Positions 1 through 64,000 of a DNA stretch of 64,000 nucleotides are shown here, one piece after another; within the stretch, counting starts at the first letter, position 1; every line of letters starts with the position of its first letter. The position numbers were made by a program, and so were the translations under genes. The DNA comes from an uncultured Gemmatimonadaceae bacterium (GTDB taxonomy: Bacteria > Gemmatimonadota > Gemmatimonadetes > Gemmatimonadales > Gemmatimonadaceae). Under the pieces are notes generated by a model. That model was given only the letters and a program-made list of their open reading frames with translations, made no database searches and was not told the DNA's origin. The stretch covers positions 14,307-78,306 of the forward strand of contig CAWAGQ010000012.1 of NCBI GenBank assembly GCA_963781585.1, read 5' to 3'.

Positions 1-1121
1 GCTCCCTCGTCTCCGATCTCGACGCCCTCGTACAGCCCCTGCGCCACGCGCATGGTGCGCTTCGATCCGAGGCCGAGCTTCTTCGCCGCTTCCTGCTGCA
101 GGGTGCTGGTGGTGAACGGAGCCGCGGGGTTCTTGCGGCGCTCGCGCCGTTTGACCTCGGTGAGCGGGAACGCGCGATCGACGTCCATGCCGGCGTCGCT
201 CGCCACCCGGCGCGCGGCGCGGTCCACCTGGTCGACGATGCTACGCGCCTGCTGTTCGTCATGAATGCCGACTTTCTGCCCGTCGACCGCGTGCAACCGC
301 GCCGTGAAGCGCTGCGCGTTCTTCTCGAGCTGCGCGGCGATGGTCCAGTACTCCTGTGGCTTGAAAGCGCGAATCTCACGCTCGCGTTCTACCATCAGCC
401 GAAGGGCGACCGTCTGCACGCGACCGGCTGAAAGTCCCTTCTTCACGGTCTTCCAGAGCAGCGGGCTCGCCTTGTATCCGACCAACCGGTCGAGTACGCG
501 TCGCGCCTGCTGCGCCTCCACCAGGCGCATATCGATCTCGCGGGGATGCGACATGGCCTCACGGACGGCATCGCGTGTGATCTCATGGAAGAGCACGCGC
601 CTGACGCGAGCGCCGTTCTTCTTGGGCAGCTGCTCGGAAACATGCCAGCCGATGGCCTCGCCTTCACGATCGGGGTCGGTCGCGATGAAGATCTGGCCCA
701 CGCCCTTCGACGCCTCGCGGATCTCGTCGAGCGTCTTCTCCTTCCCGACGATGGTCACGTATTCGGGCGCGAATCCCTTCTCGATGTCGATGCCGAGTCG
801 CTTTTCGGGCAGGTCTCTCAGATGACCGACAGTCGCCTTCACACGGTACCCGCGTCCGAGGTACTTCCCGATCGTCCTGGCCTTGGCCGGCGACTCGACG
901 ATCACGAGCGCGGAGGCGCCGTTGCCGCCATTCGAGCTGGCGGAGATCTCCTCTGGAACGGAGCGGCTGCGGCCCTTCTTTGGACCAGCCGCCTTGCCGC
1001 GCGCGGTTTTCCTGGTGGTTTTCCCACGGGACGACGCAGCCCGCCTGGATTCCCCCCGCCCCGCGATCTTCCGCGTAACGGGGGTCTCCTTTTCGTCTCT
1101 GGGTTTCCTTGTAGATGCCAT
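1..1121 (-). CDS. topA: DNA topoisomerase I (5' part; runs off the window start)
   Basis: Manual translation of the minus strand from ATG 1121: LVIVESPAKARTIGKYLG (TOPRIM), ATDPDREGEAI, SAGRVQTVAL, PFTTSTLQQEAAKKLG. Confidence 0.97.
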   Translation of the reverse strand, partial: MASTRKPRDEKETPVTRKIAGRGESRRAASSRGKTTRKTARGKAAGPKKGRSRSVPEEISASSNGGNGASALVIVESPAKARTIGKYLGRGYRVKATVGHLRDLPEKRLGIDIEKGFAPEYVTIVGKEKTLDEIREASKGVGQIFIATDPDREGEAIGWHVSEQLPKKNGARVRRVLFHEITRDAVREAMSHPREIDMRLVEAQQARRVLDRLVGYKASPLLWKTVKKGLSAGRVQTVALRLMVEREREIRAFKPQEYWTIAAQLEKNAQRFTARLHAVDGQKVGIHDEQQARSIVDQVDRAARRVASDAGMDVDRAFPLTEVKRRERRKNPAAPFTTSTLQQEAAKKLGLGSKRTMRVAQGLYEGVEIGDEG

Positions 1122-1124
1122 TGG

Positions 1125-1553
1125 TTAATGAACGTTTACTTGTTCGAGTCCCGTGCCCGAATCGTCGAGCCCGCCGCCATCGAGGATTGCGCGAATATCC
1201 TCGAGCGCGATGCGGCCGTCGAAGTGCATGAGCGCCCGGTCTATCACGTGTTCGAGCTGTGGCGCGGTGAGCGCCCCGGAGCTCGACAACGACAACAGAT
1301 GTCCCCAGGCTTCTGGAGCGAACCGCCCCCACTCGTGCGGACCCAGTACTCGGAAAGTCATGATATGGTCAAGGCTCGACCGCTTCTGATCGGTCGACTC
1401 CCTACGATCTGCAAAAAAGCGGGATACTACCTCACCTATTTGTCCCCGGTCGTACCCTTTCGACGACAGATAAGACTCGATCTCGGCAACATCCGTATCA
1501 GTCGAAAAGCGCCGTCGGAGCCGGTTGAGGATCGCGGCCAAGCGGTCTTCCAT
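1125..1553 (-). CDS. smg: Smg/DUF494 family protein
   Basis: 142 aa ORF, FRVLGPHEWGRFAPEAWGHLLSL...LEHVIDRAL pattern; typical position directly upstream of topA. Confidence 0.75.
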   Translation of the reverse strand: MEDRLAAILNRLRRRFSTDTDVAEIESYLSSKGYDRGQIGEVVSRFFADRRESTDQKRSSLDHIMTFRVLGPHEWGRFAPEAWGHLLSLSSSGALTAPQLEHVIDRALMHFDGRIALEDIRAILDGGGLDDSGTGLEQVNVH

Positions 1554-1556
1554 GGC

Positions 1557-2162
1557 CTAGTCAACCAGCCATCCCCAGCGCCCCGCAAGCGCCAGGATTG
1601 TCTGTGTAACTCCTTCTACTGCAAGGAGTTCCGTGTTCACCTCGGCATCGGCTGCCGAATAGTGAGGAGCTCGCTCGCGCTGCAGGCCGGCCATGACTCC
1701 CACCGGGTCGTCCCCTGCAAGAAGGGGCCTGGAGGTCCTGCGAGTTCCCAACCGCGAGATTGCGGTCCCGATTTCCACGCGCAGGTGGATGATACGCGCG
1801 GGAGGGCGCAGAAGTGCCAGATTGGCCGCTTCCTGCACCCAGCCGCCCCCGGGTGCGAGTATCTGAGGAATGGCTCCTTGCAGCTCTTCGGTCAACTCCC
1901 TCTCGAGTTTCCGGAAGTACGCCTCACCGCGTTCACTGAAGATCCGGGCCACCGACTTTCCCTGTCGGCGCTCGATCTCCTCATCGAAGTCGAGGAACGG
2001 TGCGCGCAGACTTACGGCGAGATGACGTCCGACGCTTGTTTTGCCAGCGCCCGGTAGACCGACGAGAATCAGATGGGCTCCGGCGCGCGGTGAAACCACG
2101 CCTGCGGAGACCGTGTGCGCAACCCCGCGTCGTTCGGCGCTGTTCCCTTTGTGGCCGGTCAC
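1557..2162 (-). CDS. aroK: shikimate kinase
   Basis: GLPGAGKTSVG P-loop, FLDFDEEIE, GEAYFRKLE, GGG and RPLL motifs; the true start may be internal. Confidence 0.95.
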   Translation of the reverse strand: MTGHKGNSAERRGVAHTVSAGVVSPRAGAHLILVGLPGAGKTSVGRHLAVSLRAPFLDFDEEIERRQGKSVARIFSERGEAYFRKLERELTEELQGAIPQILAPGGGWVQEAANLALLRPPARIIHLRVEIGTAISRLGTRRTSRPLLAGDDPVGVMAGLQRERAPHYSAADAEVNTELLAVEGVTQTILALAGRWGWLVD

Positions 2163-3349
2163 GATCCGATGCGTTCAGAGATTCGTGACAGATAGCCGGA
2201 GTAGTTTCGTCGCGTCTCGTTGAGCGAGTCGCCGCCGAATTTCTCGAGCCAGGCCTGCGCCAGGACGAACGCGACCATTGCTTCCGCGATGACACCCATG
2301 GCTGGAACGGCGGTCACGTCGCTTCGTTCAGCCGTGGCGGCCGCGGCTTCACCGGTGGCGACATCGACGGTGCCGAGCGGGCGCATGAGAGTGCTGATCG
2401 GCTTCATCGCGACGCGCACGACCAGGGGTTCACCGGTCGTCATGCCTCCTTCGGTGCCACCGGCCCGATTCGTGCGCCGGCGAACGTTGCCGGTGCGAGT
2501 GCTTCCGGGTGCGCCCTCGATCTCGTCGTGTACTTCCGCGCCGGTGCGTCGCGCCGTGTTCATGCCCAGGCCGATTTCCATCCCTTTGACGGCGGGGATG
2601 GAGAGCAGCGCCGCGCCAAGTCGGCCATCCAGCTTGCGGTCCCACGACACGTGGGCGCCGAGGCCAACGGGGAGTCCGTCGGCGACCACCTCGCAGATTC
2701 CGCCGAGGGTGTTGCCGGTGGCTTTCACCTCGTCGATGCGGGCGATCACCCGGCGTGCCGCCTCCGGGTCGAGCATCCGGACGGGAGAGGCGTCGGCCCC
2801 TTCATTAATATTGTCCGGCATCGGGTCGGGCGGCGTCGCGTCGATGCCGCCGAGATGGGTGACGTGACTCCCGATACGCACACCGAACTCGGCGAGCAGG
2901 CGTTTGCAGATCGCGCCGGCGGCGACTCTGGCGGTGGTCTCACGCGCCGACGCGCGTTCCAGAATGTCCCGTGCGTCTTCGCGGTCGTACTTGAGCAGGC
3001 CGGTGAGGTCGGCGTGGCCGGGACGAGGTCGGGTGACGGCGCGGCGGCGGGGTGACGGATCGCCCTCACGAACCCCGGGGTCCATGATCTCCTGCCAGTT
3101 GGCCCAGTCGCGGTTGCGGATGAGCATCGCGATCGGCGAGCCTAACGTCTCGCCGGCGCGAACGCCGGCGAGGAATTCGATCTCGTCGTGCTCGATCTGC
3201 ATGCGACGGCCCCGCCCGTAGCCCTGCTGGCGCCGGGCGAGTTCGCGATTCACGTCGTCGCCGGCGAGGGGCAATCCGGCGACCATCCCCTCGAGGACGC
3301 TCACCAGCGCCGGACCGTGTGATTCTCCCGCCGTCACGAAGCGCAGCAT
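2159..3349 (-). CDS. aroC: chorismate synthase
   Basis: MLRFVTAGESHG start, RPRPGHADL, ERASARET, MKPISTL, RSDVTAVPA. Confidence 0.98.
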   Translation of the reverse strand: MLRFVTAGESHGPALVSVLEGMVAGLPLAGDDVNRELARRQQGYGRGRRMQIEHDEIEFLAGVRAGETLGSPIAMLIRNRDWANWQEIMDPGVREGDPSPRRRAVTRPRPGHADLTGLLKYDREDARDILERASARETTARVAAGAICKRLLAEFGVRIGSHVTHLGGIDATPPDPMPDNINEGADASPVRMLDPEAARRVIARIDEVKATGNTLGGICEVVADGLPVGLGAHVSWDRKLDGRLGAALLSIPAVKGMEIGLGMNTARRTGAEVHDEIEGAPGSTRTGNVRRRTNRAGGTEGGMTTGEPLVVRVAMKPISTLMRPLGTVDVATGEAAAATAERSDVTAVPAMGVIAEAMVAFVLAQAWLEKFGGDSLNETRRNYSGYLSRISERIGS

Positions 3350-3356
3350 AGTCTCC

Positions 3357-3394
3357 GCAAAAACGCGAGCCCGACCAGGGAAGTCGGGCTCGCG
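3357..3394 (-). terminator. intrinsic terminator after the pilQ-lipoprotein unit
   Basis: 12-bp stem cgcgagcccgac/gtcgggctcgcg followed by TTTTT on the minus strand. Confidence 0.75.
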
Positions 3395-3425
3395 AAGGAC
3401 GTCTCGTGAAACCAGCGCGCTCGGC

Positions 3426-5879
3426 TCAGGGGCTCCGCGCGTTGTCGATATCTCCCTTGCGCACATCTATGACCACGATTCCTTCCGAGGTCAAGCCGAA
3501 GAGCTTCACGGCCAGGGTGGGATCAGCCGACCGTTCGGCGGGCGTGGGCAGCACGGCGCGCAACGGACCATACAGGTTTTCGCGGATCGGAATCCGGCCG
3601 CGCAGCCGATAGCTGTAGCTGTCGACGATCTGGATCGACTTGTCGCCGGAGGCCACGAACGCCACGCGGGTGAGTGAGTCGGCCGGATTCTCATCGACGT
3701 TCAGCGGGTGGAAGGCAATCCCGGCGCCGGTGTTGAATGTCGCGAACTTGCCCTGGAGCCGGAGCGACGAGTCGGCGAAGAACGTCTCCACGCCGTGCAC
3801 GCCGATGTTTGCGCTGTTGCCATTGATGGCGAGGCCAAAGACCTTGTCGGAGGCGTTGTTGGTCAGGTCGGCGACCTCGATCGGTGCGGAGTAGGCCTCG
3901 CTCCCGGCCGGCGTACCGGAGGGGTCGAAGACCAGGAGCACCCGGCCGGCGGTGCCGGCGGTATGCCCCTCACCGAAGGCGACACGGCGCCGGTCACCAC
4001 CCACCGCCACGAAGTTCGTGTCGGGGAGGGCGAGCGATTCCACCTCAAGATCCTTGATGGCCTCGAGGTTGCCGTTCACGGGCGCCGACCGCAGGGCCGC
4101 GACGGCCCCCTCGACGGTGCCGGATGAGACGCAGGTGGCGGTTGTGGGCGAGTCGCCCGGCGTGTGCTCGCAGATGACGATGAGATCCGGCACGCCACTC
4201 TGTCCGGGAATGACGTCCACGAAATCCGAGTTCGTGATCACGTAGTGTCCCGCCCGGAAGGCGCCGTACTGCCAGATCTGGCGCGGTTCGGTGCGTGCGT
4301 CGAGGAAGTTGTCGATGCGCCGCAGCGTGCCCGGGGTGGCGGTGGTCGTCGGGCGCGTGGAGTAGTACAGCGCGCCGCTTGCCGACTGCCCGATGAACTG
4401 CGGACGGTCGGAGTAGTCGATTGGTGCCGACACCTTGTACTTGTAGCCGCCTGACGTCTCGTCCTTCGTGTAGGTGACGTCGAACAGGTACTCATTGGAT
4501 GTCTTCACCCGTCCGGTTTCGAGCCGGCTGAGGAGACTGACCTTCGAGATGTTGGTTCCGCCGGAATTCGCCACCAGCAGGAGCGAACCCGAGTTGTCGA
4601 TGATCATGCCCCAGGGCATGGCGCCCACCGCCACCGCCGGCAGCGACGAGAGCGTGGTGCCGTAGTTCCAGGCTTCGAGCTCGTTTCTATTGATGTTGGA
4701 GACGTACACGGTTGCCCGCGTGGTATCCACGATCAGATCCGCACCCAGGCTGCCCGCCGGCAGGCCGTAGGTGAGCCCGTAGGCATAGACCGCAGGGTCG
4801 CGCTTGGCGATCGCGTCGGAAGTGACGGGCACGTTGGAACCGTTGGCGACCGCGTAGCCGGTGTGTCCGGCACCGTCGGTGGCGTAGGCGGTGATGGTGA
4901 AGGTGGTGCCGCGCAACGAAACCGGCGCGCTGAAGGCCTTGCGGCGCGTAACCTGTTGTGCGGGGGCGGCGAGGGTGTCGGCGCTCCGGTAGACGATGTT
5001 GCCGTTGGCATCCTTCGCGATGAAGCCGACGATACCAATGATGCCGTCAGCGTCGCGCGCGGCGATGTCGATGGAATCCGGCGTCTCCAACCGCGGAGGC
5101 ACAGTCTGGAAGACCAGCGGCGCAACCAGGTCCGGTCCCGCGGCCTGCACGCGGACCGTCAGCACCTGGCCGGCGGTGCGCAAGCCGTCGCGGTTTTCGG
5201 CGAACGGCGTGATCGTGAAGGTAGTCCCGACCGCCACGCCACCCGGCAGGGCGACCGTGAAGGAGACCGTATCGGTCTTGGGGAGTGGGACGCCGAACGA
5301 CGTGCTGTCGGCCCGGTTGATGCCGGGGCCGACGGCCTTGTAGCCGGCCTTGGCCACGCCGGTCGAGTCGGCGAGGGAGAGATCGAAGGAATACGTCCCG
5401 CCCACGATCACCGTCGCCGCCGGCTGCACGAAGTGGAGTTGCGGCACGTTGGGATCGAAGGCCACCGCCGTCGCCTGGCCGGACGCGGCGTTGCCCGCGC
5501 CGTCGCTCACGCTGGTGAGCACGGTGATTTCCTGGCCGGACTGTACGCCGGACAGGTTGATGTTCAGGATCTTGTCGTAGCTCTTGCCGCCGATGACCGC
5601 GGTGTCGCGCTGGATGAGCGTGGTGTCCGCGTACACGCGGGTGATGATACCGTAGAGCGCGGCGTTATCGGTCGCCAAGATGTGCACCTGCATGGGAAGG
5701 CGCACCGACACGGAGTCGACGCCTTCACTGCCGGTCTTGCTCTCGATGTTGATGGACACCGAGGGAATGACGCGGTCCTGGCCGGACGACGCGATGTCCG
5801 TCGAGCCGCAACTCGCGAGTATTGCGGTCGCGAGCGCGCCAGTGGCCACAGAGGCCGCGCGATGCATGAGAAGCCTCAT
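3426..5879 (-). CDS. large lipoprotein: Ig-like repeats plus C-terminal YncE-like beta-propeller
   Basis: 817 aa; lipobox ILASC; repeated ATD/SDGAG beta-strand units; VYVSN, AVGAMPWG and LLVANSGG propeller motifs. Confidence 0.75.
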   Translation of the reverse strand: MRLLMHRAASVATGALATAILASCGSTDIASSGQDRVIPSVSINIESKTGSEGVDSVSVRLPMQVHILATDNAALYGIITRVYADTTLIQRDTAVIGGKSYDKILNINLSGVQSGQEITVLTSVSDGAGNAASGQATAVAFDPNVPQLHFVQPAATVIVGGTYSFDLSLADSTGVAKAGYKAVGPGINRADSTSFGVPLPKTDTVSFTVALPGGVAVGTTFTITPFAENRDGLRTAGQVLTVRVQAAGPDLVAPLVFQTVPPRLETPDSIDIAARDADGIIGIVGFIAKDANGNIVYRSADTLAAPAQQVTRRKAFSAPVSLRGTTFTITAYATDGAGHTGYAVANGSNVPVTSDAIAKRDPAVYAYGLTYGLPAGSLGADLIVDTTRATVYVSNINRNELEAWNYGTTLSSLPAVAVGAMPWGMIIDNSGSLLLVANSGGTNISKVSLLSRLETGRVKTSNEYLFDVTYTKDETSGGYKYKVSAPIDYSDRPQFIGQSASGALYYSTRPTTTATPGTLRRIDNFLDARTEPRQIWQYGAFRAGHYVITNSDFVDVIPGQSGVPDLIVICEHTPGDSPTTATCVSSGTVEGAVAALRSAPVNGNLEAIKDLEVESLALPDTNFVAVGGDRRRVAFGEGHTAGTAGRVLLVFDPSGTPAGSEAYSAPIEVADLTNNASDKVFGLAINGNSANIGVHGVETFFADSSLRLQGKFATFNTGAGIAFHPLNVDENPADSLTRVAFVASGDKSIQIVDSYSYRLRGRIPIRENLYGPLRAVLPTPAERSADPTLAVKLFGLTSEGIVVIDVRKGDIDNARSP

Positions 5880-5897
5880 CGTCAGGACTCCGTAGCG

Positions 5898-7901
5898 TTA
5901 TTTCGAACCGTTGCCCGGCGGGCGAATCGCCGCGCCTTCGTCGATGATGTGTGGCGTGATCAGAATCAGCAGGTCCTGCTTGATCTCCTGGCTGTCGGTC
6001 TGCGAGAAGAGCCGGCCGAGGAGCGGGAGATCGGACAGAATCGGGATGCCGGACCTGTTCTTGGTGACCTGGGTTTGCGTGAGGCCGCCGATGACCGCCG
6101 TCTCGCCGTCGTTGACGAGGAGCTGGGTGGTGGCGTTCCGCTTGTCGATGTTGAAGCCCAGGTCGCCGCCGATGATGTTGAGCGAGGACTGTTCGGCCTC
6201 GATCGTCATCCGGATCTGGCGGTTGTTGGTGATATGCGGGGTGACCGTGAGGATGATACCGGTCTCCTTGAACTGGACGTTGGCGCGGACCGGCGCGCCG
6301 ACCTGGGCCGCGGCACCGGCGTCGATGACGCGGACCGGGGTTTCCTGGCCGACGAGGATCCGGGCCTGGCGGTTGTCGAGCGTGGTCACGCTCGGTTCGG
6401 CCTGGATGTCGGACAACTGCTCCGAGCGCAGGGCGTCGATGAACGACGTGAGGCTGTATTTGCCGAGGGCGGTGGAGAACAGGATGTTGAGGGCACTCCC
6501 GTTCTTGTACTTGCGCTGGGCATTGGCGACGCCGGCCAGCGCGTCGCCGCCTAACGAAACGCGGCCTTCGCGGTCATCCACGGTCGTCTCGGCACCCGGC
6601 TTGTTGCGGGGCAGCAGCGTATTGAAGTAGGACGAGGCGCTGCCGAGGTCGTAGCTGACCCCGAGCTGTTCGATCGACGTACGGTTCACCGAGATGAGCT
6701 TGGCCTTGAGCACGACCTGCGGGGTTCGCACGTCGAGCTGCTTGACGTACGTCATCAGGGCCGGGAGGCGCGAGGTGACTTCGGTGATGATCAGCGAGTT
6801 CGTGCCGCTGTCGGCGGCGACGTTGCCGCGAACGAGGCACCACGCCTGTCCCGGCTGCTGGTTGCCGGTGGCGGGCGGGGGTGACTGCGGACAGTCCTTC
6901 GACAGCAGTCCTACGATCGTGGGGACGAGCGACGAGGCCGACACGTAGTTGATGTTCACCATCTGGGTGGTGAGCGGTTCGCTGGCCTGCCGTTCGAGGA
7001 TGTTCTGGTAGCTATCGACCGTGATGATGCCGGTGGAGTCTTCGGTGGCGGCGAGGCCCTGGGACTCGAGAATCGCCTTCAGCGCGACGTCCCACGGCTG
7101 ATCCTTGATCTCGGCGGTGATGGTTCCGGTGACGCTCTTGCCGACCACGATGGTCCGGCCGGTCTGGGCGGCGAAGCCCGCGATGACGTCGCGGATATCG
7201 GCGTCCTGCCAGGACACCGTCACGCGCTGCTGCTGCGACTGTTGCGAGAAGAGGGGGACCGGATCACGCAGCGCCTGCTGGGTGACCGGAGTGGTGGGCG
7301 CCGCGCGATCGCTGGTGATGGCGGGGACCGCGAGGGTCGGCGGTGCGACCGCGGAATCGATCACTTCCCCGCCGGCGTCGGACACGGTACTCAGCGCGAC
7401 GGCCGGTCGCTCGACGACGGGGGCAGCGGCGACCGCCGCGCCCTGGTTTTGCGAATGCCAGGCCGCGAATTTCTCCGGGGTGGCCAGGGAGATGCGCACC
7501 TCGGCATCACTGTGCGAGACGACGTAGGTGTGCGGGACGTCGAGATCGAGCACGATGCGAACGATGTCGGGCCGATACTGCGAGATCCTTATATTCAGGA
7601 TGCCGCCCCGCGCCTTGCGGTCGTAGCTCCGGTCGAGCGCCGTGAGACGCGCGCCCGAGAGATCGACCACGATGCGATGCGGGGCTTCGACGGTGAAGTC
7701 CTGGACCGACACCGGCCCGGACAGGGCGATGATGACGTCCGCGCGACCGTCGGCCGGCACGACGCTGAGCGCCGTGACGGCGCTTGCCGCGGCCCGCGCG
7801 GTGCGGGCGGACGGCACGGTGAGGTGCGCGGCACGCGCGCGCCCGGCGCTGATGCCCAGCGCGAGCGCCGACAGCGTGGCCAGCGTACAGACTCGCCTCA
7901 T
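5898..7901 (-). CDS. pilQ: type IV pilus secretin with AMIN domain
   Basis: N-terminal AMIN (PHRIVVDL...VRIVLDL), WDVALKAIL, secretin core TLDNRQARILVG...GIPILSDLPLLGRLF. Confidence 0.96.
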   Translation of the reverse strand: MRRVCTLATLSALALGISAGRARAAHLTVPSARTARAAASAVTALSVVPADGRADVIIALSGPVSVQDFTVEAPHRIVVDLSGARLTALDRSYDRKARGGILNIRISQYRPDIVRIVLDLDVPHTYVVSHSDAEVRISLATPEKFAAWHSQNQGAAVAAAPVVERPAVALSTVSDAGGEVIDSAVAPPTLAVPAITSDRAAPTTPVTQQALRDPVPLFSQQSQQQRVTVSWQDADIRDVIAGFAAQTGRTIVVGKSVTGTITAEIKDQPWDVALKAILESQGLAATEDSTGIITVDSYQNILERQASEPLTTQMVNINYVSASSLVPTIVGLLSKDCPQSPPPATGNQQPGQAWCLVRGNVAADSGTNSLIITEVTSRLPALMTYVKQLDVRTPQVVLKAKLISVNRTSIEQLGVSYDLGSASSYFNTLLPRNKPGAETTVDDREGRVSLGGDALAGVANAQRKYKNGSALNILFSTALGKYSLTSFIDALRSEQLSDIQAEPSVTTLDNRQARILVGQETPVRVIDAGAAAQVGAPVRANVQFKETGIILTVTPHITNNRQIRMTIEAEQSSLNIIGGDLGFNIDKRNATTQLLVNDGETAVIGGLTQTQVTKNRSGIPILSDLPLLGRLFSQTDSQEIKQDLLILITPHIIDEGAAIRPPGNGSK

Positions 7902-8509
7902 TTCGTCCTCTCTTTGTTGGAATCACCCAGCGCCAGCGTTTCCTGGCGGCTGAAGCCGAATTCTTCGATGGTGAACGTCACTGCCTTGGGATCGATGCGC
8001 GCGACCCGGATGCGGCCTAACGTCTGGCCGACGCGGACGCGATACTGTTCCTTGGTGCTCAGGTCCCGGAGGATGGCGACCGAGCTGCGTCCGGAGGCGT
8101 CGTAGACGATGCCCGACACCTGCAGGTCGGTGATCACCGGGCGGAGTTCGCCGGTGGCCATCAGCGAGACGAACGGATCGCGCCGCCCGTCGGGCTGGTA
8201 ACTGAAGACTTCCCGGTCGAAGGTGCCGGCCGGGCGCTCGACCGAGGGGACGGCGGTGCTGCCGGCAGCGCTCTCCGTCGCCCGGCCGGATGCGGCCGCC
8301 TGCGCCGAGTCGGCCGAGGCCGCGGGCGGCTTGCCGCCCTGCGCCGGCATCGAGTCCTGATTGGCGGTCATGGTCGCCGTGTGGGCGTTGGTGGCCTGGA
8401 CGGCTCGCTTCGCCGCTTCCTTGGATTTGGTGATGGGAGGCAGCGACTGGGCCGGCAGGGTGCCGGCCGCGAACAGCCCGAGCAGCACCGTGAAGCGCGC
8501 GCGACTCAT
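7898..8509 (-). CDS. pilP: PilP-like pilus assembly protein
   Basis: Start MSRARFTVLLGLF; RRDPFVSL and YRVRVGQTLG motifs; between pilO and pilQ. Confidence 0.7.
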   Translation of the reverse strand: MSRARFTVLLGLFAAGTLPAQSLPPITKSKEAAKRAVQATNAHTATMTANQDSMPAQGGKPPAASADSAQAAASGRATESAAGSTAVPSVERPAGTFDREVFSYQPDGRRDPFVSLMATGELRPVITDLQVSGIVYDASGRSSVAILRDLSTKEQYRVRVGQTLGRIRVARIDPKAVTFTIEEFGFSRQETLALGDSNKERTK

Positions 8510-9120
8510 GACTTCCCTCCCCGCGCCGCGGGCGCGGACCTGATCACGTAGGTCTGGATTTCGAATTTCGACTCGATCGCCGCGGTGCCGGGACGAACCA
8601 GCTTGACCGCGGTGGCGTTCGGGTTGGTGGCCGGCGCCAGCGACAGATTCACCGGCGCGACGATTCTGGTCAGCGAGCCCACATTGCTGAGGAACGCGCC
8701 TAACGCGTGGAAGCCGCCGGTGACGGACACCTTGTAGCGATAGGTATCGAACATCTCGCCCTCGATCACGGGCTGCGGCTCCACGGCCGAGATGTCGAGC
8801 CCGGCGCGGCGCGCCGAAGTCGAGACCTGCTCGAGGAGCGACGGGAGCTCGTTGCCGGTGGGCACCAGCTGGCGCATCACGTCCAGGTCGCGCGCGTACT
8901 GCTCGGCTTCCTTCTGCACGTCGCCCGCCGATCCCTTGGCCGTTTCGGTCCGGGCGCGGTCGTTGGCGTGCTCGAGCGAATCCACGCGGACGGTGAGGGT
9001 CGCCAGCTCCGTCTGCTTGGGCGAATAGACGTACATCCAGTACAGGGCAGCCAGCGCCACCGCGATGATGCAAACCAGCACCATCGCCTGGTCACGCTGA
9101 TTCTTGGGCAGGAGTGCCAT
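8506..9120 (-). CDS. pilO: type IV pilus alignment protein PilO
   Basis: TM segment, coiled coil, LVPTGNELPSLL, VTGGFHALGAFL. Confidence 0.9.
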   Translation of the reverse strand: MALLPKNQRDQAMVLVCIIAVALAALYWMYVYSPKQTELATLTVRVDSLEHANDRARTETAKGSAGDVQKEAEQYARDLDVMRQLVPTGNELPSLLEQVSTSARRAGLDISAVEPQPVIEGEMFDTYRYKVSVTGGFHALGAFLSNVGSLTRIVAPVNLSLAPATNPNATAVKLVRPGTAAIESKFEIQTYVIRSAPAARGGKS

Positions 9121-9122
9121 GG

Positions 9123-9830
9123 TTACCTCACCGACAGCGTGACGGGGGCGGTCATGAGCGCCGACTTGTCCGGACGCTCGTACTGCGCTTCGAGTTCGAA
9201 TTCGGTGACTTCCTTCCCGTCGACCATCGCCAGCTGGGACCGCGCCAGTTGCACGTTCTGGATGAACGGCGAGGTCTCGAGCAGTTTCATGAAGCGCGTG
9301 AGCGCCTGGATGTCTACGGTGTTGCCCACGATGCGGAACCGTGGGGGCTCGGCTTCGGGCGTCGGGTCCTTGGCGCCGGCGGCGGCCGCGGGGGCCGACG
9401 GGGTGGCCACCGCGGTGACCGCGGCGAGGGACTTGAGCCAGGTGTACGGCGGCAGCGCCCGGCTGACCTCGTCCATGACGTGGGGCCAGACGAACCGGTC
9501 GTCGTCGATCGCGCGAATGACCTGCAGCTGGCGCAGGACCGAATCGCGCTTGGCGGTGGCCCGCCGGTGTTCCCGCAGTACCGTCGCGAAACGTACCGAG
9601 TCGGCGACCGCCTTCTGCTCACGGACTCCCAGATCAGCCGCCTTGGCGGTCTGCGAGAAGTAGAGGAGGCCAACCGCACCGGCGGCGACCAGCACGCTGG
9701 CCGCGGCGCTGAGCATGAAGGGATCCTTGACCCGCGCTCGCGCGCCGGCCGCGACGGCCACGAGCGAAAAGCCCGTGCCGCGTCCCTTCGTCTTCCGTGC
9801 CGCACCCGGCAGCAGATTGATTTCAATCAT
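9123..9830 (-). CDS. pilN: type IV pilus alignment protein PilN
   Basis: MIEINLLP motif, TM helix, LPPYTWL, FMKLLETSPF. Confidence 0.92.
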   Translation of the reverse strand: MIEINLLPGAARKTKGRGTGFSLVAVAAGARARVKDPFMLSAAASVLVAAGAVGLLYFSQTAKAADLGVREQKAVADSVRFATVLREHRRATAKRDSVLRQLQVIRAIDDDRFVWPHVMDEVSRALPPYTWLKSLAAVTAVATPSAPAAAAGAKDPTPEAEPPRFRIVGNTVDIQALTRFMKLLETSPFIQNVQLARSQLAMVDGKEVTEFELEAQYERPDKSALMTAPVTLSVR

Positions 9831-9851
9831 CGTTATGCGCTCAGAGAGGAC

Positions 9852-10895
9852 TCACGCGGCCTTGCGCAGTGCGAGGCCGATGGGGAGCATGAGAAGGGGC
9901 GCCACCTCGTCGGTCACCAACCCGTCGAGGGCGCCGTCGCGAACACGGAGGTTGGCCAGGGGATTGGCCTGCTCCACCGGAAGGCGCAGCCGGCGTCCGA
10001 GCGCCTCGGCCAGACCGGGGACGCGTGAGCCGCCGCCGCAGAGGTACACGGCGCGCATCTGGCTGCCGGTCCGCGACGAGGAGGCCAGAAACGCCGCCGC
10101 CCGCTCGACGCCAACCGCGATCTCCTCGCCCCGCCCTTCGATGACGGCGTCGAGGTGCGGCGAGCGGTCATAGCCCTGCAGCAACGACTCCGCTTCCTCG
10201 GCGCCGAGGCCGCGCTCCCGCTGCAGGTCCTCGCGAAACCGCCGCGTCCCGACCGTGATGTCGCGGGTGAGGATCGGCACTCCCTCGTCGAGGATGTTGA
10301 TGTTGGTGACTTCGTGTCCGATGTTGATCAGCCCCACCACGCCGCTCATCGCGTCGGGATGATTGACCTCGAACGCGTTGTGGAGGGCGAATGCATCGAC
10401 GTCCACCACCGACACGTTCAACCCTGCGTCGGACAGCAGCCGGATCTTCGATTCGATCAGGTCGCGCTTGGCGGCCACCAGCAGCACGCTCATGTCCATG
10501 CCGTCGCCTTCGGGATCGAGGATCTGGAAGTCCAGCTCCACCGACTCCATGTCGAACGGCACGTGCTGCTCGGCCTCCCAGCGCATCAGCTCGCGCGCCT
10601 GTTGATCCTTCACGCGCTCGATCTGGATTTTCTTGATGATGACGTCGCGCCCGCCGACCGCGGTGACGACGTCGTGTGATTTCACGCCGGACTGCTCGAG
10701 CGCCGACCGGATCGCGTCGGTGACGATGCCCGGGTCCATCACCTCGCCCTCGACGATGGCGTCGGCCAGGAGGGGGGTGATCACGACGCGCGCCAGTTCC
10801 GGCTCACCTGGTCCGTGTTCCACGACCGCGACCTTGATGAGTCCTGAACCGACGTCGAGTCCGATCGTCGTCTTTTTGCGACCGAAGAGCGCCAT
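9852..10895 (-). CDS. pilM: type IV pilus assembly protein PilM
   Basis: Start MALFGRKKTTIGLDVGS; actin-like fold motifs, EAEQHVPF, LCGGGS, IGLALR. Confidence 0.96.
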   Translation of the reverse strand: MALFGRKKTTIGLDVGSGLIKVAVVEHGPGEPELARVVITPLLADAIVEGEVMDPGIVTDAIRSALEQSGVKSHDVVTAVGGRDVIIKKIQIERVKDQQARELMRWEAEQHVPFDMESVELDFQILDPEGDGMDMSVLLVAAKRDLIESKIRLLSDAGLNVSVVDVDAFALHNAFEVNHPDAMSGVVGLINIGHEVTNINILDEGVPILTRDITVGTRRFREDLQRERGLGAEEAESLLQGYDRSPHLDAVIEGRGEEIAVGVERAAAFLASSSRTGSQMRAVYLCGGGSRVPGLAEALGRRLRLPVEQANPLANLRVRDGALDGLVTDEVAPLLMLPIGLALRKAA

Positions 10896-11318
10896 AACGA
10901 GTTGGCCGAGTGCGGTGTGAATCCGATGCCGGGAATCGCGGGAGCGCGAGCTCGGCGTGGTCTTTTCGTGTGCGTCGTGCGAAGGCGTCGGCGGATCCGG
11001 CAACTCCGCATAACGAGGGGATCAGCGCGGCCGGGAACGCGAGCCTTCAGTTGAGACGCTGCGGCGACATTGCCGGCGCGGCGCGAACGGAGAGGGCACT
11101 TTGTCCCGTCGGTCGGTCGATTCTGCCATGTACACGACCGTCCCTGAGGGGGAGTAACAGCAGAGTGCGGCGCGCGTTGCGAATTCCCGCAGGGGTGAGC
11201 AGGATCACCTTGCGGCGGTGACGGTATGGGGAGATTGGAGTCAAAAAGGCCGCTGGAGAGAGGCAACCGGCACCGCCCGGAGGCCAGGGCACACCCGCAG
11301 CACGAGGCAGTGCCGCGT

Positions 11319-12593
11319 CTACGGCAGCTCGGCCCACGCGCGTTCTTCCACGCGTTTGAGCAGCGCCGAGCCGTATAGCGCGCTCTCCAGTCCGCAGGCG
11401 GAGTACCGGATCAGCCCACCACTTCCTATGACGCTGTGGTCGCCTGGCGCCAACCGGGAATCACTCGCGAACGCCGCGCCGACAATCGATCCGCCGCCCG
11501 CCCCGGTGACGATGTCATCGCGCGCGATCACCAGCCCCACGAACGACGCGCCCGCCACCAACCGCACGTCGCCCTCGGCCAGCAGGATTCCCTGCCCCCT
11601 CCCACCAGCGATCGTCACATCGCCGCGCGCCCAGATGACCGGGAAGTAATCGGCGCAGGGCGACGCCCGGAACGGATCGCCCCAGTTGGCCGGGACGCCG
11701 CGCTGGCACGCTCCGGCTGACGCCTGGGGAGCGGGGGTCACCGAGACGTTAGGCGGCAGGACGACGTCGGCGTCGGCGGCGAGAGACTGCCAGGTCCGAT
11801 CTCCAAAGACCAGATAGCGCAGCGAGTCGGCGGCGGCCGGATCCTCCAGCCGGGGAGGAAGCCCCCGTACGTTCCCGGCGGACGCTCCGCCGCAAGTGCC
11901 GTCGCAGATGGCCAGCGTGTCAGGAGCCGCGACCCCGGCGATCGATGGCGACGGTGTCGCGCAGGACGCAATCACGCCCGGACCCGCGACTACGCTGTCG
12001 GCCCCTTCCACCCGTCCGCCGGTTTCCACTTCGACGCTGTCGCGCGCGGTCAGAGCCGCCGCCACATCCGGCTCTGCCAGATTGAGCCGGTAGAGTACGT
12101 TCACGAGCCGGCGCGCATCGGCACCGAGCGAGGCCGCGCCGGCGGTCCCCTCGCTCGCCACCCAGAACGACACCATGCTGCTGCGCGTGGCCCGAGCCAC
12201 GGCCGTGGCCCCAGCCAGGGCCGTGGTGAACGGGCCCAGCGTGCCTCCGACCGCGGTGGACAGGCTCAGGTCCGGAGTCCAGTCGCGCATGAGCGCGGTG
12301 GCCCCGTACTCTGCCGCCTCGAGCGCCTGCCGTTCGCTGAGCGCATTGTGACCGGCGCGCGCCTCCTGCATGGCGAAGAACGCCGAGCCGGCGATGAACA
12401 GCGAGACGACCGCGAGCGAAATCAGTGCCGCCGGCAGCGCGATGCCGCGACGAGGCGGCCGGCTGGCCGGCCCCGGCACGCAGGCGGCGGAGAGACTGAT
12501 CGGCTGGTCCGGCGCGACGGCGAAGATCCGATTTGCGGGAGTTCGAGTCCAGCGGGATGCCGCCCGCGAGGCGGCGTGGGTGAGCGTTTTCAT
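11319..12593 (-). CDS. pilX: PilX-like minor pilin
   Basis: RRG|IALPAALISL prepilin-like start lacking E5; ALEAAEYG motif. Confidence 0.7.
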   Translation of the reverse strand: MKTLTHAASRAASRWTRTPANRIFAVAPDQPISLSAACVPGPASRPPRRGIALPAALISLAVVSLFIAGSAFFAMQEARAGHNALSERQALEAAEYGATALMRDWTPDLSLSTAVGGTLGPFTTALAGATAVARATRSSMVSFWVASEGTAGAASLGADARRLVNVLYRLNLAEPDVAAALTARDSVEVETGGRVEGADSVVAGPGVIASCATPSPSIAGVAAPDTLAICDGTCGGASAGNVRGLPPRLEDPAAADSLRYLVFGDRTWQSLAADADVVLPPNVSVTPAPQASAGACQRGVPANWGDPFRASPCADYFPVIWARGDVTIAGGRGQGILLAEGDVRLVAGASFVGLVIARDDIVTGAGGGSIVGAAFASDSRLAPGDHSVIGSGGLIRYSACGLESALYGSALLKRVEERAWAELP

Positions 12594-13546
12594 CTGCGAT
12601 TCCTCAACGCGATGATCGATGCCAGGGAGTCGGTGCGGACCCCGCGTACCACGCCGTCCAGGCGCACTGCGCCGCGGGTCAGGGCGCGTGCCGTCACCGA
12701 CAGTCGCGCGGCCGCGGCAGGCGGGAGACCCGGCGGCAGCTGCACGCCCAGCGAGTCCCAGGCCGCGAACGCGATTCCTCCGGCGCCGGGCCGGGCGCGG
12801 TTATACGGTACCAGCCGGTCGCTCACGGGCTGAATCACGTTCCAGGCTGCTGCGGCCGGATTCCAGTCCGCCCAGCCAAGAGCGGTCTCTCCGGTAGACG
12901 TGCGATAAAGCGCGAATCGCGAAAGCCGCGTTAGGCGGACGGTCGTACCTGCCGCGATGGTGGCCGGGAGCGACGTGGCAGCACTCAACGTCAGTCGCCA
13001 CCCGACGCGGCCGGCATCGAGGACCGGATCGACGAAGGGCGTGCCGGCGCAGGCGCCCGTCAACGGTACGGCGCTGATCACCAGGGCCGGTACCCATCGG
13101 TCGTCCGATGACGCCGGCAACGCGCCTTCGTCGCGTACCCAGATCGAGTCCCCCGCCCGCGGACGGGACGCGAAGCTGGCCAGCCGCTGACCGCTGGCGA
13201 CCACGCTTGGCGCCAGATCGACGAGGGTCGGTGCCACCGCACACGCCAGGGCGCTGCCCGCCAGCGAGCGGTAGACGATGGCCGAGTCGGTGATGCCTGC
13301 GATGTCGCCGGCAGCGCTGGATGCGGACCGCAGTTCTTCGGCAATCGCGTCGTGCGCCGCGGACATCTGCGTGCGGGTCTCGAGGATGCGGTTGATGCCA
13401 TCGTGGAACCGTGCCTGCCGATCGAGGGCGCGCACCATCGCGCCGGCGACGACGCCGAACACGGCGAGCGCCACGATCAGCTCGATGAGGGAGGTGCCGC
13501 GGGGCCCTCGACGCCGCACCGCGGACCACGCCGTCACGGATCGCAT
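12590..13546 (-). CDS. pilW: PilW-like minor pilin
   Basis: RG|TSLIELIVALAV prepilin cleavage/methylation motif; 318 aa. Confidence 0.7.
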   Translation of the reverse strand: MRSVTAWSAVRRRGPRGTSLIELIVALAVFGVVAGAMVRALDRQARFHDGINRILETRTQMSAAHDAIAEELRSASSAAGDIAGITDSAIVYRSLAGSALACAVAPTLVDLAPSVVASGQRLASFASRPRAGDSIWVRDEGALPASSDDRWVPALVISAVPLTGACAGTPFVDPVLDAGRVGWRLTLSAATSLPATIAAGTTVRLTRLSRFALYRTSTGETALGWADWNPAAAAWNVIQPVSDRLVPYNRARPGAGGIAFAAWDSLGVQLPPGLPPAAAARLSVTARALTRGAVRLDGVVRGVRTDSLASIIALRNRR

Positions 13547-13941
13547 GGCAGGAGCGCGTCAAGGATGAACGTGCGGGTACGGCCGCTCCGAGCCGTGGTG
13601 AGCGTGAGGCGCACCGCCCGGCTGCGCGGCGCCGTGCTGACGGTCCAGGCGACGGTGCCGCCCACGAAGGTGTCCAGTCCGGGGGCGAGTGTCGCGCAGG
13701 GCGTGGCCCGGAGCGAGTCGAGCCGCGCTCCGGCCACTTCCGCGACATCGAGGAGTCGGCGGGCGTCGCCCGTCTGGGCGGCGATGAACGTCGCCGTGGA
13801 TGCAAGTCCCAGGATCCCGACCGCGAAGATCATGATAGCCAGGAGCACTTCGGGAAGCGTGAAGGCGGCGCGGCCATCGGCCTGGCGGGTCGCCACGAAA
13901 CGGCGTGGAAGGTGGGAGGTCATTGGCGAGGAGTATGACAT
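13534..13941 (-). CDS. pilV: PilV-like minor pilin
   Basis: A|FTLPEVLLAIMIFAVGILGL prepilin motif. Confidence 0.72.
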   Translation of the reverse strand: MSYSSPMTSHLPRRFVATRQADGRAAFTLPEVLLAIMIFAVGILGLASTATFIAAQTGDARRLLDVAEVAGARLDSLRATPCATLAPGLDTFVGGTVAWTVSTAPRSRAVRLTLTTARSGRTRTFILDALLPCDP

Positions 13942-14169
13942 CCGCGGCGCCGAAGACCGTCATCGTTTCATGGCGAGGATAAGCATGGCTCTGCATCCGC
14001 GGCCTGCAGGAGAACCCGGCGGGGCCGAGATGGCCGTCGGCCGGGCCGGCGCGTCGACTGGCGTGGGTTGCGGGCGGTGCCGATCTCTGGCCGCGCCGCG
14101 CGAGGTCGCGCGGTGGCTCGCCACTCGCGTTAGGCAGCTGGCGAGAGAATCGAACCGGCGCCGGTGTGC

Positions 14170-14208
14170 AAACGGAAGGGCGGCGGCCTTTCGGCCGCCG
14201 CCCGTTCC
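14170..14208 (-). terminator. terminator downstream of pilA
   Basis: GC-rich stem gggcggcggcc-GAAA-ggccgccgccc followed by a short T run on the minus strand. Confidence 0.65.
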
Positions 14209-14238
14209 ACCTCGTAACTGTGGGAGGGTGCTACGAGG

Positions 14239-14646
14239 CTAGTTGCACTTCGGCTCGCCGTCGACCGTAGCCGGAGCAACCACACCGACGTTGACGAACA
14301 TGGCGCACGTCTTGGTGGTGGCCGAGTGGGCCGCCGTCGCGCTCCAACCCGTCCCGCCTGTCGCCGCGGCAACCACCGTCACGCCGGCCGACGGAACGAA
14401 ACCGTTGATCGCCGCCGTACCACCAGAGTTGTTCTGGCCGGTACCCGACGTGTACACCTGGAAGTCGGCGAAGTATGCTTCCTCGGTGGTCGCCATGTTG
14501 CGAAGATCCGACTTCATCGACGCGAGGTACGCCTTCTCCTTCGTGTTCGCGAACTTCGGGATCGCGATCGCGGCCAGGATGCCGATGATCACGACGACGA
14601 TGAGAAGTTCGATCAGCGTGAAGCCCTTGCGAATCGTGTTGCGCAT
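14239..14646 (-). CDS. pilA: major type IVa pilin
   Basis: MRNTIRKG|FTLIELLIVVVIIGILAAIAIPKF; C-terminal Cys pair. Confidence 0.95.
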   Translation of the reverse strand: MRNTIRKGFTLIELLIVVVIIGILAAIAIPKFANTKEKAYLASMKSDLRNMATTEEAYFADFQVYTSGTGQNNSGGTAAINGFVPSAGVTVVAAATGGTGWSATAAHSATTKTCAMFVNVGVVAPATVDGEPKCN

Positions 14647-14714
14647 GCTTGGTCTCCGGGGGTCCCGTTGGAGGTGGATTCTGCTCGAGACGACTGCTTT
14701 GGTCTCCGTATGAG

Positions 14715-14729
14715 GCAACGCGTGGACCA
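14715..14729 (-). promoter_or_regulatory. sigma54 (-24/-12) promoter of pilA
   Basis: Minus strand TGGTCCACGCGTTGC = GG-N10-GC; a PilR-like sigma54 activator is encoded nearby. Confidence 0.7.
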
Positions 14730-14972
14730 GCAGCCGTTCCCGATTACATCTACTTGCCCTGCAATCGGTTGGACGTTTGGGCAGATCGCTCGCAGGTCGC
14801 ATTGCCCTGAGTGTTTTGCGCCCTGTCTTGCAGTCTGCCATGCCGCTCACGTCGAGTGATGCTGCCCTCCCGCCGGTTGCGCCCGCCCGGTCTTCAGCAA
14901 GCGTCAAGCACGAGCTTGAGAACACCCGCAAGACGCGACGGGAACGACGGAGGTAACGCGGATTTCGGCGCG

Positions 14973-15791
14973 TCAGCGCGGTGCGGCGTCGCTTGTGTTT
15001 CGCGTCACCGGCGGAAGCAGGTTGAAGCGCACAATGTGCCAGATCGCGGCCACGCCATCGCGCCAACCGATCTTCTTTCCCTCGGCGTACGTTCGACCGG
15101 AATAGCTGATCGGAACCTCGAAGATCCTGGCTCCAGCCTGTGCCAGACGTGCCGTCACCTCGGGCTCGAAGCCGAACCGATCCGACGTCAACGTGAGCGC
15201 GCGCGCGACATCGCCGCGAATCGCCTTGTAGCACGTCTCCATGTCGGTCAGGTTCAGGTTCGTGCACATGTTGCTGACGGTGGTGAGGATCCAGTTCCCC
15301 ACGGAGTGCCAGTAGTAGAGCACGCGATGCGGGCCGCTGAGGAACCGCGAGCCGAACACGGCGTCGGCTCTTCCCTCGATGATCGGATCGAGGAGCTGCG
15401 GCCAGTCGGCGGGATCGTATTCGAGATCGGCATCCTGCACGATGACCACGTTGCCGGTGCTCGCCCGGAGTGCGCTGCGGATCGCGGCCCCTTTTCCCTC
15501 GTTCCGCTCCTTGTGGATGAGCTGATCGATGCGGCCGTCGCGCTTGAGCCGGTCGAGCACGTCGCGGGTGCCATCGGTCGAACAGTCGTTGACGCAGATG
15601 ATCTCCATGTTCACCGGCACCGAGCGTACCTGGTCGATGATCAGCTCGATGGTGGTGCGCTCGTTGTAGACCGGAATGAGCACCGACAGGCGCACCTCGT
15701 CGGGCTCGATCGGCGTGCGGCCCCGCATGCGCGGGATCAGCCCCTCCATCGCCGCGGCGTTGAGCGGAGTCATTCGGCGGGGACTGGTCAT
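14973..15791 (-). CDS. GT2 glycosyltransferase (polyprenyl-phosphate sugar synthase-like, Dpm1/ArnC type)
   Basis: LSVLIPVYNE, NDCSTDGT, GKGAA, QDADLEYDP, TDMETCYK, FGFEPE; the ORF track fuses it to the upstream gene through a frameshift. Confidence 0.92.
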   Translation of the reverse strand: MTSPRRMTPLNAAAMEGLIPRMRGRTPIEPDEVRLSVLIPVYNERTTIELIIDQVRSVPVNMEIICVNDCSTDGTRDVLDRLKRDGRIDQLIHKERNEGKGAAIRSALRASTGNVVIVQDADLEYDPADWPQLLDPIIEGRADAVFGSRFLSGPHRVLYYWHSVGNWILTTVSNMCTNLNLTDMETCYKAIRGDVARALTLTSDRFGFEPEVTARLAQAGARIFEVPISYSGRTYAEGKKIGWRDGVAAIWHIVRFNLLPPVTRNTSDAAPR

Positions 15792-17481
15792 GGCTGGATC
15801 CGTTCGAAAACGAAAGCGTTCGGGGTGTGGCCGGCTCGCCGGAGGAGCGGATGGTCTCCGGCGGAGAGGGCGTTCGCGGCGTCGACAGCGGGCTGCCACG
15901 CGGTGATGTAGATAGCGCGGCTGGTAGCGCTCGATCACGTCGCGCACACTGGCCAGCGTCTCGGCCGCCGAGAGCGGATGGATGCGCTCCCGTGGCAGAA
16001 AGGTAGAGACGGGGACGGCCCGCCGCCCCGTGTACAGGTAGACGATGAGATCGTGCTCGGTGGACAGTACGTCATCGGGCGCGGTGTGCTGCGCCACCCA
16101 CTCGACGATCGGCTTGGCGCTCTGCCCGCCCTGCCGCTGTACCGACGCCCACCAGGCGCCGCGATACCCGCGCACGTTGTAGGTGACGTGACCAGCGACC
16201 ACGGCCGCCGACAACGCGAGCGCCGCCCAGCGCGCGGCTCGCGTCGGTCCGCGGCGCGGGCGCCAGCGCCAGAGGGTCAGGATGGCGGCGCCGGTCACCA
16301 CCGCGAGCAGCGGCCACACCGCAAGCACGAACCGGTCGGGCTCGAACGGCCAGAGCACGATCACCCCGACGTAGAACAGCGAGAAAGAGCACCGTGACCG
16401 GCGCGCGCCTGACGAGCGCGAGCAATCCGCCGAAGAAGAGCGCGACCAACGTGAGAAATGCCACGAGGTGCGGCCAGGAGGCGCGCACCGGCATGAACAG
16501 ATAGCCGAGGACGCGGTTCAGGCCCGCGACGTTGACCTGAACGACGGACCACGCGAACGGGAGGCCGCCCAGCGGTAGCCGTCGATCAGCCAGGAGCCGT
16601 ACGCGCCGTACTTGCCGGCCAGGACCGGTGGGACTTCGTGCTGATAGGCGGAGACCCAGAGCTGCCAGGGAACCAGCAGGAGGCTCGGCGCCGGCCACGA
16701 GCGCGAGCGCCGCCCGCTCATGCGCCGGCGCACCAGGAGCACCAGCGCCGCCGCCGGAACCGCCACCGCGCCGAGCGTGCGCACCAGCGCCACCACCCCA
16801 GCAGCGCGCCGCTGAGCGCGGCCATGCGCGCGTCGTCGTCGCGTGCGCTTCGCTCGGCCAGGAGCAGGGCCGGAATCAGCGACGCCATGAACAGCGGCTC
16901 CGACAGGATCACGCCGGTAATGAGCAGCACCACCACCGACAGCGTTCCGGCCAGCGCCGCGCCCGATGCGAGGAGGGGCGAGAGCCGCAAGACGCCGGCG
17001 GCAGAACTGGTAGACGCCGAGCGCGGCCAGGGACAGAAGAGCCGCGTTCGCGAACTTGAATACGACGATGTTGTCAGGGAAATCGTGGTGCCAGGCGCCA
17101 GAGCATGGCCAGCACGAGCGGGTAGCCCGGCGGATAGTGCGTGGCGTGCGGCGCGCCGGGGAGATTGATCGAGGCGGTACCCCTCACCGGTGGCCAGCGC
17201 CTTCGCCAGCACGGTGTAGATGGCGTCGTCCTCGAACACGCCGACCGGCCATGGCGTGATGGTGAGGATGGCCACCAGCAACACGATGGCGACGAGCAGG
17301 AACGGGAGGAGCTTCTGGAGTCTCGCCGCGCGTCCTCGGCGTTCCAGGCCGTCACCCGTGGTGTGGCGGCCGCCGAGCCGACGGGAGCGGGCGCTCCCAC
17401 CGGGCCGGTGATCGCGCCTGGAACCGGCGCCGGTTGTCCGACGCCCCCCCAGGGGTCGCTCGCGGCGCGTGGCGCGCTCAC
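15788..17481 (-). CDS. GT-C-like multi-pass membrane glycosyltransferase, copy 1 (several frameshifts)
   Basis: PWPVGVFEDDAIYTVLAKALATGEGYR...HYPPGYP, ILSEPLF, EPDRF; pieces lie in different frames. Confidence 0.7.
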
Positions 17482-19026
17482 TCCGGCGTCCTTTCGTAGA
17501 CGACGCCGCGCGTCAACACGGCCGCGATGCGCATGTGCGCGGGGTCGCGACGCGCCAGCTCGCGGGCCGCCATGACGCCGTAGCTGGTCGAGCACAGGAC
17601 GTAGCGCGGCTGGTAGCGCGCGATGATCCGCGCGAGCTGGTGCGGCGAAGGCGTAGGTCTGGGCTCGCAGGTACTCCTGCGGCGTGAAGGTGCCCACCGG
17701 CACGGCCCGGCGGCCGGTGTACAGGTTGAGCAGCGCGTCGTCGTCGGTGGCCAGGACGTCGTCGGGCGCGGTGTGGGTGCGCGCCCAGGCCACGAGGGGC
17801 GTGGCGCGCTCGGTGTTGGCGCGGGGGATCGTGTCCCACCAGCGCTGTCGCACGCCGCGCACGTTGTAGACGGCGAATCCGCACGCCAGGAGCGCCGCCG
17901 GGCCAGGCGGCGCCGCGGATCGCCCGGCGGCCCGGGTGCCATGGACCCAGCGGCCGTGGCGACGTTGCCGGGCAGGAGGATCCCGAACAGCGGAAGGATC
18001 GCCCACACGAACCGCGTGGGGTCGAACGGCCAGACGAGCACCAGCGACAGGTACGGCATCGATGAAGAGCAGCGTACCGGCATCCGCCGCGCGGAGCGAA
18101 CTGGCCGAGCCCGGTGAGCCAGGAGCACCGACGAGTCGCGACCGCAGGCCGGGCGCCGGCCCGGCGCCGCGGGATCCACCCCCGAGAACACTTCCCCGCC
18201 ATGTCGTCGAGCTCCGTGGAGGTTCGTCGCCACCACGCGGACCAGGAACGGGATCCCGCCGCTTCGCACCGCAGCGGCAAGCCACGCCCGTAGGCCCCGT
18301 ACTTGCCGACCAGCACCGGCGGCACCTCCGCGGCCGGTGCGCCCGCCCACAGTTGCCACGGCACGAGAAAGCGCGCCGCGCCGGGAGCGCCAGCGCCGCG
18401 CCTCGCCAGTGGCGCCGGCCGACCAGGACCATCACCAGCGCCGGAATCAGCAAGCGCCCGGCGTCCGCACCATGGCGAGGAGCCGGCGCACGCGGCCCGT
18501 CGCCGAACGCATCACGCGCTCGCCCGCCATCGGCCGCGCGCTCCGCGAGGAGCAGCGCCGGAAGCAGGAGCGCCATGAACATCGGCTCGGAGAGCACGAA
18601 CACGCCGAAGATGAGGGGCGGCGCAGCGCCACCGGCGGCGAGGCACACCACGGCAGCCCCCGCGCCGGAGATCGCCGCGCGAGTGCGCGCGAAGGAGTGA
18701 AACGTGCCGGCCGCGGCAAGGGCGAGAAAGACGGCGTTGGCGAAGGTGAACACCGCGACGTTGGACGGGAACCGCGGCGCGAACTGCCAGAGCAGTGCGA
18801 GAAACGCCGGGTATGCCGGCGGATAGTGCGTCGCGTGCGGAAGCCCGGGGATGTTCAGGTAGCGGAAGCCGTGTCCCGTCGCCAGGGCCTTTGCGAGGAC
18901 GGTGTAGATGCCGTCGTCCTGAAAGACGCCGACCGGCCACGTCGCCATGGCCGCGAGGGCCGCGAGCAGGGTGACGGCTGGCGGCGACGGGCCCGATGGC
19001 GAGCAGGCGGGGCGATGGGGCCTCAC
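17478..19026 (-). CDS. GT-C-like multi-pass membrane glycosyltransferase, copy 2 (several frameshifts)
   Basis: TWPVGVFQDDGIYTVLAKALATGHGFRYLNIPGLPHATHYPPAYP, VLSEPMF, DPTRF; paralog of the adjacent gene. Confidence 0.7.
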
Positions 19027-20408
19027 GACTCCGTTCCGAAGCGCGACAGCTTGCGGTGCAGCGTCGACGGGTCGATGCCTAACGTCTCGGCCGCCCGCGT
19101 CTTGTTCCCGCCCTCGCTCTGCAGCACCCACAGGATGTACGCCCGCTCGATGGCGTCGAGCGTGGGGTTCGGCCTGGCCCGGTCTCCACGAGCCGCTCCG
19201 GCGTCCGGCGTGCGTCACCCGCTCGGGCAGCGCTGCGGCTCGATGCGTCGCCCGTCCGTGAGGATCACGGCCCGCTCCAGCGCGTTCTCGAGCTCGCGCA
19301 CGTTGCCGGGCCAGGGATAGGACTGCACGACCTCGAGTGCGCCGCGGCGCTCAGCTGCTTCGGCGGCTCGCCGCGCTGCGCGGCCGACGCTGCAGGAACG
19401 ACTCGACGAGCAGCGGGATGTCGTCCCTGCGCTCGCGCAGCGGCGGCAGGTGGATGGCGATCACGTTGAGCCGGTAGTACAGGTCCTGGCGGAAGGTGCC
19501 GCGGCGGATCTCCTCCTCGAGGTCGCGGTTGGTGGCCGCGACCAGGCGCGTGTCGATCGGCACGGACTCGGTGGCGCCCACCGGGATGACCTTCCGCTGC
19601 TGGAGCACGCGCAGCAGCTTCACCTGCGTGGCCGGCGTCGTCTCGCCGATCTCGTCGAGGAAGAACGTGCCCTTCGCCGCCGCCGTGAACAGGCCGCGCC
19701 TTGTCCTTCACGGCGCCGGTGAACGAGCCCTTCACGTGGCCGAACAGCTCGCTCTCCAGCAGGCTCTCCGGCAGCGCGCCGCAGTTGATCGAGAGGAACG
19801 GGCCATCCGCGCGGTTGCGAGAGGTCGTGGATGTAGCGCGCGATGACCTCCTTGCCGGTGCCCGATTCGCCCTGAATCAGCACCGTCGAGTCGGTCGGCG
19901 CGACGGTCTCCGCCAGGCGCAGCACGTCGAGCCACGACTTGCTCTTCCCCACCGGCCGGCCGCCCGATGGTCGTGTCGCGGCGCCGGATCTCCTGCTTGA
20001 GCGACTTGTTCTCGACGCGCAGGTGCCGGTGCTCGGCCGCGCGCCTCAGGATCGCCAGCAGCTCGTCGTTGCGGAACGGCTTCTGGATGTAGTAGTACGC
20101 GCCCTCGTTCACCGCCTGCATCGCCGACTGCAGCGTGGCCTGCGCCGTCATGAGGATCACCGGCATGTCCGGGTCCTGCTGGCGCGCCGCGCTGAGGATC
20201 TCCAGCCCGCCCACGTCCGGCATGCGCACGTCGCTGAGCACGATGTCCGGCGCGAGCGACGTCGATCTGCTCGAGCCCCTGCTTGCCGCCCAGCGCGACG
20301 TGCGGCGTGAAGCCCTCGTTCTTGAGCAGGATGCGGAGCGACTCGAGGATGCCCGCCTCGTCGTCGACGACGAGGACGCTCGGTCCGTTGCCGTGCGCGG
20401 TCGGTCAT
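19023..20408 (-). CDS. pilR: sigma54-dependent response regulator, PilR-like (frameshifted)
   Basis: Receiver [56 protein letters not shown]; Fis [15 protein letters not shown]. Confidence 0.88.
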
Positions 20409-22053
20409 CGGTCTCCGGCTTCGGTCTGTGGAGCGGCAGCAGCACGGTCACGCGCGTCCCGTGTCGTCGCTGTCGACGAAGACGAAGCCGCGGTGGGCCT
20501 CGATGGCGCGGTGGACGACCGCCAGGCCCAGCCCGCTGCCGCCGGGCTTGGTGGTGAAGAACGGGTCGAACAGCCGGTCGCGGATCTCGGCGGGATGCCC
20601 GGGCCGTCGTCGGAGACGCGGAGCGCGACGCCGCCGCGATCGAACGAGACGCCGGCCGGCGCGTCGTCGAGCGCAGCGGCGCGACCTCGACGCGCACCGA
20701 CCGGCTGGGCGGGACGCCTGCACCGCGTTGAGCGCGAGGTTGAAGACCGCGCGATGCAGCAGGTCCTCGTCGCCCTCGATGCAGAGCGACGTCGTCCGGC
20801 GTCGTGCACGCGATCTCGACGTCCTCGGGGCGATCCGGGTTGGTGGCGGCGAGATCGCCGCCCCGCGCGCCACCGCGCCGATGTCGAGCCGCTCCACGCG
20901 GGACCCGCGCACGCGCGCGAAGTCGAGGAACTCGGAGAGCAGCCGCGACAGGCGATCGGACTCCCGGACGATGAGGTTGTGAGCGTGCGCTCGTCCGCCG
21001 TGGCCTTCGGCGAGCGCCCGAGCTGCTCCACCGCCCTCCGGATGGACGCCAGCGGATTCTTGATCTCGTGCGCGAGCGAGGCGCTCAGCTCGGCGACCGC
21101 CTCGAGCCGCTCGGCGCGCATGTGCAGCGTGTCGAGCCGCTTCTGGTCGGAGATGTCCTGGAAGATCGCCGTCGCCGTTCGCCCGGTCGCCGCCGGTCTC
21201 GGCCGCCGACGTCATGGTGGTGTTGAGGCCGATCGGGAACTGCCGCGTGCGTGGTCGCGACGCGTCCCTCGGCGCGCGTCGTGCGCACCCCTTCGGCCGC
21301 GCGCTCGAGCGCGCGCGCGAGCGCGGGCGAAACCGGCTCGATAGGCCGAGCACCGGGTCCCCGACTCGGCGTCCCAGATCGACGCCGAGGAGCGAGCTGG
21401 CCGCGGGGTTGGCGTACAGCAGCGTTCCCCACTCATCGACGGTGACGATCCCGCTGCGGATGTTCCGCAGGATGTCGTGGCCTGCAGGCGCGCCTTGACC
21501 AGCTCCGCCGCGAACTCCCCGTGCCGGCACGCGCCTCGCGCAGCCGCGTGGCGATGTAGCCCGCGCAGGGCGACCGTGCCGAAGACCCCGAGCTGCAGCC
21601 AGAGTCCGAGGTCCAGGGGCGATGGTGCCGAGCAGGACGTCGGCGAAGTACAGCCCGCAGCCGAGCGCGGCGATCAGCAGCCCCGTGGTCGGCAGGAGCA
21701 GCGCCGCGGTGGCGATGACCAGGATGTAGAGCGCCGCGAATTGCGACGTGCCGCCGCCGGTGATGTGCACGACGCCGTCACCAGCACGAGGTCGAACAGT
21801 GCCTGCGGCGAAGAACGCCGGACGAGCGGACTCCGGTAGACTCGCTGTAGACCGCCGACCCGGCGGTGAAGATCATCGCGCCCATGATGAGCAGCGACGC
21901 GACCAGCGTGTCGGTCTTCTCCGCGTCGCGCCACGCAAAGACGGCGGCGAGGAAGATCGCAGCCGTCATGGCGAGCCGCCCCACGTACATCCAGCGCAGC
22001 AAGGCGTCGAGGTTCCAGGATGGTCGGCGCGCGGCGGAAGCCTGAGTGGTCAC
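20405..22053 (-). CDS. pilS: sensor histidine kinase, PilS-like (frameshifted; start approximate)
   Basis: N-terminal TM segments with TGGGTSQFAALY; PAS; LAHEIKNPLASI; DDGPG; PFFTTKPGGSGLGLA. Confidence 0.85.
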
Positions 22054-22172
22054 GCGGTGATCCGAAGTGCGGGTATGGCAACCTGCAATACGCCGGCTCG
22101 GCTGGGTGGTGCGTTTTGCCATGCTGTGGACGACTGGGAGGAAAGGCGAGGCAATGGGCGCATGGAGGACGA

Positions 22173-22309
22173 AGGTCAGAGAGGCCAAAGGTCAGAGGCG
22201 AGAGGCCAAAGGCCAGAGGCCAAAGGCGAGAGGCGAAAGGCCAAAGGTCAGAGGCCAAAGGCGAAAGGGCAGAGGCGGAAGGCGAAAAGGGCAGAGGTCG
22301 AAGGCCAAA
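22173..22309. repeat. tandem degenerate heptamer array (AGGCCAA/AGGTCAG/AGGCGAG, about 18 units)
   Basis: 7-bp periodicity read directly in the divergent pilS-arfB spacer. Confidence 0.9.
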
Positions 22310-22427
22310 CGACGCGCGACGGGAAGGCTGCTTGCTAGGCACTGCCTACAGCCAGGAGGCGCGGGCCCACAACTATTTTGGACCCGAGGTCACCGTGGCG
22401 TCACGGGCCGAGCATTTCGCGGCGCCG

Positions 22428-22885
22428 ATGCCGCACAAGTCCTCATCAGGCGCCCGGGACGAGGGGCTCCGGGTCGACCCTCGATCACGCTATTCCGCGC
22501 GAGGAGCTCCACGTGCGGGCGACACGGTCGGGCGGCCCGGGGGGCCAGCACGTGAACGTGACGTCGTCGCGGATCGAGGTTCGCTGGAACCCGCTGCGCC
22601 CGGGCGTTCTCCGCGGAAGAACGGGAGCGCGTCGTCGCGAAGCTGTCGAACCGCCTGGACGGCGAGGGGTTTCTGCGCGTCGTGTCGAGCGAAACGCGCA
22701 GTCAGCGTCAGAACCGGGACCTGGCGGAGGCGCGTCTGGCGGAACTCGTCAGGCGGGCGCTGATCGTGCCGAAGCCCAGGAAGGCGACCAAGCCATCGCG
22801 TGCGGTGCGCGAAGCCCGGTTATCCGAGAAGCGCCGGCGCTCCGAACGGAAGCGTGAACGAAGGCGCGGGGAGGGATGGGAGTGA
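22428..22885 (+). CDS. arfB: alternative ribosome-rescue peptidyl-tRNA hydrolase (frameshifted)
   Basis: ATRSGGPGGQHVNVTSSRIE (GGQ), SETRSQRQNR, basic tail RKATKPS...RLSEKRRRSERK. Confidence 0.92.
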
Positions 22886-22980
22886 GGAGTCTCAAGGCGC
22901 AAAGGCCGAAGGCCGAGTCCAATGTACTGCGCCGAAGGCTAAGGCCTGTGGCCCTTGATCCCTGACCCTCTGACCTCCCA

Positions 22981-23650
22981 TCACTGAATCGAAAACGACA
23001 CCCCAACCCGATACGTGACCAGATTGGCATCGCTCTGGATGGTGTGCAGCACGATGTCGCCGTTGGGAAGATCCTCGATGCCACCCTTTCGCAGGTAGCT
23101 CACCTGGCCGTTGTTGTGGTATCGCGCGCCAAGATCGATGGCGACTTCGCCCTTTCGGGTCTTGAAGGGGATGAGCAGGCCGCCGCCGACGCCCCAGGCG
23201 AAGGTGCCGTCGTGATAGTTCTTCGTCTGGGCAAGCTTTGGTTGTCGGGGAGCCTTCCACGGAGCTTTCCGTGAAGAAGTAGGAAAACCCGGCGCTGGCA
23301 TTCGCGTAGGGGCGGAAGCCGGGAAGCGGCAGCGTGAGCTGCGGTCCGATGCCCATCCAGACAATGTTGTTGGACGTGGTGAGATCCACGAGGATCCGGC
23401 CGCCGATGGTCGAGGACAGCGGGACGCGCTTTTTTTCGTGTCCGTACTGCAGCCAACCGCCGTCGATGCGCAGACTGAGCACGCCGCGCCGGTCGGCGTT
23501 CCAGCGGAAAAACGCGTCGAGCCCCCAGCCGTGGTCCACATAGTCGTGAAATCGCCACCGGCGACGCCGTAGTTGGCGGCGCCACCGACGGCGAAGCGGT
23601 AGGTCGCGGCGATCGGTGAGGAGGCGGAGGCGCGGGAGCGCGAGAAACGT
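22981..23650 (-). CDS. outer-membrane beta-barrel protein (frameshifted; start uncertain)
   Basis: Alternating strands MGIGPQLTL, RPYANASAGFSYF, AWGVGGGL, C-terminal YRVGVSF. Confidence 0.65.
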
Positions 23651-23865
23651 GGCGCGGGAACGACTGAGACGCGATGAAGGCGCGTAACGAAATGAGGACA
23701 GGTATGTAGCGAGCGGTTCCTTGCTGGAGAGACGGCGAGCCGCCCGTGACGTGTCTGTGCGGCCGCATCACCTGTCCGACCGTCATCGCGGCTGCCGCCT
23801 CACCACGCACGTACCCGTGCCGCCTGGTTTCTCCTGGCGCCGCAGGCCACGCCGGCAGAGGGGCC

Positions 23866-26441
23866 TTACGGAACCCGAAACCTTCCTCCGGTTCGTACGG
23901 GGGTCGGGGTTTCCCCACATCCCGAAGTCGTCGTCCTCGCCGAAGGGATCGCCCGGCGGCGCACGCAGGGCACGGGTGGTCGCGGGAAGCTCCGCTTGTC
24001 CAGCCAGCGCGTGAAGTCGGCCTGGACCTCGGTCCAGTGCGCGCGATTCTCGAGGTTCCCCTGCCCGGCGCGCTGCTTTGCCATGGGCAACCAGTTCCGG
24101 ATCCGGTACTCGGCGATCGCCCGCACATCCCGCGGCGTCGCTGTCGGCGGCCAGTAACATCACCCGATCGATCACCGCGCGCTGCGTGGCCCGCAGGATT
24201 CCGGCTCTTCGCGGTCCATGGTTCCGGGCTGCATGCGTACCGCCGCGATGCGGTCGATCAGCTCGTTGAACGTGAGGGGATTCTTCTGGTAACGCGCAAA
24301 CTGAATCAGGCTGGGCATCGCGGTCGGCTCTGGAGCAGCGCATCGACCACCATCTGCGCCAGTGTGCGCGCGGCGCCGAACTCGTCGAACACGGGACGGG
24401 TGCGGCGGGAGAAGAGCTCCACGCCACCGTTGAAACCCGGAGGCGCAGGCGGGAGCAGCGGAGTACCGTGTCGGGAATCGCCAGCTCCGTGGGGCTCAGG
24501 GCAAGGAGTAACTGATCCAGCGCCTGACGCTGGCGCGCAGGCTCCACCGGCCGCGTCGCGGCTGCCCATCGCCGCGTACTCCGTAGCTGTATTCCATGCC
24601 ACCGATCGTCTTCCGATGCGGATGATGCCCCAGCGATGGAAGAGGTAGAGCGGCACGAATCGGTCGTGCAGGAGTGCAATCGGCTCGCCGGGGCGGATGT
24701 TGCGCAACCCGTAGCGCGCCATGGCCACGCGGCGCACGTCCATCTGTCGCTTGAGGAATTCCACGGGTGTCTTGGCATCGTCCCAGATGCTGACGCGCGG
24801 ATCGGAGCCGTTCTCGGGTCGGCCGTCCTGGTCCGTGAGGAACAGGTAGCCTTTCTTCAGCCCTTCATCGACGATGGCCTTGAGTGAATCGGCTTCGCTG
24901 GCGGGCGGGAAGATGCCGTAGGCCCAGTGGATTGCCCATACGTCGTAGTCGCCCGGCCCCGACGCGTAGGCCTGGCTCAGATCGATCCACCCTGGGCGTC
25001 AATCGCACGCGCGGCGCCGGGTAGTCCATCACCGAGCCGCGCTCGTAGGTGGACTGCGATGTAGTTGTGCGCCATGCCGAGCGTGTGGCCGAGCTCGTGG
25101 GCGGTCACCTGGCGGATGCGGGCGAGGACGAAATGCGTGTCGGCCGGCGACGGGTCGGCGCCCATGAGCGAGGCGTAGATGTTGTAGTCGGTGCGATTGC
25201 GGTGCGAATCCATGTGGGCGACGCCCTTGATGTTCTCTCCGGTGCGCGGGTCGCCTAACGAGCCGCCGAACGACCAGCCCCGCTCGTTGCGGTTGATCCA
25301 GAGCACCATGTTGTAGCGGATGTCCATCGGTCGGCGCCGGGCGGCAGGTCGCGCACCACGAATCCGCCGCGGAGTCCGGCGCGGTCGAAGGCCTGCGACC
25401 AGAAGTGCGCCCCGTTCTATGGATGCGGTGCGCAGCGGCTCCGGAATGCCCGGGTCGACGTAATACACGATCGGATTCTTGATGGGACTGTTGGGATCGT
25501 TCGGATTGGTGCGTTCCAGCCGGAAGCGCGAAATCCAGTGCTGATCGAGACGGCCCTGGATGGGCTGCCCGTAGTCGTTGAACGAGATGCCGAAGAAGCC
25601 GATGCGCGGATCGACGGCGCGGGACGATACCCCGCGTCAGGCAGGCGCACGAAGCTCAGGTGCTGGTGCAGCGTGACGGCGTGTCCGTCGGCGAGGATCC
25701 GCGATGAGGATCCCCGGCGCGCCGTTGGTGACGAACGTGAGCGACGAGTCGAGCCACTGTTATCCGGGAAGCCCTTCGTGTACGGCTGGTAGACGGACGA
25801 CCGGTCGCGCACCACCTGGTAGTTCCCCTGCCTGCTCCCCTGGAGCGTCTGGCCGACGTCGGTCCAGTCCCGGTAGGCGAACTCGTGGCGTCCACCAGCA
25901 CGCGTCCACCCTCGTCGGCGAGCACCGGCAGCGAGGCGATAATGCTGGGCGGGAACGACTGCGCCACAGAGAACTGGTGCGCGGCGTTGTTCGCGAGCGA
26001 CGCGCGTAGTTCCAGTTCTCGAAGAGCACCATGACGCGGTCGCCGCTGCGCACGAAGTCCGTGACGTTTTCCAGGCCGCCGCCGCCGCGGTCGATGCCGA
26101 TGGGATTGGAGCCCAGGCCGGTGGCCTGCTGCGCGAAGAAGAGCATCTGCATCGAGTCGCGCGGGATCTCAAGTACACCTTGCCCCTCTTCTCTTCCGTG
26201 TAGATCGGCAGGAAGCCGTCGTGCTGCTGGAAGCTGCGTGCGTTCGGCGATGGTCGCAGCTGCGGGACGGGTGCCGGCGTTTCCGGGGTTCGGCGCGGGG
26301 AGCTGTGTCGGCGGCGTCGGCTCCGGCCGCGGCGCGGGGGTGGGGGGGCGGGCGGGGGTGGGGGTGCACGACAGCGCTGAGCATGAGTGGTCGCGAGCAG
26401 CGCGGTCGCGAGCAGCGCGGGTCCGCGAGAAGAGTGTCCAC
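23866..26441 (-). CDS. zinc-dependent metalloprotease (DUF5117/DUF4953 type; many frameshifts, ends approximate)
   Basis: HELGHTLGMAHNY zinc motif; YYVDPGIPEPLR; DPRTGE; FVPLYLFHR. Confidence 0.85.
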
Positions 26442-26789
26442 TATGGGGATGCGGTGGGCTCGGCGCGAGGGTGACGTCAGATCGGGCATGAATGGGCGAC
26501 AGGCTCGCATGGGAAGGGGGCGCGTCTGTCTCGTCGGGACGCCGAGGAGCGCGAGGCCATGGACCCGAGGGGGTCGAGGCGTCGCAAGTGCGGGTGGAGT
26601 GTCAGTGTGCGGTCGTGCGGCATGGCCTGTGGTCTTTCACCCATGGCCTGTGGCCCATGGGCAGTGACCATAGCTCAGAGGCCATGGGCCATAGCCTCCT
26701 CCCACCAGCATCCCAAGGGCAGGAGCGAATCGGTGCCTCGTATGGGCTATGGCCGGTGGCCTGTGCCCTCTCCGATGATCTTTCTTATC

Positions 26790-27776
26790 GTGTTGACGGT
26801 TTGTGTTGACGAAATTGGCGCGGCGCGCGAGCGGATCGCGCCGTACCTGACGCCGACGCCGCTCCTGCGCGTACGCCGAGCTGGATGCGGCGGTCGGGCA
26901 CGGCATCCGTGTGTTCGTCAAGCACGAGAACTTTCAGCCGACGGGCGCGTTCAAGGTACGGAACGGACTGTCGCTCATGATGGTGCTGCCGTACGCCGAG
27001 CGGCAACGCGGCGTGGTGGCGGCCATGCTGAAGAAATCACGGTCTGGGCGTGGCGTTCGCCGCCCACGCGTTCGGCGTGCGCGCCACGATCTGCGTCCCG
27101 GCGGGGAACAACCCCGAGAAGAACGCGGCCATGGTGTGCGATAGGCGCGCCGGGTCGTCCAGGAGGGACGCGACTATGATGACGCCACGGCGGCGGGCCG
27201 ACGGGATCGGCCCGGCCGGGGACGAAGGGGCCACGCTTGCGCACTCGACGAATGAGGTGGGGGTGATCGCCGGAGCGGGCACGATGTCGCTGGAGATGCT
27301 GGAGCAGGGCAGCCTGGGCTCGACGCGATGGTGATCGCGGTCGGCGGCGGGTCGCAGGCGGTTGCAGCGATGGCGGTGGCGCGCGCCCGGGAGCCGCGGC
27401 GCTCGCGGTGTACGCGGTGCAGGCGGCCGGGGCGTCGGCGGCGCACGAAAAGAGGAACGCCGGCCGGCGGCTCACCACGCCGTCCGCGGACACCTTCGCC
27501 GACGGTCTCGCCACGCGCGCGACGTACGATCTTACCTTTCCGGCGTTGCAGGAGAGCCTGGCTGATTTCGTGACGGTGACCGACGCCGAGATCGCCGAAG
27601 CGATGCGCCTGGTGCTGCGGACGACGCATTCACTGGTGGAAGGCGCGGGGGCGGCCGGGCTCGCGGGGTTGAGGAAGCTGGCGCCGCGCCTGCGTGGCCA
27701 GTGCATCGGCGTCGTGCTGTCGGGCGCGAACGTGGATCTGGAGACCCTGCGACGGGTGGCGAGTGGGGAGCTGTGA
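26790..27776 (+). CDS. PLP-dependent threonine/serine dehydratase (frameshifted)
   Basis: [58 protein letters not shown]. Confidence 0.9.
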
Positions 27777-27823
27777 GAGCGAACCCCACCGCGAGTTGCC
27801 GACAACCCCAGCCCTGATGCCTG

Positions 27824-28267
27824 GTGGCATCCAGGCCCAATCTCCATGCCCGCCCCTCCCCCTCCCCTCCCCCTCCCCCTCACCCTCCCCAACGTGTCCG
27901 CCTCGACAAGTGGCTCTGGGCCGCGCGCTTCTACAAGACGCGCGCCCTGGCCGCCGAGGCGATCGATGCAGGCCGCGTCGAGGTGAACGACGAGCGCGCC
28001 AAGCGCGCGCGCCACGTCGCGACGGGTGACCGCATTCGCATCCGCAAGCCTCCGTTCGAACAGCGAGTGACCGTGCGCGGGTTGTCGGAGACCCGGGGAC
28101 CCGCGCCGGTGGCCGCCACGCTGTACGAGGAGTTCGAGGAGAGCCGCCAGGCGCGCGAAGAACTGGCGAAGCAGATGAAGCAGCTCGGGCCGCCGGTGTT
28201 CCGCGACAAGGGGCATCCGTCGAAGAAGGAGCGACGGATCATCGACAAATGGCGGGGGCGACGGTAG
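27824..28267 (+). CDS. hslR: S4-domain ribosome-associated heat shock protein Hsp15
   Basis: RVRLDKWLWAARFYKTRALA...RGPAPVAATLYEE...GHPSKKERR. Confidence 0.93.
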   Translation: MASRPNLHARPSPSPPPPPHPPQRVRLDKWLWAARFYKTRALAAEAIDAGRVEVNDERAKRARHVATGDRIRIRKPPFEQRVTVRGLSETRGPAPVAATLYEEFEESRQAREELAKQMKQLGPPVFRDKGHPSKKERRIIDKWRGRR

Positions 28268-28377
28268 GACGTGAGAGGCGGGATTCCCCTCCGCAGTCCA
28301 GAGTCCATAGGTCATTGGCCACAGGCCATGCCCATCGCTCTGCAATGGACTACGTGCATACGTCTGTGGCCTCTGGC

Positions 28378-29028
28378 CTATGTCCCCAATACCTCCAGCG
28401 TCCCATCGTCCAACCGATGCCCCCCCTCGAACTCCACGGTCTCGAAGGCGATCCCCGCCTCGGTGAGTCGGGCGTGATTCTCCTCGAGGTTCACCCAGCT
28501 CGCGAACTGATCGGCCGAGCCCGTGACGAGAATGAGCGGCGCGCCGGCCAGGCGGTTGCCGAGCAGCGCCAGGTCCAGGTCCGGCGGGAGCGTCCCCGCC
28601 CACGCCACGAACCGGTCAGCGCGCCCCCTGCCTAACGCGAGCCAGCGCGCCGCGGTCGCCACCCCCTGCGAGAACCCCAGCACCGTGACGCGCGCGCCGG
28701 GCGTCACGACTTCCCCGAACACCGCATCGAGAAAGTCCACGTAATCGGCGATCTCGTTCTCCCGATCCTCCTTCGTCATCCAGGTGGCCCCCACCTCGGC
28801 GTCGGCACGCGTCCCGCTCGGTCCGACCTTGCTGTAGTAGCGGTTCAGCGCTTCGGGCGCGACCAGCAGCCGGCGCGGCCGCGCGATCCGCTGGAACTGA
28901 CGGAGGAACGAGCCGGCGAGCTGGCCGAACCCGTGGATCAGGAACCAGATGTCGGCGGCGTCATCGACGGTGTCGCCCAGCGTGTAGTACCGGGCGCGGC
29001 GCGTCGTCGTCAGGCGGTGCTCCTTCAC
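28378..29028 (-). CDS. alpha/beta hydrolase (phospholipase/carboxylesterase type)
   Basis: IHGFGQ, GFSQG nucleophile elbow, FEGGH. Confidence 0.9.
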   Translation of the reverse strand: MKEHRLTTTRRARYYTLGDTVDDAADIWFLIHGFGQLAGSFLRQFQRIARPRRLLVAPEALNRYYSKVGPSGTRADAEVGATWMTKEDRENEIADYVDFLDAVFGEVVTPGARVTVLGFSQGVATAARWLALGRGRADRFVAWAGTLPPDLDLALLGNRLAGAPLILVTGSADQFASWVNLEENHARLTEAGIAFETVEFEGGHRLDDGTLEVLGT

Positions 29029-29029
29029 G

Positions 29030-29824
29030 TCACGACCCCGGACTCACCAGCAGCCGCTGCCCGACCATGATCCGGTCGCGCACAGTATGATTCCAGGCAC
29101 GCAGCGAGTCGACGTTGACCCCGTAGCGATCCGCGATGCCGAACAGCGTTTCGCCGGGCTGCACCAGATGATAGACAGGACGCCGCGCCGCCGCCGCCGT
29201 GGCCTCGACCGCGATGCGCTCCGCCTCCTGCGCCGTGCGAATCGCCAGGCGACGTCGATCGACGACGGCAGTCACTGAATCCAGGCGAGAGGCGTTCCGT
29301 GACGCGATGGCAAAGGCGACCGTATCCCCTCCACCGCGCACCGTGAGGCCCGGGCGCGTCTGGTGGAGAACGCGTTCCGCGCGGAGTTCGAGGGGCGCAC
29401 GATATCGCCACGACCGTACTTCCAGCTCCGGAGGCTCGTCTTCGTGCGGCAGCAACCGTTCCGGCGGCACCCCAACGTAGATGAGCCGCTGATTCGTCGC
29501 CGCCACGATTCCATGGGTGACGCGGAAGTAGTTCCACCAGTGCCGCTGCATCACCGGCACCAGCGCTTCCACCTGCTCGCCGCGATCCAGCAGAAAGTCG
29601 ATCTCCTGGTTGGCGATGCGCGCCGACCCTTCCGCGTCTCCGCGATGCAGGTACAGCAGGAGTCCGATCACGCCCAGCAGCGCCAGCCACACCGCAGTCC
29701 ACGCCGACACGCGCACCGCCCTGACGAGTCGGCGTGGTGAAGCAGGGGTTCGTGCTCGCCGAGTGGTCAGCGGCGTAATCGGTCGTACTCGACCCGCCGA
29801 CTGACCCCATTTTACGAGTCTCAC
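29030..29824 (-). CDS. LysM-domain membrane protein (true start probably internal, near 29716)
   Basis: TM helix, PH-like middle (ATNQRLIY), C-terminal LysM YHLVQPGETLFGIADRYGV. Confidence 0.85.
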   Translation of the reverse strand: MRLVKWGQSAGRVRPITPLTTRRARTPASPRRLVRAVRVSAWTAVWLALLGVIGLLLYLHRGDAEGSARIANQEIDFLLDRGEQVEALVPVMQRHWWNYFRVTHGIVAATNQRLIYVGVPPERLLPHEDEPPELEVRSWRYRAPLELRAERVLHQTRPGLTVRGGGDTVAFAIASRNASRLDSVTAVVDRRRLAIRTAQEAERIAVEATAAAARRPVYHLVQPGETLFGIADRYGVNVDSLRAWNHTVRDRIMVGQRLLVSPGS

Positions 29825-29864
29825 CCCGTCTTGCTGCGAGCGCGCCGGCGATAGGCGTTCGCTC

Positions 29865-30371
29865 TCAGGGGCGCGGTGGGCGCCCGCGGCCTCGGCCCCG
29901 CGACGCGTCGCCCACGTGGGCCGCCAGCGAATCGAACGTGGCGCGCTGCGGCACGGTCAGCAGCGTTCTCGCCTCGGCCTGCGCCGTCTGGTTGTTGGCG
30001 CGAATGACCTGGGTAACCGGCTCCGACAGCCGCCGGAACCGCTCCAGGGCGTCGCGGTCGGCATCGGTCAGCCGCGGCCTCGGTTCGCGCGACACGCCCA
30101 CCACGTCGCGCAGCGAGTCGAGCTGCTGCATGAAGGGCTCATTGGTCCGGCGCAGTCGCCGGCGCACGTCGATGAGGGACATCTTCTGCGAATCGGTGAG
30201 CTCCAGCTCGCGCGAATGCTCGAGGAAGAAGCTGATCGGCTCCCCGTCGCTCAGGTCGAACGTGAGTCCGCGTCCCACGCCGATCGTCGGCATATCCTGC
30301 GCGACGAGACCTGTCGGGAAGGCGGTGATGAGTGCAGCAACGAGGAGCGGAATCGACGAGCGCATGATCAA
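29865..30371 (-). CDS. secreted Spy/CpxP-like helical protein
   Basis: Signal peptide, LELTDSQK and LLTVPQR (LTxxQ) motifs. Confidence 0.6.
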   Translation of the reverse strand: MIMRSSIPLLVAALITAFPTGLVAQDMPTIGVGRGLTFDLSDGEPISFFLEHSRELELTDSQKMSLIDVRRRLRRTNEPFMQQLDSLRDVVGVSREPRPRLTDADRDALERFRRLSEPVTQVIRANNQTAQAEARTLLTVPQRATFDSLAAHVGDASRGRGRGRPPRP

Positions 30372-30486
30372 CTACGGCCTCGGACCTGATCTCAGGGCTA
30401 TGACTTGTGGTATCCCACGGTGAGCGTCCGTCATACCCATGGATCGATGCGAGGTGTCACGCACGGACCCGGGCTGCTGCCGCGCA

Positions 30487-30657
30487 CTACTTGGCCCAGG
30501 TCTCCGTAGAGTGCGGTACCGTGGGATCGAGCGGCGAGCTGTGAGTGCGCCGATTGATCGTGAACGCAATGGAAAACGCGGCCACGACCAGAAACGCGAT
30601 GAACGCGGCGACGCCCCAGCCCTGGTTGAAGTTCGGTTCGATTCGACGACTGGCCAT
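30487..30657 (-). CDS. small single-pass membrane protein (56 aa, below the ORF-track cutoff)
   Basis: MASRRIEPNFNQGWGVAAFIAFLVVAAFSIAFTINRRTHSSPLDPTVPHSTETWAK*; GAGAGG RBS; co-oriented with both neighbours. Confidence 0.65.
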   Translation of the reverse strand: MASRRIEPNFNQGWGVAAFIAFLVVAAFSIAFTINRRTHSSPLDPTVPHSTETWAK

Positions 30658-30724
30658 GCGGTCCTCTCGCGACCCGGCGGCGTGCCGCCGGATGACGGGT
30701 GTGTTCGGTCACGGGTTGTGGAAT

Positions 30725-31306
30725 CTAGTGCGGTTTCGCCCCGTCTCGCCAATCTGTCGCGCTTTCACGGAACCGGCGGCCCGCCCGCGCCAGCATGTCC
30801 AGTATCTCGAGCACAATGGTTCGCCCGTGATCCCGCGCGTACCAGGAACGAGTTCGACGATACCGCTCGTCCCTGGGGAGGCAGAGCCCCACGGACCGCA
30901 CCCAGCGCTGCAGCTCCGCCGGCCGCGGACCCCACCAACTCCATCGGACCAATGTCTGGTCGAGCGCCATGACCACGGGAATCGATCTCGTGTCGGACGT
31001 CAGATGCACATCCATGAGATCCGGATTCGCATCACGGCCGGCAACCCGCATCTCCAGACTGAGACTCTCAGCCAGGCGTGCCACCACCGGGACCACGTTG
31101 ACGGCATCGCCACACCAGTCCTCGCTGAGCACGAGCAGGCGGCAGCCGGGGGGCCACGCCGCCGTCGCCACGCCGGGAGGGACCGAAGCCATGCGATACA
31201 CCGCGCGCCAGAAGTCCTCATTCTTGCGAACCGTTTCCAGGTAGTCATGGAAAGTCGGTGCCGCCCGAAATCGCTCTTCGGAGAGGATGGCCTGGCGAGG
31301 CGGCAC
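30725..31306 (-). CDS. thioredoxin family protein (WCGD motif)
   Basis: LVLSEDWCGDAVNVVP, RDANPDLMD, SIPV, WGPRP. Confidence 0.88.
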   Translation of the reverse strand: MPPRQAILSEERFRAAPTFHDYLETVRKNEDFWRAVYRMASVPPGVATAAWPPGCRLLVLSEDWCGDAVNVVPVVARLAESLSLEMRVAGRDANPDLMDVHLTSDTRSIPVVMALDQTLVRWSWWGPRPAELQRWVRSVGLCLPRDERYRRTRSWYARDHGRTIVLEILDMLARAGRRFRESATDWRDGAKPH

Positions 31307-31319
31307 CGTGGTCGTTCCG

Positions 31320-32105
31320 CTACCTGGTGGAGTGTTCGCGGCGCGGCGGCAGGAAACTCATGCCGAACGTCACGGTGTTGTTCGCCTCCACAGCCAATCC
31401 GTCGCTCTTGAGGGAAAGCTGCTCGAGGAATCCCACCTCGCCGCGCCAGTCCGACGAGAAGCGCCACCCGATGGCCGCCGACGTGCGGTTCTGGTCGAAA
31501 ACGTTGTTCTTCACGTTCGCCCCGAAGCTGACGAAGATCTCCTCGGACGCGGTGAGGTACGGCTGATGCACGGCGACCGTCGTTCCATGCCAAGGAAGCG
31601 TCGCCCGGATCTGGTACCGGGCACGCGACGTCCGCACCCAGTGGTCGATGTGGTGATCGGTGGTATCGACCCCGCGCCGTCCCTGCCAGCGCTGTTCCAG
31701 GCGATAGCGGTGGACCAGCGCCACCCGGCCGACCGTCTGCAGCAGCAGGACCTGCTGCCACGTCCGCCGTTCCGGATACGCGTAGGCAACGGGCAGCTTA
31801 CCGTATGGCCACGACTCGGCGAGGTTGGCGCCGGCGGCAACGCGAAGGGCCGAGGAGATCTCATATGAAAGGCCGCCGCGCACGAACGCGGCCTGCCACT
31901 GGTCGAGGGGTCCGGAGCGCCGCACCGACGCATCGAACAGGGAGCCCCACCGCGCACCGAAGGGCAGCTCGCCCGACACTGTGTACCAGCTGTTCCAGTT
32001 CGACAAGGTGTGGCGCTGTCCCTCGGCGGGGCGAGCGGCGAGTGAGAGCGATACGGCGGCGAGAACCCAGTGGCGCGCGCTGCGGACGCGTATCGAGAAG
32101 TGCAC
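31320..32105 (-). CDS. DUF2490-like outer-membrane protein (start approximate)
   Basis: ERRTWQQ, HRYRLEQRW, RARY, EEIF, FDQNR motifs. Confidence 0.8.
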   Translation of the reverse strand: MHFSIRVRSARHWVLAAVSLSLAARPAEGQRHTLSNWNSWYTVSGELPFGARWGSLFDASVRRSGPLDQWQAAFVRGGLSYEISSALRVAAGANLAESWPYGKLPVAYAYPERRTWQQVLLLQTVGRVALVHRYRLEQRWQGRRGVDTTDHHIDHWVRTSRARYQIRATLPWHGTTVAVHQPYLTASEEIFVSFGANVKNNVFDQNRTSAAIGWRFSSDWRGEVGFLEQLSLKSDGLAVEANNTVTFGMSFLPPRREHSTR

Positions 32106-32236
32106 GGAATTCGAAAGAAGGATGAGACCACACGTACCGGAAGTCCGACGATGGATCCACGGGAGACCAGACTGGGTCCAGAAGCCACGGGCCAGAAGTC
32201 CGGAGGCGAGAGTGCGGCCTCGGGGCTCGCCCGCGC

Positions 32237-32725
32237 TCAGCTCCTCACCAGCTTCACGGCCGCGATCACCACGATGATCGCCGCCAGCGCGCCGGCCCGC
32301 GCCGAGAGGACGAGCCACCGCCTGCGTCGCGGCCAATCCGGGGACGACTCAAGCGCCCGCACCCGGCCGGGCGACAACGCGACGTCGTGCACCGCGGAAA
32401 GTACGATCATGACCGCCACCGCGCTGAGCTTCCACGCGAAGGCGGTGCCGGCCGGGGTGGCCCAGAACGCGCGCCGTCCCAGCACCTGCCACGTGAGCCA
32501 CCCGCGCAGGGACAGCATCCACGTCCCGGTCGCCAGCAGCAGCCCGACGGCGCCCCAGCCCAGATACCGGAAGCGCAGTCCCAGCGCCTCGAAGAGCTCC
32601 GCTCGAAGGGATTCCGGCTCCACGCGTCGCAACACCGGTGCACCAGCGACCGAGAGGAAGATCATTCCGCCGATCCAGGTCATGGCGGACAGCACGTGAA
32701 TGGTGACAAGTATCAGGTAGGTCAC
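32237..32725 (-). CDS. CopD/DUF4149-like membrane protein
   Basis: IHVLSAMTWIGGMIF, LLATG, KL...HD motifs; 4 TM segments. Confidence 0.75.
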   Translation of the reverse strand: MTYLILVTIHVLSAMTWIGGMIFLSVAGAPVLRRVEPESLRAELFEALGLRFRYLGWGAVGLLLATGTWMLSLRGWLTWQVLGRRAFWATPAGTAFAWKLSAVAVMIVLSAVHDVALSPGRVRALESSPDWPRRRRWLVLSARAGALAAIIVVIAAVKLVRS

Positions 32726-32915
32726 CGGGGGACGAGCCCCGCGCCGAGGGCCACAGGCCAAAGGCCAAAGGCCACGGGCCATAGGGCAGTCATGAGCGGT
32801 ACGCCCTGACCTGTGAGCTATGAACCGCTGGTCTGTCCCTCATATCTTGGAGCACCTCGACCGCATTCTTCCGTAGCGGAGCTGCAATCTAGCCCCAACG
32901 CAAACCCACGCGATC

Positions 32916-33731
32916 ATGGCGATCATGCTCCTCAAACCAGTGACGTCCGAGACTCCGCTCGGCCTCTCCGACCGGGCAGCCAGACCACCGCGGGGATTAA
33001 CGCGCGGTGCGGAACTCAAGGCGGCAACGGCGGCGGAGGTCGAGAAGCTGGGCAAGCTGCAGAACGCCCTGTTCGCCGACAAGCGGTTCGCGCTGCTGAT
33101 TGTGCTGCAAGGCCGTGACGCCGCCGGCAAGGACGGCACCATCAAGCACGTGTTCGACGGCTGCAACCCGATGGGGTGCCGGGTGACCAGCTTCGGTGTG
33201 CCGACTGACTTGGAGCTCAAACACGACTACCTCTGGCGGGTGCACGATGCCGTTCCTCCTCGCGGATACATCGGCATCTTCAACCGCTCCCACTACGAGG
33301 ACGTGCTGGTGGTTCGGGTCCATCGCCTTGCGCCGCGCGCGGTCTGGCGTGAGCGTTACGCGCAGATCAACGATTTCGAGCGCATGCTCACGCGCAACGG
33401 CGTGATCATTCTCAAGTTCTACCTGCACGTGTCGCGCGACGAACAGCGCGAGCGTCTCGACGAGCGTCTCCGGGACCCGGAGAAGAACTGGAAATTCCGG
33501 GTTGGCGATCTGGACGATCGACGCGCGTGGAACGACTACACGCGGGCGTACCGCGACGCGCTGCGCAAGTGCAGCACTCCGTGGGCGCCATGGTTCGTGG
33601 TGCCGGCCGACAGCAAGCCGGTGCGGAACCACCTCGTGACGGCGACGATCAATCGCGCGCTGCACCGGCTGCACCTCCGATATCCGCGCGCCGCGAAGGA
33701 GGTGCTGGCGCTGAAGGGAAAGATCCGCTGA
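32916..33731 (+). CDS. ppk2: polyphosphate kinase 2 family protein
   Basis: QGRDAAGKDG, HDYLWR, FNRSHYEDVLV, KNWKF, APWFVVPADSK. Confidence 0.95.
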   Translation: MAIMLLKPVTSETPLGLSDRAARPPRGLTRGAELKAATAAEVEKLGKLQNALFADKRFALLIVLQGRDAAGKDGTIKHVFDGCNPMGCRVTSFGVPTDLELKHDYLWRVHDAVPPRGYIGIFNRSHYEDVLVVRVHRLAPRAVWRERYAQINDFERMLTRNGVIILKFYLHVSRDEQRERLDERLRDPEKNWKFRVGDLDDRRAWNDYTRAYRDALRKCSTPWAPWFVVPADSKPVRNHLVTATINRALHRLHLRYPRAAKEVLALKGKIR

Positions 33732-33790
33732 GGTTCAGGCCACCCGGCGAGCGCCGCGCGGCCAGTCATCCCCACCGCTCGCCAACGTCG

Positions 33791-36260
33791 CTATTCGAAG
33801 CGCAGCGCCACGATCGGGTCCACCCTGAGTCGCGCGTCTGGCCGGGAAATAGCTGGCGAGCGCCGCCACCACTGCGAGAAAGATGGCGACGCCGGCAAAG
33901 CTCATCGGATCGGTGGGCGACACGCCGATGAGCAGGCTCTTCACCACGCGCGTGACACCGAACGCACCGACGATGCCGAGGGCGATGCCGATCGCCGGCC
34001 AGGGTCATGCCCTGTCGGACGACCATGTTGATCACGTGACGCCGCTGGGCGCCGAGCGCCACGCGGACGCCGATCTCCTGCGTGCGCTGCGACACGCCGT
34101 AGGAGATGACGCCGTACACGCCCACGGCCGCCAGCACCAGCGCGATGCCGCCGAACGTCGAGAACATCATCCCGAACAACCCGTACTCCCAGATGCTGAG
34201 CGAACGCACCTTGTCCTCGGTGAGCACCCTGGACACTGGAATGGCCGGGATCGGCAGCCCGGATCTGATCCCGCACCGAGCGCGTGATGGCTGACCGGGT
34301 CGCCCGATCGCACGCCGCACCATGAGGCCGTTGTTGCGCCCCACCTGGAAGACGGTAGGGGGAGATAGGCGGTGGCCGGGATGGTCCCCTCGCTCGTCGA
34401 GCGGGAGTAACGCGGATGTCGGGGGCACGACTCCGATCACCGGAATACCACGTCCGCGACGAATCGCTGGCCATCCGGAAGCGACGGCCGATGGGATTCT
34501 CGTTCAGGCCACATCGCCCGCACCATGCTGTTGCTCACGACCGCCACCGGCGACGCTGTCGCTCTGCTCGGCGTCGGAGAACGGCGCGACCGGCCAGGAG
34601 GTGCACGCCGAGCGTTTCGAACCAGCCGTTGGCGACACGGCTGCCCAGGAGAGGCCCGGCGCGCGCTCGTCGGGCCCCAGCTCCCGCCCGTCGATCACGT
34701 ATCCGTCGCCGGACAGCCCGCCGCCCAGCGGAATCAGGGTCGAAACAGTCGGCCGCCTCCGCGCCGGGAAGCGCCTGCACGCGACGCAGGACGTCCTCCA
34801 CGCGCTGGCGGCGGACCGCGGCGCTGTCGTACGTGTGTCCGGCGAGATAGAACCGCATCGTCATGATCCGCGACGTGATCGAAGCCGAGCTGGGTTCGCT
34901 GCATCAGCGCGAAGCTGCGCACGAAGAGCGACGCGCCGATCAGCAGCACCAGCGCCAGGGCGATCTCGACCACCACCAGCGCGCTGCGCAGCCGGTTCTT
35001 GCGCACGCCGGCCCCCGTGCCGCGCCCGCCCTCCTTGAGCGCTTCGTGCAAATCGCCCGCGCGCCGCCTGGAGCGCCGGGGCCAGCCCGAACAGCAAACC
35101 GGCCAGCACCGACACCCCCAGCCGTGTACAGCAGGGTCGGTCGTGTCGAGCGACCAGTGCATGTACGTATGGTATCGGGTCCTCGGGCGGTATCCCCAGT
35201 GCGACCAGCTCGAAGCCCGGCCCACGTGAGCGGAACGCGCGACGACCCCCGCCGCCAACTGCCACCAGCACCGACTCCGTGAGCAGCTGCCTGACGATCC
35301 GTCCGCGCCCGGCACCGATCGCGGCGCGAACGGCGATCTCGCGCTCGCCGCGCCGTGGCCCGGGTCAGAAGAAGATTCGCAACGTTGGCGCACGCGATGA
35401 GCAGCACGAAGACCACCGCCCCGTACATCGCAGTGACGATGGTCCGCACCTCGGGATCGATGAACCGGTCGCTGAGCTGACGTGACGTTGCCCACCAGAT
35501 TGTCCTCGCGCAGGCCGTACTGCGCGCTTCACGCGCTGAGATACCGCGGCGACGTCGCGATCGGCCTGCGGCCACGGTCATCCCTGGCGCCAGGCGCCCG
35601 TAAGCCTCCGTCGTGCGTCCACTCGCGGTCCTCGGCGCTCGCGATTGGCGCGAGCGGGAATCCACAGATCGGCGTCCTCCGGGAACTTGAAGCGCGGCGG
35701 CATGACACCGACCACCGTGTACGGATTGTCGTTCACCGAGATGACGCGGCCCACGACCGCCGCTGTCGCCGGCATATCGCCGATGCCAGACCTCGTCGCT
35801 CAACAGGATCACCCCCGGCGCGTCCCGGCTTGTCCTCATCGGGCCGGAACAGCCGGCCGATCTGCGGCCGGATGCCCAGCATCGGGAAAGAGGTTCGCCG
35901 TCACTGCGCCTCGCCGTTCAGCCGCTCCGGCTCCTCGCCCTCGGTGATCGAGAGGCTCCGGCCCGACGCCGCCCCCATGTCGGACGAGTGTGCGTGTCTG
36001 CGCCCTCCAGTCGAGATAGTTGAGGTAGGAGATCGACTGTCCAGCCGCCGGCTCGTTCGGATTCCGCTCGCGCAGGTAGACCACAGCGCGATCGGGTCGG
36101 TGAACGGCAGCGGGCGGAGCAGGATCGCGTTGAGGATCGAGAAGAGCGTGGTATTGGTGGCGATCCCCAGGGCCAGACACACGACCGCGATTGCCGTGAA
36201 TGCCGGGCTCTTGCGCAGCGTGCGCGCGGCAAAGCGGAGGTCCTGAAGGAGTCGTTCCAT
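33791..36260 (-). CDS. ABC transporter permease, duplicated MacB/FtsX type (many frameshifts)
   Basis: [69 protein letters not shown]. Confidence 0.9.
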
Positions 36261-36375
36261 GCGAATAGGCCGAAGGTCAGAGGCCATAGGCCATGGGCCA
36301 TGGGCCATACCCGCCAGTTCATCACGACAGCCGGGGCCCTACGAAGGGACGGCGAGGCCGGATTCACCGAGGAGC

Positions 36376-36437
36376 TGGAAAATGGGGTCAGAGTCGACTT
36401 TCGGAGGCGAAAAATTCGACTCTGACCCCATTTTCCA
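36376..36437. repeat. 22-bp perfect inverted repeat (REP/MITE-like palindrome)
   Basis: tggaaaatggggtcagagtcga N18 tcgactctgaccccattttcca between divergent genes; decayed relative at 29763-29813. Confidence 0.8.
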
Positions 36438-36561
36438 ACTGAGCGACAAGTGTAGTAAACCCTCCGCGTTCCGAGCGCGACTAACCCTCCGGATTCGCTC
36501 TCTAACCGCTGCCGATCGGCCGGTGCAGCCGGCCGATGCCCTTCCCTCCGGAGATTCCGCA

Positions 36562-37749
36562 ATGCCGTGGCTCTCCCGTCTCCCGTCGCTGATGTTTGCC
36601 CTCCTTCTCGCCGCCCCGCTGCCGGCGCTGGCCCAGAACGTCCCCGTGAAGACGCTCACCAAACCCGACGCCGAATACAGCGAGCCCTTTACCCAGATCA
36701 CCGGGCTGCGCGAATTGCGGGACGGCCGGGTGGTGGTCGCCGACCTCCGCGACAAGGTGGTCGAGGCGGTGGACTTCAAGGCCGGGAGCGCGGTCAAGAT
36801 CGGGCGCGAAGGATCGGGGCCGGGCGAGTACGCCCTGCCGAGGTCGGTGTTCCCGCTGCCCGGGGACTCGTCGGTGGTGGCGGATGCGCTCAACCGGCGC
36901 CTTCTGGTGGTCCTGCCTGACGCGAAACCCGGTGGTTTCATCGGACTCAATTCCGGTGGGGGCGGCAGGGGAGGCATGATCATCAGCGGTTCGTCGGTCG
37001 CGGCGATCGACGCCCGCGGGCGATTCTACTCGCAGGGCCCGCCGATCCGGATGGTCAATGGCGCGCCGCAGACCTCCGACTCCACTCCCATCGAGCGCTG
37101 GGATCGCGCCACGAACAAACGCGACACGCTGGCCTGGCTCCAGACGCCGAAGGGATCGGCGCAGGTGAGCGGCAGCAAGGGCAACATGTCGGTCCGGATT
37201 GGTGCCGCGAACCCGTTCTCGCCCCAGGACCAGTGGGCGGTGGCCCCCGACGGACGCGTGGCGGTCGTCCACGCCGATGACTACTACGTCGACTGGGTGG
37301 ACGCGGCTGGACACCGAACCTCCGCGCCGCCGATCCGGTTCGACCGCCTCAAGGTCACCGAAGGCCACAAGCAGGAGTGGCGTGACGGCATGAAGTCGGC
37401 CACCGGCATCATGGTGACCAACAACAACGGGAAGCAGTCGGCGCAGGCCGTTCCGATGCGGAACGTCCAGGATCCCCCGGACTGGCCGGAGTACATGCCT
37501 CCGTTCCTCACGAACGCAGTGTCGTTTGCGAACGACGGCACCCTCTGGGTCAAGCGGACGACGGTGGCCGGCGCCCCGCCGACCTACGACCTGATCGACG
37601 GCGCGGGCAGGGTGACCCAGCACGTCGTGTTCCCGAAACGCACCAAGTTGGTGGGATTCGGGAATGGCACGGTCTATCTCGTGCGGCTCGACGAGGACGA
37701 CCTGGAGTACCTGCAGCGCTACCGTTTCACGCCGGCGGAACGACCGTAG
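36562..37749 (+). CDS. secreted 6-bladed beta-propeller protein
   Basis: Signal peptide; ELRDGRVVVAD, IGREGSGPGEY, DGTLWV, DEDDLEYLQRY. Confidence 0.8.
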   Translation: MPWLSRLPSLMFALLLAAPLPALAQNVPVKTLTKPDAEYSEPFTQITGLRELRDGRVVVADLRDKVVEAVDFKAGSAVKIGREGSGPGEYALPRSVFPLPGDSSVVADALNRRLLVVLPDAKPGGFIGLNSGGGGRGGMIISGSSVAAIDARGRFYSQGPPIRMVNGAPQTSDSTPIERWDRATNKRDTLAWLQTPKGSAQVSGSKGNMSVRIGAANPFSPQDQWAVAPDGRVAVVHADDYYVDWVDAAGHRTSAPPIRFDRLKVTEGHKQEWRDGMKSATGIMVTNNNGKQSAQAVPMRNVQDPPDWPEYMPPFLTNAVSFANDGTLWVKRTTVAGAPPTYDLIDGAGRVTQHVVFPKRTKLVGFGNGTVYLVRLDEDDLEYLQRYRFTPAERP

Positions 37750-37765
37750 AACCGGAGGGGCGCGC

Positions 37766-38841
37766 TTACGGCGCTCCGTGCTTCAACCAGATCACCACGG
37801 CGCGAGCGATGTCATCCATCGGCACGCGCTGTGAGCTCGCCCCCGCACCAAGGCCGACGTTATATCCGCTCGAACCACGCGATACGGCGTGCTGGGGACG
37901 GCCACCATTGCCGCACACGCCGCCGCGCGGCCAGCGTTTCGCGAGGGTGTTGGTGAAGTCGGCGCGCAGACCGTACACTTCCACCGCCTCGACCTCCTCG
38001 GCGGTGAAGTCATCCAGCACGGTCAGCGGTCGCGGCAGGCCATCGACATAGACGCACGTGATGGCGTCGTCGATCACGAGGCCGCTGAGCATGAATGCGG
38101 GGGAGTAACGCAGCGCCGTCGCCAGTCCCGCCTTCAGGTGACCGGCCAGCTCCTGGCGCGGTATGACGGCCGCGCGTGACTTCACCCCCCACTGCATCCG
38201 CTCGTCGAATTCGCGGAGCGGCATCTCCAGGGCCTTGTCGCGGCTCTTCCCCGAGTCCAGCGCCACCGCCAGCTCGATGCCTCCGTCGCGCGGCACCACG
38301 ACCGAGAGCATGCGGCTCACATAACCGTTACGCTTCGTGCGCACCACGTAGGCGCCGGCCGGGACCGTTGGGAAGTTGAAGTCCCCGGACGGGCCGGTCC
38401 TGGCCGTCACCCGGGCCCCGATCACATCGACTGCGGCGCCACCCAGCGGCTGGAGCCCCGGATGCTGGATCACCTTGCCGAAGATCCCGGTGCGCGAGGC
38501 GCGCACGGGAATGGTGTCGAGCCGCACGACCAGCTGGCGCATGACCACCGTGACATCGAGCCCTTCCGCGGGCACGTCGATGGTCCGTTCGTCCGGCTGG
38601 AAACCTAACGATAAAACGAGGAGCGTGTGTTGTCCGCGCGAGACACGGGTGAACCGGAAGCGGCCGCCGCTGTCGGCGCGCGTCCGCCGGGACGACGCGT
38701 CGCGGTCCAGCACCACCACGCATTCTGGAGCGCGCCCCCGGCCTCGTCGCGTACCGTTCCCGACACGACGCCGGGCGACTGCGCCCCGAGCGCGGCACCG
38801 GCCAGTATCACGGCGGTGCAGGCGATCGCGACTGGGCGCAC
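37766..38841 (-). CDS. secreted protein with tandem carboxypeptidase-regulatory-like domains (one frameshift near 38720)
   Basis: VSGTVRDEAG, ADSGGRFRF, LGFQP, TGPSGDFNF; C-terminal VYVDG...VEAVEVY plug-like motif. Confidence 0.75.
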
Positions 38842-38854
38842 GGCGCGCCCGATT

Positions 38855-40000
38855 TCAGTTGGGTCGCCGCAGCCGATACACCGCGACATGCGGTTCGCCA
38901 TCGCTGGCTTCATAGGCGCCGAGGATGTAGTCGTGACCCACCTCGTACGCCGTCAGGCCGACGGGGATCCGTACGTCCGCCACCACGCGCCCCGACGCGG
39001 TCACGGCCCGAAGGCGCGTGTCGGCATCCCCCGGAGCCGACAGCACCGCCCAGAGCAGGCCGTCGCTGTCGGCAAATAGAGCCGTATACGGCGGCAGGAA
39101 CTCGGGCATCGGCGCCTCCAGCATCTGCGAGGAGATCGACTGGCGCATCGCCGCCGGGAACATCGACGCCATGTCGTTCACAGCGCGTTCGTAGTTTGCC
39201 CGCGTCGCACGCCGCGGAGCGATCCCGAACGAAACCGCTCCAAGGGATTGCCCGGCGGGCGAGTATACGTCGACCGTCCCCGAATCAGCCGTGCCGATGT
39301 AGACGCGGTCGCCGGACAGCGCCAGGCTGGTCGCGCGTCCCAGCGGGCGAAAGCCGCCGCCCCGTGGACCGCCGCGCCGCCCCGTCAGAATCATCTCGCC
39401 GCTCGCAACTTCGCCCAGCGAGCGCACCACGTTGCCGCTGGCGTCGCCAAGCGAGACGACCGCGTTTCCACGAATCACGCTCGAATCCGGCGTCACGATG
39501 GTCACCTGGCCGCGAGGGCTGCCCGGTGGCTGATAGATGAAGCGTCCGTCGCGCGAGCAGCTGATCGTGGTCGGCGCGGCGGCTCGCGCACCATCCGACG
39601 GGATGGCGTACTGCCTGACCACCGACCCGTTCGCCGAGAGCACCGTCATGCGCACGAGACCATAGTCCCACACGAAGATCGAATCGCGAGCGCACTGGCC
39701 GAGCCACATGATGAGCTGGAAGTCACCGGGGCCCTGTCCCTTTTGCCCAACCGAACGAACCAGCCTTCCGCTTCCATCGAAGAAACGAATCGCGCTCGCC
39801 AGTTGATCCGCGATCACGATCGTGCCGTCGGCGAGGCGCGTCCCCGCGACAGGGCGCTCGAGATTGATGGCGCCGTTGGCGCCGAGCCCGGGGATGTCCG
39901 CGAGCGGGGTGGGATCCACTACCCACCGCGGCTGGGACGCCAGCAACTCCGGCGCCAGCGAAAGGGCCAGTCCGAGGCAGAGCGCCCGAGGAAGTCGCAT
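38855..40000 (-). CDS. secreted 6-bladed beta-propeller protein
   Basis: Signal peptide; LADGTIVIAD, GQKGQGPGDF, DSDGLLW, HVAVYRL. Confidence 0.8.
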   Translation of the reverse strand: MRLPRALCLGLALSLAPELLASQPRWVVDPTPLADIPGLGANGAINLERPVAGTRLADGTIVIADQLASAIRFFDGSGRLVRSVGQKGQGPGDFQLIMWLGQCARDSIFVWDYGLVRMTVLSANGSVVRQYAIPSDGARAAAPTTISCSRDGRFIYQPPGSPRGQVTIVTPDSSVIRGNAVVSLGDASGNVVRSLGEVASGEMILTGRRGGPRGGGFRPLGRATSLALSGDRVYIGTADSGTVDVYSPAGQSLGAVSFGIAPRRATRANYERAVNDMASMFPAAMRQSISSQMLEAPMPEFLPPYTALFADSDGLLWAVLSAPGDADTRLRAVTASGRVVADVRIPVGLTAYEVGHDYILGAYEASDGEPHVAVYRLRRPN

Positions 40001-40198
40001 GCGGAAAACCCCGTCGAGGTGTGGTATGTCGCGCCGGAACGAACCATCTTACAGCTTCCTGGCGTGGGTGCGCCACGTCGGAGCGAACCTCCTCGAACGG
40101 ATCGCGCATAGGGCGCGCGACCCCTCTCACGGCAACCCTTTCCCCCGGTTCCGACGACAAAGGTAGTCAGTGGCCGGGCGCCGCCTATCTTGAGACAA

Positions 40199-41374
40199 AT
40201 GTCTCCTTCCGTCCATACGCCGCTCCGGCGGCTCCTGCTCGCGCTCTCGCTGCCCGCCGTGGTCGCGTGGGCCTGCTCCAGGAGTTCCGCCGCCAAAACG
40301 GACGGCGACTCGTCAGCCGCAGCATCGGACAGCGGCGGCGAGACCTCCGGCGCCCCGCGTCTGGCGCTCCCCGTAGCCGCCGCCAAGGTGCGCGAGGGCG
40401 ACCTCGTCCTGACCGTCACCACCACGGGCCAGGTGCGCTCGGAGAGCGAGGCGACGCTCAAGGCGGAGGTCGCGGGCACCGTGGACCGGGTCTTCGTGCG
40501 CGCCGGCGACCGGGTGCACAAGGGCGACACGCTGATTGCCCTCGACCCGCGTCCCCTCGATCTGGCCGTCGAGCAGGCGCAGGCCGCCGTGGCCGAGGCG
40601 CAGGTGCGGTACCGCGACTCGTACTTCCCCGACTCGTTCGTCACCGGCCGCATGCCGAGCGAAGAACAGCAGCGCATCTTCAGGGCGCGTTCCGGACTCC
40701 AGAGCGCGCAGGTCGCCCTCGAGCAGAAGAAGCTCGACCGCGAGCGGGCGACCGTTGCTGGCCCCATTCGACGGCATGGTGGACCAGGTCGCGGTGGCGC
40801 CCGGAACGCGGATCGGCGCCGGAGAGCTGGTCACGCGCGTGGTGAGCATAACCCAGCTGCGGGTGGAAGCTTCGGTGCTGGAGCACGACCTCCCGCTCAT
40901 CAAGGAAGGCGGCGAAGCGATCGTCACCAGCAGCGCGGCTCCGGACCATCCGATCATCGGGCGTATCGCCGCGGTGCTGCCAATGGTGGACACGACAACC
41001 CGCAGCGGGCGCGCGTATGTGCGCATTCCCCCCAACACGGTCCTGCGGCCGGGGATGTATGCCGACGTGCGGCTCGAGGCCAACCGCCTCACGCACCGGC
41101 GGCTGGTGCCGACGCGCGCGATCATCGAGCGCGACGGACGGCCGCTGGTGTTCGTGGTGAAGGACGGGACGTGCCCAGTGGGTCTACGTGAATCCGGGAC
41201 GATCCAACGGCACCGACACGGAGATCCTCCCCGACTCGGCATCGGGCGTCATTCCGGTGGCGGTCGGTGACCTGGTGGTCGTCGGAGGGACACCTCACGC
41301 TCACCCACGACGCCCCGGTGCGCGTGGTCAGCCCCGATACGGCCGCCGGTTCGGTGGGCGTGAAGAAGGAATGA
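40199..41374 (+). CDS. RND efflux periplasmic adaptor (MFP; frameshifted)
   Basis: AWAC lipobox-like start; EVAGTVDRVFVRAGDRVHKGD; APFDGMV; LRPGMYA. Confidence 0.9.
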
Positions 41375-41535
41375 CGGGTGGATGTCGTCGATCGGACCGC
41401 GATGGCGCATCCTGTGATCGCGGAGCGGCGCGGTGGTGCGCCTTCAGGTGATGCCCCGGCGACGGACGGGGCGCAGCGCCGGCGGACGTTCCGTCCGCTG
41501 ACCGGCTGACCCTCGATCCCGGCTTCCGGCACCCC

Positions 41536-44500
41536 GTGTCACTCGTCTCGATCGCCGTCCGCCGCCCGGTTTCCACGGTTGCCGCCACCCTGGGCATCGT
41601 GCTGCTCGGTTCGGTGTCGTTAGGCCGCATGCCGGTCTCGCTGCTGCCCGACGTCACGCTGCCGGTCCTGACCATCCGCACGCTGTACCCGGGGGCCGCC
41701 GCGCCGGAGGTCTCGCGGTTCGTGGCCGAGCCGATCGAGAAAGTCGATCGCCGCGATGCCCGGGCTGGTGGAGCTGCGCTCGGCGAGCCGGAACGGCGAG
41801 GTGACCACCACGGCGCGGTTCTCGTGGGGCACCGACATGCAGACCACGCTGCTCAACATGCGCGAGCGGCTGGACAACGCGCGCGGAAGCGCTGCCGGAG
41901 CGCGCCGAGCGGCCCACGCTCCTCACCAGCGACCCGGGCGAGCGCCCGATCGCCGTGCTCAGCCTGGGCATCCAGGGCAGCCTGCGCGACCTGGCGCGGA
42001 CCGCCGAGGACGTCTACGCACGCCGCCTGGAGCAGATCGCCGGGGTCTCCGAGCGTGGCGGTGGTGGGCGCGCCGGACGACGAGATCCGCGTGGAGGTCG
42101 ATCCCGAGCGGATGCGCGCGCTGGGCGTGACCAGCGACGACATCGCCCGCGCGATTCGCGCCGAGAACGCGACCGGAACCAGCGGGACCATCCGGCGCGG
42201 CCAGTTCCGCTTCACGGTGCGGACGATGACCGAGTTCCGCACGCCGGACGAAATCGGGGAGACGCCGGTGGGGCGGGCGGGGAGCGGCATCAAGCTGCGC
42301 GACCTGGCGGCGATCGACGTGACCACGGCCGACCCGCTCACGCTCACGCGCCTCGACAGCAAGCCGGCCGTGGGGCTGGTGGTCTACAAGGATGCCGGCG
42401 CCAACACGGTTTCGGTGACGAGCGAGCTGGAGAAGGTGGTGGGCCAGCTCCGCACCGAGTTTCCCGGCATCACGCTGACGATCGTGGCCGAGCAGGCACA
42501 GTTCGTGTCCGCGGCGCTCGGCAACCTGTGGCAGGAGATCATCGTCGGCGGGCTCCTGTCGCTGGGCGTGATTCTGCTGTTCCTGCGGGACTGGCGGCTC
42601 TCGCTGGCGATCGGGATGATGGTGCCGCTGTCGGTGCTGGTGGCGCTGGTGATCCTGCAGGGGATGCACGTCACCATCAACGTTCTGTCGTTAGGCGGGC
42701 TGGCGCTGGGGGTCGGCCTGCTGGTGGACAACGCCATCGTGGTAGCCGAGGCGGCGGTGCGGAAGCGGGAGGAGGGGCTGCCGCTCGACCAGGCGACGCT
42801 GATCGCCACCGAGGAAGTCTCGGGGCCGCTGATCGCCGGCACGCTCACCACGCTGCTGGTGTTCGGGCCGATCATCTTCGTGCGCGGGCTGGCGGCGGTC
42901 CTGTTCCGCGATCTCTCGCTGTCGGTGGTGATGAGCGTGGGGGCGTCGCTCATTCTCGCGCTGACGCTGATGCCGGTGATGGTGATCGGCCGCCGCCGCG
43001 CTTCGCTGAGCCAACCGGATCGGAAGCGACCGGTGCGTGCAGGGCGCGGCGTCGGATCGACGCACCCACCCGGCAGTCCCGACGGCGGTCGGCCGCCAGC
43101 CATCTCGCTGGTCACGGGCATCGGGGCGCGCCGGAGACAGGCTGGCTCCGGTGGTTCACCGCCATGGGCGAGTGGTTCGAGGGGCAGTACACGCGCGGGA
43201 TGAAGTGGTCGCTGGCGAATCCCGGTCCCCGTGCTCGTGATCACGGTCGGCGTCGCTGGCGTTCACCGTGTGGGTCACCATGCGCCTGCCGCGCGAGATC
43301 CTGCCGCAGGTACAGGAACGGGTGGTGGTGGCATCGCTGCAGCTCACCGAGGGGACGGCGATCGAGGAAACCACCCGCCAGGTGGCCCGGCTGGAGGACG
43401 CCGCTCACGCGTTAGGCTCGACGAATGTGTACAGCCGGGTGGGCGATCGCCACCGACGAGGAGATCCTGGCCGGCGCCGAGCCGGGGACGTCGGCTACCG
43501 CGCAGCTTATTCTCCCGGTGCCCGCGCGCGGCGACGCGCTCGGCTTCGCCGATGCGCTGCGGCGCGCGGTCCCCGACCTGGCCCAGGGCGCGCTGGCGCT
43601 CGACGTGGCCGGCGCCTCGGAATTCGGGAGCCTGATCGGGCGCGAAGGCCGGGTGGTGCGGGTCGAGATCAGCGCCCACACCGTCGAAGAAGCCGAGGTG
43701 TGGGCCGACACCGCGCGGGCGCGCCTGCGCGGGGTGTCGTCGCTCTCCGACGTGCGCGACGCGCAGGAGGGGCTGCAGCCGGTGGTAGAGGTGACGCTCG
43801 ATCGCGACCGCATCGCCCAGCGCGGACTGTCGTGTGGACGCGGTGTCGAACGCGCTGGCGGGCGGACTGGGGGGGGTCGACGCCAGCGAGCTCCGCGAGA
43901 CCGACCGGCGCACCCCGATCACCGTGCGGTTCGCGGGCGCGGCCAACGAGAACCTGGCCGCGGCGATGAACACGCTGGTGGCGGGCGTACCAGTGGCGCA
44001 GCTGATCCAGGTCAACGAGACGAAAGCCCCGATCGAGGTCGTGCGCGTGGGTCAGCGCCCGGTGGTGGCGGTGGAGGCGCTCATCGAACGCGGGGGCACC
44101 AGTCACGCGTCCGACGATGTCTCGCAGGTCATGTCCTCGCTCAGGATGCCGGTGGGAGTGAGCTGGACGGTGAGCGGGGCCAACGCCGAGCAACAGCGCA
44201 CTACCAACGAGCTCACCCTGGTCGCGATCCTGTCCGCCGCGCTGATGTTCCTGGTGCTGGCCGGCGAATTCGCCTCGTTCACCGTGCCGCTGGTGGTGAT
44301 GCTCACCGTCCCCCTGGCGGCCGCCGGCGGTCTGGTGTTCCTGTGGATGACGGGGCAGAGCATCAACGCGGTATCGCTCATCGGCATCGTCGTCATGATC
44401 GGCATGGCCGACAACGAAGCGGTGGTGAAGCTCGACGCGGTGCGCCGGTTCCGCGAGATGGGCCACTCGATCGAGGACGCCGTCTTGTTAGGCGGGCACC

Positions 44501-44847
44501 AGCGGCTGCGGGCGATCGCCATGACGTCCATCACCACGATCACCGGCGTGCTGCCGCTGGTGTTCGGGGGCGGCAGCGGCGGCGCGCTGTACCAGCCGCT
44601 GGCGGCGGGGGTCATCGGCGGCAGCGTGTCGGCGCTGGCGGTGACGTTCTTCCTGCTGCCGACCGCGTACGCGGTGCTCGAACGGCGTACCGAGCGGCGC
44701 AAGCTGCGGTCGCAGGGCGGCGGGGCGGCCACGGACGCGCGACCGGTCGCGTCAGGGACCCAGGCGTCGCCGGCCGCAGTGCACATGGTGATCGAGCGCG
44801 ACAGCCCGCGGGCGCCAGGATTGGGCGCCCTGGATTCGGAGAGGTGA
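41536..44847 (+). CDS. RND transporter permease subunit 1 (frameshifted)
   Basis: AVRRPV, GLALGVGLLVDNAIVVAE, GTLTT, RLRAIAMTSITT, FFLLP. Confidence 0.92.
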
Positions 44848-44851
44848 TCGC

Positions 44852-47800
44852 ATGATCCGCTGGGCGGTATCCCGTCCTGCCGTCGTATGGGCCACGAGCA
44901 TCACCATCGTGCTGGGCGGAGCGGTGGCGTTCACGCGGCTGGTCCTGGGCTCGGCGTCGGTGGAGCTGCCCAGGCTGAACGTGTCGATACCGTGGCCGGG
45001 TGCCGCGGCCGAACTGGTCGAGATGTACGTCGCCACGCCGGTGGAAGCCGCGATTCAGAGCGTGCGCGGGGTGCGCAAGACGCACAGCGATTCCAACGAG
45101 GGCATGGTGGCGCTCACCGTGGAACTCGAGCCCCGCGCCGACGTGCAGATCACGCGGCTGGCAATCCTCGAGCGGCTCGAGCTGCTGCAGCCGACATTCG
45201 ACTCGCTGCGAATCGGGCGCCCGTCGGTCACCAACTATGTGCCGAAGGACCTGAGCGAGGAGCCGCTCATCACGCTCTCGATCAACGGGCCGTATACGGC
45301 CGGGGCATTGGTCAAGCTCAGCACCGACGTGCTCGAGCCGCGCCTGTCGGCGGTCCCGGGGGTGGCGGGGATCGGGACGCAGGGCGGCACGTCACTGGGC
45401 GTTTCGGTTGCCTACGACCCGAGTTTTCTCCGACAGGTGGGCGTGGCGCCGGCCGCGGTCCAGGCGGCGCTGCTGCGCGCGCGGGTGGTGCAGGCGGTGG
45501 GCGACGCACAACAGGGTTCGATGGAGCGCGAGGTCACGATCCGCGATCAGCCGAACGTGATTTCGGATCTCGACAAGCTGCCGGTGATCGGCCGGGCGGG
45601 CCGCGTGTTCCGGCTGGGCGAGCTCGCCACGGTGCGTCCGGACGAAGACGCGAATGGGGCGTTCTACCGCGTGGACGGCCAGCCGGCGGTGATCCTGCAG
45701 ATCTCCCGCCTTCCGGGTTCGGACGCGATCAAGACCGCGGCGGCGGTGCGGGCCGCGCTCGCCGAGCTCAAGCCCAAGCTCCCGCTGGGCGTGCGTCTCG
45801 AGATCCGGAACGACACCAGCGAGGACATGGCGCACGACCTGCGCGATCTGCTGACGCGTGGCGCGATCGCGTTCGGCGCGGTCATTCTGGTCATCGCGAT
45901 CATGTTGCGCGACGCGCGCGCGGTGGCACTGGTGATCGGGAGCGCGGCGGTGGCCATTTCCGGCACCGCACTGGGGCTGTTCATCTTCAGGATCCCGGCG
46001 AACATGCTGACGCTGGCGGGGCTGGCGATGGGCATCGGAATACTCGTGCAGAACGGGCTGGTGGTGGCCGAGCGACTGGGGACGGTGCCCGATTCGCCGC
46101 GAGCGCGCGGCGACGCGGCGGCGCGCATCACGCCGGCGGTGATCGGCGCCACGATGACGACGGCGGTGGTGCTGTTCCCGTTCCTCTATCTGCAGGGCGA
46201 CACGCGGGCGGCGTTCGTCCCGTTCGCCTCGGCGTTCGCGATGGCGCTCGCCTGGTCGGTGCTGGCGTCGGTGGTGATGATCCCGGCGCTCGCCAAGGGG
46301 CACCGGATCCACGAGGCCAGCTGGCCCCGGATCCGACACGTGTACGCGCGGATCATCGCGCCCCTGATCCGGTGGCGGTGGATCACGTTAGGCGTGACGG
46401 TGCTGGCGCTCGGCGGACTCACCTGGGTGTTCGTCAAGAAGGTGCCGCGGTTCTCGTTCTCCGGCTTCGGGCAGCAGCGCACCTATCTCACGGCGTCGAT
46501 CAGCTTCCCGCGCGGCTCCGATCCCGAGGGCCTCGACCGGTCGATCCGCGAGCTCGAGGACATCGCCGTCGGCAAGCCGGGCGTGGAGCGGACGCAGGCC
46601 TACTCGGGAGGGAGCACCAGTGCCTTTCTGAACGTGATGTTCACGCACGAGTCGGAGTACTCAGCGCGATTCCGCTGGAGATGGAAGAGCTGATGACGCA
46701 GCGGGCGGTGCTGATCGGGGGGGCGAATGTGAGTGTGCACGGCCAGGGGCCGGGGTTCTACTCGGGGATGGGGTCGATGGGGATGGCGTCGTTCCGCATC
46801 CGGGTGCTGGGGTACTCGTTCTCGGGCGTGGAGGCGCTCGCCAGGGATCTCAAGGAGCGCCTGGAGCGCATCCCGCGGGTGCGCGACGTGGACATCGGCA
46901 CCACCTCGTTCGGCTACGGCGGCGGGGAGAAGGCGTTCGCGATCACCATCGAGCCCAATCGCGCCGTGCTGGCGCAATACGGGCTCACGGCGCAGGACCT
47001 CACGTACGCGGTGGGCCGCGAGATCCGCGGCGCCGCCGGGCAGATGCGGCTCGAGATCGGGGGCGAGGAGATCAACGTCCGCCTCAAGACGTCGGGATCA
47101 CGCGAGCGCACGCTCAACGAGCTGCGCGACGCGATGATCCCGACGCCGTCCGGCGGATCAGTGCGCCTGAGCGCGGTGTCGAACGTGAGCGAGCGCGAGG
47201 CGCTCAGCACCATCAGCCGCGAGGACCAGCAGTTCATCCGGGTGGTGGCGTACGAGTTCCGCGGTCCCAACAAGCTGGCGCAGCGCACCCACGACGCGTT
47301 CATGAAGACCGTCAGCACCCCGCCGGGCTACACGGTGGAGGACGCGGCGTACAGCTTTTACGGGCAGGACAAGAGCGAGCAGGGGCTGTGGCTGGTGTTC
47401 AGCATCGGGATCGTGCTGGTGATTCTGTCGGTGGCGCTGGTATTCGACTCGGTCTGGGCGGCCGGCGTCGTGTTCGCCAGCCTGCCCGTGGCGTTAGGCG
47501 GGGTGGTGGCTGATCTTCTGGCTGGCCAACGCGGCATTCACCCGCGAGGCGGCGGTCGGGGTGATCCTGGTGGTGGGACACGCGGTGAACCAGGCGATCC
47601 TGCTGGTCGACTCGGCGCTCCAGAAGCGGCGCGCCAACCGCCGGCGCGGGGCGCCCGGGCTCGGCATCCGTCAGGTGCTGCGGTCGGCGCTCGACCGCGG
47701 GGGGATGATCGTCCTGGTCACACTCAGCACGCTGGCCAGCCTGCTCCCGCTGGCGATCGGGACCAGGACGACGTCGCTGTTCGGGGCGATCGCGCTGGCG

Positions 47801-47881
47801 GCGGCGGGCGGGATGACGGCCGGCACGTTAGGCGCGCTGTTCGTGGTGCCGGCGATGCTGGTGGGGCGGCGCCGGCGGTGA
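44852..47881 (+). CDS. RND transporter permease subunit 2 (frameshifted near 46660 and 47510)
   Basis: WAVSRP, TLAGLAMGIGILVQNG, ATMTT, LLPLAIG...LFVVPAML. Confidence 0.9.
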
Positions 47882-48142
47882 GTACGGCGCCGGCCGCAGT
47901 CGATTACGCGGCACCACCGGTGCGCAAATCTGGGCCGGTTGGGCGATCTTCACCTACGATCTCGACACGCTCAGCAGGAAAGCGACGACCGGCCGAGCGG
48001 CATGCCAGCAGACTCGCGACAGCTCATGATCGGCGATGACACCAACACGCAGCCATGACACGAAGCAAATCTCAGCAGGGGGCAACACGGGTCACTCCTC
48101 CCTTGTCGCTTCTCCCAATCCCGATTTTTCCGGGGGAAGTAG

Positions 48143-48497
48143 TTAGAGCCGATCTTGCGGGCTTGTGGGCAGTGTGAGCAGCGCATCGTCGCTGTCAGCA
48201 GCGAAGGCCGCGAGTCGGGACCGATTCCGCAACAAGAGACCCGCGATCACGGCTGTGCCGGCGTTCCCCACCACCAGCCAGACCACCTTGGGCGGATGAC
48301 CGCGGAGGAAGCTGAGTTGACGGAAGTCGTCGTCCTTGGACACAACGAGGAAGCCGTGCTCGGCCGCGTATCGCCAAACCGCAATATCCGGTTGACCATG
48401 TAACTCGAGTTCGTCAACATGCGCGGTCTCCGGAAAGGCGGCCGTCAACCGGGCGACAAGTTTGTGGGCTGAGGTTCTCGTCGAGAAGGAGCTTCAC
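48143..48497 (-). CDS. DUF5615 PIN-like toxin (frameshift near start)
   Basis: VKLLLDENL..., DIAVWRYA, VSKDDDF, PPKVVWL; overlaps the DUF433 stop. Confidence 0.85.
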
Positions 48498-48721
48498 ACC
48501 CCCGATCCGGACGCCAGGCGACGCTCACGGGCAGCGGCAAAGGCCAGAGCGGCCCGTACATGCTCCGGGGCCAGAGCCGGAAACTCCTCAAGCAGCTGCT
48601 TCTCGCTCATCCCGCCAGCGAGATACTCCAGAACGTCATAGACAGTGATCCGGGTGCCTTTGAAGCAGGGCTTCCCGCTGCGAACCTCGGGCCGGATCTC
48701 GATGTAGTCGTCCAATCGCAT
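48494..48721 (-). CDS. DUF433 antitoxin
   Basis: MRLDDYIEIRPEVRSGKPCFKGTRITVYDVLEYLAGGMS...FPAL...VRAALAFAA. Confidence 0.92.
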   Translation of the reverse strand: MRLDDYIEIRPEVRSGKPCFKGTRITVYDVLEYLAGGMSEKQLLEEFPALAPEHVRAALAFAAARERRLASGSGV

Positions 48722-48803
48722 GGCGATACGATAGGCTCCGCACGAAAGCGCGACAAGAGCACGCGGCTCGAGATGGGATGCGCTCAACGCTGTGCATCGG
48801 CGT

Positions 48804-48944
48804 CCGCTGCCGCTGGCGATCGGGACCAAAACGACGTCGCTGTTCGGGGCGATCGCGCTCGGGGCGGCGGGCGGGATGACGGCGGGCACGTTAGTTAGGC
48901 GCGCTGTTCGTGGTGCCGGCGATGCTGGTGGGCCGGCGCCGGCG
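48804..48944 (+). repeat. direct-repeat copy of the RND2 3' end (47741-47877)
   Basis: About 137-bp near-identical copy with a TTAG 4-bp duplication. Confidence 0.95.
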
Positions 48945-48984
48945 TCGTTGACCAATGTGGCTACATGGAGCTACATTCAAATCC

Positions 48985-49293
48985 ATGATATCCGCCGGGA
49001 TTCGAGACCTGAAGAACAACCTGAGCCGCTACCTGCGGGGGCTCCGGCCCGGCGACGTCATTGCCATTACGGACCGAGGCCGCATCGTGGCGGAGCTTCG
49101 CGCACCATCCTCGCAGGGTAGCGCGAGCGCGGCTCCGTCCCCGCTGACGGGCGGGACGCGCGACTCCTGGCCGCAGGCGTCATCCGGGCGGCGCGTGAGT
49201 CCGGGGATCCCCTCGGCGACGTGGAAACGACGCGCGGGCGGCGGCACCCAGGGCACGGTCGCGGCGCTGATTCGAGAAGACCGGGGTGACTGA
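48985..49293 (+). CDS. Phd/YefM-family antitoxin (possible internal frameshifts)
   Basis: MISAGIRDLKNNLSRYL...IAITDRGRIVAEL. Confidence 0.88.
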   Translation: MISAGIRDLKNNLSRYLRGLRPGDVIAITDRGRIVAELRAPSSQGSASAAPSPLTGGTRDSWPQASSGRRVSPGIPSATWKRRAGGGTQGTVAALIREDRGD

Positions 49294-49741
49294 GCCGCGG
49301 GCACCGGCCGCACCCGATCCGTTCGAGCCCATTCGGTATATCGAGTCCAGTGCCCTTCTGTCGGCGATCCTCGAGCGCGATCCGGGTGCCATGCGTGCCG
49401 TTCGCCGACGCGGGCGTCGTGTGACGTCCGTGCTGACGATCGCGGAGTCGCACCGGGCGCTCGTTCGCGCCCGTGCGACAAACCGGCTCGATGCCGGACA
49501 GGTACGGGCGGCGGTGCGGTCGCTTCGGGCGTTCGCTGCGCGATGCGACCTGGTCGCCATCAGCGACGACGTGCTGCTCCGCGCGGGCCGGGCCTTTCCG
49601 TTCGAACCCCTACGGACGCTGGATGCGATCCACCTCGCCACGGCCGACCTGCTGGGTGAGCCTCCCGCCGTGGTCACCATCGTCACGCGCGACACACGCG
49701 TGCGCGAAAACGCCGCCGCGCTCGGCTACCCGACGGAATAG
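49286..49741 (+). CDS. vapC: VapC PIN-domain toxin
   Basis: YIESSALL, TSVLTIAE, LRTLDAIHLATA, VTRD. Confidence 0.9.
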   Translation: MTEPRAPAAPDPFEPIRYIESSALLSAILERDPGAMRAVRRRGRRVTSVLTIAESHRALVRARATNRLDAGQVRAAVRSLRAFAARCDLVAISDDVLLRAGRAFPFEPLRTLDAIHLATADLLGEPPAVVTIVTRDTRVRENAAALGYPTE

Positions 49742-49767
49742 GTGGTGTTCAGCACTACATGATGGAT

Positions 49768-49834
49768 GTGGGGCCCCGGCGCGCTCCGCGCCCCGCGGTT
49801 CCCACCGCGTAGCCCGGCCCGGAAACGACATCGG
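49768..49834 (+). repeat. direct repeat of the last bases of the RND tail plus its downstream sequence (matches 52959-53027)
   Basis: gcgcgctccgcg.cccgcggttcccaccgcgtagcccggcccggaa(a)cgacatcgg present at both sites. Confidence 0.93.
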
Positions 49835-49842
49835 CAGGACCC

Positions 49843-51662
49843 TCAGGGAGGGGAGGCGGAGGGCACGGCGGCCACGATCAGCGTGACCCGCCGCAGGGTA
49901 CTGTTCGACACTCTCCCAACATCGTCCGTTGTAGTTCGGGGAACTGTCAGCGTTCCCAAGTACTCCGTTCCGGACGTCGTCAGGACACGGGCCTGAATCG
50001 GTAACGAAGCGGGAATCCCGCACAATACGAAACCGCCACGCTCGTCGCTGTGGGCTTCAATGATCGTCTGAACCTGAGCTTCGTGCGGCTCCGACCAGCT
50101 GAACGTCAGGGTTGCGGAGCCCAGCGCAGCGCTGTCAGAGGTAATGACATCGCCGAGCACAACGAGATGTGGCTCATTTTCCCGGACGCCCAGGCAGCCC
50201 TCGACGGGAGCGCGCCAGGGCAGTCGCAGCTGCACGTTCCCGGTCCGATCCTGCTCCAGCACGACGGCCACGGATGCGATGCGCTTCACTACCTGCTGCA
50301 GCATCGTGTCGGCTTGGAGCTTACCGCCCGTATCCAGTCTGAATTGTGGAATGGCGACGGAGTCGAGCACCCGAACGGTGTATGGACCGGGAAGAAGTTC
50401 GCTGAACGCGAAGTGACCTTCTGCGTCAGTGCGCACCTGCCGATCGGTGGAATCGAGCAACACGCTTGCGCCAGGTACCGCCTGCGTGGTACCGCTGTTC
50501 AGCACGTTCCCGTCCAGCGCTGCCAGCGGGGTCGACCAGACCGTTCCGTCGGCGAGCGTCCCGGACGCAATCAGTCCTCCGCTCTCATGAAGTTCACCCG
50601 GAGCCGCGATCTCTCCCACAACCTGGACACGTCCCCACCTTACGAGTCCGGTTGGCAGGTATTTCAGCCTGGGCGAACGAATGTGCCAGTATCTGATGAT
50701 CGGCACGCCGTTCGAGAGCGACTCGAACTCGATCGTGCCTCCGGCGTGGGAGTCCGAGATGGCCGCGTCGACCCCACGGTACTCGAAGTCCAGGACGCGG
50801 AGCCGAGCGGAGCGCGAGATAGCCAGAGGACGCCCGAGATGTCCGGGATGGAGTCTCTTCCGCGTACGGGTGCGAAGGCGACGCCAATTTCGGTTGGACG
50901 ACGCCGGTCGCGGCGAATGGAAAGGCAGTGTGTGGCAGCAAAACTCGGAGCCAGCAGCACCTCGGGATCAGGCGCGTAATACACGACGCTGCTTTCACGC
51001 CTTTCCACGTAGCCGGCCCGCGTGAATTCCCCTGCATTCCGATCGGCGCGAATCGGAGTGACGTTCGCGGTCGTGACACGCTTCGAAGATTGTCGGACGG
51101 TGCGTTGGCCATCGCTGTCGAGGAGGCGGTCGAAGAGGATCTGCCTGACTGTGCCCGTTTGCGGCTGATTGGTGCTGGCGATGACCATGGCAACCAACGC
51201 ATCCGTCGCAGCGGTCCACGTGGCAAGCGCCTCGCGCTGGTCGGATCGTCTTGGACAGATCGGATTCGACGTTACGGCGACCGGCCGAAGCCGGGTCCCG
51301 AGCGGCGTCATTGCTACAACGAGATGTTCCTCGCCATTTGCGTGGAGCGGCCTCTCATACGGCAAGTACCCGATGCGGATGACCCGGAGAGCGCTGGCTC
51401 CATCACGCTGGATACGGAACGATCCGCTGTCAGACGACAGTGTGCGGGCGACGGTCATTCCGTCCGCGGCCAGAACCGCGACGACCGCCCCGGGAACAGC
51501 TGCGTCCGTTACGACATCACGCACGACACCGGTCAGTTGCTGCGACGCCGCGATGCGCGCGCCCAGGCACATCGCGACGATGCCCGGCAGCGAGTGACGA
51601 ACCAGACGAAAACATGAATGTGCGTGCAACATGGCCGTATCGCTTGTCGGCTGGACCTGCAT
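49843..51662 (-). CDS. secreted carboxypeptidase-regulatory-like domain protein (frameshift near 50790)
   Basis: LTGVVRD...VPGAVV, IRIGYLP, YYAPD, TDAEGHFAFSELLPGPYTV, GGFVLCG. Confidence 0.75.
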
Positions 51663-51693
51663 TCCGTATCATCGGATAACCGCTCCGAAGTGA

Positions 51694-52914
51694 ATGTCAA
51701 TCCCGGCGCAGACAGCGTGGGTTCACGCCTTCGCGGGAGACGCCGTGCGTACGGCAGGCCGCATCATCGCCCTGGTCGCGGCAGTCGCGTCCTCATCCGA
51801 AGCCGTCGCCCAGGAGGGCCGTCTGGTCGCGAATGACCAACCGGCGTCCGAACTCCAGTACGAGTTCACGCAGGTCCCCGGCGTGTTCGAACTCCGCGAC
51901 GGAAGGGTCGTGGTCGTAGACGAAGGCGATGCGTCGATCGGTATCGTGGACTTCCGGACAGGGCACCTGACGGTACTCGGACGCCATGGGGCCGGCCCCG
52001 CCGAGTATCGGATGCCGACCGTGATATACCCGTTAGGTGGCGATAGCCTGGCCGTACTCGATGACGCCGACGGGAGACTGCTCGTGATCGCACGCGACGG
52101 GAAGGCGGGCGGGTTCCTCTGGCCGCGCTCTCACCAGCCGGAAGCCGCCGGTATCGCCGCGACGACGGGCGACGGACGCGGGTTCCTGTACGGCGTGGCG
52201 CCCCCTGCGAAGCGAACGAGCGGCGGAGAGCTCGTGCTGACGGATTCTGCCCCGGTCCTCCGGTGGCCATTGGTGGGCGGACCGGTCGACACCGTTGCGG
52301 TGATCTATCGACCGCCGCCACACGGCGCCGTTGCCTCGCCATACGGCGCGATCGCGACACCGGGTAATGTCCCGGCACTGCTCACTCGGGACAGATGGGC
52401 TGTCTCCGGAGACGGGCGCGTTGCCGTGATGCACCACGATCCGTTTCAGGTCACCTTCACCTCGGCTTCCGGCGTTCGAGAATCGGGTCCCGTCATCTCG
52501 TACCTCAGACAACCGGTGACCGACTCCGTCAAACGCGCGTATCTCTCGGAGCGGGACATATCACGTGGCCTGATGGTGAACGCGGATGGATCCGCGGTTC
52601 CGATCCGGAGACCGCCGTCCCGGCGAATCGCGACCAGCTGGGCCGAGGAAGTGCCTCCGTTTCTCCCCGAGGCATTCCTTGGTTTTGACGGCAATGGAGT
52701 TCTGTGGGTGCAACGACCGACGTTCGGTCGCGAGGGCGCGCGGTACTATCTCATTGGTTCGGATGGGGCGGTGACCGATCGGATTCGCTTCCCCGAAGGA
52801 TTTCGAGTGGTGGGCTTCGGCCGTAACGCCATGTACCTGGTTCGGCGTGACCTCGACGACTTGGAGCATCTGCAACGTCGTCCATTGCCCAGCCGACCGG
52901 GACGGCGTCCCTGA
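51694..52914 (+). CDS. secreted 6-bladed beta-propeller protein (paralog of 36562-37749)
   Basis: ELRDGRVVVVD, LGRHGAGPAEY, DRWAVSGDGRVAV, DLDDLEHLQR. Confidence 0.8.
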   Translation: MSIPAQTAWVHAFAGDAVRTAGRIIALVAAVASSSEAVAQEGRLVANDQPASELQYEFTQVPGVFELRDGRVVVVDEGDASIGIVDFRTGHLTVLGRHGAGPAEYRMPTVIYPLGGDSLAVLDDADGRLLVIARDGKAGGFLWPRSHQPEAAGIAATTGDGRGFLYGVAPPAKRTSGGELVLTDSAPVLRWPLVGGPVDTVAVIYRPPPHGAVASPYGAIATPGNVPALLTRDRWAVSGDGRVAVMHHDPFQVTFTSASGVRESGPVISYLRQPVTDSVKRAYLSERDISRGLMVNADGSAVPIRRPPSRRIATSWAEEVPPFLPEAFLGFDGNGVLWVQRPTFGREGARYYLIGSDGAVTDRIRFPEGFRVVGFGRNAMYLVRRDLDDLEHLQRRPLPSRPGRRP

Positions 52915-53027
52915 CCGCCGGCACGTTAGGCGCGTTGTTCGTGGTGTCGGCGATGCTGGTGGGCCGGCGCCGGCGCGCTCCGCGTCCCGCGGTTCCCACC
53001 GCGTAGCCCGGCCCGGAACGACATCGG
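52912..53027 (+). repeat. third copy of the RND2 3' tail joined to the downstream repeat
   Basis: 52912-52975 matches 47814-47877; 52976-53027 matches 49782-49834. Confidence 0.93.
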
Positions 53028-53049
53028 GGCGCGGTGTCGCGCCCCGATG
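53022..53049. terminator. 12-bp hairpin between convergent genes
   Basis: catcggggcgcg-gtgt-cgcgccccgatg; no clear U-tract. Confidence 0.45.
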
Positions 53050-53111
53050 CGGTCACTTCATTTTCCACCCACGGTCCCCGTCAGCGGCTGGCTGCGCCCG
53101 CGGAGATGGCC

Positions 53112-53888
53112 TCACGGCTTCTTGATCAGCGCCGTGATCTCGGGGGGCGGCACCACTTCCTTGGGATCGACCACGTCCCATTCCCACGAGGTCATCGTCA
53201 TCACCGACCGCTGGCCCTGCGTCTCGGATGTCACCTTGGTGGGGCGCTTCATCCCGCCAAAATCCTTGTACTCGCTCTGGTACGTGGTCCCCTCCACCTC
53301 GCCCATCGGCGTCGACGCCTTGGCCGTGGAGGCAATCAGGAAACCGTCGGATACCGCGAAACAGTCGGTGGTGATGTTGCCCGACTTCCAGGTGTGCTTC
53401 ACGCGATAGCAGTCCTGGCCATTGATCGTCGTCTTCTCCAACGTCTCGGAGCTGACGATGTTGGCCGACGTGCGAAGCGAGTTCTCGGGGTCGGCCTGTT
53501 CCTTGATCGCATCGGCCATGGCGCCGGTCAGCACCTGCGGACCGGTCATCGGGTTGACGGACCACGCGGTGGTACCGTCATATCCCTGTTTGATCTCGCC
53601 GAGACCGCCGAGCGTCACCGTCGACGACACGGCATTCGGGAAGATCTGCACCACTTCCATGGTCGCCGACATTCCAGCGGTCGGCACTTCCATGGTCGCC
53701 TTCATGCGCGCCGACTTGTGCTGCTTCCAGACATCGCCGCCGACGGCCTTGGCGTACCTGGCAATGAGATCGGCCGCCGCCGGAAGACCGGCCGCAGCGT
53801 CCTGGGCGTGCACCGGCGGCGCAACGAGCAGCATCGTCAGGCCGGCGTAGGACAAGGCGTGGCCGGCGCGCCGGAACAGGTCGGACAT
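53112..53888 (-). CDS. secreted hypothetical protein (LolA-like fold suspected)
   Basis: Signal peptide; YAKAVGG, QGYDGTTAWSVNPMTGPQ, YKDFGG; strong codon bias. Confidence 0.7.
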   Translation of the reverse strand: MSDLFRRAGHALSYAGLTMLLVAPPVHAQDAAAGLPAAADLIARYAKAVGGDVWKQHKSARMKATMEVPTAGMSATMEVVQIFPNAVSSTVTLGGLGEIKQGYDGTTAWSVNPMTGPQVLTGAMADAIKEQADPENSLRTSANIVSSETLEKTTINGQDCYRVKHTWKSGNITTDCFAVSDGFLIASTAKASTPMGEVEGTTYQSEYKDFGGMKRPTKVTSETQGQRSVMTMTSWEWDVVDPKEVVPPPEITALIKKP

Positions 53889-53983
53889 GGAATCCCCCTC
53901 TGAGCGGAAAGCGAGCGAGGTTGCCCGCTGAACAGAACTGTAACTGAGCGGCTCGATCGCCGCCCGTCCTGATACGGTTGTCG

Positions 53984-55361
53984 CTACCGAAGGTTGCCGC
54001 GTGCGGTGTGCCGGCGGCGCTCCAGGCCGAGCCAGTGCAGCGCAGCGGCCAGGGTCTCATCGCGCCCGGCCAGCAGCGCGTTCCGGCGCAGCGGTACCAG
54101 CTCATCCGGGACGATTCCCTTCCCCTCCAGGCGGCGACCCGAGGGGTCCACGAAGTCGGCCACGGCGTACTGGAGCGCGTCGCCGTTCGGCAGCCGCGTG
54201 ATGAGACTCGGCAGGGCCTCACCGGCTGTGGTGTCGCCGAAGATCCGCGCCCGGCCGTACTTCTGGAGCGCCGCCACGAAGATCTCGGTCGTGCTCGCCG
54301 ACAGTTCGTCGACCAGCACGGCGAGCGAGCCCGCGTACGGCGTCACCGGGGTGCCGTCGCGCGTCACGCGACGCGGATTCGCCACGTAGCGGAGCGTCGC
54401 GCTCCGCATGTGCAGCTCGCCCAGGAGCAGCTCGTGATCGACGAAATGCCCGGTGATCCCGATCACCATGGCCGCCACGCCCCCCACGTTCCCTCGCAGG
54501 TCCAGTACGATGCCGTCGCACTGGCGGAACTCGTTCATCGCGTCGTCGAACGGCTGCGCGATCGCCGTCATCCAGACGTTGAACCGGATCACGCCCACGC
54601 ACCCGCCGCGCTCGTCAATGCGTCGCCGATCGAACCAGGTCGGCACCGGCGGCAGCTGGCCCAGCCGCACGACGGTGCCTGGCGCGTCGCGCCGCACCAG
54701 GTCGCGCTCGACCAGGATGCCGGCGCCGTCGCGAAACGTCAGGTGCACGCCCGATCCAGGGGCGCCGTGGAGCATCCGCACCGCGTTCAGCAGCCGGCGC
54801 AGGGCCGCGACCTTGGCGTTAGGCGACGCGCCCGCCGCGCTGGAGGATCGCGCGGCCGCATCAAGCGTGTCGAGCGCAACGACGGTCCATCCGGGAGACA
54901 CCCCCGCGCGCGCCGCCGGGCCGGTCGAGTCGACCCCGGAGACCACAAGCTCGTCGCCGATGTATCGCACCTCGAATCCCAGGTCGCCGGGCGCATCGGC
55001 AGCCGCCTGGCCCTCATCCGAAGACGGCTCGCCGGCGACGATCCCGAAGTGCGAATCGCCGAGCGTGGCCAGCATGCGACCCATGGCGGCCCGCGATTCC
55101 TCGCGGGTGCGTGCGCGGGCCACCTGTGGCCGGATCTCGTCGCGGACCCGGTTCCAGTCGAGGCCGTGCATGGTGGAGTCGTAGTAGGTGTCGCGGATCC
55201 GGCGCCACGCGCTGTCGAACGACGCGAGCTCGAGGGCCGTGTCGATCGGCCGCGGCCGCGGTACGCGCGGACTGCGCCCTGACCGCACGAGGTGGCGCGG
55301 CCGAGACGAGAAGCACCCCAACGATGAGGGCGCGGGCAGTACGAGTGGCGCGGCTTACCAT
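53984..55361 (-). CDS. S41 family (tail-specific) peptidase with PDZ domain (frameshift near start)
   Basis: LGDSHF, IVLDLRGNVGG, VLVDELSASTTE, GDTTAG, LEGKGIVPD. Confidence 0.92.
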
Positions 55362-55801
55362 GGATTCAAGAGACGACCGGGAGCAGGGCGGAGTCATGCG
55401 CCCGGGCCGTCACGGCGCCGTCACGGTCTCCCTCGGAGGTACCTGCCAACCGCGGCCGGCAGATCTTGCCCAATCCACTCCGCCGCGTGATGCGGTCCCC
55501 CTCCGACGGAGCAATCGTGACGACGCTCACGGCGAGGCTGCTTCTGGAATCTGGGGGCCGCGCCGGCAAGAGCGCCATCCGGGCTCGCGCCGGAGCTCCA
55601 CGTCTCGCCAGCCGGATCGCGACTCGTCACAGCTGCCTCCCTGTGCCATCGTGAACTCCGGGACTGCATTCGGAAGTGGGTTGGTCTTTAGACGCTTGAG
55701 TTTTGGCTTGTCGTGTTGCATCCTTAACCATGGGTGCCGTAGCGCGCCGCACCGACGGCGATTCGCGAGCCGCTTTTACAGGTAACACTGGCCTCCACCC
55801 G

Positions 55802-55837
55802 AACGGGACCCTACGCGCGGGGGTCCCGTTTCTTTTC
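55802..55837 (+). terminator. intrinsic terminator
   Basis: aacgggaccc/gggtcccgtt stem followed by TCTTTT. Confidence 0.8.
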
Positions 55838-55944
55838 GTAATCGCAGTCGGGCTGCTTCGGCAAACATGCGGTTGGTGCCATAAGGATCGGCCAGATATA
55901 TCTTACTGGTTTTGTGGTCACTTTCTCTCTTTCGCGAGACCTCC

Positions 55945-56793
55945 GTGACTGATCTCACGCCCTTTGAGATTCCTCCTGACACCGACGGAAGTTTCGATTC
56001 GATCGGCCAGGAAAACGGCGCGCCGTATTGGTGGATGAGTGACCTGCGGGACCTTCTCGGATACGAGGGTCCCAAGGCATTCCAGAAGCCCGTATCGAAG
56101 GCGATGGCCGTTTGCACTTCGCTCGACGTTTCGGTGCCGAAAACTTCAGGTATGCAAAGCGTATCATTGGCGGACAGGAGATCGACGACTGTAAGCTATC
56201 TCGCGTGGCTGTTATCTAATCGCTATGAATTGCAATCCGGTGACCTATCCGGCCGTCGCGAAGGCACAGGTGTACTTCGCGGCGATGGCGGAGATTGCAA
56301 GGCAGGCCAATGAACATATCGAGGGCGTGGAGCGCGTCCTTCTCCGCGATGACATGTCCGAGGCGGAAAAGGCCTCTCGCGTGCCGCGAAGGGCGCGGGT
56401 GTGAGAGATTACGCGATCTTCCGCAACAAGGGTTACATCGGCCTTTACAACCTGAGTCTCAACCAGATTCTGCATCGGAAGGGACTGGACGCTGATGTGA
56501 CCTTGCACGACTACATGGGGAAGGAAGAACTGGCCGCAAATTGGTTCAGGGTCACGCAGACGGAAGCGAAGCTGCGTCGAGCGCATCCATGGTCAGGCTC
56601 CTGCAGAGAGGACCGCATACAGTGTCGGTCGGGAAGTGCGGCGAGGTATCGAGAGGATGGGAGGAACGGTGCTGAGGATCTTCCGCCAGCGGAGAATATC
56701 AAGAAGGTCAAGAGTGGTCTCAAGAAGCGCGCGCGCGAGCTCCAGAGGATGGACAAGAAAAAGCGGTTGCCTGCGCCCAAGAATGACGGTTAA
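55945..56793 (+). CDS. dinD: DNA damage-inducible protein D-like (frameshifted)
   Basis: YWWMSDLRDLLGY, LSRVACYL, AKAQVYFA, DYAIFRNKGYIGLY, DYMGKEELAANWFRVTQTEAKL, EDLP. Confidence 0.85.
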
Positions 56794-57650
56794 GCATTCC
56801 CGAGTAACGCCACAATTTCCTCGACCTTCCACACATGATCGGTGATGCCAGCGGCCATTGCTGGCGTCGTGTGGACGCCCTTCCGTTCCTTCGTCAACGT
56901 GTGATGCACATGCACGAAGTTGTACGCCATCATGTACAGGCTGATGGCGTGCATGTGGTTCTCCCACTTCTTGCTGTAGCCGTTCGTCAGGCGGGTTAGG
57001 CGACGGTTCCGCATCCGCATCGTGAGGTTGTGCGACTCGACAAAGCTCGTGGAGACCTTCGCCATGTCGGGCGTGCCCATCACCCAGGTCTTTTCCGTGC
57101 CGACAACTTCCGACGGGCTGTAGCGTCGGGCCGCTTCCTTCTCAGGTCCGGGGTGCGAGTACAATTTGTCTAGTATCGCGTAATCCACCCTATTCCAACC
57201 GAAGGCCTTTTCCACGGCCTTGAGGTACGGCTTGTGGCCGTCCGTGGTGAGTTGGACGCGGTGCGCGAGACGCGATACTAGATCCTCCGTAAATGCCCTG
57301 GCAGCGGCTACGTCGCGACGGCCAACATGCCAGCAGGCTAAGAGCTTGGTGTGGGCGCACAGGGCCGTCCAGGTCCAGCAATCGCCCTTGCCCTGGCCCT
57401 TCTCGGTGCGCTTGACGCGCTTCTCCTTCTTGCCGACGAAGCTCCAAATCTCGTCGCACTGAATCTCGGTGCAGGGGAGCGCTACAAGTGCCTTGTCCTG
57501 GTACTCGGCGCATGCGGCACCGACATCCGCAAGTAGCCGCAGCACCGTACCCTTGGCGGTTCCGGTGATGCGGCATGTGGCGCGGATGGAGTTGCCTTCG
57601 ATAAGCGAGCGGATGACGGCTACGCGCTTGGCAAGAGGGAGCTTGTTCAT
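56790..57650 (-). CDS. IS1-family DDE transposase
   Basis: MNKL HTH (EGNSIRATCR); DEIWSFVGKK; TTDG; STSFVESHNLTMR; TPAMAAG. Confidence 0.92.
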   Translation of the reverse strand: MNKLPLAKRVAVIRSLIEGNSIRATCRITGTAKGTVLRLLADVGAACAEYQDKALVALPCTEIQCDEIWSFVGKKEKRVKRTEKGQGKGDCWTWTALCAHTKLLACWHVGRRDVAAARAFTEDLVSRLAHRVQLTTDGHKPYLKAVEKAFGWNRVDYAILDKLYSHPGPEKEAARRYSPSEVVGTEKTWVMGTPDMAKVSTSFVESHNLTMRMRNRRLTRLTNGYSKKWENHMHAISLYMMAYNFVHVHHTLTKERKGVHTTPAMAAGITDHVWKVEEIVALLGNA

Positions 57651-57655
57651 AATGA

Positions 57656-57684
57656 ACAATATGCTTGCTCCCTAGCATTGTCAA
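57656..57684 (-). promoter_or_regulatory. sigma70 promoter of the transposase
   Basis: TTGACA-N17-TATTGT ending 5 nt before the ATG. Confidence 0.75.
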
Positions 57685-57695
57685 GCTATTTTGAG

Positions 57696-58406
57696 CTAGT
57701 CACTCATGGCTTCCCGTTGCGCCTTTAGGATAGCCTCAAGCTTTTGGATGTGCGAAGGCTCTGGCTCCCCTCCGAAGAAGCGGACTTCTACTCGTCGTCC
57801 AGGACCGAGCAGGCCCGATATGAAGCCCGTAACTTGTTGTGGTACCATCGTTTGCTGTTGTGCTGCGCTCTGAGGCATCGCCATTTGTTCACCGTAGGCT
57901 TGGTCGCTAATCGCGGGGGCCCTATCATAGCCGTCGTCGATGCGTTTCACAAGTGTTGCTGTCTCCCGAAGAGCAGCGATAACGCGGGCGGCGCCGTCAG
58001 CCGAAAACTTCCGCTTGGTGATGAGATAAGCACGCAAGGCGGAATCGCTTGCATCGGCGTGAGACTCCCCAAGCTCATTAAAGAGAGCAGGCTTTCCAGC
58101 GGCCTCCTTCACCGCCTGCCCCCACTCGGTAGATCCGACTTGGTGGACCGCAATATTCACGGCTATGTCGGATAGCGCGAGCGTCCCATCGGTACCGTCC
58201 AGCAGGCCGTATTGGCGTAAGGACGCAATAGCGGTCCTGGCTGTACCATTCAGGCTTCCGTACCCGATCGCTCGCGCAGCGACCACGGGTGGAACTGGGG
58301 TGCGCTTCTCTGCCTGCCAGAGCTTCATTACCGCCTCGATGGCGGCGGGGAGTCCGAGTGCTGGATAGTTGGGACTGCGCTCCCTACTGCGCGTTTCGCC
58401 ATTCAT
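57696..58406 (-). CDS. hypothetical protein (winged-helix-like N-terminus suspected)
   Basis: 236 aa; GGAGG RBS; RSPNYP...IGYGSLNG...LRQYGLL. Confidence 0.75.
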   Translation of the reverse strand: MNGETRSRERSPNYPALGLPAAIEAVMKLWQAEKRTPVPPVVAARAIGYGSLNGTARTAIASLRQYGLLDGTDGTLALSDIAVNIAVHQVGSTEWGQAVKEAAGKPALFNELGESHADASDSALRAYLITKRKFSADGAARVIAALRETATLVKRIDDGYDRAPAISDQAYGEQMAMPQSAAQQQTMVPQQVTGFISGLLGPGRRVEVRFFGGEPEPSHIQKLEAILKAQREAMSD

Positions 58407-58431
58407 ATAGTAGCCTCCGGGTGTGGGCTAC

Positions 58432-58460
58432 ATATTAGGCTATGATGTGGGCTGCGTCAA
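58432..58460 (-). promoter_or_regulatory. sigma70 promoter of the 236-aa gene
   Basis: TTGACG-N17-TAATAT on the minus strand. Confidence 0.65.
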
Positions 58461-58698
58461 CGCGAAGCAGTCGGCTTCTCAGCTAGCCGTGGTAGCCGAC
58501 GCAAGTCTTGATTTCCTCGGCCCCGTCGCTACGTTGGGGAACGCAGAACCGGCGGCCCGGGCGCTCCCCTTTGCAAAGGTGCCCGAACCGCCGGTTGAAC
58601 CCCAACCGACGCCGAAGCGTCAGCGGGAGGTGATGAGTGATGGCTGCGAAAAGAAGACTACTGAATAGGTAGAAAGGTAGCCAGGGCGCAATGGGCGA

Positions 58699-58938
58699 TC
58701 AGCAATGGTCGCCCATTGTTTGCGTTATCTTCTTCTGCCAACGTGTGCGGGCTGCCTTCTGCGCGATGGCCTTGCGACGACTCGCGCTGAGTTTCCTGGC
58801 GCGGACGCTACCGCCCTTCGTAGCGCCTGGGCTGGTCTCTCGCGGCTTATCGTTTTCGTGCTGACCCACCGCGACTTCGACGACGAACTTTGCGAGCTGC
58901 GCTGTATCACGCGGGCGCTTGGGGTTGGATTTCGCCAT
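58699..58938 (-). CDS. small basic protein of the type found beside IS1/IS1595-like transposases
   Basis: KRPRDTAQLAKFVVEVAVG...KGGSVRARKLSASRRKAIAQKAARTRW. Confidence 0.8.
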   Translation of the reverse strand: MAKSNPKRPRDTAQLAKFVVEVAVGQHENDKPRETSPGATKGGSVRARKLSASRRKAIAQKAARTRWQKKITQTMGDHC

Positions 58939-59056
58939 ACTGCCAACCTAGCGGCTTCCGGCCGAATCCCCAAATCCAAAATGACCCAACGCCGACACGT
59001 CTTGACGCGCGCTCGATTCTGCCGCATAGTGAGAAGCGGTGGTAGGAGCGGTGGCG

Positions 59057-59096
59057 TGCCGCTCCTGTCCCGCGAGGTCGAGTGGGAGGTTCGATG
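59057..59096 (+). repeat. 40-bp leader repeat, copy 1 (includes RBS and ATG)
   Basis: 38/40 identical to 61147-61186. Confidence 0.9.
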
Positions 59097-60441
59097 TTTG
59101 GTCCGAATGCTGCAAGGACCGTAACGACGTGGTCGCTGCTTGCTGCGGCGATCGTGTCCCTCGGATGTGCCGCTGACCCCTCGTCGCCGCGAATCGCCCC
59201 CCCCCCACTGAGCGATCTGGGCATCACTGAGCCAATTCGCACGATCCGGGATCAGTGGCGCGATATCGCTCTCCGCCACCCCGGGTTCGGCGGCGTTTGG
59301 CGCGATAGCACGGGCCAGCTCACCATCAGCTCGTCCACCGGAGCCGCCTCGACGGAGATGCGTCAGGCGGTTACGCAATGGCTCCTGGGCTACGGAAGAC
59401 CGGACCTGGCCAGCCAGACCGCGAGTGTTGCTCGAGTTTCCTGGGACTACGCTACACTGGACGGCTTTGTACGACTGATCGAGCCAACGCTCGTCGCGGT
59501 CCGGGGAGTGAATTCGTACTGGATCGACGAGACGAAGGGCCGCCTGGGCGTCTCAACGGACGATGACGCTGCCGCAGCGGTCGTATCGGCGGCGCTGCCC
59601 GATCTGCACATACCGGTGAATCTCGTATTCGTCGAGGTCACCGGGCCAAACCGCGATCTGTCCTGCACCGGTCTCCGCAGCGTGTGCAGCCCGATGATGG
59701 CCGGGCTCGGAATCGTTGACCTCTATTCAAACTTCTACTGCACTATCAGCTTCGTCGGTTGGAGGGCTGATTCGGTCTATCCCAACTATCCGGACACGTC
59801 CTATCGCGTGGCGACCACTGCTTCGCACTGTACCGCCACGCAAGGCTATGTCAATGGCGACCCGTTCTGGCAACCCGATCCGGTCTCGGGACGCGTGATT
59901 GGAGTGGAGATCGACGATGCTCCGATCTACGACCACGCAACGTGCGTGGCGTATGACCATCCGGACTACAACCGTTGCCGTTTCGCCGACGTGGCGGTCA
60001 TGCATGTCGACGACACAGTTCCGGTCCTCGCGGGCGCCGCAGCGATCTCGAGTGCTGTGACGCCGGATGCGAATCCACCCTGGGCTCGGGTACCGGGCGT
60101 ACACCGGCAGTGGCGTGGTGGGCGTGATCGTGGGCGACCTTGTGACGTCGATTGGCGCGTGGGGAGGCGAGCGATCAGGAGCGGTTACACAATCTTGTGT
60201 AGATGCACGGGAGGGGAACCAATACTACCACGATGTCTACAGCGTATGTCAGCAGCGCGCCTCGAATCCCGTGTACCGGGGTGACAGCGGTGGTCTCGTG
60301 TACGTGAAGCTCGGCCAGGGCGGTGGGACGTCGCCCCGACCTGCCGGCGTGATGATCCAAGGCGACACACGCTACGTGATCTTCAGTCCCATCATCCAGG
60401 TGCTAGGCACGTTCGGATATCGATACTTTTTGGCTTGGTGA
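59094..60441 (+). CDS. lipoprotein S1 (alpha-lytic/trypsin-like) serine protease (frameshift near 60085)
   Basis: Lipobox SLGC; pro-region; CTISF, TTASHC (His), ADVA (Asp), GDSGG (Ser). Confidence 0.82.
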
Positions 60442-60568
60442 GAGCCATGCCGTCACTTCAGGTTCCCTGGCCCTCCTGCGAGTCACTCAGGGCTTCAAGG
60501 GCAGAAGAACACCGAACAGCGCGATGCGGTCGCCGCCTCGCACGTGGAAAGCCGGCAGGAGGAGTACG

Positions 60569-61057
60569 ATGCAGCATCCCGCACGTGAGTGCATTCGCCC
60601 CGCCCAACCGATCTGCCGGGCACTGATCGTTGGGCTACTTGGCGTACTGACGTCGTGCAGCCACACCGAAACGACGGGTCCACAGGCAGTGGGATCTGTC
60701 AGGATCACAACGGATCGGGCGTCGTATGCCCGTCGCGACTACGTCTATGTTTCATTCGAGAACGTGGGACCGCTCGTGCTCGGCTATAACTATTGTCCGG
60801 TCTTCCTTGAACGCCGATCCGGATCGCGCTGGGTCGCCGAGGGAACTGAGGAAGGCTATTCCAACACGACCTGCGACCTCGTTGTCATGCTGCTGAGGCC
60901 AAGCGATCTGGCGACGGCCCCTTGGCAAATACCGGCAGCAGCTCCGCCCGGCACGTATCGGCTGCGCTTTGTCGATTTCTTCGATGACCCTCATTTCCAA
61001 GGCGGACCCATGCTGGCACCTGACCGCCTCATGAGCAACGTCTTCACGGTCTACTGA
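60569..61057 (+). CDS. Ig-like lipoprotein
   Basis: GGAGG RBS; lipobox LTSC; ITTDRASY...YNYCP.FLERR...C..V..LLRP...YRLRF...SNVFTV. Confidence 0.75.
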   Translation: MQHPARECIRPAQPICRALIVGLLGVLTSCSHTETTGPQAVGSVRITTDRASYARRDYVYVSFENVGPLVLGYNYCPVFLERRSGSRWVAEGTEEGYSNTTCDLVVMLLRPSDLATAPWQIPAAAPPGTYRLRFVDFFDDPHFQGGPMLAPDRLMSNVFTVY

Positions 61058-61146
61058 TGAGGCCGGTCGGCGCTACATCACGCGTGCTCGTCGCATGAAA
61101 CCATTCGCGTCGGGGCCGCTGCGTCGAGCGCCAGTCGCGGTGATTC

Positions 61147-61186
61147 TGCCGCTCCCGTCCCGCGAGGTCGAGTGGGAGGTCCGATG
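61147..61186 (+). repeat. 40-bp leader repeat, copy 2
   Basis: 38/40 identical to 59057-59096. Confidence 0.9.
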
Positions 61187-61627
61187 CTTCGTGTAATACA
61201 AGTCGTCGTTCTGGCTCCCTTCGCGGCTCTCCTCTCGTGCGCAAACAGCACACCCACCGTTCCGCGGACGACCGGATCGCTGTCCATCACGACCGACCGG
61301 GATTTTTATTACGTCGGCGACACCATTCGCGTCACCTTCCAGAACGCGGGAACAATCAAGCTGGATTACAACCCGTGCCCCAGGTATCTGGAACGACGGG
61401 AGGGGTCCCATTGGGTGTTCGAGGGATACACGGATGACTTCAGCCCCCATCTGGAGTGCGACCTGGTCCGTATGATTCTACGGCCTGGCGAAAAACGACT
61501 CGTCGGTATCTGGGGGCTACCGCGCGCCGCCCCGTCGGACACGACGTATCGTGTGCGCTTCGTCAACCTCAACGGGACGGCGCTGCCGGCCAGTGAGATG
61601 GTCAGCAACACGTTCACGATCTGGTAG
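61184..61627 (+). CDS. Ig-like lipoprotein (paralog of 60569-61057)
   Basis: Lipobox LLSC; ITTDRDFY...YNPCP.YLERR...CDLV...YRVRF...SNTFTI. Confidence 0.78.
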   Translation: MLRVIQVVVLAPFAALLSCANSTPTVPRTTGSLSITTDRDFYYVGDTIRVTFQNAGTIKLDYNPCPRYLERREGSHWVFEGYTDDFSPHLECDLVRMILRPGEKRLVGIWGLPRAAPSDTTYRVRFVNLNGTALPASEMVSNTFTIW

Positions 61628-61662
61628 GGAGACATTGGCGATACACTGATGGCCGGATCAGA

Positions 61663-62748
61663 TCACCGCTGCGGCAGCGACGCCAGAAACTCGCGCAAGT
61701 ATCCGCCCCATACCGCCGGCAGCGAGTGCGTCCCGTGCCCACGCGTCTGATCGTTGATCGGGATCAGCACGTAGCGCGCATGCGGCACCTGGGCGATGAG
61801 CGCCTCCATCAGCCCCAGCTCGGGCGGATTCACCTGATCGTCGGCTGAGTTGATCGCGAGCACCGGCGCCTTCACTTGCTCCAGGTGCGATGACGGGTCG
61901 TAGGTCCGCGACGCGTCGAAGTAGTACAGCATGTCGTTGGCGTCGGTGGTGGCGAAATGCGACGCGACATAGCGCTCGATGAGCGAATCGGCCTGGTCCC
62001 GCCTGTCCGCCTGCCGCTGCTGGACCCTGGGCGCGCTGGTCATCATCCACAGGATCTGGATCGACGCCTTCATGCCAGGCGGCTGCTGCGTGTACTCGCC
62101 CGTGTTCCACACCGGATCGTTGCGGATGTCGTCCATGATCATCCGCCGCATGATCCGGTTGCGCCCGGCGATCTGCCTCGGCGCGCACGCCAGCGGCACC
62201 AGTCCGTCCATGAAGTCGGGGTAGGTGTAGCCCCAGATCCACGCGTGCATGCATCCCATCGACGTGCCCATGATGAGCCGCAGGTGATTGACGCGGAGAT
62301 GCTCGGTGAGCATCCGGTACTGCAGCCGCACCATGTCGTCGTAGTCGTAATGCGGGAAGCGCATGTGGAGCCCGTCGCTGGGCTTCGTCGACTTGCCGTG
62401 GCCGATGTTGTCGGGGAGGATGACGTAGTAGCTGGCCGTGTCGAGCAGCTTGCCGGGCCCGAACAGTTCACCCGCGAAGGTGCGCGAGAGAAAGCCGCGC
62501 CCGGTGCCACCGGTGCCGTGCAGGACCATCACCGCGTTGCGGACCACTCCTGCGGCGTCACGGCGCGGCTGACCGAGCGTGGTGTAGTGGATCCGCACCT
62601 CGGGGAGCGATTCGCCACTGCCGAACGACACATCGCGCAGCACCGCATCGCCTTCAGTCCCCTGCGCCGCGAGCCGCGATGAAAAGCCTGCGGCGACGGC
62701 CACCACCAGCGCGAGCGCGCCTGAATGGAGTGAGAAGGATGGAGCCAT
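61663..62748 (-). CDS. alpha/beta hydrolase, homoserine O-acetyltransferase (MetX)-like, with signal peptide
   Basis: IHYTTLG, LHGTGG, GTSMG nucleophile, INSADD, GHGTH. Confidence 0.88.
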   Translation of the reverse strand: MAPSFSLHSGALALVVAVAAGFSSRLAAQGTEGDAVLRDVSFGSGESLPEVRIHYTTLGQPRRDAAGVVRNAVMVLHGTGGTGRGFLSRTFAGELFGPGKLLDTASYYVILPDNIGHGKSTKPSDGLHMRFPHYDYDDMVRLQYRMLTEHLRVNHLRLIMGTSMGCMHAWIWGYTYPDFMDGLVPLACAPRQIAGRNRIMRRMIMDDIRNDPVWNTGEYTQQPPGMKASIQILWMMTSAPRVQQRQADRRDQADSLIERYVASHFATTDANDMLYYFDASRTYDPSSHLEQVKAPVLAINSADDQVNPPELGLMEALIAQVPHARYVLIPINDQTRGHGTHSLPAVWGGYLREFLASLPQR

Positions 62749-62932
62749 GAGTGAGCGTGGTCCGTTGTTGTGTTCCACCAAGCTACTCGTCCGTGAATCG
62801 AGGGAAAGGCGACATCACGCCTGGCCTCTGGCCGCTGGACTCTGGACTCTCCCCCCTCATCTGTTTAGCCTGCGCGAGTGAAGTCGATGCTGCTGTCATT
62901 CCGCCGTTGCCATTCGAAACGCCTCCCTGGCG

Positions 62933-63985
62933 ATGCGGGGCGCAATGTTGGCCGTCCTGTTCGCCTCCCTCGCTGGCAGCGCCGCGGCACAGTCCGGGAG
63001 TGATTCCGGCAGAACGCGACCTGATTCATCCCGTCGGGACTCGGCGTCCGCCCGAAAGCCGCCTGCCGCAAAGTCGGCCCCGAAGAAATCGACCACCAAG
63101 GCAGCGCCCAAGGGCACGTCATCGAAGGCCGATCCTCCGGCGAAGCCGCGCATCGCACCTACGAACCCGGGCTGGCCGGTCAAGGCTCCCGCGCCGCTGC
63201 CAGGCGCGATTCTGCCGGGCCACCGCATCGTGGCGTACTACGGCAACCCGCTGTCCAAACGCATGGGCATCCTCGGCGAGGTGCCGCCTGACGAGATGCT
63301 CCGGAGGCTGGACCGCGAAGTGGCCGCGTGGAACAGGGCGGATACGACCACGCCGGCGATCCCCGCCCTCCACCTCATCGTTACCGTGGCGCAGGGCAGC
63401 GCGGGATCGGATGGGATGTATCGCGCCCGGATGGCCGACACGCTGGTGGAGCGCGTGTACTCGTGGGCGCGCCAGAAGAACGGATTGATGTTTCTCGACG
63501 TGCAGGTGGGAAAGAGCTCCATCCAATCCGAGCTGCCGCGGCTGGAGAAGTTCCTGTCGCGACCGGACGTTCACCTGGCGATCGATCCGGAATTCTCCAT
63601 GAAGCGCGGCGGCGCGCCTGGAAAACGCATCGGCACCTACGACGCTGACGACGTGAACTGGGCGATCAACTTTCTCGCTGGAATCGTCAGCAAGTACAGC
63701 TTGCCTCCCAAGGTGCTCGTGGTGCATCGCTTCACGCGCCCGATGCTCACGAACTTCAAGCAGATCAAGCTCGACCCGCGGGTGCAGGTGGTGGTGAACA
63801 TGGATGGCTGGGGTCCGCCGCATCTGAAGGTCGACTCGTACCAGGCATACGTGTACAGCGAACCGGTCCAGTACACCGGGTTCAAGCTCTTCTATCACAA
63901 CGACACGAAGAGCGGGCTCCCGCTGATGACGCCGACTCAGGTGTTGGCGCTGTTTCCGCGCCCGCTGTATATCCAGTACCAGTAG
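62933..63985 (+). CDS. conserved secreted hypothetical protein
   Basis: Signal peptide, K/A/P-rich linker, VAYYGNP...LDVQVG...HLAIDPEF...DGWG...GFKLFY. Confidence 0.8.
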   Translation: MRGAMLAVLFASLAGSAAAQSGSDSGRTRPDSSRRDSASARKPPAAKSAPKKSTTKAAPKGTSSKADPPAKPRIAPTNPGWPVKAPAPLPGAILPGHRIVAYYGNPLSKRMGILGEVPPDEMLRRLDREVAAWNRADTTTPAIPALHLIVTVAQGSAGSDGMYRARMADTLVERVYSWARQKNGLMFLDVQVGKSSIQSELPRLEKFLSRPDVHLAIDPEFSMKRGGAPGKRIGTYDADDVNWAINFLAGIVSKYSLPPKVLVVHRFTRPMLTNFKQIKLDPRVQVVVNMDGWGPPHLKVDSYQAYVYSEPVQYTGFKLFYHNDTKSGLPLMTPTQVLALFPRPLYIQYQ

Positions 63986-64000
63986 GCCAAAGGCCAAAGG

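Follow-up and report, generated by a model that had tools for sequence, protein, structure and literature searches.

A hyper-abundant asymmetric octamer in a Gemmatimonadaceae genome and scattered relatives, written into genes by way of rare codons

Introduction

To our knowledge, sequence-specific 'self' uptake tags have been described in just two families of Proteobacteria, and hyper-abundant genome words of obscure purpose mainly from cyanobacteria (HIP1). The genomes of Haemophilus influenzae and Neisseria meningitidis, which carry such tags, are about 2 Mb in size. Uptake-sequence copies are given as 1,471 in H. influenzae and 1,892 in N. meningitidis (PMC2817400), and about half of the DUES (the DUS of Neisseriaceae and the USS of Pasteurellaceae) are reported to lie in terminators (bioRxiv 10.1101/2025.10.24.684340). 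Findlay and Redfield describe uptake sequences as following a codon-cost rule, genes without homologues as being also without uptake sequences, and peptide frequencies as about doubled in the known systems (PMC2817400). HIP1 is described as 15- to 300-fold over-represented, conserved within and between ORFs and non-randomly spaced, with no peptide or RNA role in that account (PMC5861425).

Here we describe CGTTAGGC, an octamer of the genome of a soil Gemmatimonadaceae bacterium, 5.7 Mb in 17 contigs (G000). The Gemmatimonadota are an abundant, major soil phylum that has barely been cultured, and within it CGTTAGGC is a clean, asymmetric word of the same strength.

Results

Copies in the window

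The window, that is, the whole 64-kb stretch of DNA analysed, contains 18 exact copies of CGTTAGGC, 11 on the + strand and 7 on the − strand, each starting where the earlier note, which had counted at least 18, had placed it. None of 100 dinucleotide-preserving shuffles of the window reached this number (mean 1.12, maximum 5).

Exact copies of CGTTAGGC:
3140..3147, − strand: sense in aroC, ACG-TTA-GGC (Thr-Leu-Gly); orthologous site recoded in several clades
6549..6556, − strand: sense in pilQ, TCG-TTA-GGC
8015..8022, − strand: sense in gene 7898-8509 (pilP position), ACG-TTA-GGC
8698..8705, − strand: sense in gene 8506-9120 (pilO position), GCG-TTA-GGC
11747..11754, + strand: antisense to gene 11319-12479, which reads CCG-CCT-AAC-GTC (Pro-Pro-Asn-Val)
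12929..12936, + strand: antisense to pilin-like gene 12590-13537, which reads CGC-CTA-ACG (Arg-Leu-Thr)
14128..14135, + strand: between called genes
19077..19084, − strand: 5' edge of ORF 17074-19218, upstream of the chosen start
25253..25260, − strand: sense xCG-TTA-GGC in gene 24977-25327
28630..28637, − strand: sense xCG-TTA-GGC in gene 28378-29028
41618..41625, + strand: sense xCG-TTA-GGC in first RND permease gene
42689..42696, + strand: sense xCG-TTA-GGC in first RND permease gene
43410..43417, + strand: uncalled (frame-shifted) middle of first RND gene
46386..46393, + strand: sense xCG-TTA-GGC in second RND permease gene
47492..47499, + strand: tail of second RND gene, near a coding-frame change
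47826..47833, + strand: tail of second RND gene; the locally best frame reads xCG-TTA-GGC
52924..52931, + strand: 10 nt downstream of the stop codon of gene 51694-52914
54817..54824, + strand: antisense to S41 peptidase gene 53984-55321 (Pro-Asn frame)
Variants of CGTTAGGC:
38603..38610, − strand: one-mismatch CGTTAGGT
44486..44493, + strand: one-mismatch TGTTAGGC
52031..52038, + strand: one-mismatch CGTTAGGT
48893, strand not given: near-copy AGTTAGGC
CGTTAGGC-free stretch:
55000..64000: GC reduced to 0.60-0.64; DDE transposase at 56790-57659

By our own gene calls, 10 of the 18 copies read xCG-TTA-GGC in sense, in agreement with the view that most do, and 1 lies in sense but in a different frame, within a frame-shifted RND gene. 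The antisense copies are the three that had been claimed (11747, 12929 and 54817), and four are intergenic or at a gene edge (14128, 19077, 43410 and 52924), the first of them lying between genes as proposed. The orientation of CGTTAGGC switches with gene direction four times along the window. Nothing matches exactly beyond 55 kb, as had been noticed for a part that includes the mobile region, the last copy starting at 54817. All four reported near-copies are present, with two of their starts corrected (38604 to 38603 and 48889 to 48893). A 'duplicated RND tail', by contrast, was not recovered at the DNA level: the region 41000-48500 holds two tandem, fragmented RND permease paralogues and no direct repeat of at least 40 nt.

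Genome-wide abundance

The whole G000 genome carries 1442 copies (724 forward and 718 reverse), where Markov models of order 0, 1, 2 and 3 predict 217, 89, 44 and 51, an excess of about 30-fold. In the 8-mer ranking that the earlier note had suggested, CGTTAGGC comes out as the most over-represented octamer of the genome (z = 196). It is present on all 17 contigs at 0.19-0.34 per kb and accounts for 47% of all TTAG tetramers. Read from the sequence, the word is asymmetric, its reverse complement GCCTAACG being different, and hence no palindrome. Three one-mismatch variants, each a single transition away, are also enriched genome-wide (CGTTAGGT 7.8-fold, TGTTAGGC 5.2-fold and CGTCAGGC 2.7-fold), so that some mutational flow around CGTTAGGC is visible.

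Codon use and reading frames

TTA, said from the outset to be scarce otherwise, makes up 0.9% of Leu codons in G000, and half of its occurrences (745 of 1472) sit in CG-TTA-GGC. When synonymous codons were shuffled within each gene genome-wide (30 rounds), 19.4 ± 4.3 sense and 29.5 ± 4.6 antisense copies were expected, compared with 786 and 343 observed; the enrichment thus survives the codon shuffling named beforehand as its test.

By context, 742 of the 1442 copies read xCG-TTA-GGC in sense, 268 are antisense as CCT-AAC and 72 antisense as CTA-ACG, while 40 read GTT-AGG in sense and 320 are intergenic or at gene edges. CGTTAGGC occupies all four stop-free reading frames as well as intergenic DNA, and the four frames are all in use also in the denser genome G009 (33/27/26/9). 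Among compatible peptide sites, the word is present at 32% for xPN[VADEG], 15% for [STPA]LG, 2.9% for [SRCG]LT and 1.2% for xVR[LPHQR], a saturation that tracks codon cost or rarity and not strand. Peptides are only slightly affected in G000 (observed/expected 1.12 for PN and 1.12-1.25 for [AST]LG). CGTTAGGC enters proteins mainly via synonymous recoding to rare codons and acts at the DNA level, in either orientation and regardless of transcription, frame and replication direction. These data bear out the proposal of a lineage-specific DNA-level signal that is imposed on coding sequence via rare codons and that codon choice is insufficient to explain.

Flanks, spacing and strand

Flanking preferences are weak (≤0.3 bit per position), restricted to −1 (G/T) and +8 (purine), alike in coding and intergenic copies, and recur in G001, G009 and G297. 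The commonest 16-mer containing CGTTAGGC occurs 5 times. CGTTAGGC is a discrete word and not a repeat element; a dispersed repeat of the REP or MITE kind was rejected, as no conserved sequence extends beyond the core.

CGTTAGGC avoids close neighbours of itself: gaps shorter than 500 bp between G000 copies number 68 versus about 172 expected, and the same depletion is present in G297 and G009. Pairs less than 200 bp apart number only 20 in G000, and the word is not concentrated in inverted pairs. Convergent spacers hold 0.35 copies per kb versus 0.25-0.27 elsewhere, with no concentration in terminators.

Since G000 is in 17 contigs, local GC skew was used to assess polarity. By this proxy the skew relative to replichores, which the earlier note had proposed to check, is absent, both in the orientation of intergenic copies by GC-skew sign (61/63 and 31/38) and in site saturation, which is equal for leading- and lagging-strand genes (15.9 versus 16.2%; 32 versus 35%). 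Lacking replication-strand polarity, CGTTAGGC is therefore not Chi- or KOPS-like.

Density increases with gene GC3, rising six-fold from 0.067 per kb in the lowest decile to 0.426 in the top one. G000 contains 31 deserts longer than 15 kb, several of low GC, and its low-GC islands are devoid of the word. CGTTAGGC is missing from foreign-looking DNA.

Conservation and distribution

CGTTAGGC is conserved beyond neutral expectation. Over 343 kb compared at 87.5% identity with G001, a genome of the same genus, 63 of 81 G000 copies are kept versus 31.1 expected from phase-matched octamers, and 11 of 14 non-coding copies are kept. At orthologous Leu-Gly sites of AroC, PilP and PilQ, TTA-GGC is found in separate clades and CTC or CTG elsewhere.

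The survey of related genomes suggested by the earlier note shows hyper-abundance confined, within the sample of the phylum, to scattered lineages of a single order, with top densities of 0.6-1.25 per kb, comparable to those of known uptake sequences. Separate clades belonging to three families share the identical octamer; a search for diverged dialects in G000, G001, G009 and G297 returned the same octamer and flank preferences. Counts contrast sharply within one genus, from 66 copies in G293 to about 4000 in G240 and G297. A 227-kb sample of G293, which is word-poor, yielded no replacement word, and most of 80 AroC loci yielded no alternative dispersed word.

Search for a reader protein

Components of a DNA uptake route are present in G000: pilM and pilQ lie in the window, pilin-like genes occur in the genome, and ComEC scores above cut-off (247 bits). 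Whatever their CGTTAGGC count, 40 of 41 genomes encode ComEC, and the genomes that lack ComEA-like proteins (present in 43 of 52) fall on both the word-rich and the word-poor sides. A single candidate receptor, a GspH/FimT-like pilin (C12:2042-2611), has full-length homologues in word-rich and word-poor genomes, pilins diverging too fast for this to exclude a receptor.

Methylases were compared by presence or absence, and none follows CGTTAGGC. The sole C5 methylase and Vsr of G000 form an EcoRII-type system inside a CGTTAGGC-free island, and this Dcm-Vsr system occurs elsewhere only in the word-poor G002, G007, G019 and G034. Enzymes of the Eco57I/MmeI family read asymmetric sites; among 51 genomes of the order, 50 share an adenine methylase of this family (1076 aa) with an adjacent SNF2 helicase, the enzyme being equally present in word-poor ones and at similar identity. 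Orthologues of a 517-aa TaqI-like methylase were limited to 4 of 51 genomes, including a word-poor one, and no PF01555 or PF02086 methylase was found. Overall, no gene among the pilin, ComEC, ComEA-like, IntI, Dcm-Vsr and adenine methylase genes tested tracks the abundance of the word.

Discussion

Among the analogies offered earlier, those with DUS/USS and with HIP1 stay good, whereas the polarity expected of a Chi-like word was tested and is absent. Every feature counted for an uptake tag also fits an intracellular reader with a spacing requirement.

The reading that we tentatively favour is that CGTTAGGC may be a double-stranded DNA recognition word, held at high copy across the resident chromosome and in scattered relatives of the order, with an uptake-tag function like that of DUS/USS. 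Like these, it is a short asymmetric word with hundreds to thousands of copies, equally on both strands, at up to about one copy per kb in the relatives richest in it; its coding copies lie in the frames of least codon cost, with others in spacers; it is absent from recently acquired genes and confined to particular lineages; and uptake machinery (type IV pilus, secretin and ComEC) is present, though not specific to word-rich genomes. It differs from them in the phylum of its host, in being identical in separate clades, whereas known uptake sequences drift into dialects, and in having no substitute in the G293 sample. Neither terminators nor inverted pairs are enriched in CGTTAGGC, and peptide frequencies are barely altered by it, whereas known systems about double them. 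Neisseriaceae, moreover, have a ComP-type minor pilin as receptor, and no receptor was found for CGTTAGGC, the one candidate tested having homologues in word-rich and word-poor genomes alike. In a type IV pilus/ComEC route, a surface or periplasmic part would preferentially bind fragments that carry CGTTAGGC, and alleles gaining the word would more often enter other cells and recombine there (molecular drive). In this way CGTTAGGC might spread in the core genome until about one copy is present per uptake-sized fragment, within limits set by codon and protein cost. Among the papers listed in a literature search, none dealt with natural transformation in Gemmatimonadota.

The main rival to an uptake tag is a HIP1-like word, an octamer that selection would maintain for some role inside the cell along the whole chromosome, for example in nucleoid organisation, repair or methylation marking, and that a resident DNA-binding protein or methyltransferase would read, with no link to uptake. 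We consider it possible but somewhat doubtful. HIP1 (GCGATCGC) of cyanobacteria is likewise an octamer in tens-fold excess (about 30-fold here), conserved in and between ORFs, independent of frame and strand, non-randomly spaced and without a peptide, RNA or expression role, and it too has close relatives with very low counts, as G293 is here; the near-universal Eco57I/MmeI-family methylase and SNF2 helicase could also be counted in favour. However, the palindromic HIP1 is linked to a pair of orphan methyltransferases, whereas CGTTAGGC is asymmetric and no methylase found tracks it by presence or absence, be it the Dcm-Vsr system or the 1076-aa and 517-aa enzymes. Its spacing effect is an exclusion below 0.5 kb, in a test that covered the short range, and not the periodicity of 10-90 kb seen for HIP1.

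An extension of the uptake-tag reading appears improbable, namely that CGTTAGGC represents a third, independently evolved 'self' tag system, the first outside Proteobacteria, whose word was co-opted from the R' core of the integron attC sites that abound in this order, so that the same letters would serve uptake and cassette recombination. If true, this would account for the identical word and the lack of dialects in separate clades, and would tie transformation to integron gene capture in Gemmatimonadota.

Two further readings are very unlikely. The first is a Chi-like recombination signal or KOPS-like translocase guide, read from one direction by RecBCD/AddAB or FtsK. Octamer length, core enrichment and scarcity in foreign DNA are typical traits of Chi and KOPS, and CGTTAGGC shares them at a similar density, about one per 4 kb in G000. 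It differs in having no polarity with respect to GC skew, either in intergenic copies or in site saturation, and its orientation follows gene direction in the window; a Chi-like signal would not explain the short-range exclusion, and a congener lacks the word with no replacement in the sample searched.

The second, to which we give equally little credence, holds that the copies are R-box (GTTRRRY) sites of an integron integrase, either secondary attachment sites or remnants of cassette recombination. The identity with GTTRRRY noted earlier is correct, as GTTAGGC lies within CGTTAGGC, and in the relatives G027 and G025 the word forms the R' end of real attC hairpins of ~100 nt, arranged on one strand at 500-650 bp spacing in cassette arrays. 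Among 41 genomes of the order, 26 encode an integron integrase that scores above the family cut-off, G000 included. The G000 copies, however, are not attC sites: an attC-like context lies upstream of only 1 of 1442, the flanks are not conserved, R''/L''/L' partners are missing, and 78% of copies lie in called, ordinary genes as in-frame synonymous recodings. The integrase gene of G000 (C7:185858-186859) has no adjoining cassette array, and intI does not track the word, with none above cut-off found in the word-rich G005, G009, G015 and G024 and with many word-poor genomes having it. An integron origin of the abundance of CGTTAGGC is thus largely refuted.

That the word has no function and is a by-product of codon-pair or dipeptide preference, mutation bias, very-short-patch repair or dispersed repeats has a negligible chance of being correct and is refuted, the enriched single-transition neighbours notwithstanding, by frame use with enrichment on both gene strands and in spacers, by codon shuffles that fall short by 12- to 40-fold, by an exclusion of nearby copies that no site-autonomous mutation process predicts and by conservation in G001 above the phase-matched baseline, non-coding copies included, and it is further opposed by unique flanks (no 16-mer with CGTTAGGC occurs more than 5 times) and by the only Vsr present being part of an EcoRII-type system whose occurrence does not follow that of the word.

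The on/off contrast within one genus (about 4000 versus 66 copies) offers a tractable system for finding the reader by comparative genomics and for learning what purpose such words serve. Should CGTTAGGC be an uptake tag, frequent within-lineage transformation in soil Gemmatimonadota would be implied, and the word would provide a handle for genetic manipulation of these hard-to-manipulate bacteria. It already serves as a marker that tells resident from foreign DNA in these genomes and that, in metagenome bins, points to integron arrays and to contigs that have been mis-binned or transferred.

Abundance and discreteness of the octamer

An exact count confirms the 18 copies of the octamer CGTTAGGC (on either strand; hereafter the word) that the earlier note had counted by eye and located in the window, whereas dinucleotide-preserving shuffles of the window average 1.12 copies and never exceed 5. 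The window belongs to contig C12 of the genome under study (G000; 5.72 Mb in 17 contigs, 67% GC, completeness 93.5%, contamination 7.2%), and its chorismate synthase has relatives exclusively in Gemmatimonadaceae or Gemmatimonadota metagenome bins. The genome holds 1442 copies of the word (724 forward and 718 reverse), with a density of 0.19-0.34 per kb on each contig, where Markov models of order 0, 1, 2 and 3 predict 217, 89, 44 and 51, respectively. No other octamer of G000 is as over-represented (z = 196, order 3), and 47% of all TTAG tetramers lie within the word. The ranking is by lower-order Markov models; maximal-order ranking masks the word, as higher-order models 'explain' it only because its sub-words stem from the word itself.

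The word is discrete and not a repeat element. The flanks of the 1442 copies are uninformative save for the three-base periodicity of coding sequence, a C disfavoured at -1 and a purine favoured at +8; the 319 intergenic copies display identical -1 and +8 preferences and no others, and no 16-mer spanning the word occurs more than 5 times. The same two preferences recur in samples from three other word-rich genomes (those with many copies, as opposed to word-poor ones), so that the recognised site probably covers ~10 bases, K-CGTTAGGC-R.

Imposition of the word on coding sequence

Genes of G000 were called with our own codon-likelihood caller (4440 genes, 85.8% coding), so that the 'intergenic' class includes some missed genes. 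Copies are found in four reading frames, the other two frames of the word containing stop codons.

Table. Coding context of the word in G000
Sense, xCG-TTA-GGC: 742 copies
Antisense, gene reading xxG-CCT-AAC-Gxx: 268 copies
Antisense, gene reading xGC-CTA-ACG: 72 copies
Sense, xxC-GTT-AGG-Cxx: 40 copies
Intergenic or gene edge: 320 copies

TTA accounts for 0.9% of leucine codons, and 745 of the 1472 TTA codons lie within CG-TTA-GGC; GGC comes next after 56% of TTA codons versus 2-7% for the other leucine codons. A tRNA-Leu(UAA) gene is present. The proposal of the earlier note that codon choice alone does not account for the enrichment withstands a synonymous shuffle within each gene, in which proteins, per-gene codon usage and TTA count are all preserved: 30 rounds yield 19.4 +/- 4.3 copies in sense and 29.5 +/- 4.6 in antisense, compared with 786 and 343 in the real genes.

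Saturation of compatible peptide sites by the word tracks codon cost, not strand. It reaches 32% for xPN[VADEG] (antisense) and 15% for [STPA]LG (sense), and falls to 2.9% for [SRCG]LT and 1.2% for xVR[LPHQR] in the remaining frames. In the denser genome G009, a relative, usage of the four frames is roughly even, at 33, 27, 26 and 9 of 146 copies, with 51 unclear. Taken together, saturation by codon cost and the use of four frames indicate that the association with Leu-Gly in sense is the product of common peptides and tolerable codons and is not a translational signal. For uptake sequences, the same codon-cost rule is reported by Findlay and Redfield (PMC2817400). Distortion of the G000 proteome is slight (observed/expected 1.12 for PN and 1.12-1.25 for [AST]LG), as is any peptide-level drive; the word is imposed at the DNA level.

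Maintenance of copies, orientation and spacing

Comparison with a genome of the same genus, G001 (400 kb compared, of which 343 kb aligned at 87.5% identity), shows that copies of the word are maintained. Among 81 aligned G000 copies, 63 are intact in G001, whereas all other octamers at matching codon phase predict 31.1; the 63 include 11 of 14 non-coding copies. Altered copies mostly differ by a single transition, in agreement with the genome-wide enrichment of the one-mismatch variants CGTTAGGT, TGTTAGGC and CGTCAGGC in G000. ACG-TTA-GGC encodes a Thr-Leu-Gly site of chorismate synthase (AroC) both in the window and at five further loci (L017, L077, L028, L031 and L079), and the leucine position of this site is occupied by CTC, CTG or ATC in the other loci; sites in PilP and PilQ show the same pattern of TTA versus other codons among orthologues. 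Such recoding implies that several clades have fixed or retained two-step synonymous changes to the rarest leucine codon.

Word orientation switches with gene direction four times along the window. By orientation, intergenic copies split 61/63 in regions of positive local GC skew and 31/38 in regions of negative skew, and site saturation is similar for genes presumed to lie on the leading or on the lagging strand (15.9 versus 16.2% for LG, 32.2 versus 35.1% for PN), polarity being judged by a GC-skew proxy alone in this 17-contig assembly. The lack of orientation or saturation skew by this proxy makes a Chi-like or KOPS-like function unlikely.

Copies of the word in G000 avoid one another at short range, with 68 gaps below 500 bp and 20 below 200 bp, against ~172 and 71 predicted by an exponential distribution of the same mean; gaps below 100 bp are likewise few in two other word-rich genomes (5 versus 15.1 expected in G297, 2 versus 15.6 in G009). 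The long-gap tail is heavy, with 31 deserts exceeding 15 kb that amount to 649 kb together, several of them low in GC. Genes of the lowest GC3 decile carry 0.067 copies per kb and those of the highest 0.426, a rise that runs counter to the AT-rich core of the word. Position inside genes is nearly uniform, with a small dip at each end, and no concentration in convergent spacers or inverted pairs was seen, nor any terminator arrangement. From 55 kb on, the window has lower GC, a DDE transposase and no copy of the word. The transposase (56790-57659, - strand), inside this word-free end, has weak IS1/IS240-type matches.

Patchy distribution among relatives

The word exceeds its reversed-word control in 11 of 40 relatives, including 3 of 8 genomes of family f3, and reaches 6360 copies in the 5.1 Mb of G009; most of the remaining relatives have 6-50 copies. 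Four unpublished genomes (G008, G085, G124 and G203) enter the tallies solely as word-poor rows, and no claim is based on them.

Table. Genomes with at least 150 copies of the word among 300 additional genomes sampled from the phylum, each at least 80% complete
Own family (f1): 11 of 70 genomes; G304 4469, G297 4141 and G240 3896 copies
Family f2: 5 of 125 genomes, all of genus g79
Nine other families, other classes included: 0 of 102 genomes; maximum 70 copies

Within a single genus, g51, the species G240 and G297 contain ~4000 copies each and a third species, G293, contains 66, an on/off difference that offers a natural contrast in the search for a protein recognising the word. No substitute dispersed octamer was found in a 227-kb sample of G293, whose top words are tandem heptamers. 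A candidate alternative dialect, TGCTGGGG, conspicuous in five AroC loci, proved to be a local repeat of ~150-bp period inside one gene and is not genome-wide; in L019, L021, L022, L025 and L052 it lies on one strand of a repeat-domain gene at ~14700-15960.

A quick IQ-TREE search of AroC covers the window and 74 of 80 loci, after removal of six that have fewer than 330 aligned residues. Loci bearing the word form about four clades, and their label requires 6 changes, of which well-supported branches force only 2. On this single-gene tree, either one origin followed by many losses or several gains may account for the pattern.

Candidate readers of the word

In the window, the genes from pilM to pilQ, together with pilin-like genes, form a type IV pilus block adjoining aroC (2159-13537, - strand), which contains, in block order:

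12590-13537, - strand: pilin-like gene with an N-methyl motif
Between the pilin-like gene and pilM, - strand: 386-aa gene
9852-11003, - strand: pilM
Between pilM and pilQ, - strand: three small genes that occupy the pilN/O/P positions
5898-7901, - strand: pilQ
Between pilQ and chorismate synthase, - strand: 817-aa gene
2159-3466, - strand: chorismate synthase (aroC)

A GspH/FimT-like minor-pilin cluster is located ~10 kb upstream of the window (C12:2042-3917), and ComEC is present in G000. Candidates were screened in the 40 relatives and in a panel of 51/52 genomes picked by word count, in which neither groups and counts nor kin are independent; these presence/absence comparisons are screens, not statistics.

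No tested candidate separates word-rich from word-poor genomes. ComEC is present in 40 of 41 genomes and ComEA-like HhH proteins in 43 of 52; full-length homologues of the GspH/FimT-like minor pilin occur in word-rich and word-poor genomes alike, and the presence of the integron integrase (TIGR02249) does not follow the word. The sole Dcm-Vsr belongs to a system of EcoRII type that sits in an island lacking the word, and is found elsewhere in word-poor genomes only. This system (C7:476337-479892, L092) comprises a 779-aa fused C5-methylase and Vsr protein and an EcoRII-like endonuclease, within a 24.6-kb word-free stretch. A 1076-aa Eco57I/MmeI-like adenine methylase with a SNF2 helicase shows no link to the word, occurring in 50 of 51 genomes; in G000 the methylase (C6:144469-147699) adjoins the 800-aa SNF2-type helicase, the pair spanning C6:142082-147699 (L154). 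Enzymes of restriction type are not usually retained so widely, here over three families in one order. Orthologues of a 517-aa TaqI-like methylase are present in 4 of 51 genomes, and no PF01555 or PF02086 methylase was found in G000.

Possible functions

The results as a whole point to a recognition word in double-stranded DNA that works in either orientation and is retained in resident DNA by selection or drive. As a working model, the uptake sequences of Neisseriaceae and Pasteurellaceae come closest, a reading put forward tentatively and by analogy. Biased uptake machinery together with homologous recombination would spread the word; a single copy on each imported fragment would be enough, leading to short-range exclusion and a ceiling of ~1 copy per kb; codon cost would decide where new copies land, and foreign genes would be without the word. 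However, neither dialects of the word, a receptor among the candidates screened nor a terminator bias was found, and the proteome is little distorted. Moreover, a literature search outside subscription journals, covering the word itself, the word with Gemmatimonad* and competence in the phylum, found nothing relevant among the papers listed and gave no report of competence.

The main rival, an intracellular word comparable to HIP1, is somewhat less probable. HIP1 is likewise over-represented and conserved, with its function unknown (PMC5861425). Explanations by Chi or KOPS, by integron sites or by artefacts are unlikely or refuted. New here are the saturation rule across four frames, the lack of polarity, the exclusion of close neighbours and the dependence of density on GC3. 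The spread, patchy, limited to one order and contrasting between species of a single genus, is also new, as are the identity with attC described below and the negative results for candidate readers.

The word as the end of integron attC sites in relatives

In two word-poor genomes, G027 and G025, most copies recur every 500-650 bp on one strand, where the word forms the 3' end of a conserved ~100-nt repeat whose ends, ...GCCTAAC and GTTAGGC..., pair. The bottom strand of this repeat folds as an imperfect hairpin (z = -2.9 to -4.4). Judged by sequence and predicted fold, these repeats are integron attC sites in cassette arrays. The arrays are chromosomal (L081, G027:C95:1-20000; L082, G025:C3:1-9000), with attC of ~100 nt, an R' end of CGTTAGGC and hairpins of two sequence classes; comparable one-strand runs occur in G146, G096, G100 and G090.

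Integron integrases score above the family cut-off (TIGR02249) in 26 of 41 genomes, G000 among them (C7:185858-186859, 434 bits), and none above cut-off was found in the word-rich G005, G009, G015 and G024. An attC origin was rejected for the G000 copies, of which 1 of 1442 has an attC-like context, with no cassette array beside intI. The rarity of this context, an integrase gene without an array and the lack of an above-cut-off integrase in those four word-rich genomes argue that the genome-wide word does not consist of attC sites.

A region close to intI (C7:165000-187000) looks mobile and contains two copies (C7:172353 and C7:182952) of a two-gene element, encoding a 301-aa tyrosine recombinase and a 389-aa product, which are identical to a third copy at C13:309021. 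Both C7 copies have one CGTTAGGC directly past the recombinase gene.

Other repeats and paralogues

The earlier note had placed the word inside a duplicated tail of RND permeases; no DNA-level duplication of at least 40 nt was found in the tandem pair. Each of the two paralogues (41536-48039, + strand) is split across at least two reading frames, with switches of coding frame near 44850, 46700 and 47400; they are either pseudogenes or affected by assembly frameshifts.

Short tandem heptamers, (GGCCAAA)n and near variants, occur at 22201-22256 of the window and form 56 arrays of at most 119 bp in G000, and G293 has different arrays, (AGAAAGC)n and (TGAACCC)n. Such species-specific heptamer arrays resemble the STRR repeats of cyanobacteria.

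Follow-up and report, generated by a model that had tools for sequence, protein, structure and literature searches.

A stack of gene-tail repeats and accessory cargo behind an RND transporter gene in a soil Gemmatimonadaceae bacterium

The RND2 locus and its inserts

The window analyzed here is a stretch of 64,000 nt from the genome of a soil Gemmatimonadaceae bacterium (5.7 Mb, 67% GC). It harbors a tandem pair of RND (AcrB-family) transporter genes, the second of which, RND2, is followed by three inserts separated by copies of its own tail. The features of the locus are listed below, with the junction 47877|47878 denoted as ^.

41536–44847, plus strand: RND1, first gene of the tandem RND pair, by Pfam ACR_tran matches
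44852–47881, plus strand: RND2, second gene of the pair and target of the insertions
47741–47877, plus strand: A, gene-attached tail copy, encoding ...LLPLAIGTRTTSLFGAIALAAAGGMTAGTLGALFVVPAMLVGRRR(R) and ending at ^
47878–48803, no strand: insert X1, 926 nt, GC 62.5%, with toxin–antitoxin (TA) pair 1; its GTGA gives the present RND2 stop
48143–48448, minus strand: DUF5615 (PIN-like) gene, putative toxin (Pfam PF18480, E = 1.1e-21)
48494–48722, minus strand: DUF433 gene, putative antitoxin (Pfam PF04255, E = 1.2e-22)
48804–48944, plus strand: A′, orphan tail copy, ending at the same junction ^
48945–49782, plus strand: insert X2, 838 nt, a compact TA unit
48948–48977, plus strand: promoter-like TTGACC-18-TACATT of X2
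48985–49293, plus strand: Phd-like gene of X2 (E = 5.4e-4, below the Pfam cut-off)
49286–49741, plus strand: PIN/VapC gene of X2 (PIN E = 1.9e-10)
49783–49834, plus strand: B′, duplicate of the C-terminal extension plus 3′ UTR of the ancestral gene, beginning exactly at ^
49835–52911, no strand: insert X3, 3077 nt, GC 64%
49843–50706 and 50664–51662, minus strand: two CarboxypepD_reg genes of X3
51694–52914, plus strand: 406-aa putative beta-propeller gene of X3, divergent
52912–53027, plus strand: A″+B, displaced original gene end, reading TAGTLGALFVVSAMLVGRRRRAPRPAVPTA up to the stop TAG at 53004–53006
53022–53049, plus strand: ancestral RND2 terminator-like hairpin, with a 12-bp stem, a GTGT loop, and a T-rich tail
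53112–53888, minus strand: p258, conserved right-flank gene, convergent to RND2
53984–55321, minus strand: S41 peptidase, conserved right-flank gene

The repeat coordinates given by the initial annotation, which had described a repeat array at an RND gene end, all check out, and its cargo assignments (DUF433/DUF5615, Phd/VapC, and carboxypeptidase-like and propeller genes) are borne out by Pfam and Atlas clusters.

The ACR_tran matches of RND1 fall on ORFs 41536–43203, 43268–43969, and 43834–44847, in at least three frames of the assembly. RND2 shifts frame near 46690 and 47510, at other places than its counterpart in the sister genome G001, and each of its orthologues in G024 and G016 is one uninterrupted ORF; the frame changes in RND2 are probably assembly indels. 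The present RND2 stop, TGA at 47879–47881, is contributed by X1. To the right of the array, p258 and the S41 peptidase gene are syntenic with RND1–RND2 in other genera. An IS1-like DDE transposase ORF is found at 56790–57659, 3.7 kb right of the array, and the earlier statement that the array lacks a neighboring transposase is to be qualified accordingly. Type IV pilus genes (pilM, pilN, pilO, and secretin genes) are also located in the window, at 5898–11003.

A comprises the final 137 nt of RND2. A′ is 93% identical to it over 89 nt and 86–100% identical in the remainder, and harbors GTTAGTTAGG at 48890–48899, one TTAG more than A; the extra TTAG is also present in G001. A″ (52912–52975) shares 94% identity with A, while the two copies of the 52-nt B (49783–49834 and 52976–53027) differ by one substitution and one 1-nt indel. 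BLAST against the whole 5.7-Mb genome recovers A′, A″, and B with E values of 2.5e-52, 1.6e-21, and 3.1e-21, respectively, and no further A or B copies elsewhere in it. These copies stand as originally described, whereas the third copy, an “end of A” preceding B′ (49759–49782), is weak, with matches at approximately 17 of 23 positions; the final bases of X2, ..GGGGCCCCGGCG, look like the end of A. Repeat lengths thus vary widely (~6–10, 64 + 52, and 137 nt).

The small B hairpin (cgcggt-tccc-accgcg) is confirmed at 52988–53003, as is the end of B homology at 53027, within the left arm of the 53022–53049 hairpin, and the fold of 52960–53065 has a z of −4.25 relative to shuffles. Copy 4 reads ...VGRRRRAPRPAVPTA to its stop and is followed by the terminator and the convergent p258. 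Because A″+B is still an intact gene end with a strong terminator behind it, A+B represents the ancestral end, as had been proposed, and the structure does require about three separate insertions.

The junction ^ is the exact point at which RND2 orthologues of five other genera cease to align; these have ...PAMLVGR(R) in common, followed by unrelated extensions of ~5 to 40 residues. The junction after ..GGCGCCGGCG, common to three sites and previously regarded as a recombination site, need not be one, since it also coincides with this limit of conservation. A perfect palindrome, GCCGGCGCCGGC, is situated within the last bases of A, at the junction. The tail also holds the hyper-abundant word of the genome, CGTTAGGC, and each A copy contains GTTAGGC, the core-site word of integrons.

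X1 and X2 each carry a putative type II TA pair, i.e., two small adjacent genes of known families. Near codon 12, the reading frame of the DUF5615 gene shifts in this assembly, and a three-frame reading locates its N-terminus, ..KLLLDENLSP, in another frame upstream, reflecting either a frameshift or an assembly error; a guarding role of the TA pairs in the array, as suggested initially, is conjectural. Both X1 genes are encoded on the minus strand, X2 includes a promoter-like site of its own, and X3 contains three divergent genes. DNA homologues of X2 in G002, G036, G140, and G183 extend from the −35 box to the stop codon with unrelated flanks, and the X3 gene module is also present in genomes of genus g16. 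The Atlas clusters nearest to the 406-aa protein bear DUF5128/NHL propeller families. Its ORF terminates in tail-derived bases at the X3/A″ joint, the stop TGA sitting in the first bases of A″. Short strings are shared at the distal joints: TGAC at X3/A″ and CCGGCG at X2/B. With a GC3 of 0.47–0.81 as opposed to 0.87–0.89 in the flanking genes, the cargo is compositionally distinct, and none of the inserts has a second copy in the genome.

Divergence of the tails, relatives, and other loci

A and A′ differ by five synonymous and three non-synonymous changes, and A and A″ by three and one, respectively. At two other loci of the genome with duplicated tails, the corresponding values are 8.5 and 4.5 (C4) and 3 and 3 (C11). 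Pooled, 19.5 of the 31 changes are synonymous, compared with 24.8% expected (binomial P = 1.8e-5), indicating that the copies evolved apart in different lineages while serving as functional gene ends. Judged by their sequences, the tail copies are allelic tails from relatives and not in-situ duplications. An in-situ origin, in which template switching or slipped repair copied the resident tail during insertion and the copies then drifted, would dispense with a donor tail and would fit the microhomology-type joints. However, the synonymous bias is unexpected if one copy drifted as non-coding DNA, and X1, X2, and X3 lack a second genomic copy as template. In-situ duplication is therefore disfavored and appears very unlikely.

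The one close sister genome, G001, has the same array with identical order and spacing. Identity between the two genomes is 100% in the RND1 stretch, 92–94% up to 47866, and 97–100% inside the array, with mismatches to the right beginning at 53169; the switch at the array edges is taken to mark the ends of a recombination tract. Inside X1–X2, the genomes differ by at least 35 substitutions and several indels and thus represent two distinct haplotypes. The occurrence of the array in both answers the concern, raised at the outset, that alternative downstream flanks had been concatenated into a strain-chimeric assembly. The assembly is a MAG with 7.2% estimated contamination and is prone to indels (frame changes in both RND genes and the DUF5615 gene), and the two genomes have 100% identical multi-kb blocks in common, so they may not be fully independent. 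However, the repeats are diverged and, at 52–141 nt, too short to mislead an assembly of 17 contigs for 5.7 Mb, and a like structure is found in another genus, making an artefact extremely improbable.

In G134, a genome of that genus, a 201-nt RND2 tail repeat (91.5%) surrounds a 5-kb insert bearing an IS256-type transposase; the resident copy is the downstream orphan copy. The site is uninterrupted, i.e., empty, in the congeners G292 and G315, and the G134 insertion at RND2 is independent of the present array.

A self-BLAST with ORF check, covering 26 short neighboring repeat pairs, shows that at least four other genes of the present genome have similar integrase-less tail duplications. Each duplicated tail adjoins a stop codon; two belong to peptidase genes, of families S9 (190 nt, 92.6%) and S10 (52 nt), and the others to an ORF located behind an M14 peptidase gene (185 nt, 96.8%) and to a 712-aa ORF. 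At the C11, C4, C7, and G134 loci, the joint is within a few nucleotides of the stop codon. In contrast, true islands of the same genome exhibit a 100% identical 56-nt repeat and an integrase, or a tRNA half. G001 does not have the orphan S9 tail, and its cargo at the C13 locus differs from that of the present genome.

The initial annotation envisaged an active hotspot with cassettes gained or lost between repeats. In such a recombinase-free system, RecA would loop out circles that pass from cell to cell and integrate again through one Campbell-type crossover in the RND2 tail. Repeats of 137 nt at 93% identity, as present here, are adequate RecA substrates, and Campbell-type integration by its nature leaves the homology segment duplicated while permitting variable repeat lengths. 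The type IV pilus genes in the window and CGTTAGGC in the tail also agree with this model, and two A′ positions that match A in G001 but not in the present genome hint at conversion between copies. However, the sole close relative shows no variation in the arrangement, an outcome that the initial annotation itself had named as refuting, although at 97.5% local identity the test is weak. Searches of the genome and collections turned up neither empty nor alternative alleles, and neither circles nor additional X1–X3 copies. X2 has no usable repeat at its right side, and the origin of the first tail-plus-cargo circle is left unexplained by the model. An active cassette system of this kind is improbable.

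Recombinases and known systems

As previously noted, the array has no recombinase in or beside it, and the window contains no tRNA. None of the 11 PF00589 matches of the genome falls in the window, nor does any PF00239 match; the nearest PF00589 match (C12:9376–9897) is ~52 kb from the array. In tblastn searches of 47000–53600 with the genome's eight integrase-bearing ORFs, the best E is 0.15. PF00589 matches are likewise absent from the G001 array contig, from ~65 kb around the G134 insertion, and from 15 kb around every other tail-duplication locus, and no complete integrase-bearing element is seen at the RND2 loci of the present genome, G001, or G134. No carrier of the tail emerged when viral contigs were scanned for its pattern or when the whole array was compared by BLAST with plasmid records.

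Integron attC sites (RYYYAAC ... GTTRRRY) form an imperfect hairpin and are acted on by the tyrosine recombinase IntI; their cassettes are mostly promoterless, single-ORF, and in one orientation. Like integron arrays and integrase-less attC clusters, the RND2 array stacks short cassettes, including TA pairs, at one site. In contrast to integrons, its repeats are coding tails running to both sides of GTTAGGC, and its cassettes bring promoters of their own and carry several genes in mixed orientations. An attC motif scan of 47000–53600 yields one candidate (48782–48900), which, folded as DNA, is no better than shuffles (z of −0.42 and −0.22). With no IntI, attI, or attC fold and multi-gene cargo of mixed orientation, an integron cassette array is rejected.

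Rhs/CdiA arrays arise by C-terminal displacement, leaving “orphan” toxin tips with immunity genes. Here too, new gene ends would have pushed older ones downstream via recombination in a conserved segment. However, what is repeated in the RND2 array is the conserved gene end, a variable toxic tip being absent, and its cargo is unrelated to the host protein, an AcrB-family transporter; an Rhs/CDI-type orphan-tail array is thus also rejected. The initial annotation, by which the array matched neither system, is correct for these two, but e14/icd and CIMEs provide precedents.

The prophage e14 is a 15-kb-class element, whereas the array units are 0.8–3 kb, three deep, and without a recombinase. 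In E. coli, e14 yields the order icd – e14 – icd′ pseudogene; as described in PMC6379469, the incoming DNA brings a substitute 3′ end, the gene stays intact, a 163-bp orphan tail remains, and the tail copies differ slightly, all as observed here, although e14 is a single element with its own integrase.

The primary papers on CIMEs and tandem accretion are reportedly Pavlovic 2004 and Bellanger 2011. As reviewed in PMC5704250, Streptococcus thermophilus has such ICESt1/ICESt3-type elements at the fda 3′ end, where, as in the array, integrase-less segments are stacked behind a protein-coding gene. The array shares with CIMEs the presence of units between direct repeats that include the target gene 3′ end, without integration genes. 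It differs in that none of the genomes examined offers clear evidence of a cognate integrase, a full element, or an att core, the repeat lengths are very unequal, one joint truncates a cargo ORF, and several unrelated genes of the genome show the pattern as well.

The main rival explanation is tandem accretion, in which three elements whose attP contained part of the RND2 tail integrated near ^ and decayed to integrase-less remnants (CIMEs), with the TA pairs persisting as loss-resistant. It would account for the same junction in three of the four sites, the palindrome GCCGGCGCCGGC there, and, if the element-borne tail was under selection, the synonymous excess. Its tail duplications of 64–190 nt would fit the 163 bp of e14 in icd (PMC6379469), a length typical of integrase-borne elements. 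However, no integrase or remnant is found here, in G001, or at the G134 insertion, nor a PF00589 match near the other loci; the many different target genes would each require their own recombinase; the X2 repeat is at most 6–10 nt; the X3 joint cuts the extreme end of the propeller ORF; and the tail is in none of the viral or plasmid records searched. Tandem accretion is a serious but rather unlikely explanation.

Origin of the array

The array is a genuine scar of recombination, and its type is broadly familiar. It is tentatively read, at a little under even confidence, as DNA captured from relatives, anchored by homology at one joint and joined illegitimately at the other. In each event, DNA from a related Gemmatimonadaceae lineage, with its own RND2 tail joined to other downstream DNA, would have recombined homologously within the conserved tail, such that homology ends at ^ (or at the end of B for X3). 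The second joint would be illegitimate, at a short microhomology inside or beside the resident tail, which would consequently be duplicated and pushed downstream instead of being replaced. Every event would strike the functional copy, the most economical order being X3, then X2, then X1, and no dedicated recombinase would be required; we infer the recombination pathway, the order of events, and any part of DNA uptake, of which the pilus genes in the window give at most an indirect hint.

Homology-facilitated illegitimate recombination usually replaces or deletes recipient DNA. The array resembles its products and transformation-generated duplications (merodiploids; PMC3240628 and PMC3784515) in combining a homology joint with a possible microhomology joint, in having no dedicated recombinase, and in having relatives as putative donors; the homology joint, ^, is the end of the conserved coding sequence. 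It differs in that a short anchor is duplicated, whereas replacement or deletion is the classical result.

Capture is favored by the allelic tails, the position of ^, the strings shared at the distal joints, and the absence of recombinases; by the recurrence at other genes, the contrast with true islands, and the G134 case; and by the varying sister loci, the identity switch at the array edges, and the distinct cargo composition. Against it, all events here are duplications, for which sister-chromosome or circular intermediates would be needed. Three junctions at ^, with a palindrome there, are also expected from a site-specific recombinase, and duplications of this length are typical of integrase-borne elements. 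None of the 401 family genomes searched is a donor with RND2 directly joined to X1, X2, or X3, and the microhomologies are short strings rich in G and C, which a genome of 67% GC could produce by chance.

On the capture reading, the array may be three recombination scars stacked and fixed at the RND2 3′ end, a possibility rated just short of an even chance. Its cargo consists of accessory modules common in the family, namely, two putative type II TA pairs and a CarboxypepD_reg/propeller module.

Anatomy of the array

The window spans C12:14307-78306 of the source genome (G000; 5.7 Mb in 17 contigs, completeness 93.5%, contamination 7.2%). It carries two tandem transporter genes, RND1 and RND2, the second of which is followed by copies of its own end alternating with three inserts, X1 to X3. 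Both genes change frame in the assembly. These changes are treated as assembly indels and not as biology, because RND2 of the sister genome G001 changes frame at other places and its orthologues in G024 and G016, two further genomes of the family, are single ORFs.

Features of the array (window positions)
41536-44847: RND1, AcrB-family RND gene in tandem with RND2
44852-47881: RND2, AcrB-family RND gene; frame changes near 46690 and 47510
47741-47877: A, tail copy attached to RND2, with GTTAGG where A' has GTTAGTTAGG
47878-48803: X1, with a minus-strand DUF433/DUF5615 pair (TA1)
48804-48944: A', 93% identical to A, carrying GTTAGTTAGG at the site of GTTAGG
48945-49782: X2, compact unit with a promoter-like TTGACC-18-TACATT, then Phd-like and PIN/VapC genes (TA2)
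49783-49834: B', differing from B by one substitution and one 1-nt indel
49835-52911: X3, two CarboxypepD_reg genes and a divergent 406-aa gene
52912-52975: A'', 94% identical to A
52976-53027: B
53022-53049: hairpin with a 12-bp stem and a T-rich tail (z = -4.25), B ending inside its left arm

The repeats listed in the initial annotation are real and lie far beyond chance. In a whole-genome search of G000, the E-values are 2.5e-52 for A', 1.6e-21 for A'', and 3.1e-21 for B, and no further tail or B copies occur elsewhere in the genome. The third copy, ahead of B', bears a weak likeness to the end of A at 49759-49782. The fourth (A'' plus B) reads in frame to its stop (...TAGTLGALFVVSAMLVGRRRRAPRPAVPTA*), and is followed by the hairpin and the convergent gene p258. 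On this basis A+B is taken to be the former RND2 gene end, and the proposal that A+B was the ancestral state is borne out. Gene calls on the 141-nt and 116-nt orphan tails, or on comparable tails at other loci of G000, should be avoided in annotation. A separate 46-nt direct repeat (91%) is present in the same window, with copies at 59057-59102 and 61147-61192, 2 kb apart.

The cargo has a GC3 of 0.47-0.81, versus 0.87-0.89 in the right-flank genes p258 and S41 peptidase. The DUF5615 gene of X1 has its N-terminus in another frame, and the promoter-like site of X2 starts 3 nt past the junction. The nearest Atlas clusters of the 406-aa protein of X3 are Gemmatimonadota proteins, some with DUF5128/NHL propeller families. 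This propeller family has 19 tblastn matches in G000 and the second CarboxypepD_reg protein has 15. A second pair of a propeller paralogue (37% identical to that of X3) and a CarboxypepD_reg gene lies at 36259-38719. In a DNA search of 401 family genomes with the array interior, homologues of TA2 and of the modules are found in unrelated contexts, and none has RND2 directly upstream of X1, X2, or X3. The DUF433 gene is the sole part of the array matched in a plasmid collection.

The shared junction and the sister genome

A and A' end, and B starts, at a single point (...GGCGCCGGCG^, at 47877|47878 for A). In RND2 orthologues of five other genera, the conserved sequence stops exactly at this point (...PAMLVGR/RR) and gives way to extensions (~5 to 40 residues) and downstream DNA that are unrelated. 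G095, G024, and G016 retain the order RND1-RND2-[variable]-p258-S41; their variable intervals hold lspA; M20, thioredoxin_9, and lspA; and M20, respectively, and their RND2 loci have no tail repeats. Since the junction marks the end of orthologue conservation, a shared junction is the expectation if every tail copy derives from its own RND2 allele; judged from these alignments, the point need not be a recombinase site.

The substitutions between copies bear on their origin. A and A' differ by 5 synonymous and 3 non-synonymous changes, A and A'' by 3 and 1, and the copies at two analogous loci of G000 by 8.5 and 4.5 (contig C4) and 3 and 3 (contig C11). Pooled, 19.5 of 31 changes are synonymous, against 24.8% expected (P = 1.8e-5). 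This excess indicates that the copies diverged while serving as gene ends, which argues against duplication in situ. All three tail copies share the lineage-specific codons ACG TTA GGC (T-L-G), in place of the T-V-G or T-I-G of other genera, pointing to close relatives as donors.

Integrase-independent capture of DNA carrying a related RND2 tail is the tentatively preferred explanation. The incoming DNA would consist of a related tail with a foreign flank; one joint would form within the homology and the other at a short shared string, such as TGAC at X3/A'' or CCGGCG at X2/B. At the X3/A'' joint, the propeller ORF of X3 ends in tail bases.

The array recurs with unchanged spacing in G001, a genome of the same genus that is 97.5% identical over 16 kb. 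At least 35 substitutions and several indels separate the two genomes inside X1-X2, so two haplotypes carry the array. Between 41000 and 59000, their identity is a sharp mosaic in which 100% blocks (41000-45750, 50500-53000, and 57250-58750) alternate with blocks of 84-95%; the RND1 frame changes fall within a 100% block. Such blocks reflect either exchange in the very recent past or assembly data shared in part, and the two genomes are thus possibly not wholly independent. Identity also switches at the array edges, the last RND2 mismatch lying at 47866 and the first rightward mismatch at 53169, which demonstrates homologous exchange through the array flanks. A check for reciprocal chimeras on the SNP patterns of A, A', and A'' in both genomes has too few sites to decide.

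The initial annotation had envisaged cassettes being actively gained and lost, with variable cargo and empty alleles across strains. G001, the sole close relative compared, retains the same arrangement. An active system of excised circles and reinsertion lacks positive evidence and is quite improbable. A degenerate tail pattern gives two matches in genome contigs (that of G024 and one 2-kb contig) and none in metagenome or viral contigs.

Duplicated gene ends at other loci

An independent insertion is found at RND2 in G134, a genome of another genus (g65). There, the RND2 tail is repeated downstream of a 5-kb insert that contains an IS256-type transposase, and 42 nt are deleted inside the orphan copy. 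The orphan is contiguous with the native downstream gene and is thus the displaced resident tail. The congeners G292 and G315 have an uninterrupted, empty site, and of the five g65 genomes that the family DNA search matched to the tail, only G134 has two hits on one contig. No integrase lies within ~65 kb of the insertion. Between the G134 copies there are 7 synonymous and 7 non-synonymous changes; ~4 of the latter, counted by eye on the two translations, lie within the first eight codons, at the repeat edge. The occurrence of an analogous structure in a different genus makes an assembly artefact unlikely.

Within G000, self-BLAST yields 48 neighbouring direct-repeat pairs. Among the 26 short pairs checked against ORFs, several have one copy ending at the stop codon of a long ORF.

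Tail duplications and classical islands
G134:C17 (L082), 8149-8348 and 13352-13552: 201-nt RND2 tail, second copy 5.2 kb downstream, 91.5%
G000:C4:237861-240131 (L044 2862-5132): S9 peptidase gene tail, 190 nt, 92.6%; 1.9-kb insert with a propeller paralogue
G000:C11:248954-252177 (L043 2955-6178): 185-nt tail (96.8%) of the ORF behind an M14 peptidase gene, with its end precisely at the stop codon
G000, S10 peptidase gene: 52-nt tail duplicated at the stop codon
G000, 712-aa ORF: tail duplicated at the stop codon
G000:C13:27161-32488 (L051 1161-6489): two interleaved pairs, 121 nt and 79 nt, both 82%
G000:C10:169304-182254 (L047): classical island, 12.7 kb between 109-nt repeats starting in the 3' half of a tRNA gene
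G000:C4:657734-672663 (L050): classical island, 15 kb, perfect 56-nt repeats, tyrosine integrase adjoining the right repeat

The orphan S9 tail has an internal stop; in G001 the insert is present and the orphan tail with its adjoining 315 nt is absent. The 2.9-kb insert at the C11 locus holds an HTH gene and a CarboxypepD_reg-like gene, with a DUF433/DUF5615 pair just past the orphan copy; the G001 contig ends inside this locus, which is uninformative there. The C13 repeats surround an M20 peptidase gene and Phd/VapC-type pairs, including a Phd/VapC paralogue between the repeats, and in G001 these flanks enclose different cargo. Sister loci therefore vary, as the S9 and C13 comparisons show. 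None of these five loci of G000 (S9, M14-neighbour, S10, 712-aa, and C13) has a tyrosine recombinase (PF00589) match within 15 kb; the classical islands, in contrast, are marked by an integrase with a perfect 56-nt repeat or by half of a tRNA gene.

Recombinases, rival readings, and significance

G000 has 11 PF00589 matches and none to the serine recombinase family PF00239; neither family is represented in the window. Searches for integrase remnants in the array (tblastn with eight integrase ORFs) return noise, with a best E of 0.15. The earlier statement that no integrase, transposase, or tRNA lies within or beside the array holds for integrases and tRNA genes, of which the window has none, with a caveat for transposases, as an IS1/IS240-like DDE transposase ORF (289 aa) lies at 56790-57659 (-), 3.7 kb right of the array and past the S41 gene. 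An integron reading was rejected, the one attC candidate being motif-level and lacking the attC fold.

The main rival, tandem accretion of decayed integrative elements, would explain the common junction and entail the duplication inherently. It has good precedents: integrase-less remnants of integrative elements (CIMEs; PMC5704250) and e14/icd, with its 163-bp orphan tail (PMC6379469). However, it leaves no recombinase trace in three genomes and would require many specificities, and is considered rather unlikely. In the literature searched, there is no direct precedent for integrase-less TA cassettes accompanied by duplicated ends of the target gene, nor for Gemmatimonadota transformation or integrons.

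The octamer CGTTAGGC occurs 1442 times in G000 versus 217 expected, equally on both strands and in a fixed codon phase (xCG TTA GGC) that uses a rare Leu codon. Copies in the window include 47492-47499, 47825-47832, and 52925-52932. A tie to the tail repeats was dropped, the word being found in 1 of 22 short repeat pairs at other loci (copy 2 only, C4:965793-965852), and it is treated as a separate phenomenon. The window also has a type IV pilus cluster at 5898-13941 (-), with secretin, PilO, PilN, PilM, and two prepilin-like genes, which is of interest if the organism takes up DNA.

A broader proposal, advanced as a long shot, is that Gemmatimonadaceae maintain a recombinase-free cassette economy. 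Conserved gene tails would act as portable homology boxes, and small self-contained modules such as putative TA pairs and propeller/CarboxypepD_reg sets would be picked up, stacked, and passed among relatives through DNA uptake and host recombination alone, the RND2 tail of this lineage also carrying the uptake-signal-like CGTTAGGC. If true, this would in effect amount to an integrase-free integron operating at several genes of each genome.

The array itself is real and well resolved: insertions are stacked behind duplicated gene tails, with no integrase, in a variant of scar types already known. Its moderate interest comes mainly from recurrence, both inside the genome and at RND2 of a second genus. 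It offers a cleanly resolved example of accessory genes piling up behind a conserved gene with no mobile-element enzyme in sight, in which the tail copies are allelic and another genus provides an independent insertion together with empty sites. It also shows that such orphan tails, in soil bacteria not yet cultured, are readable as dated scars of gene flow between relatives, and a gene tail joined to a marker would be a concrete, testable substrate to find out whether DNA is taken up and recombined by Gemmatimonadaceae.
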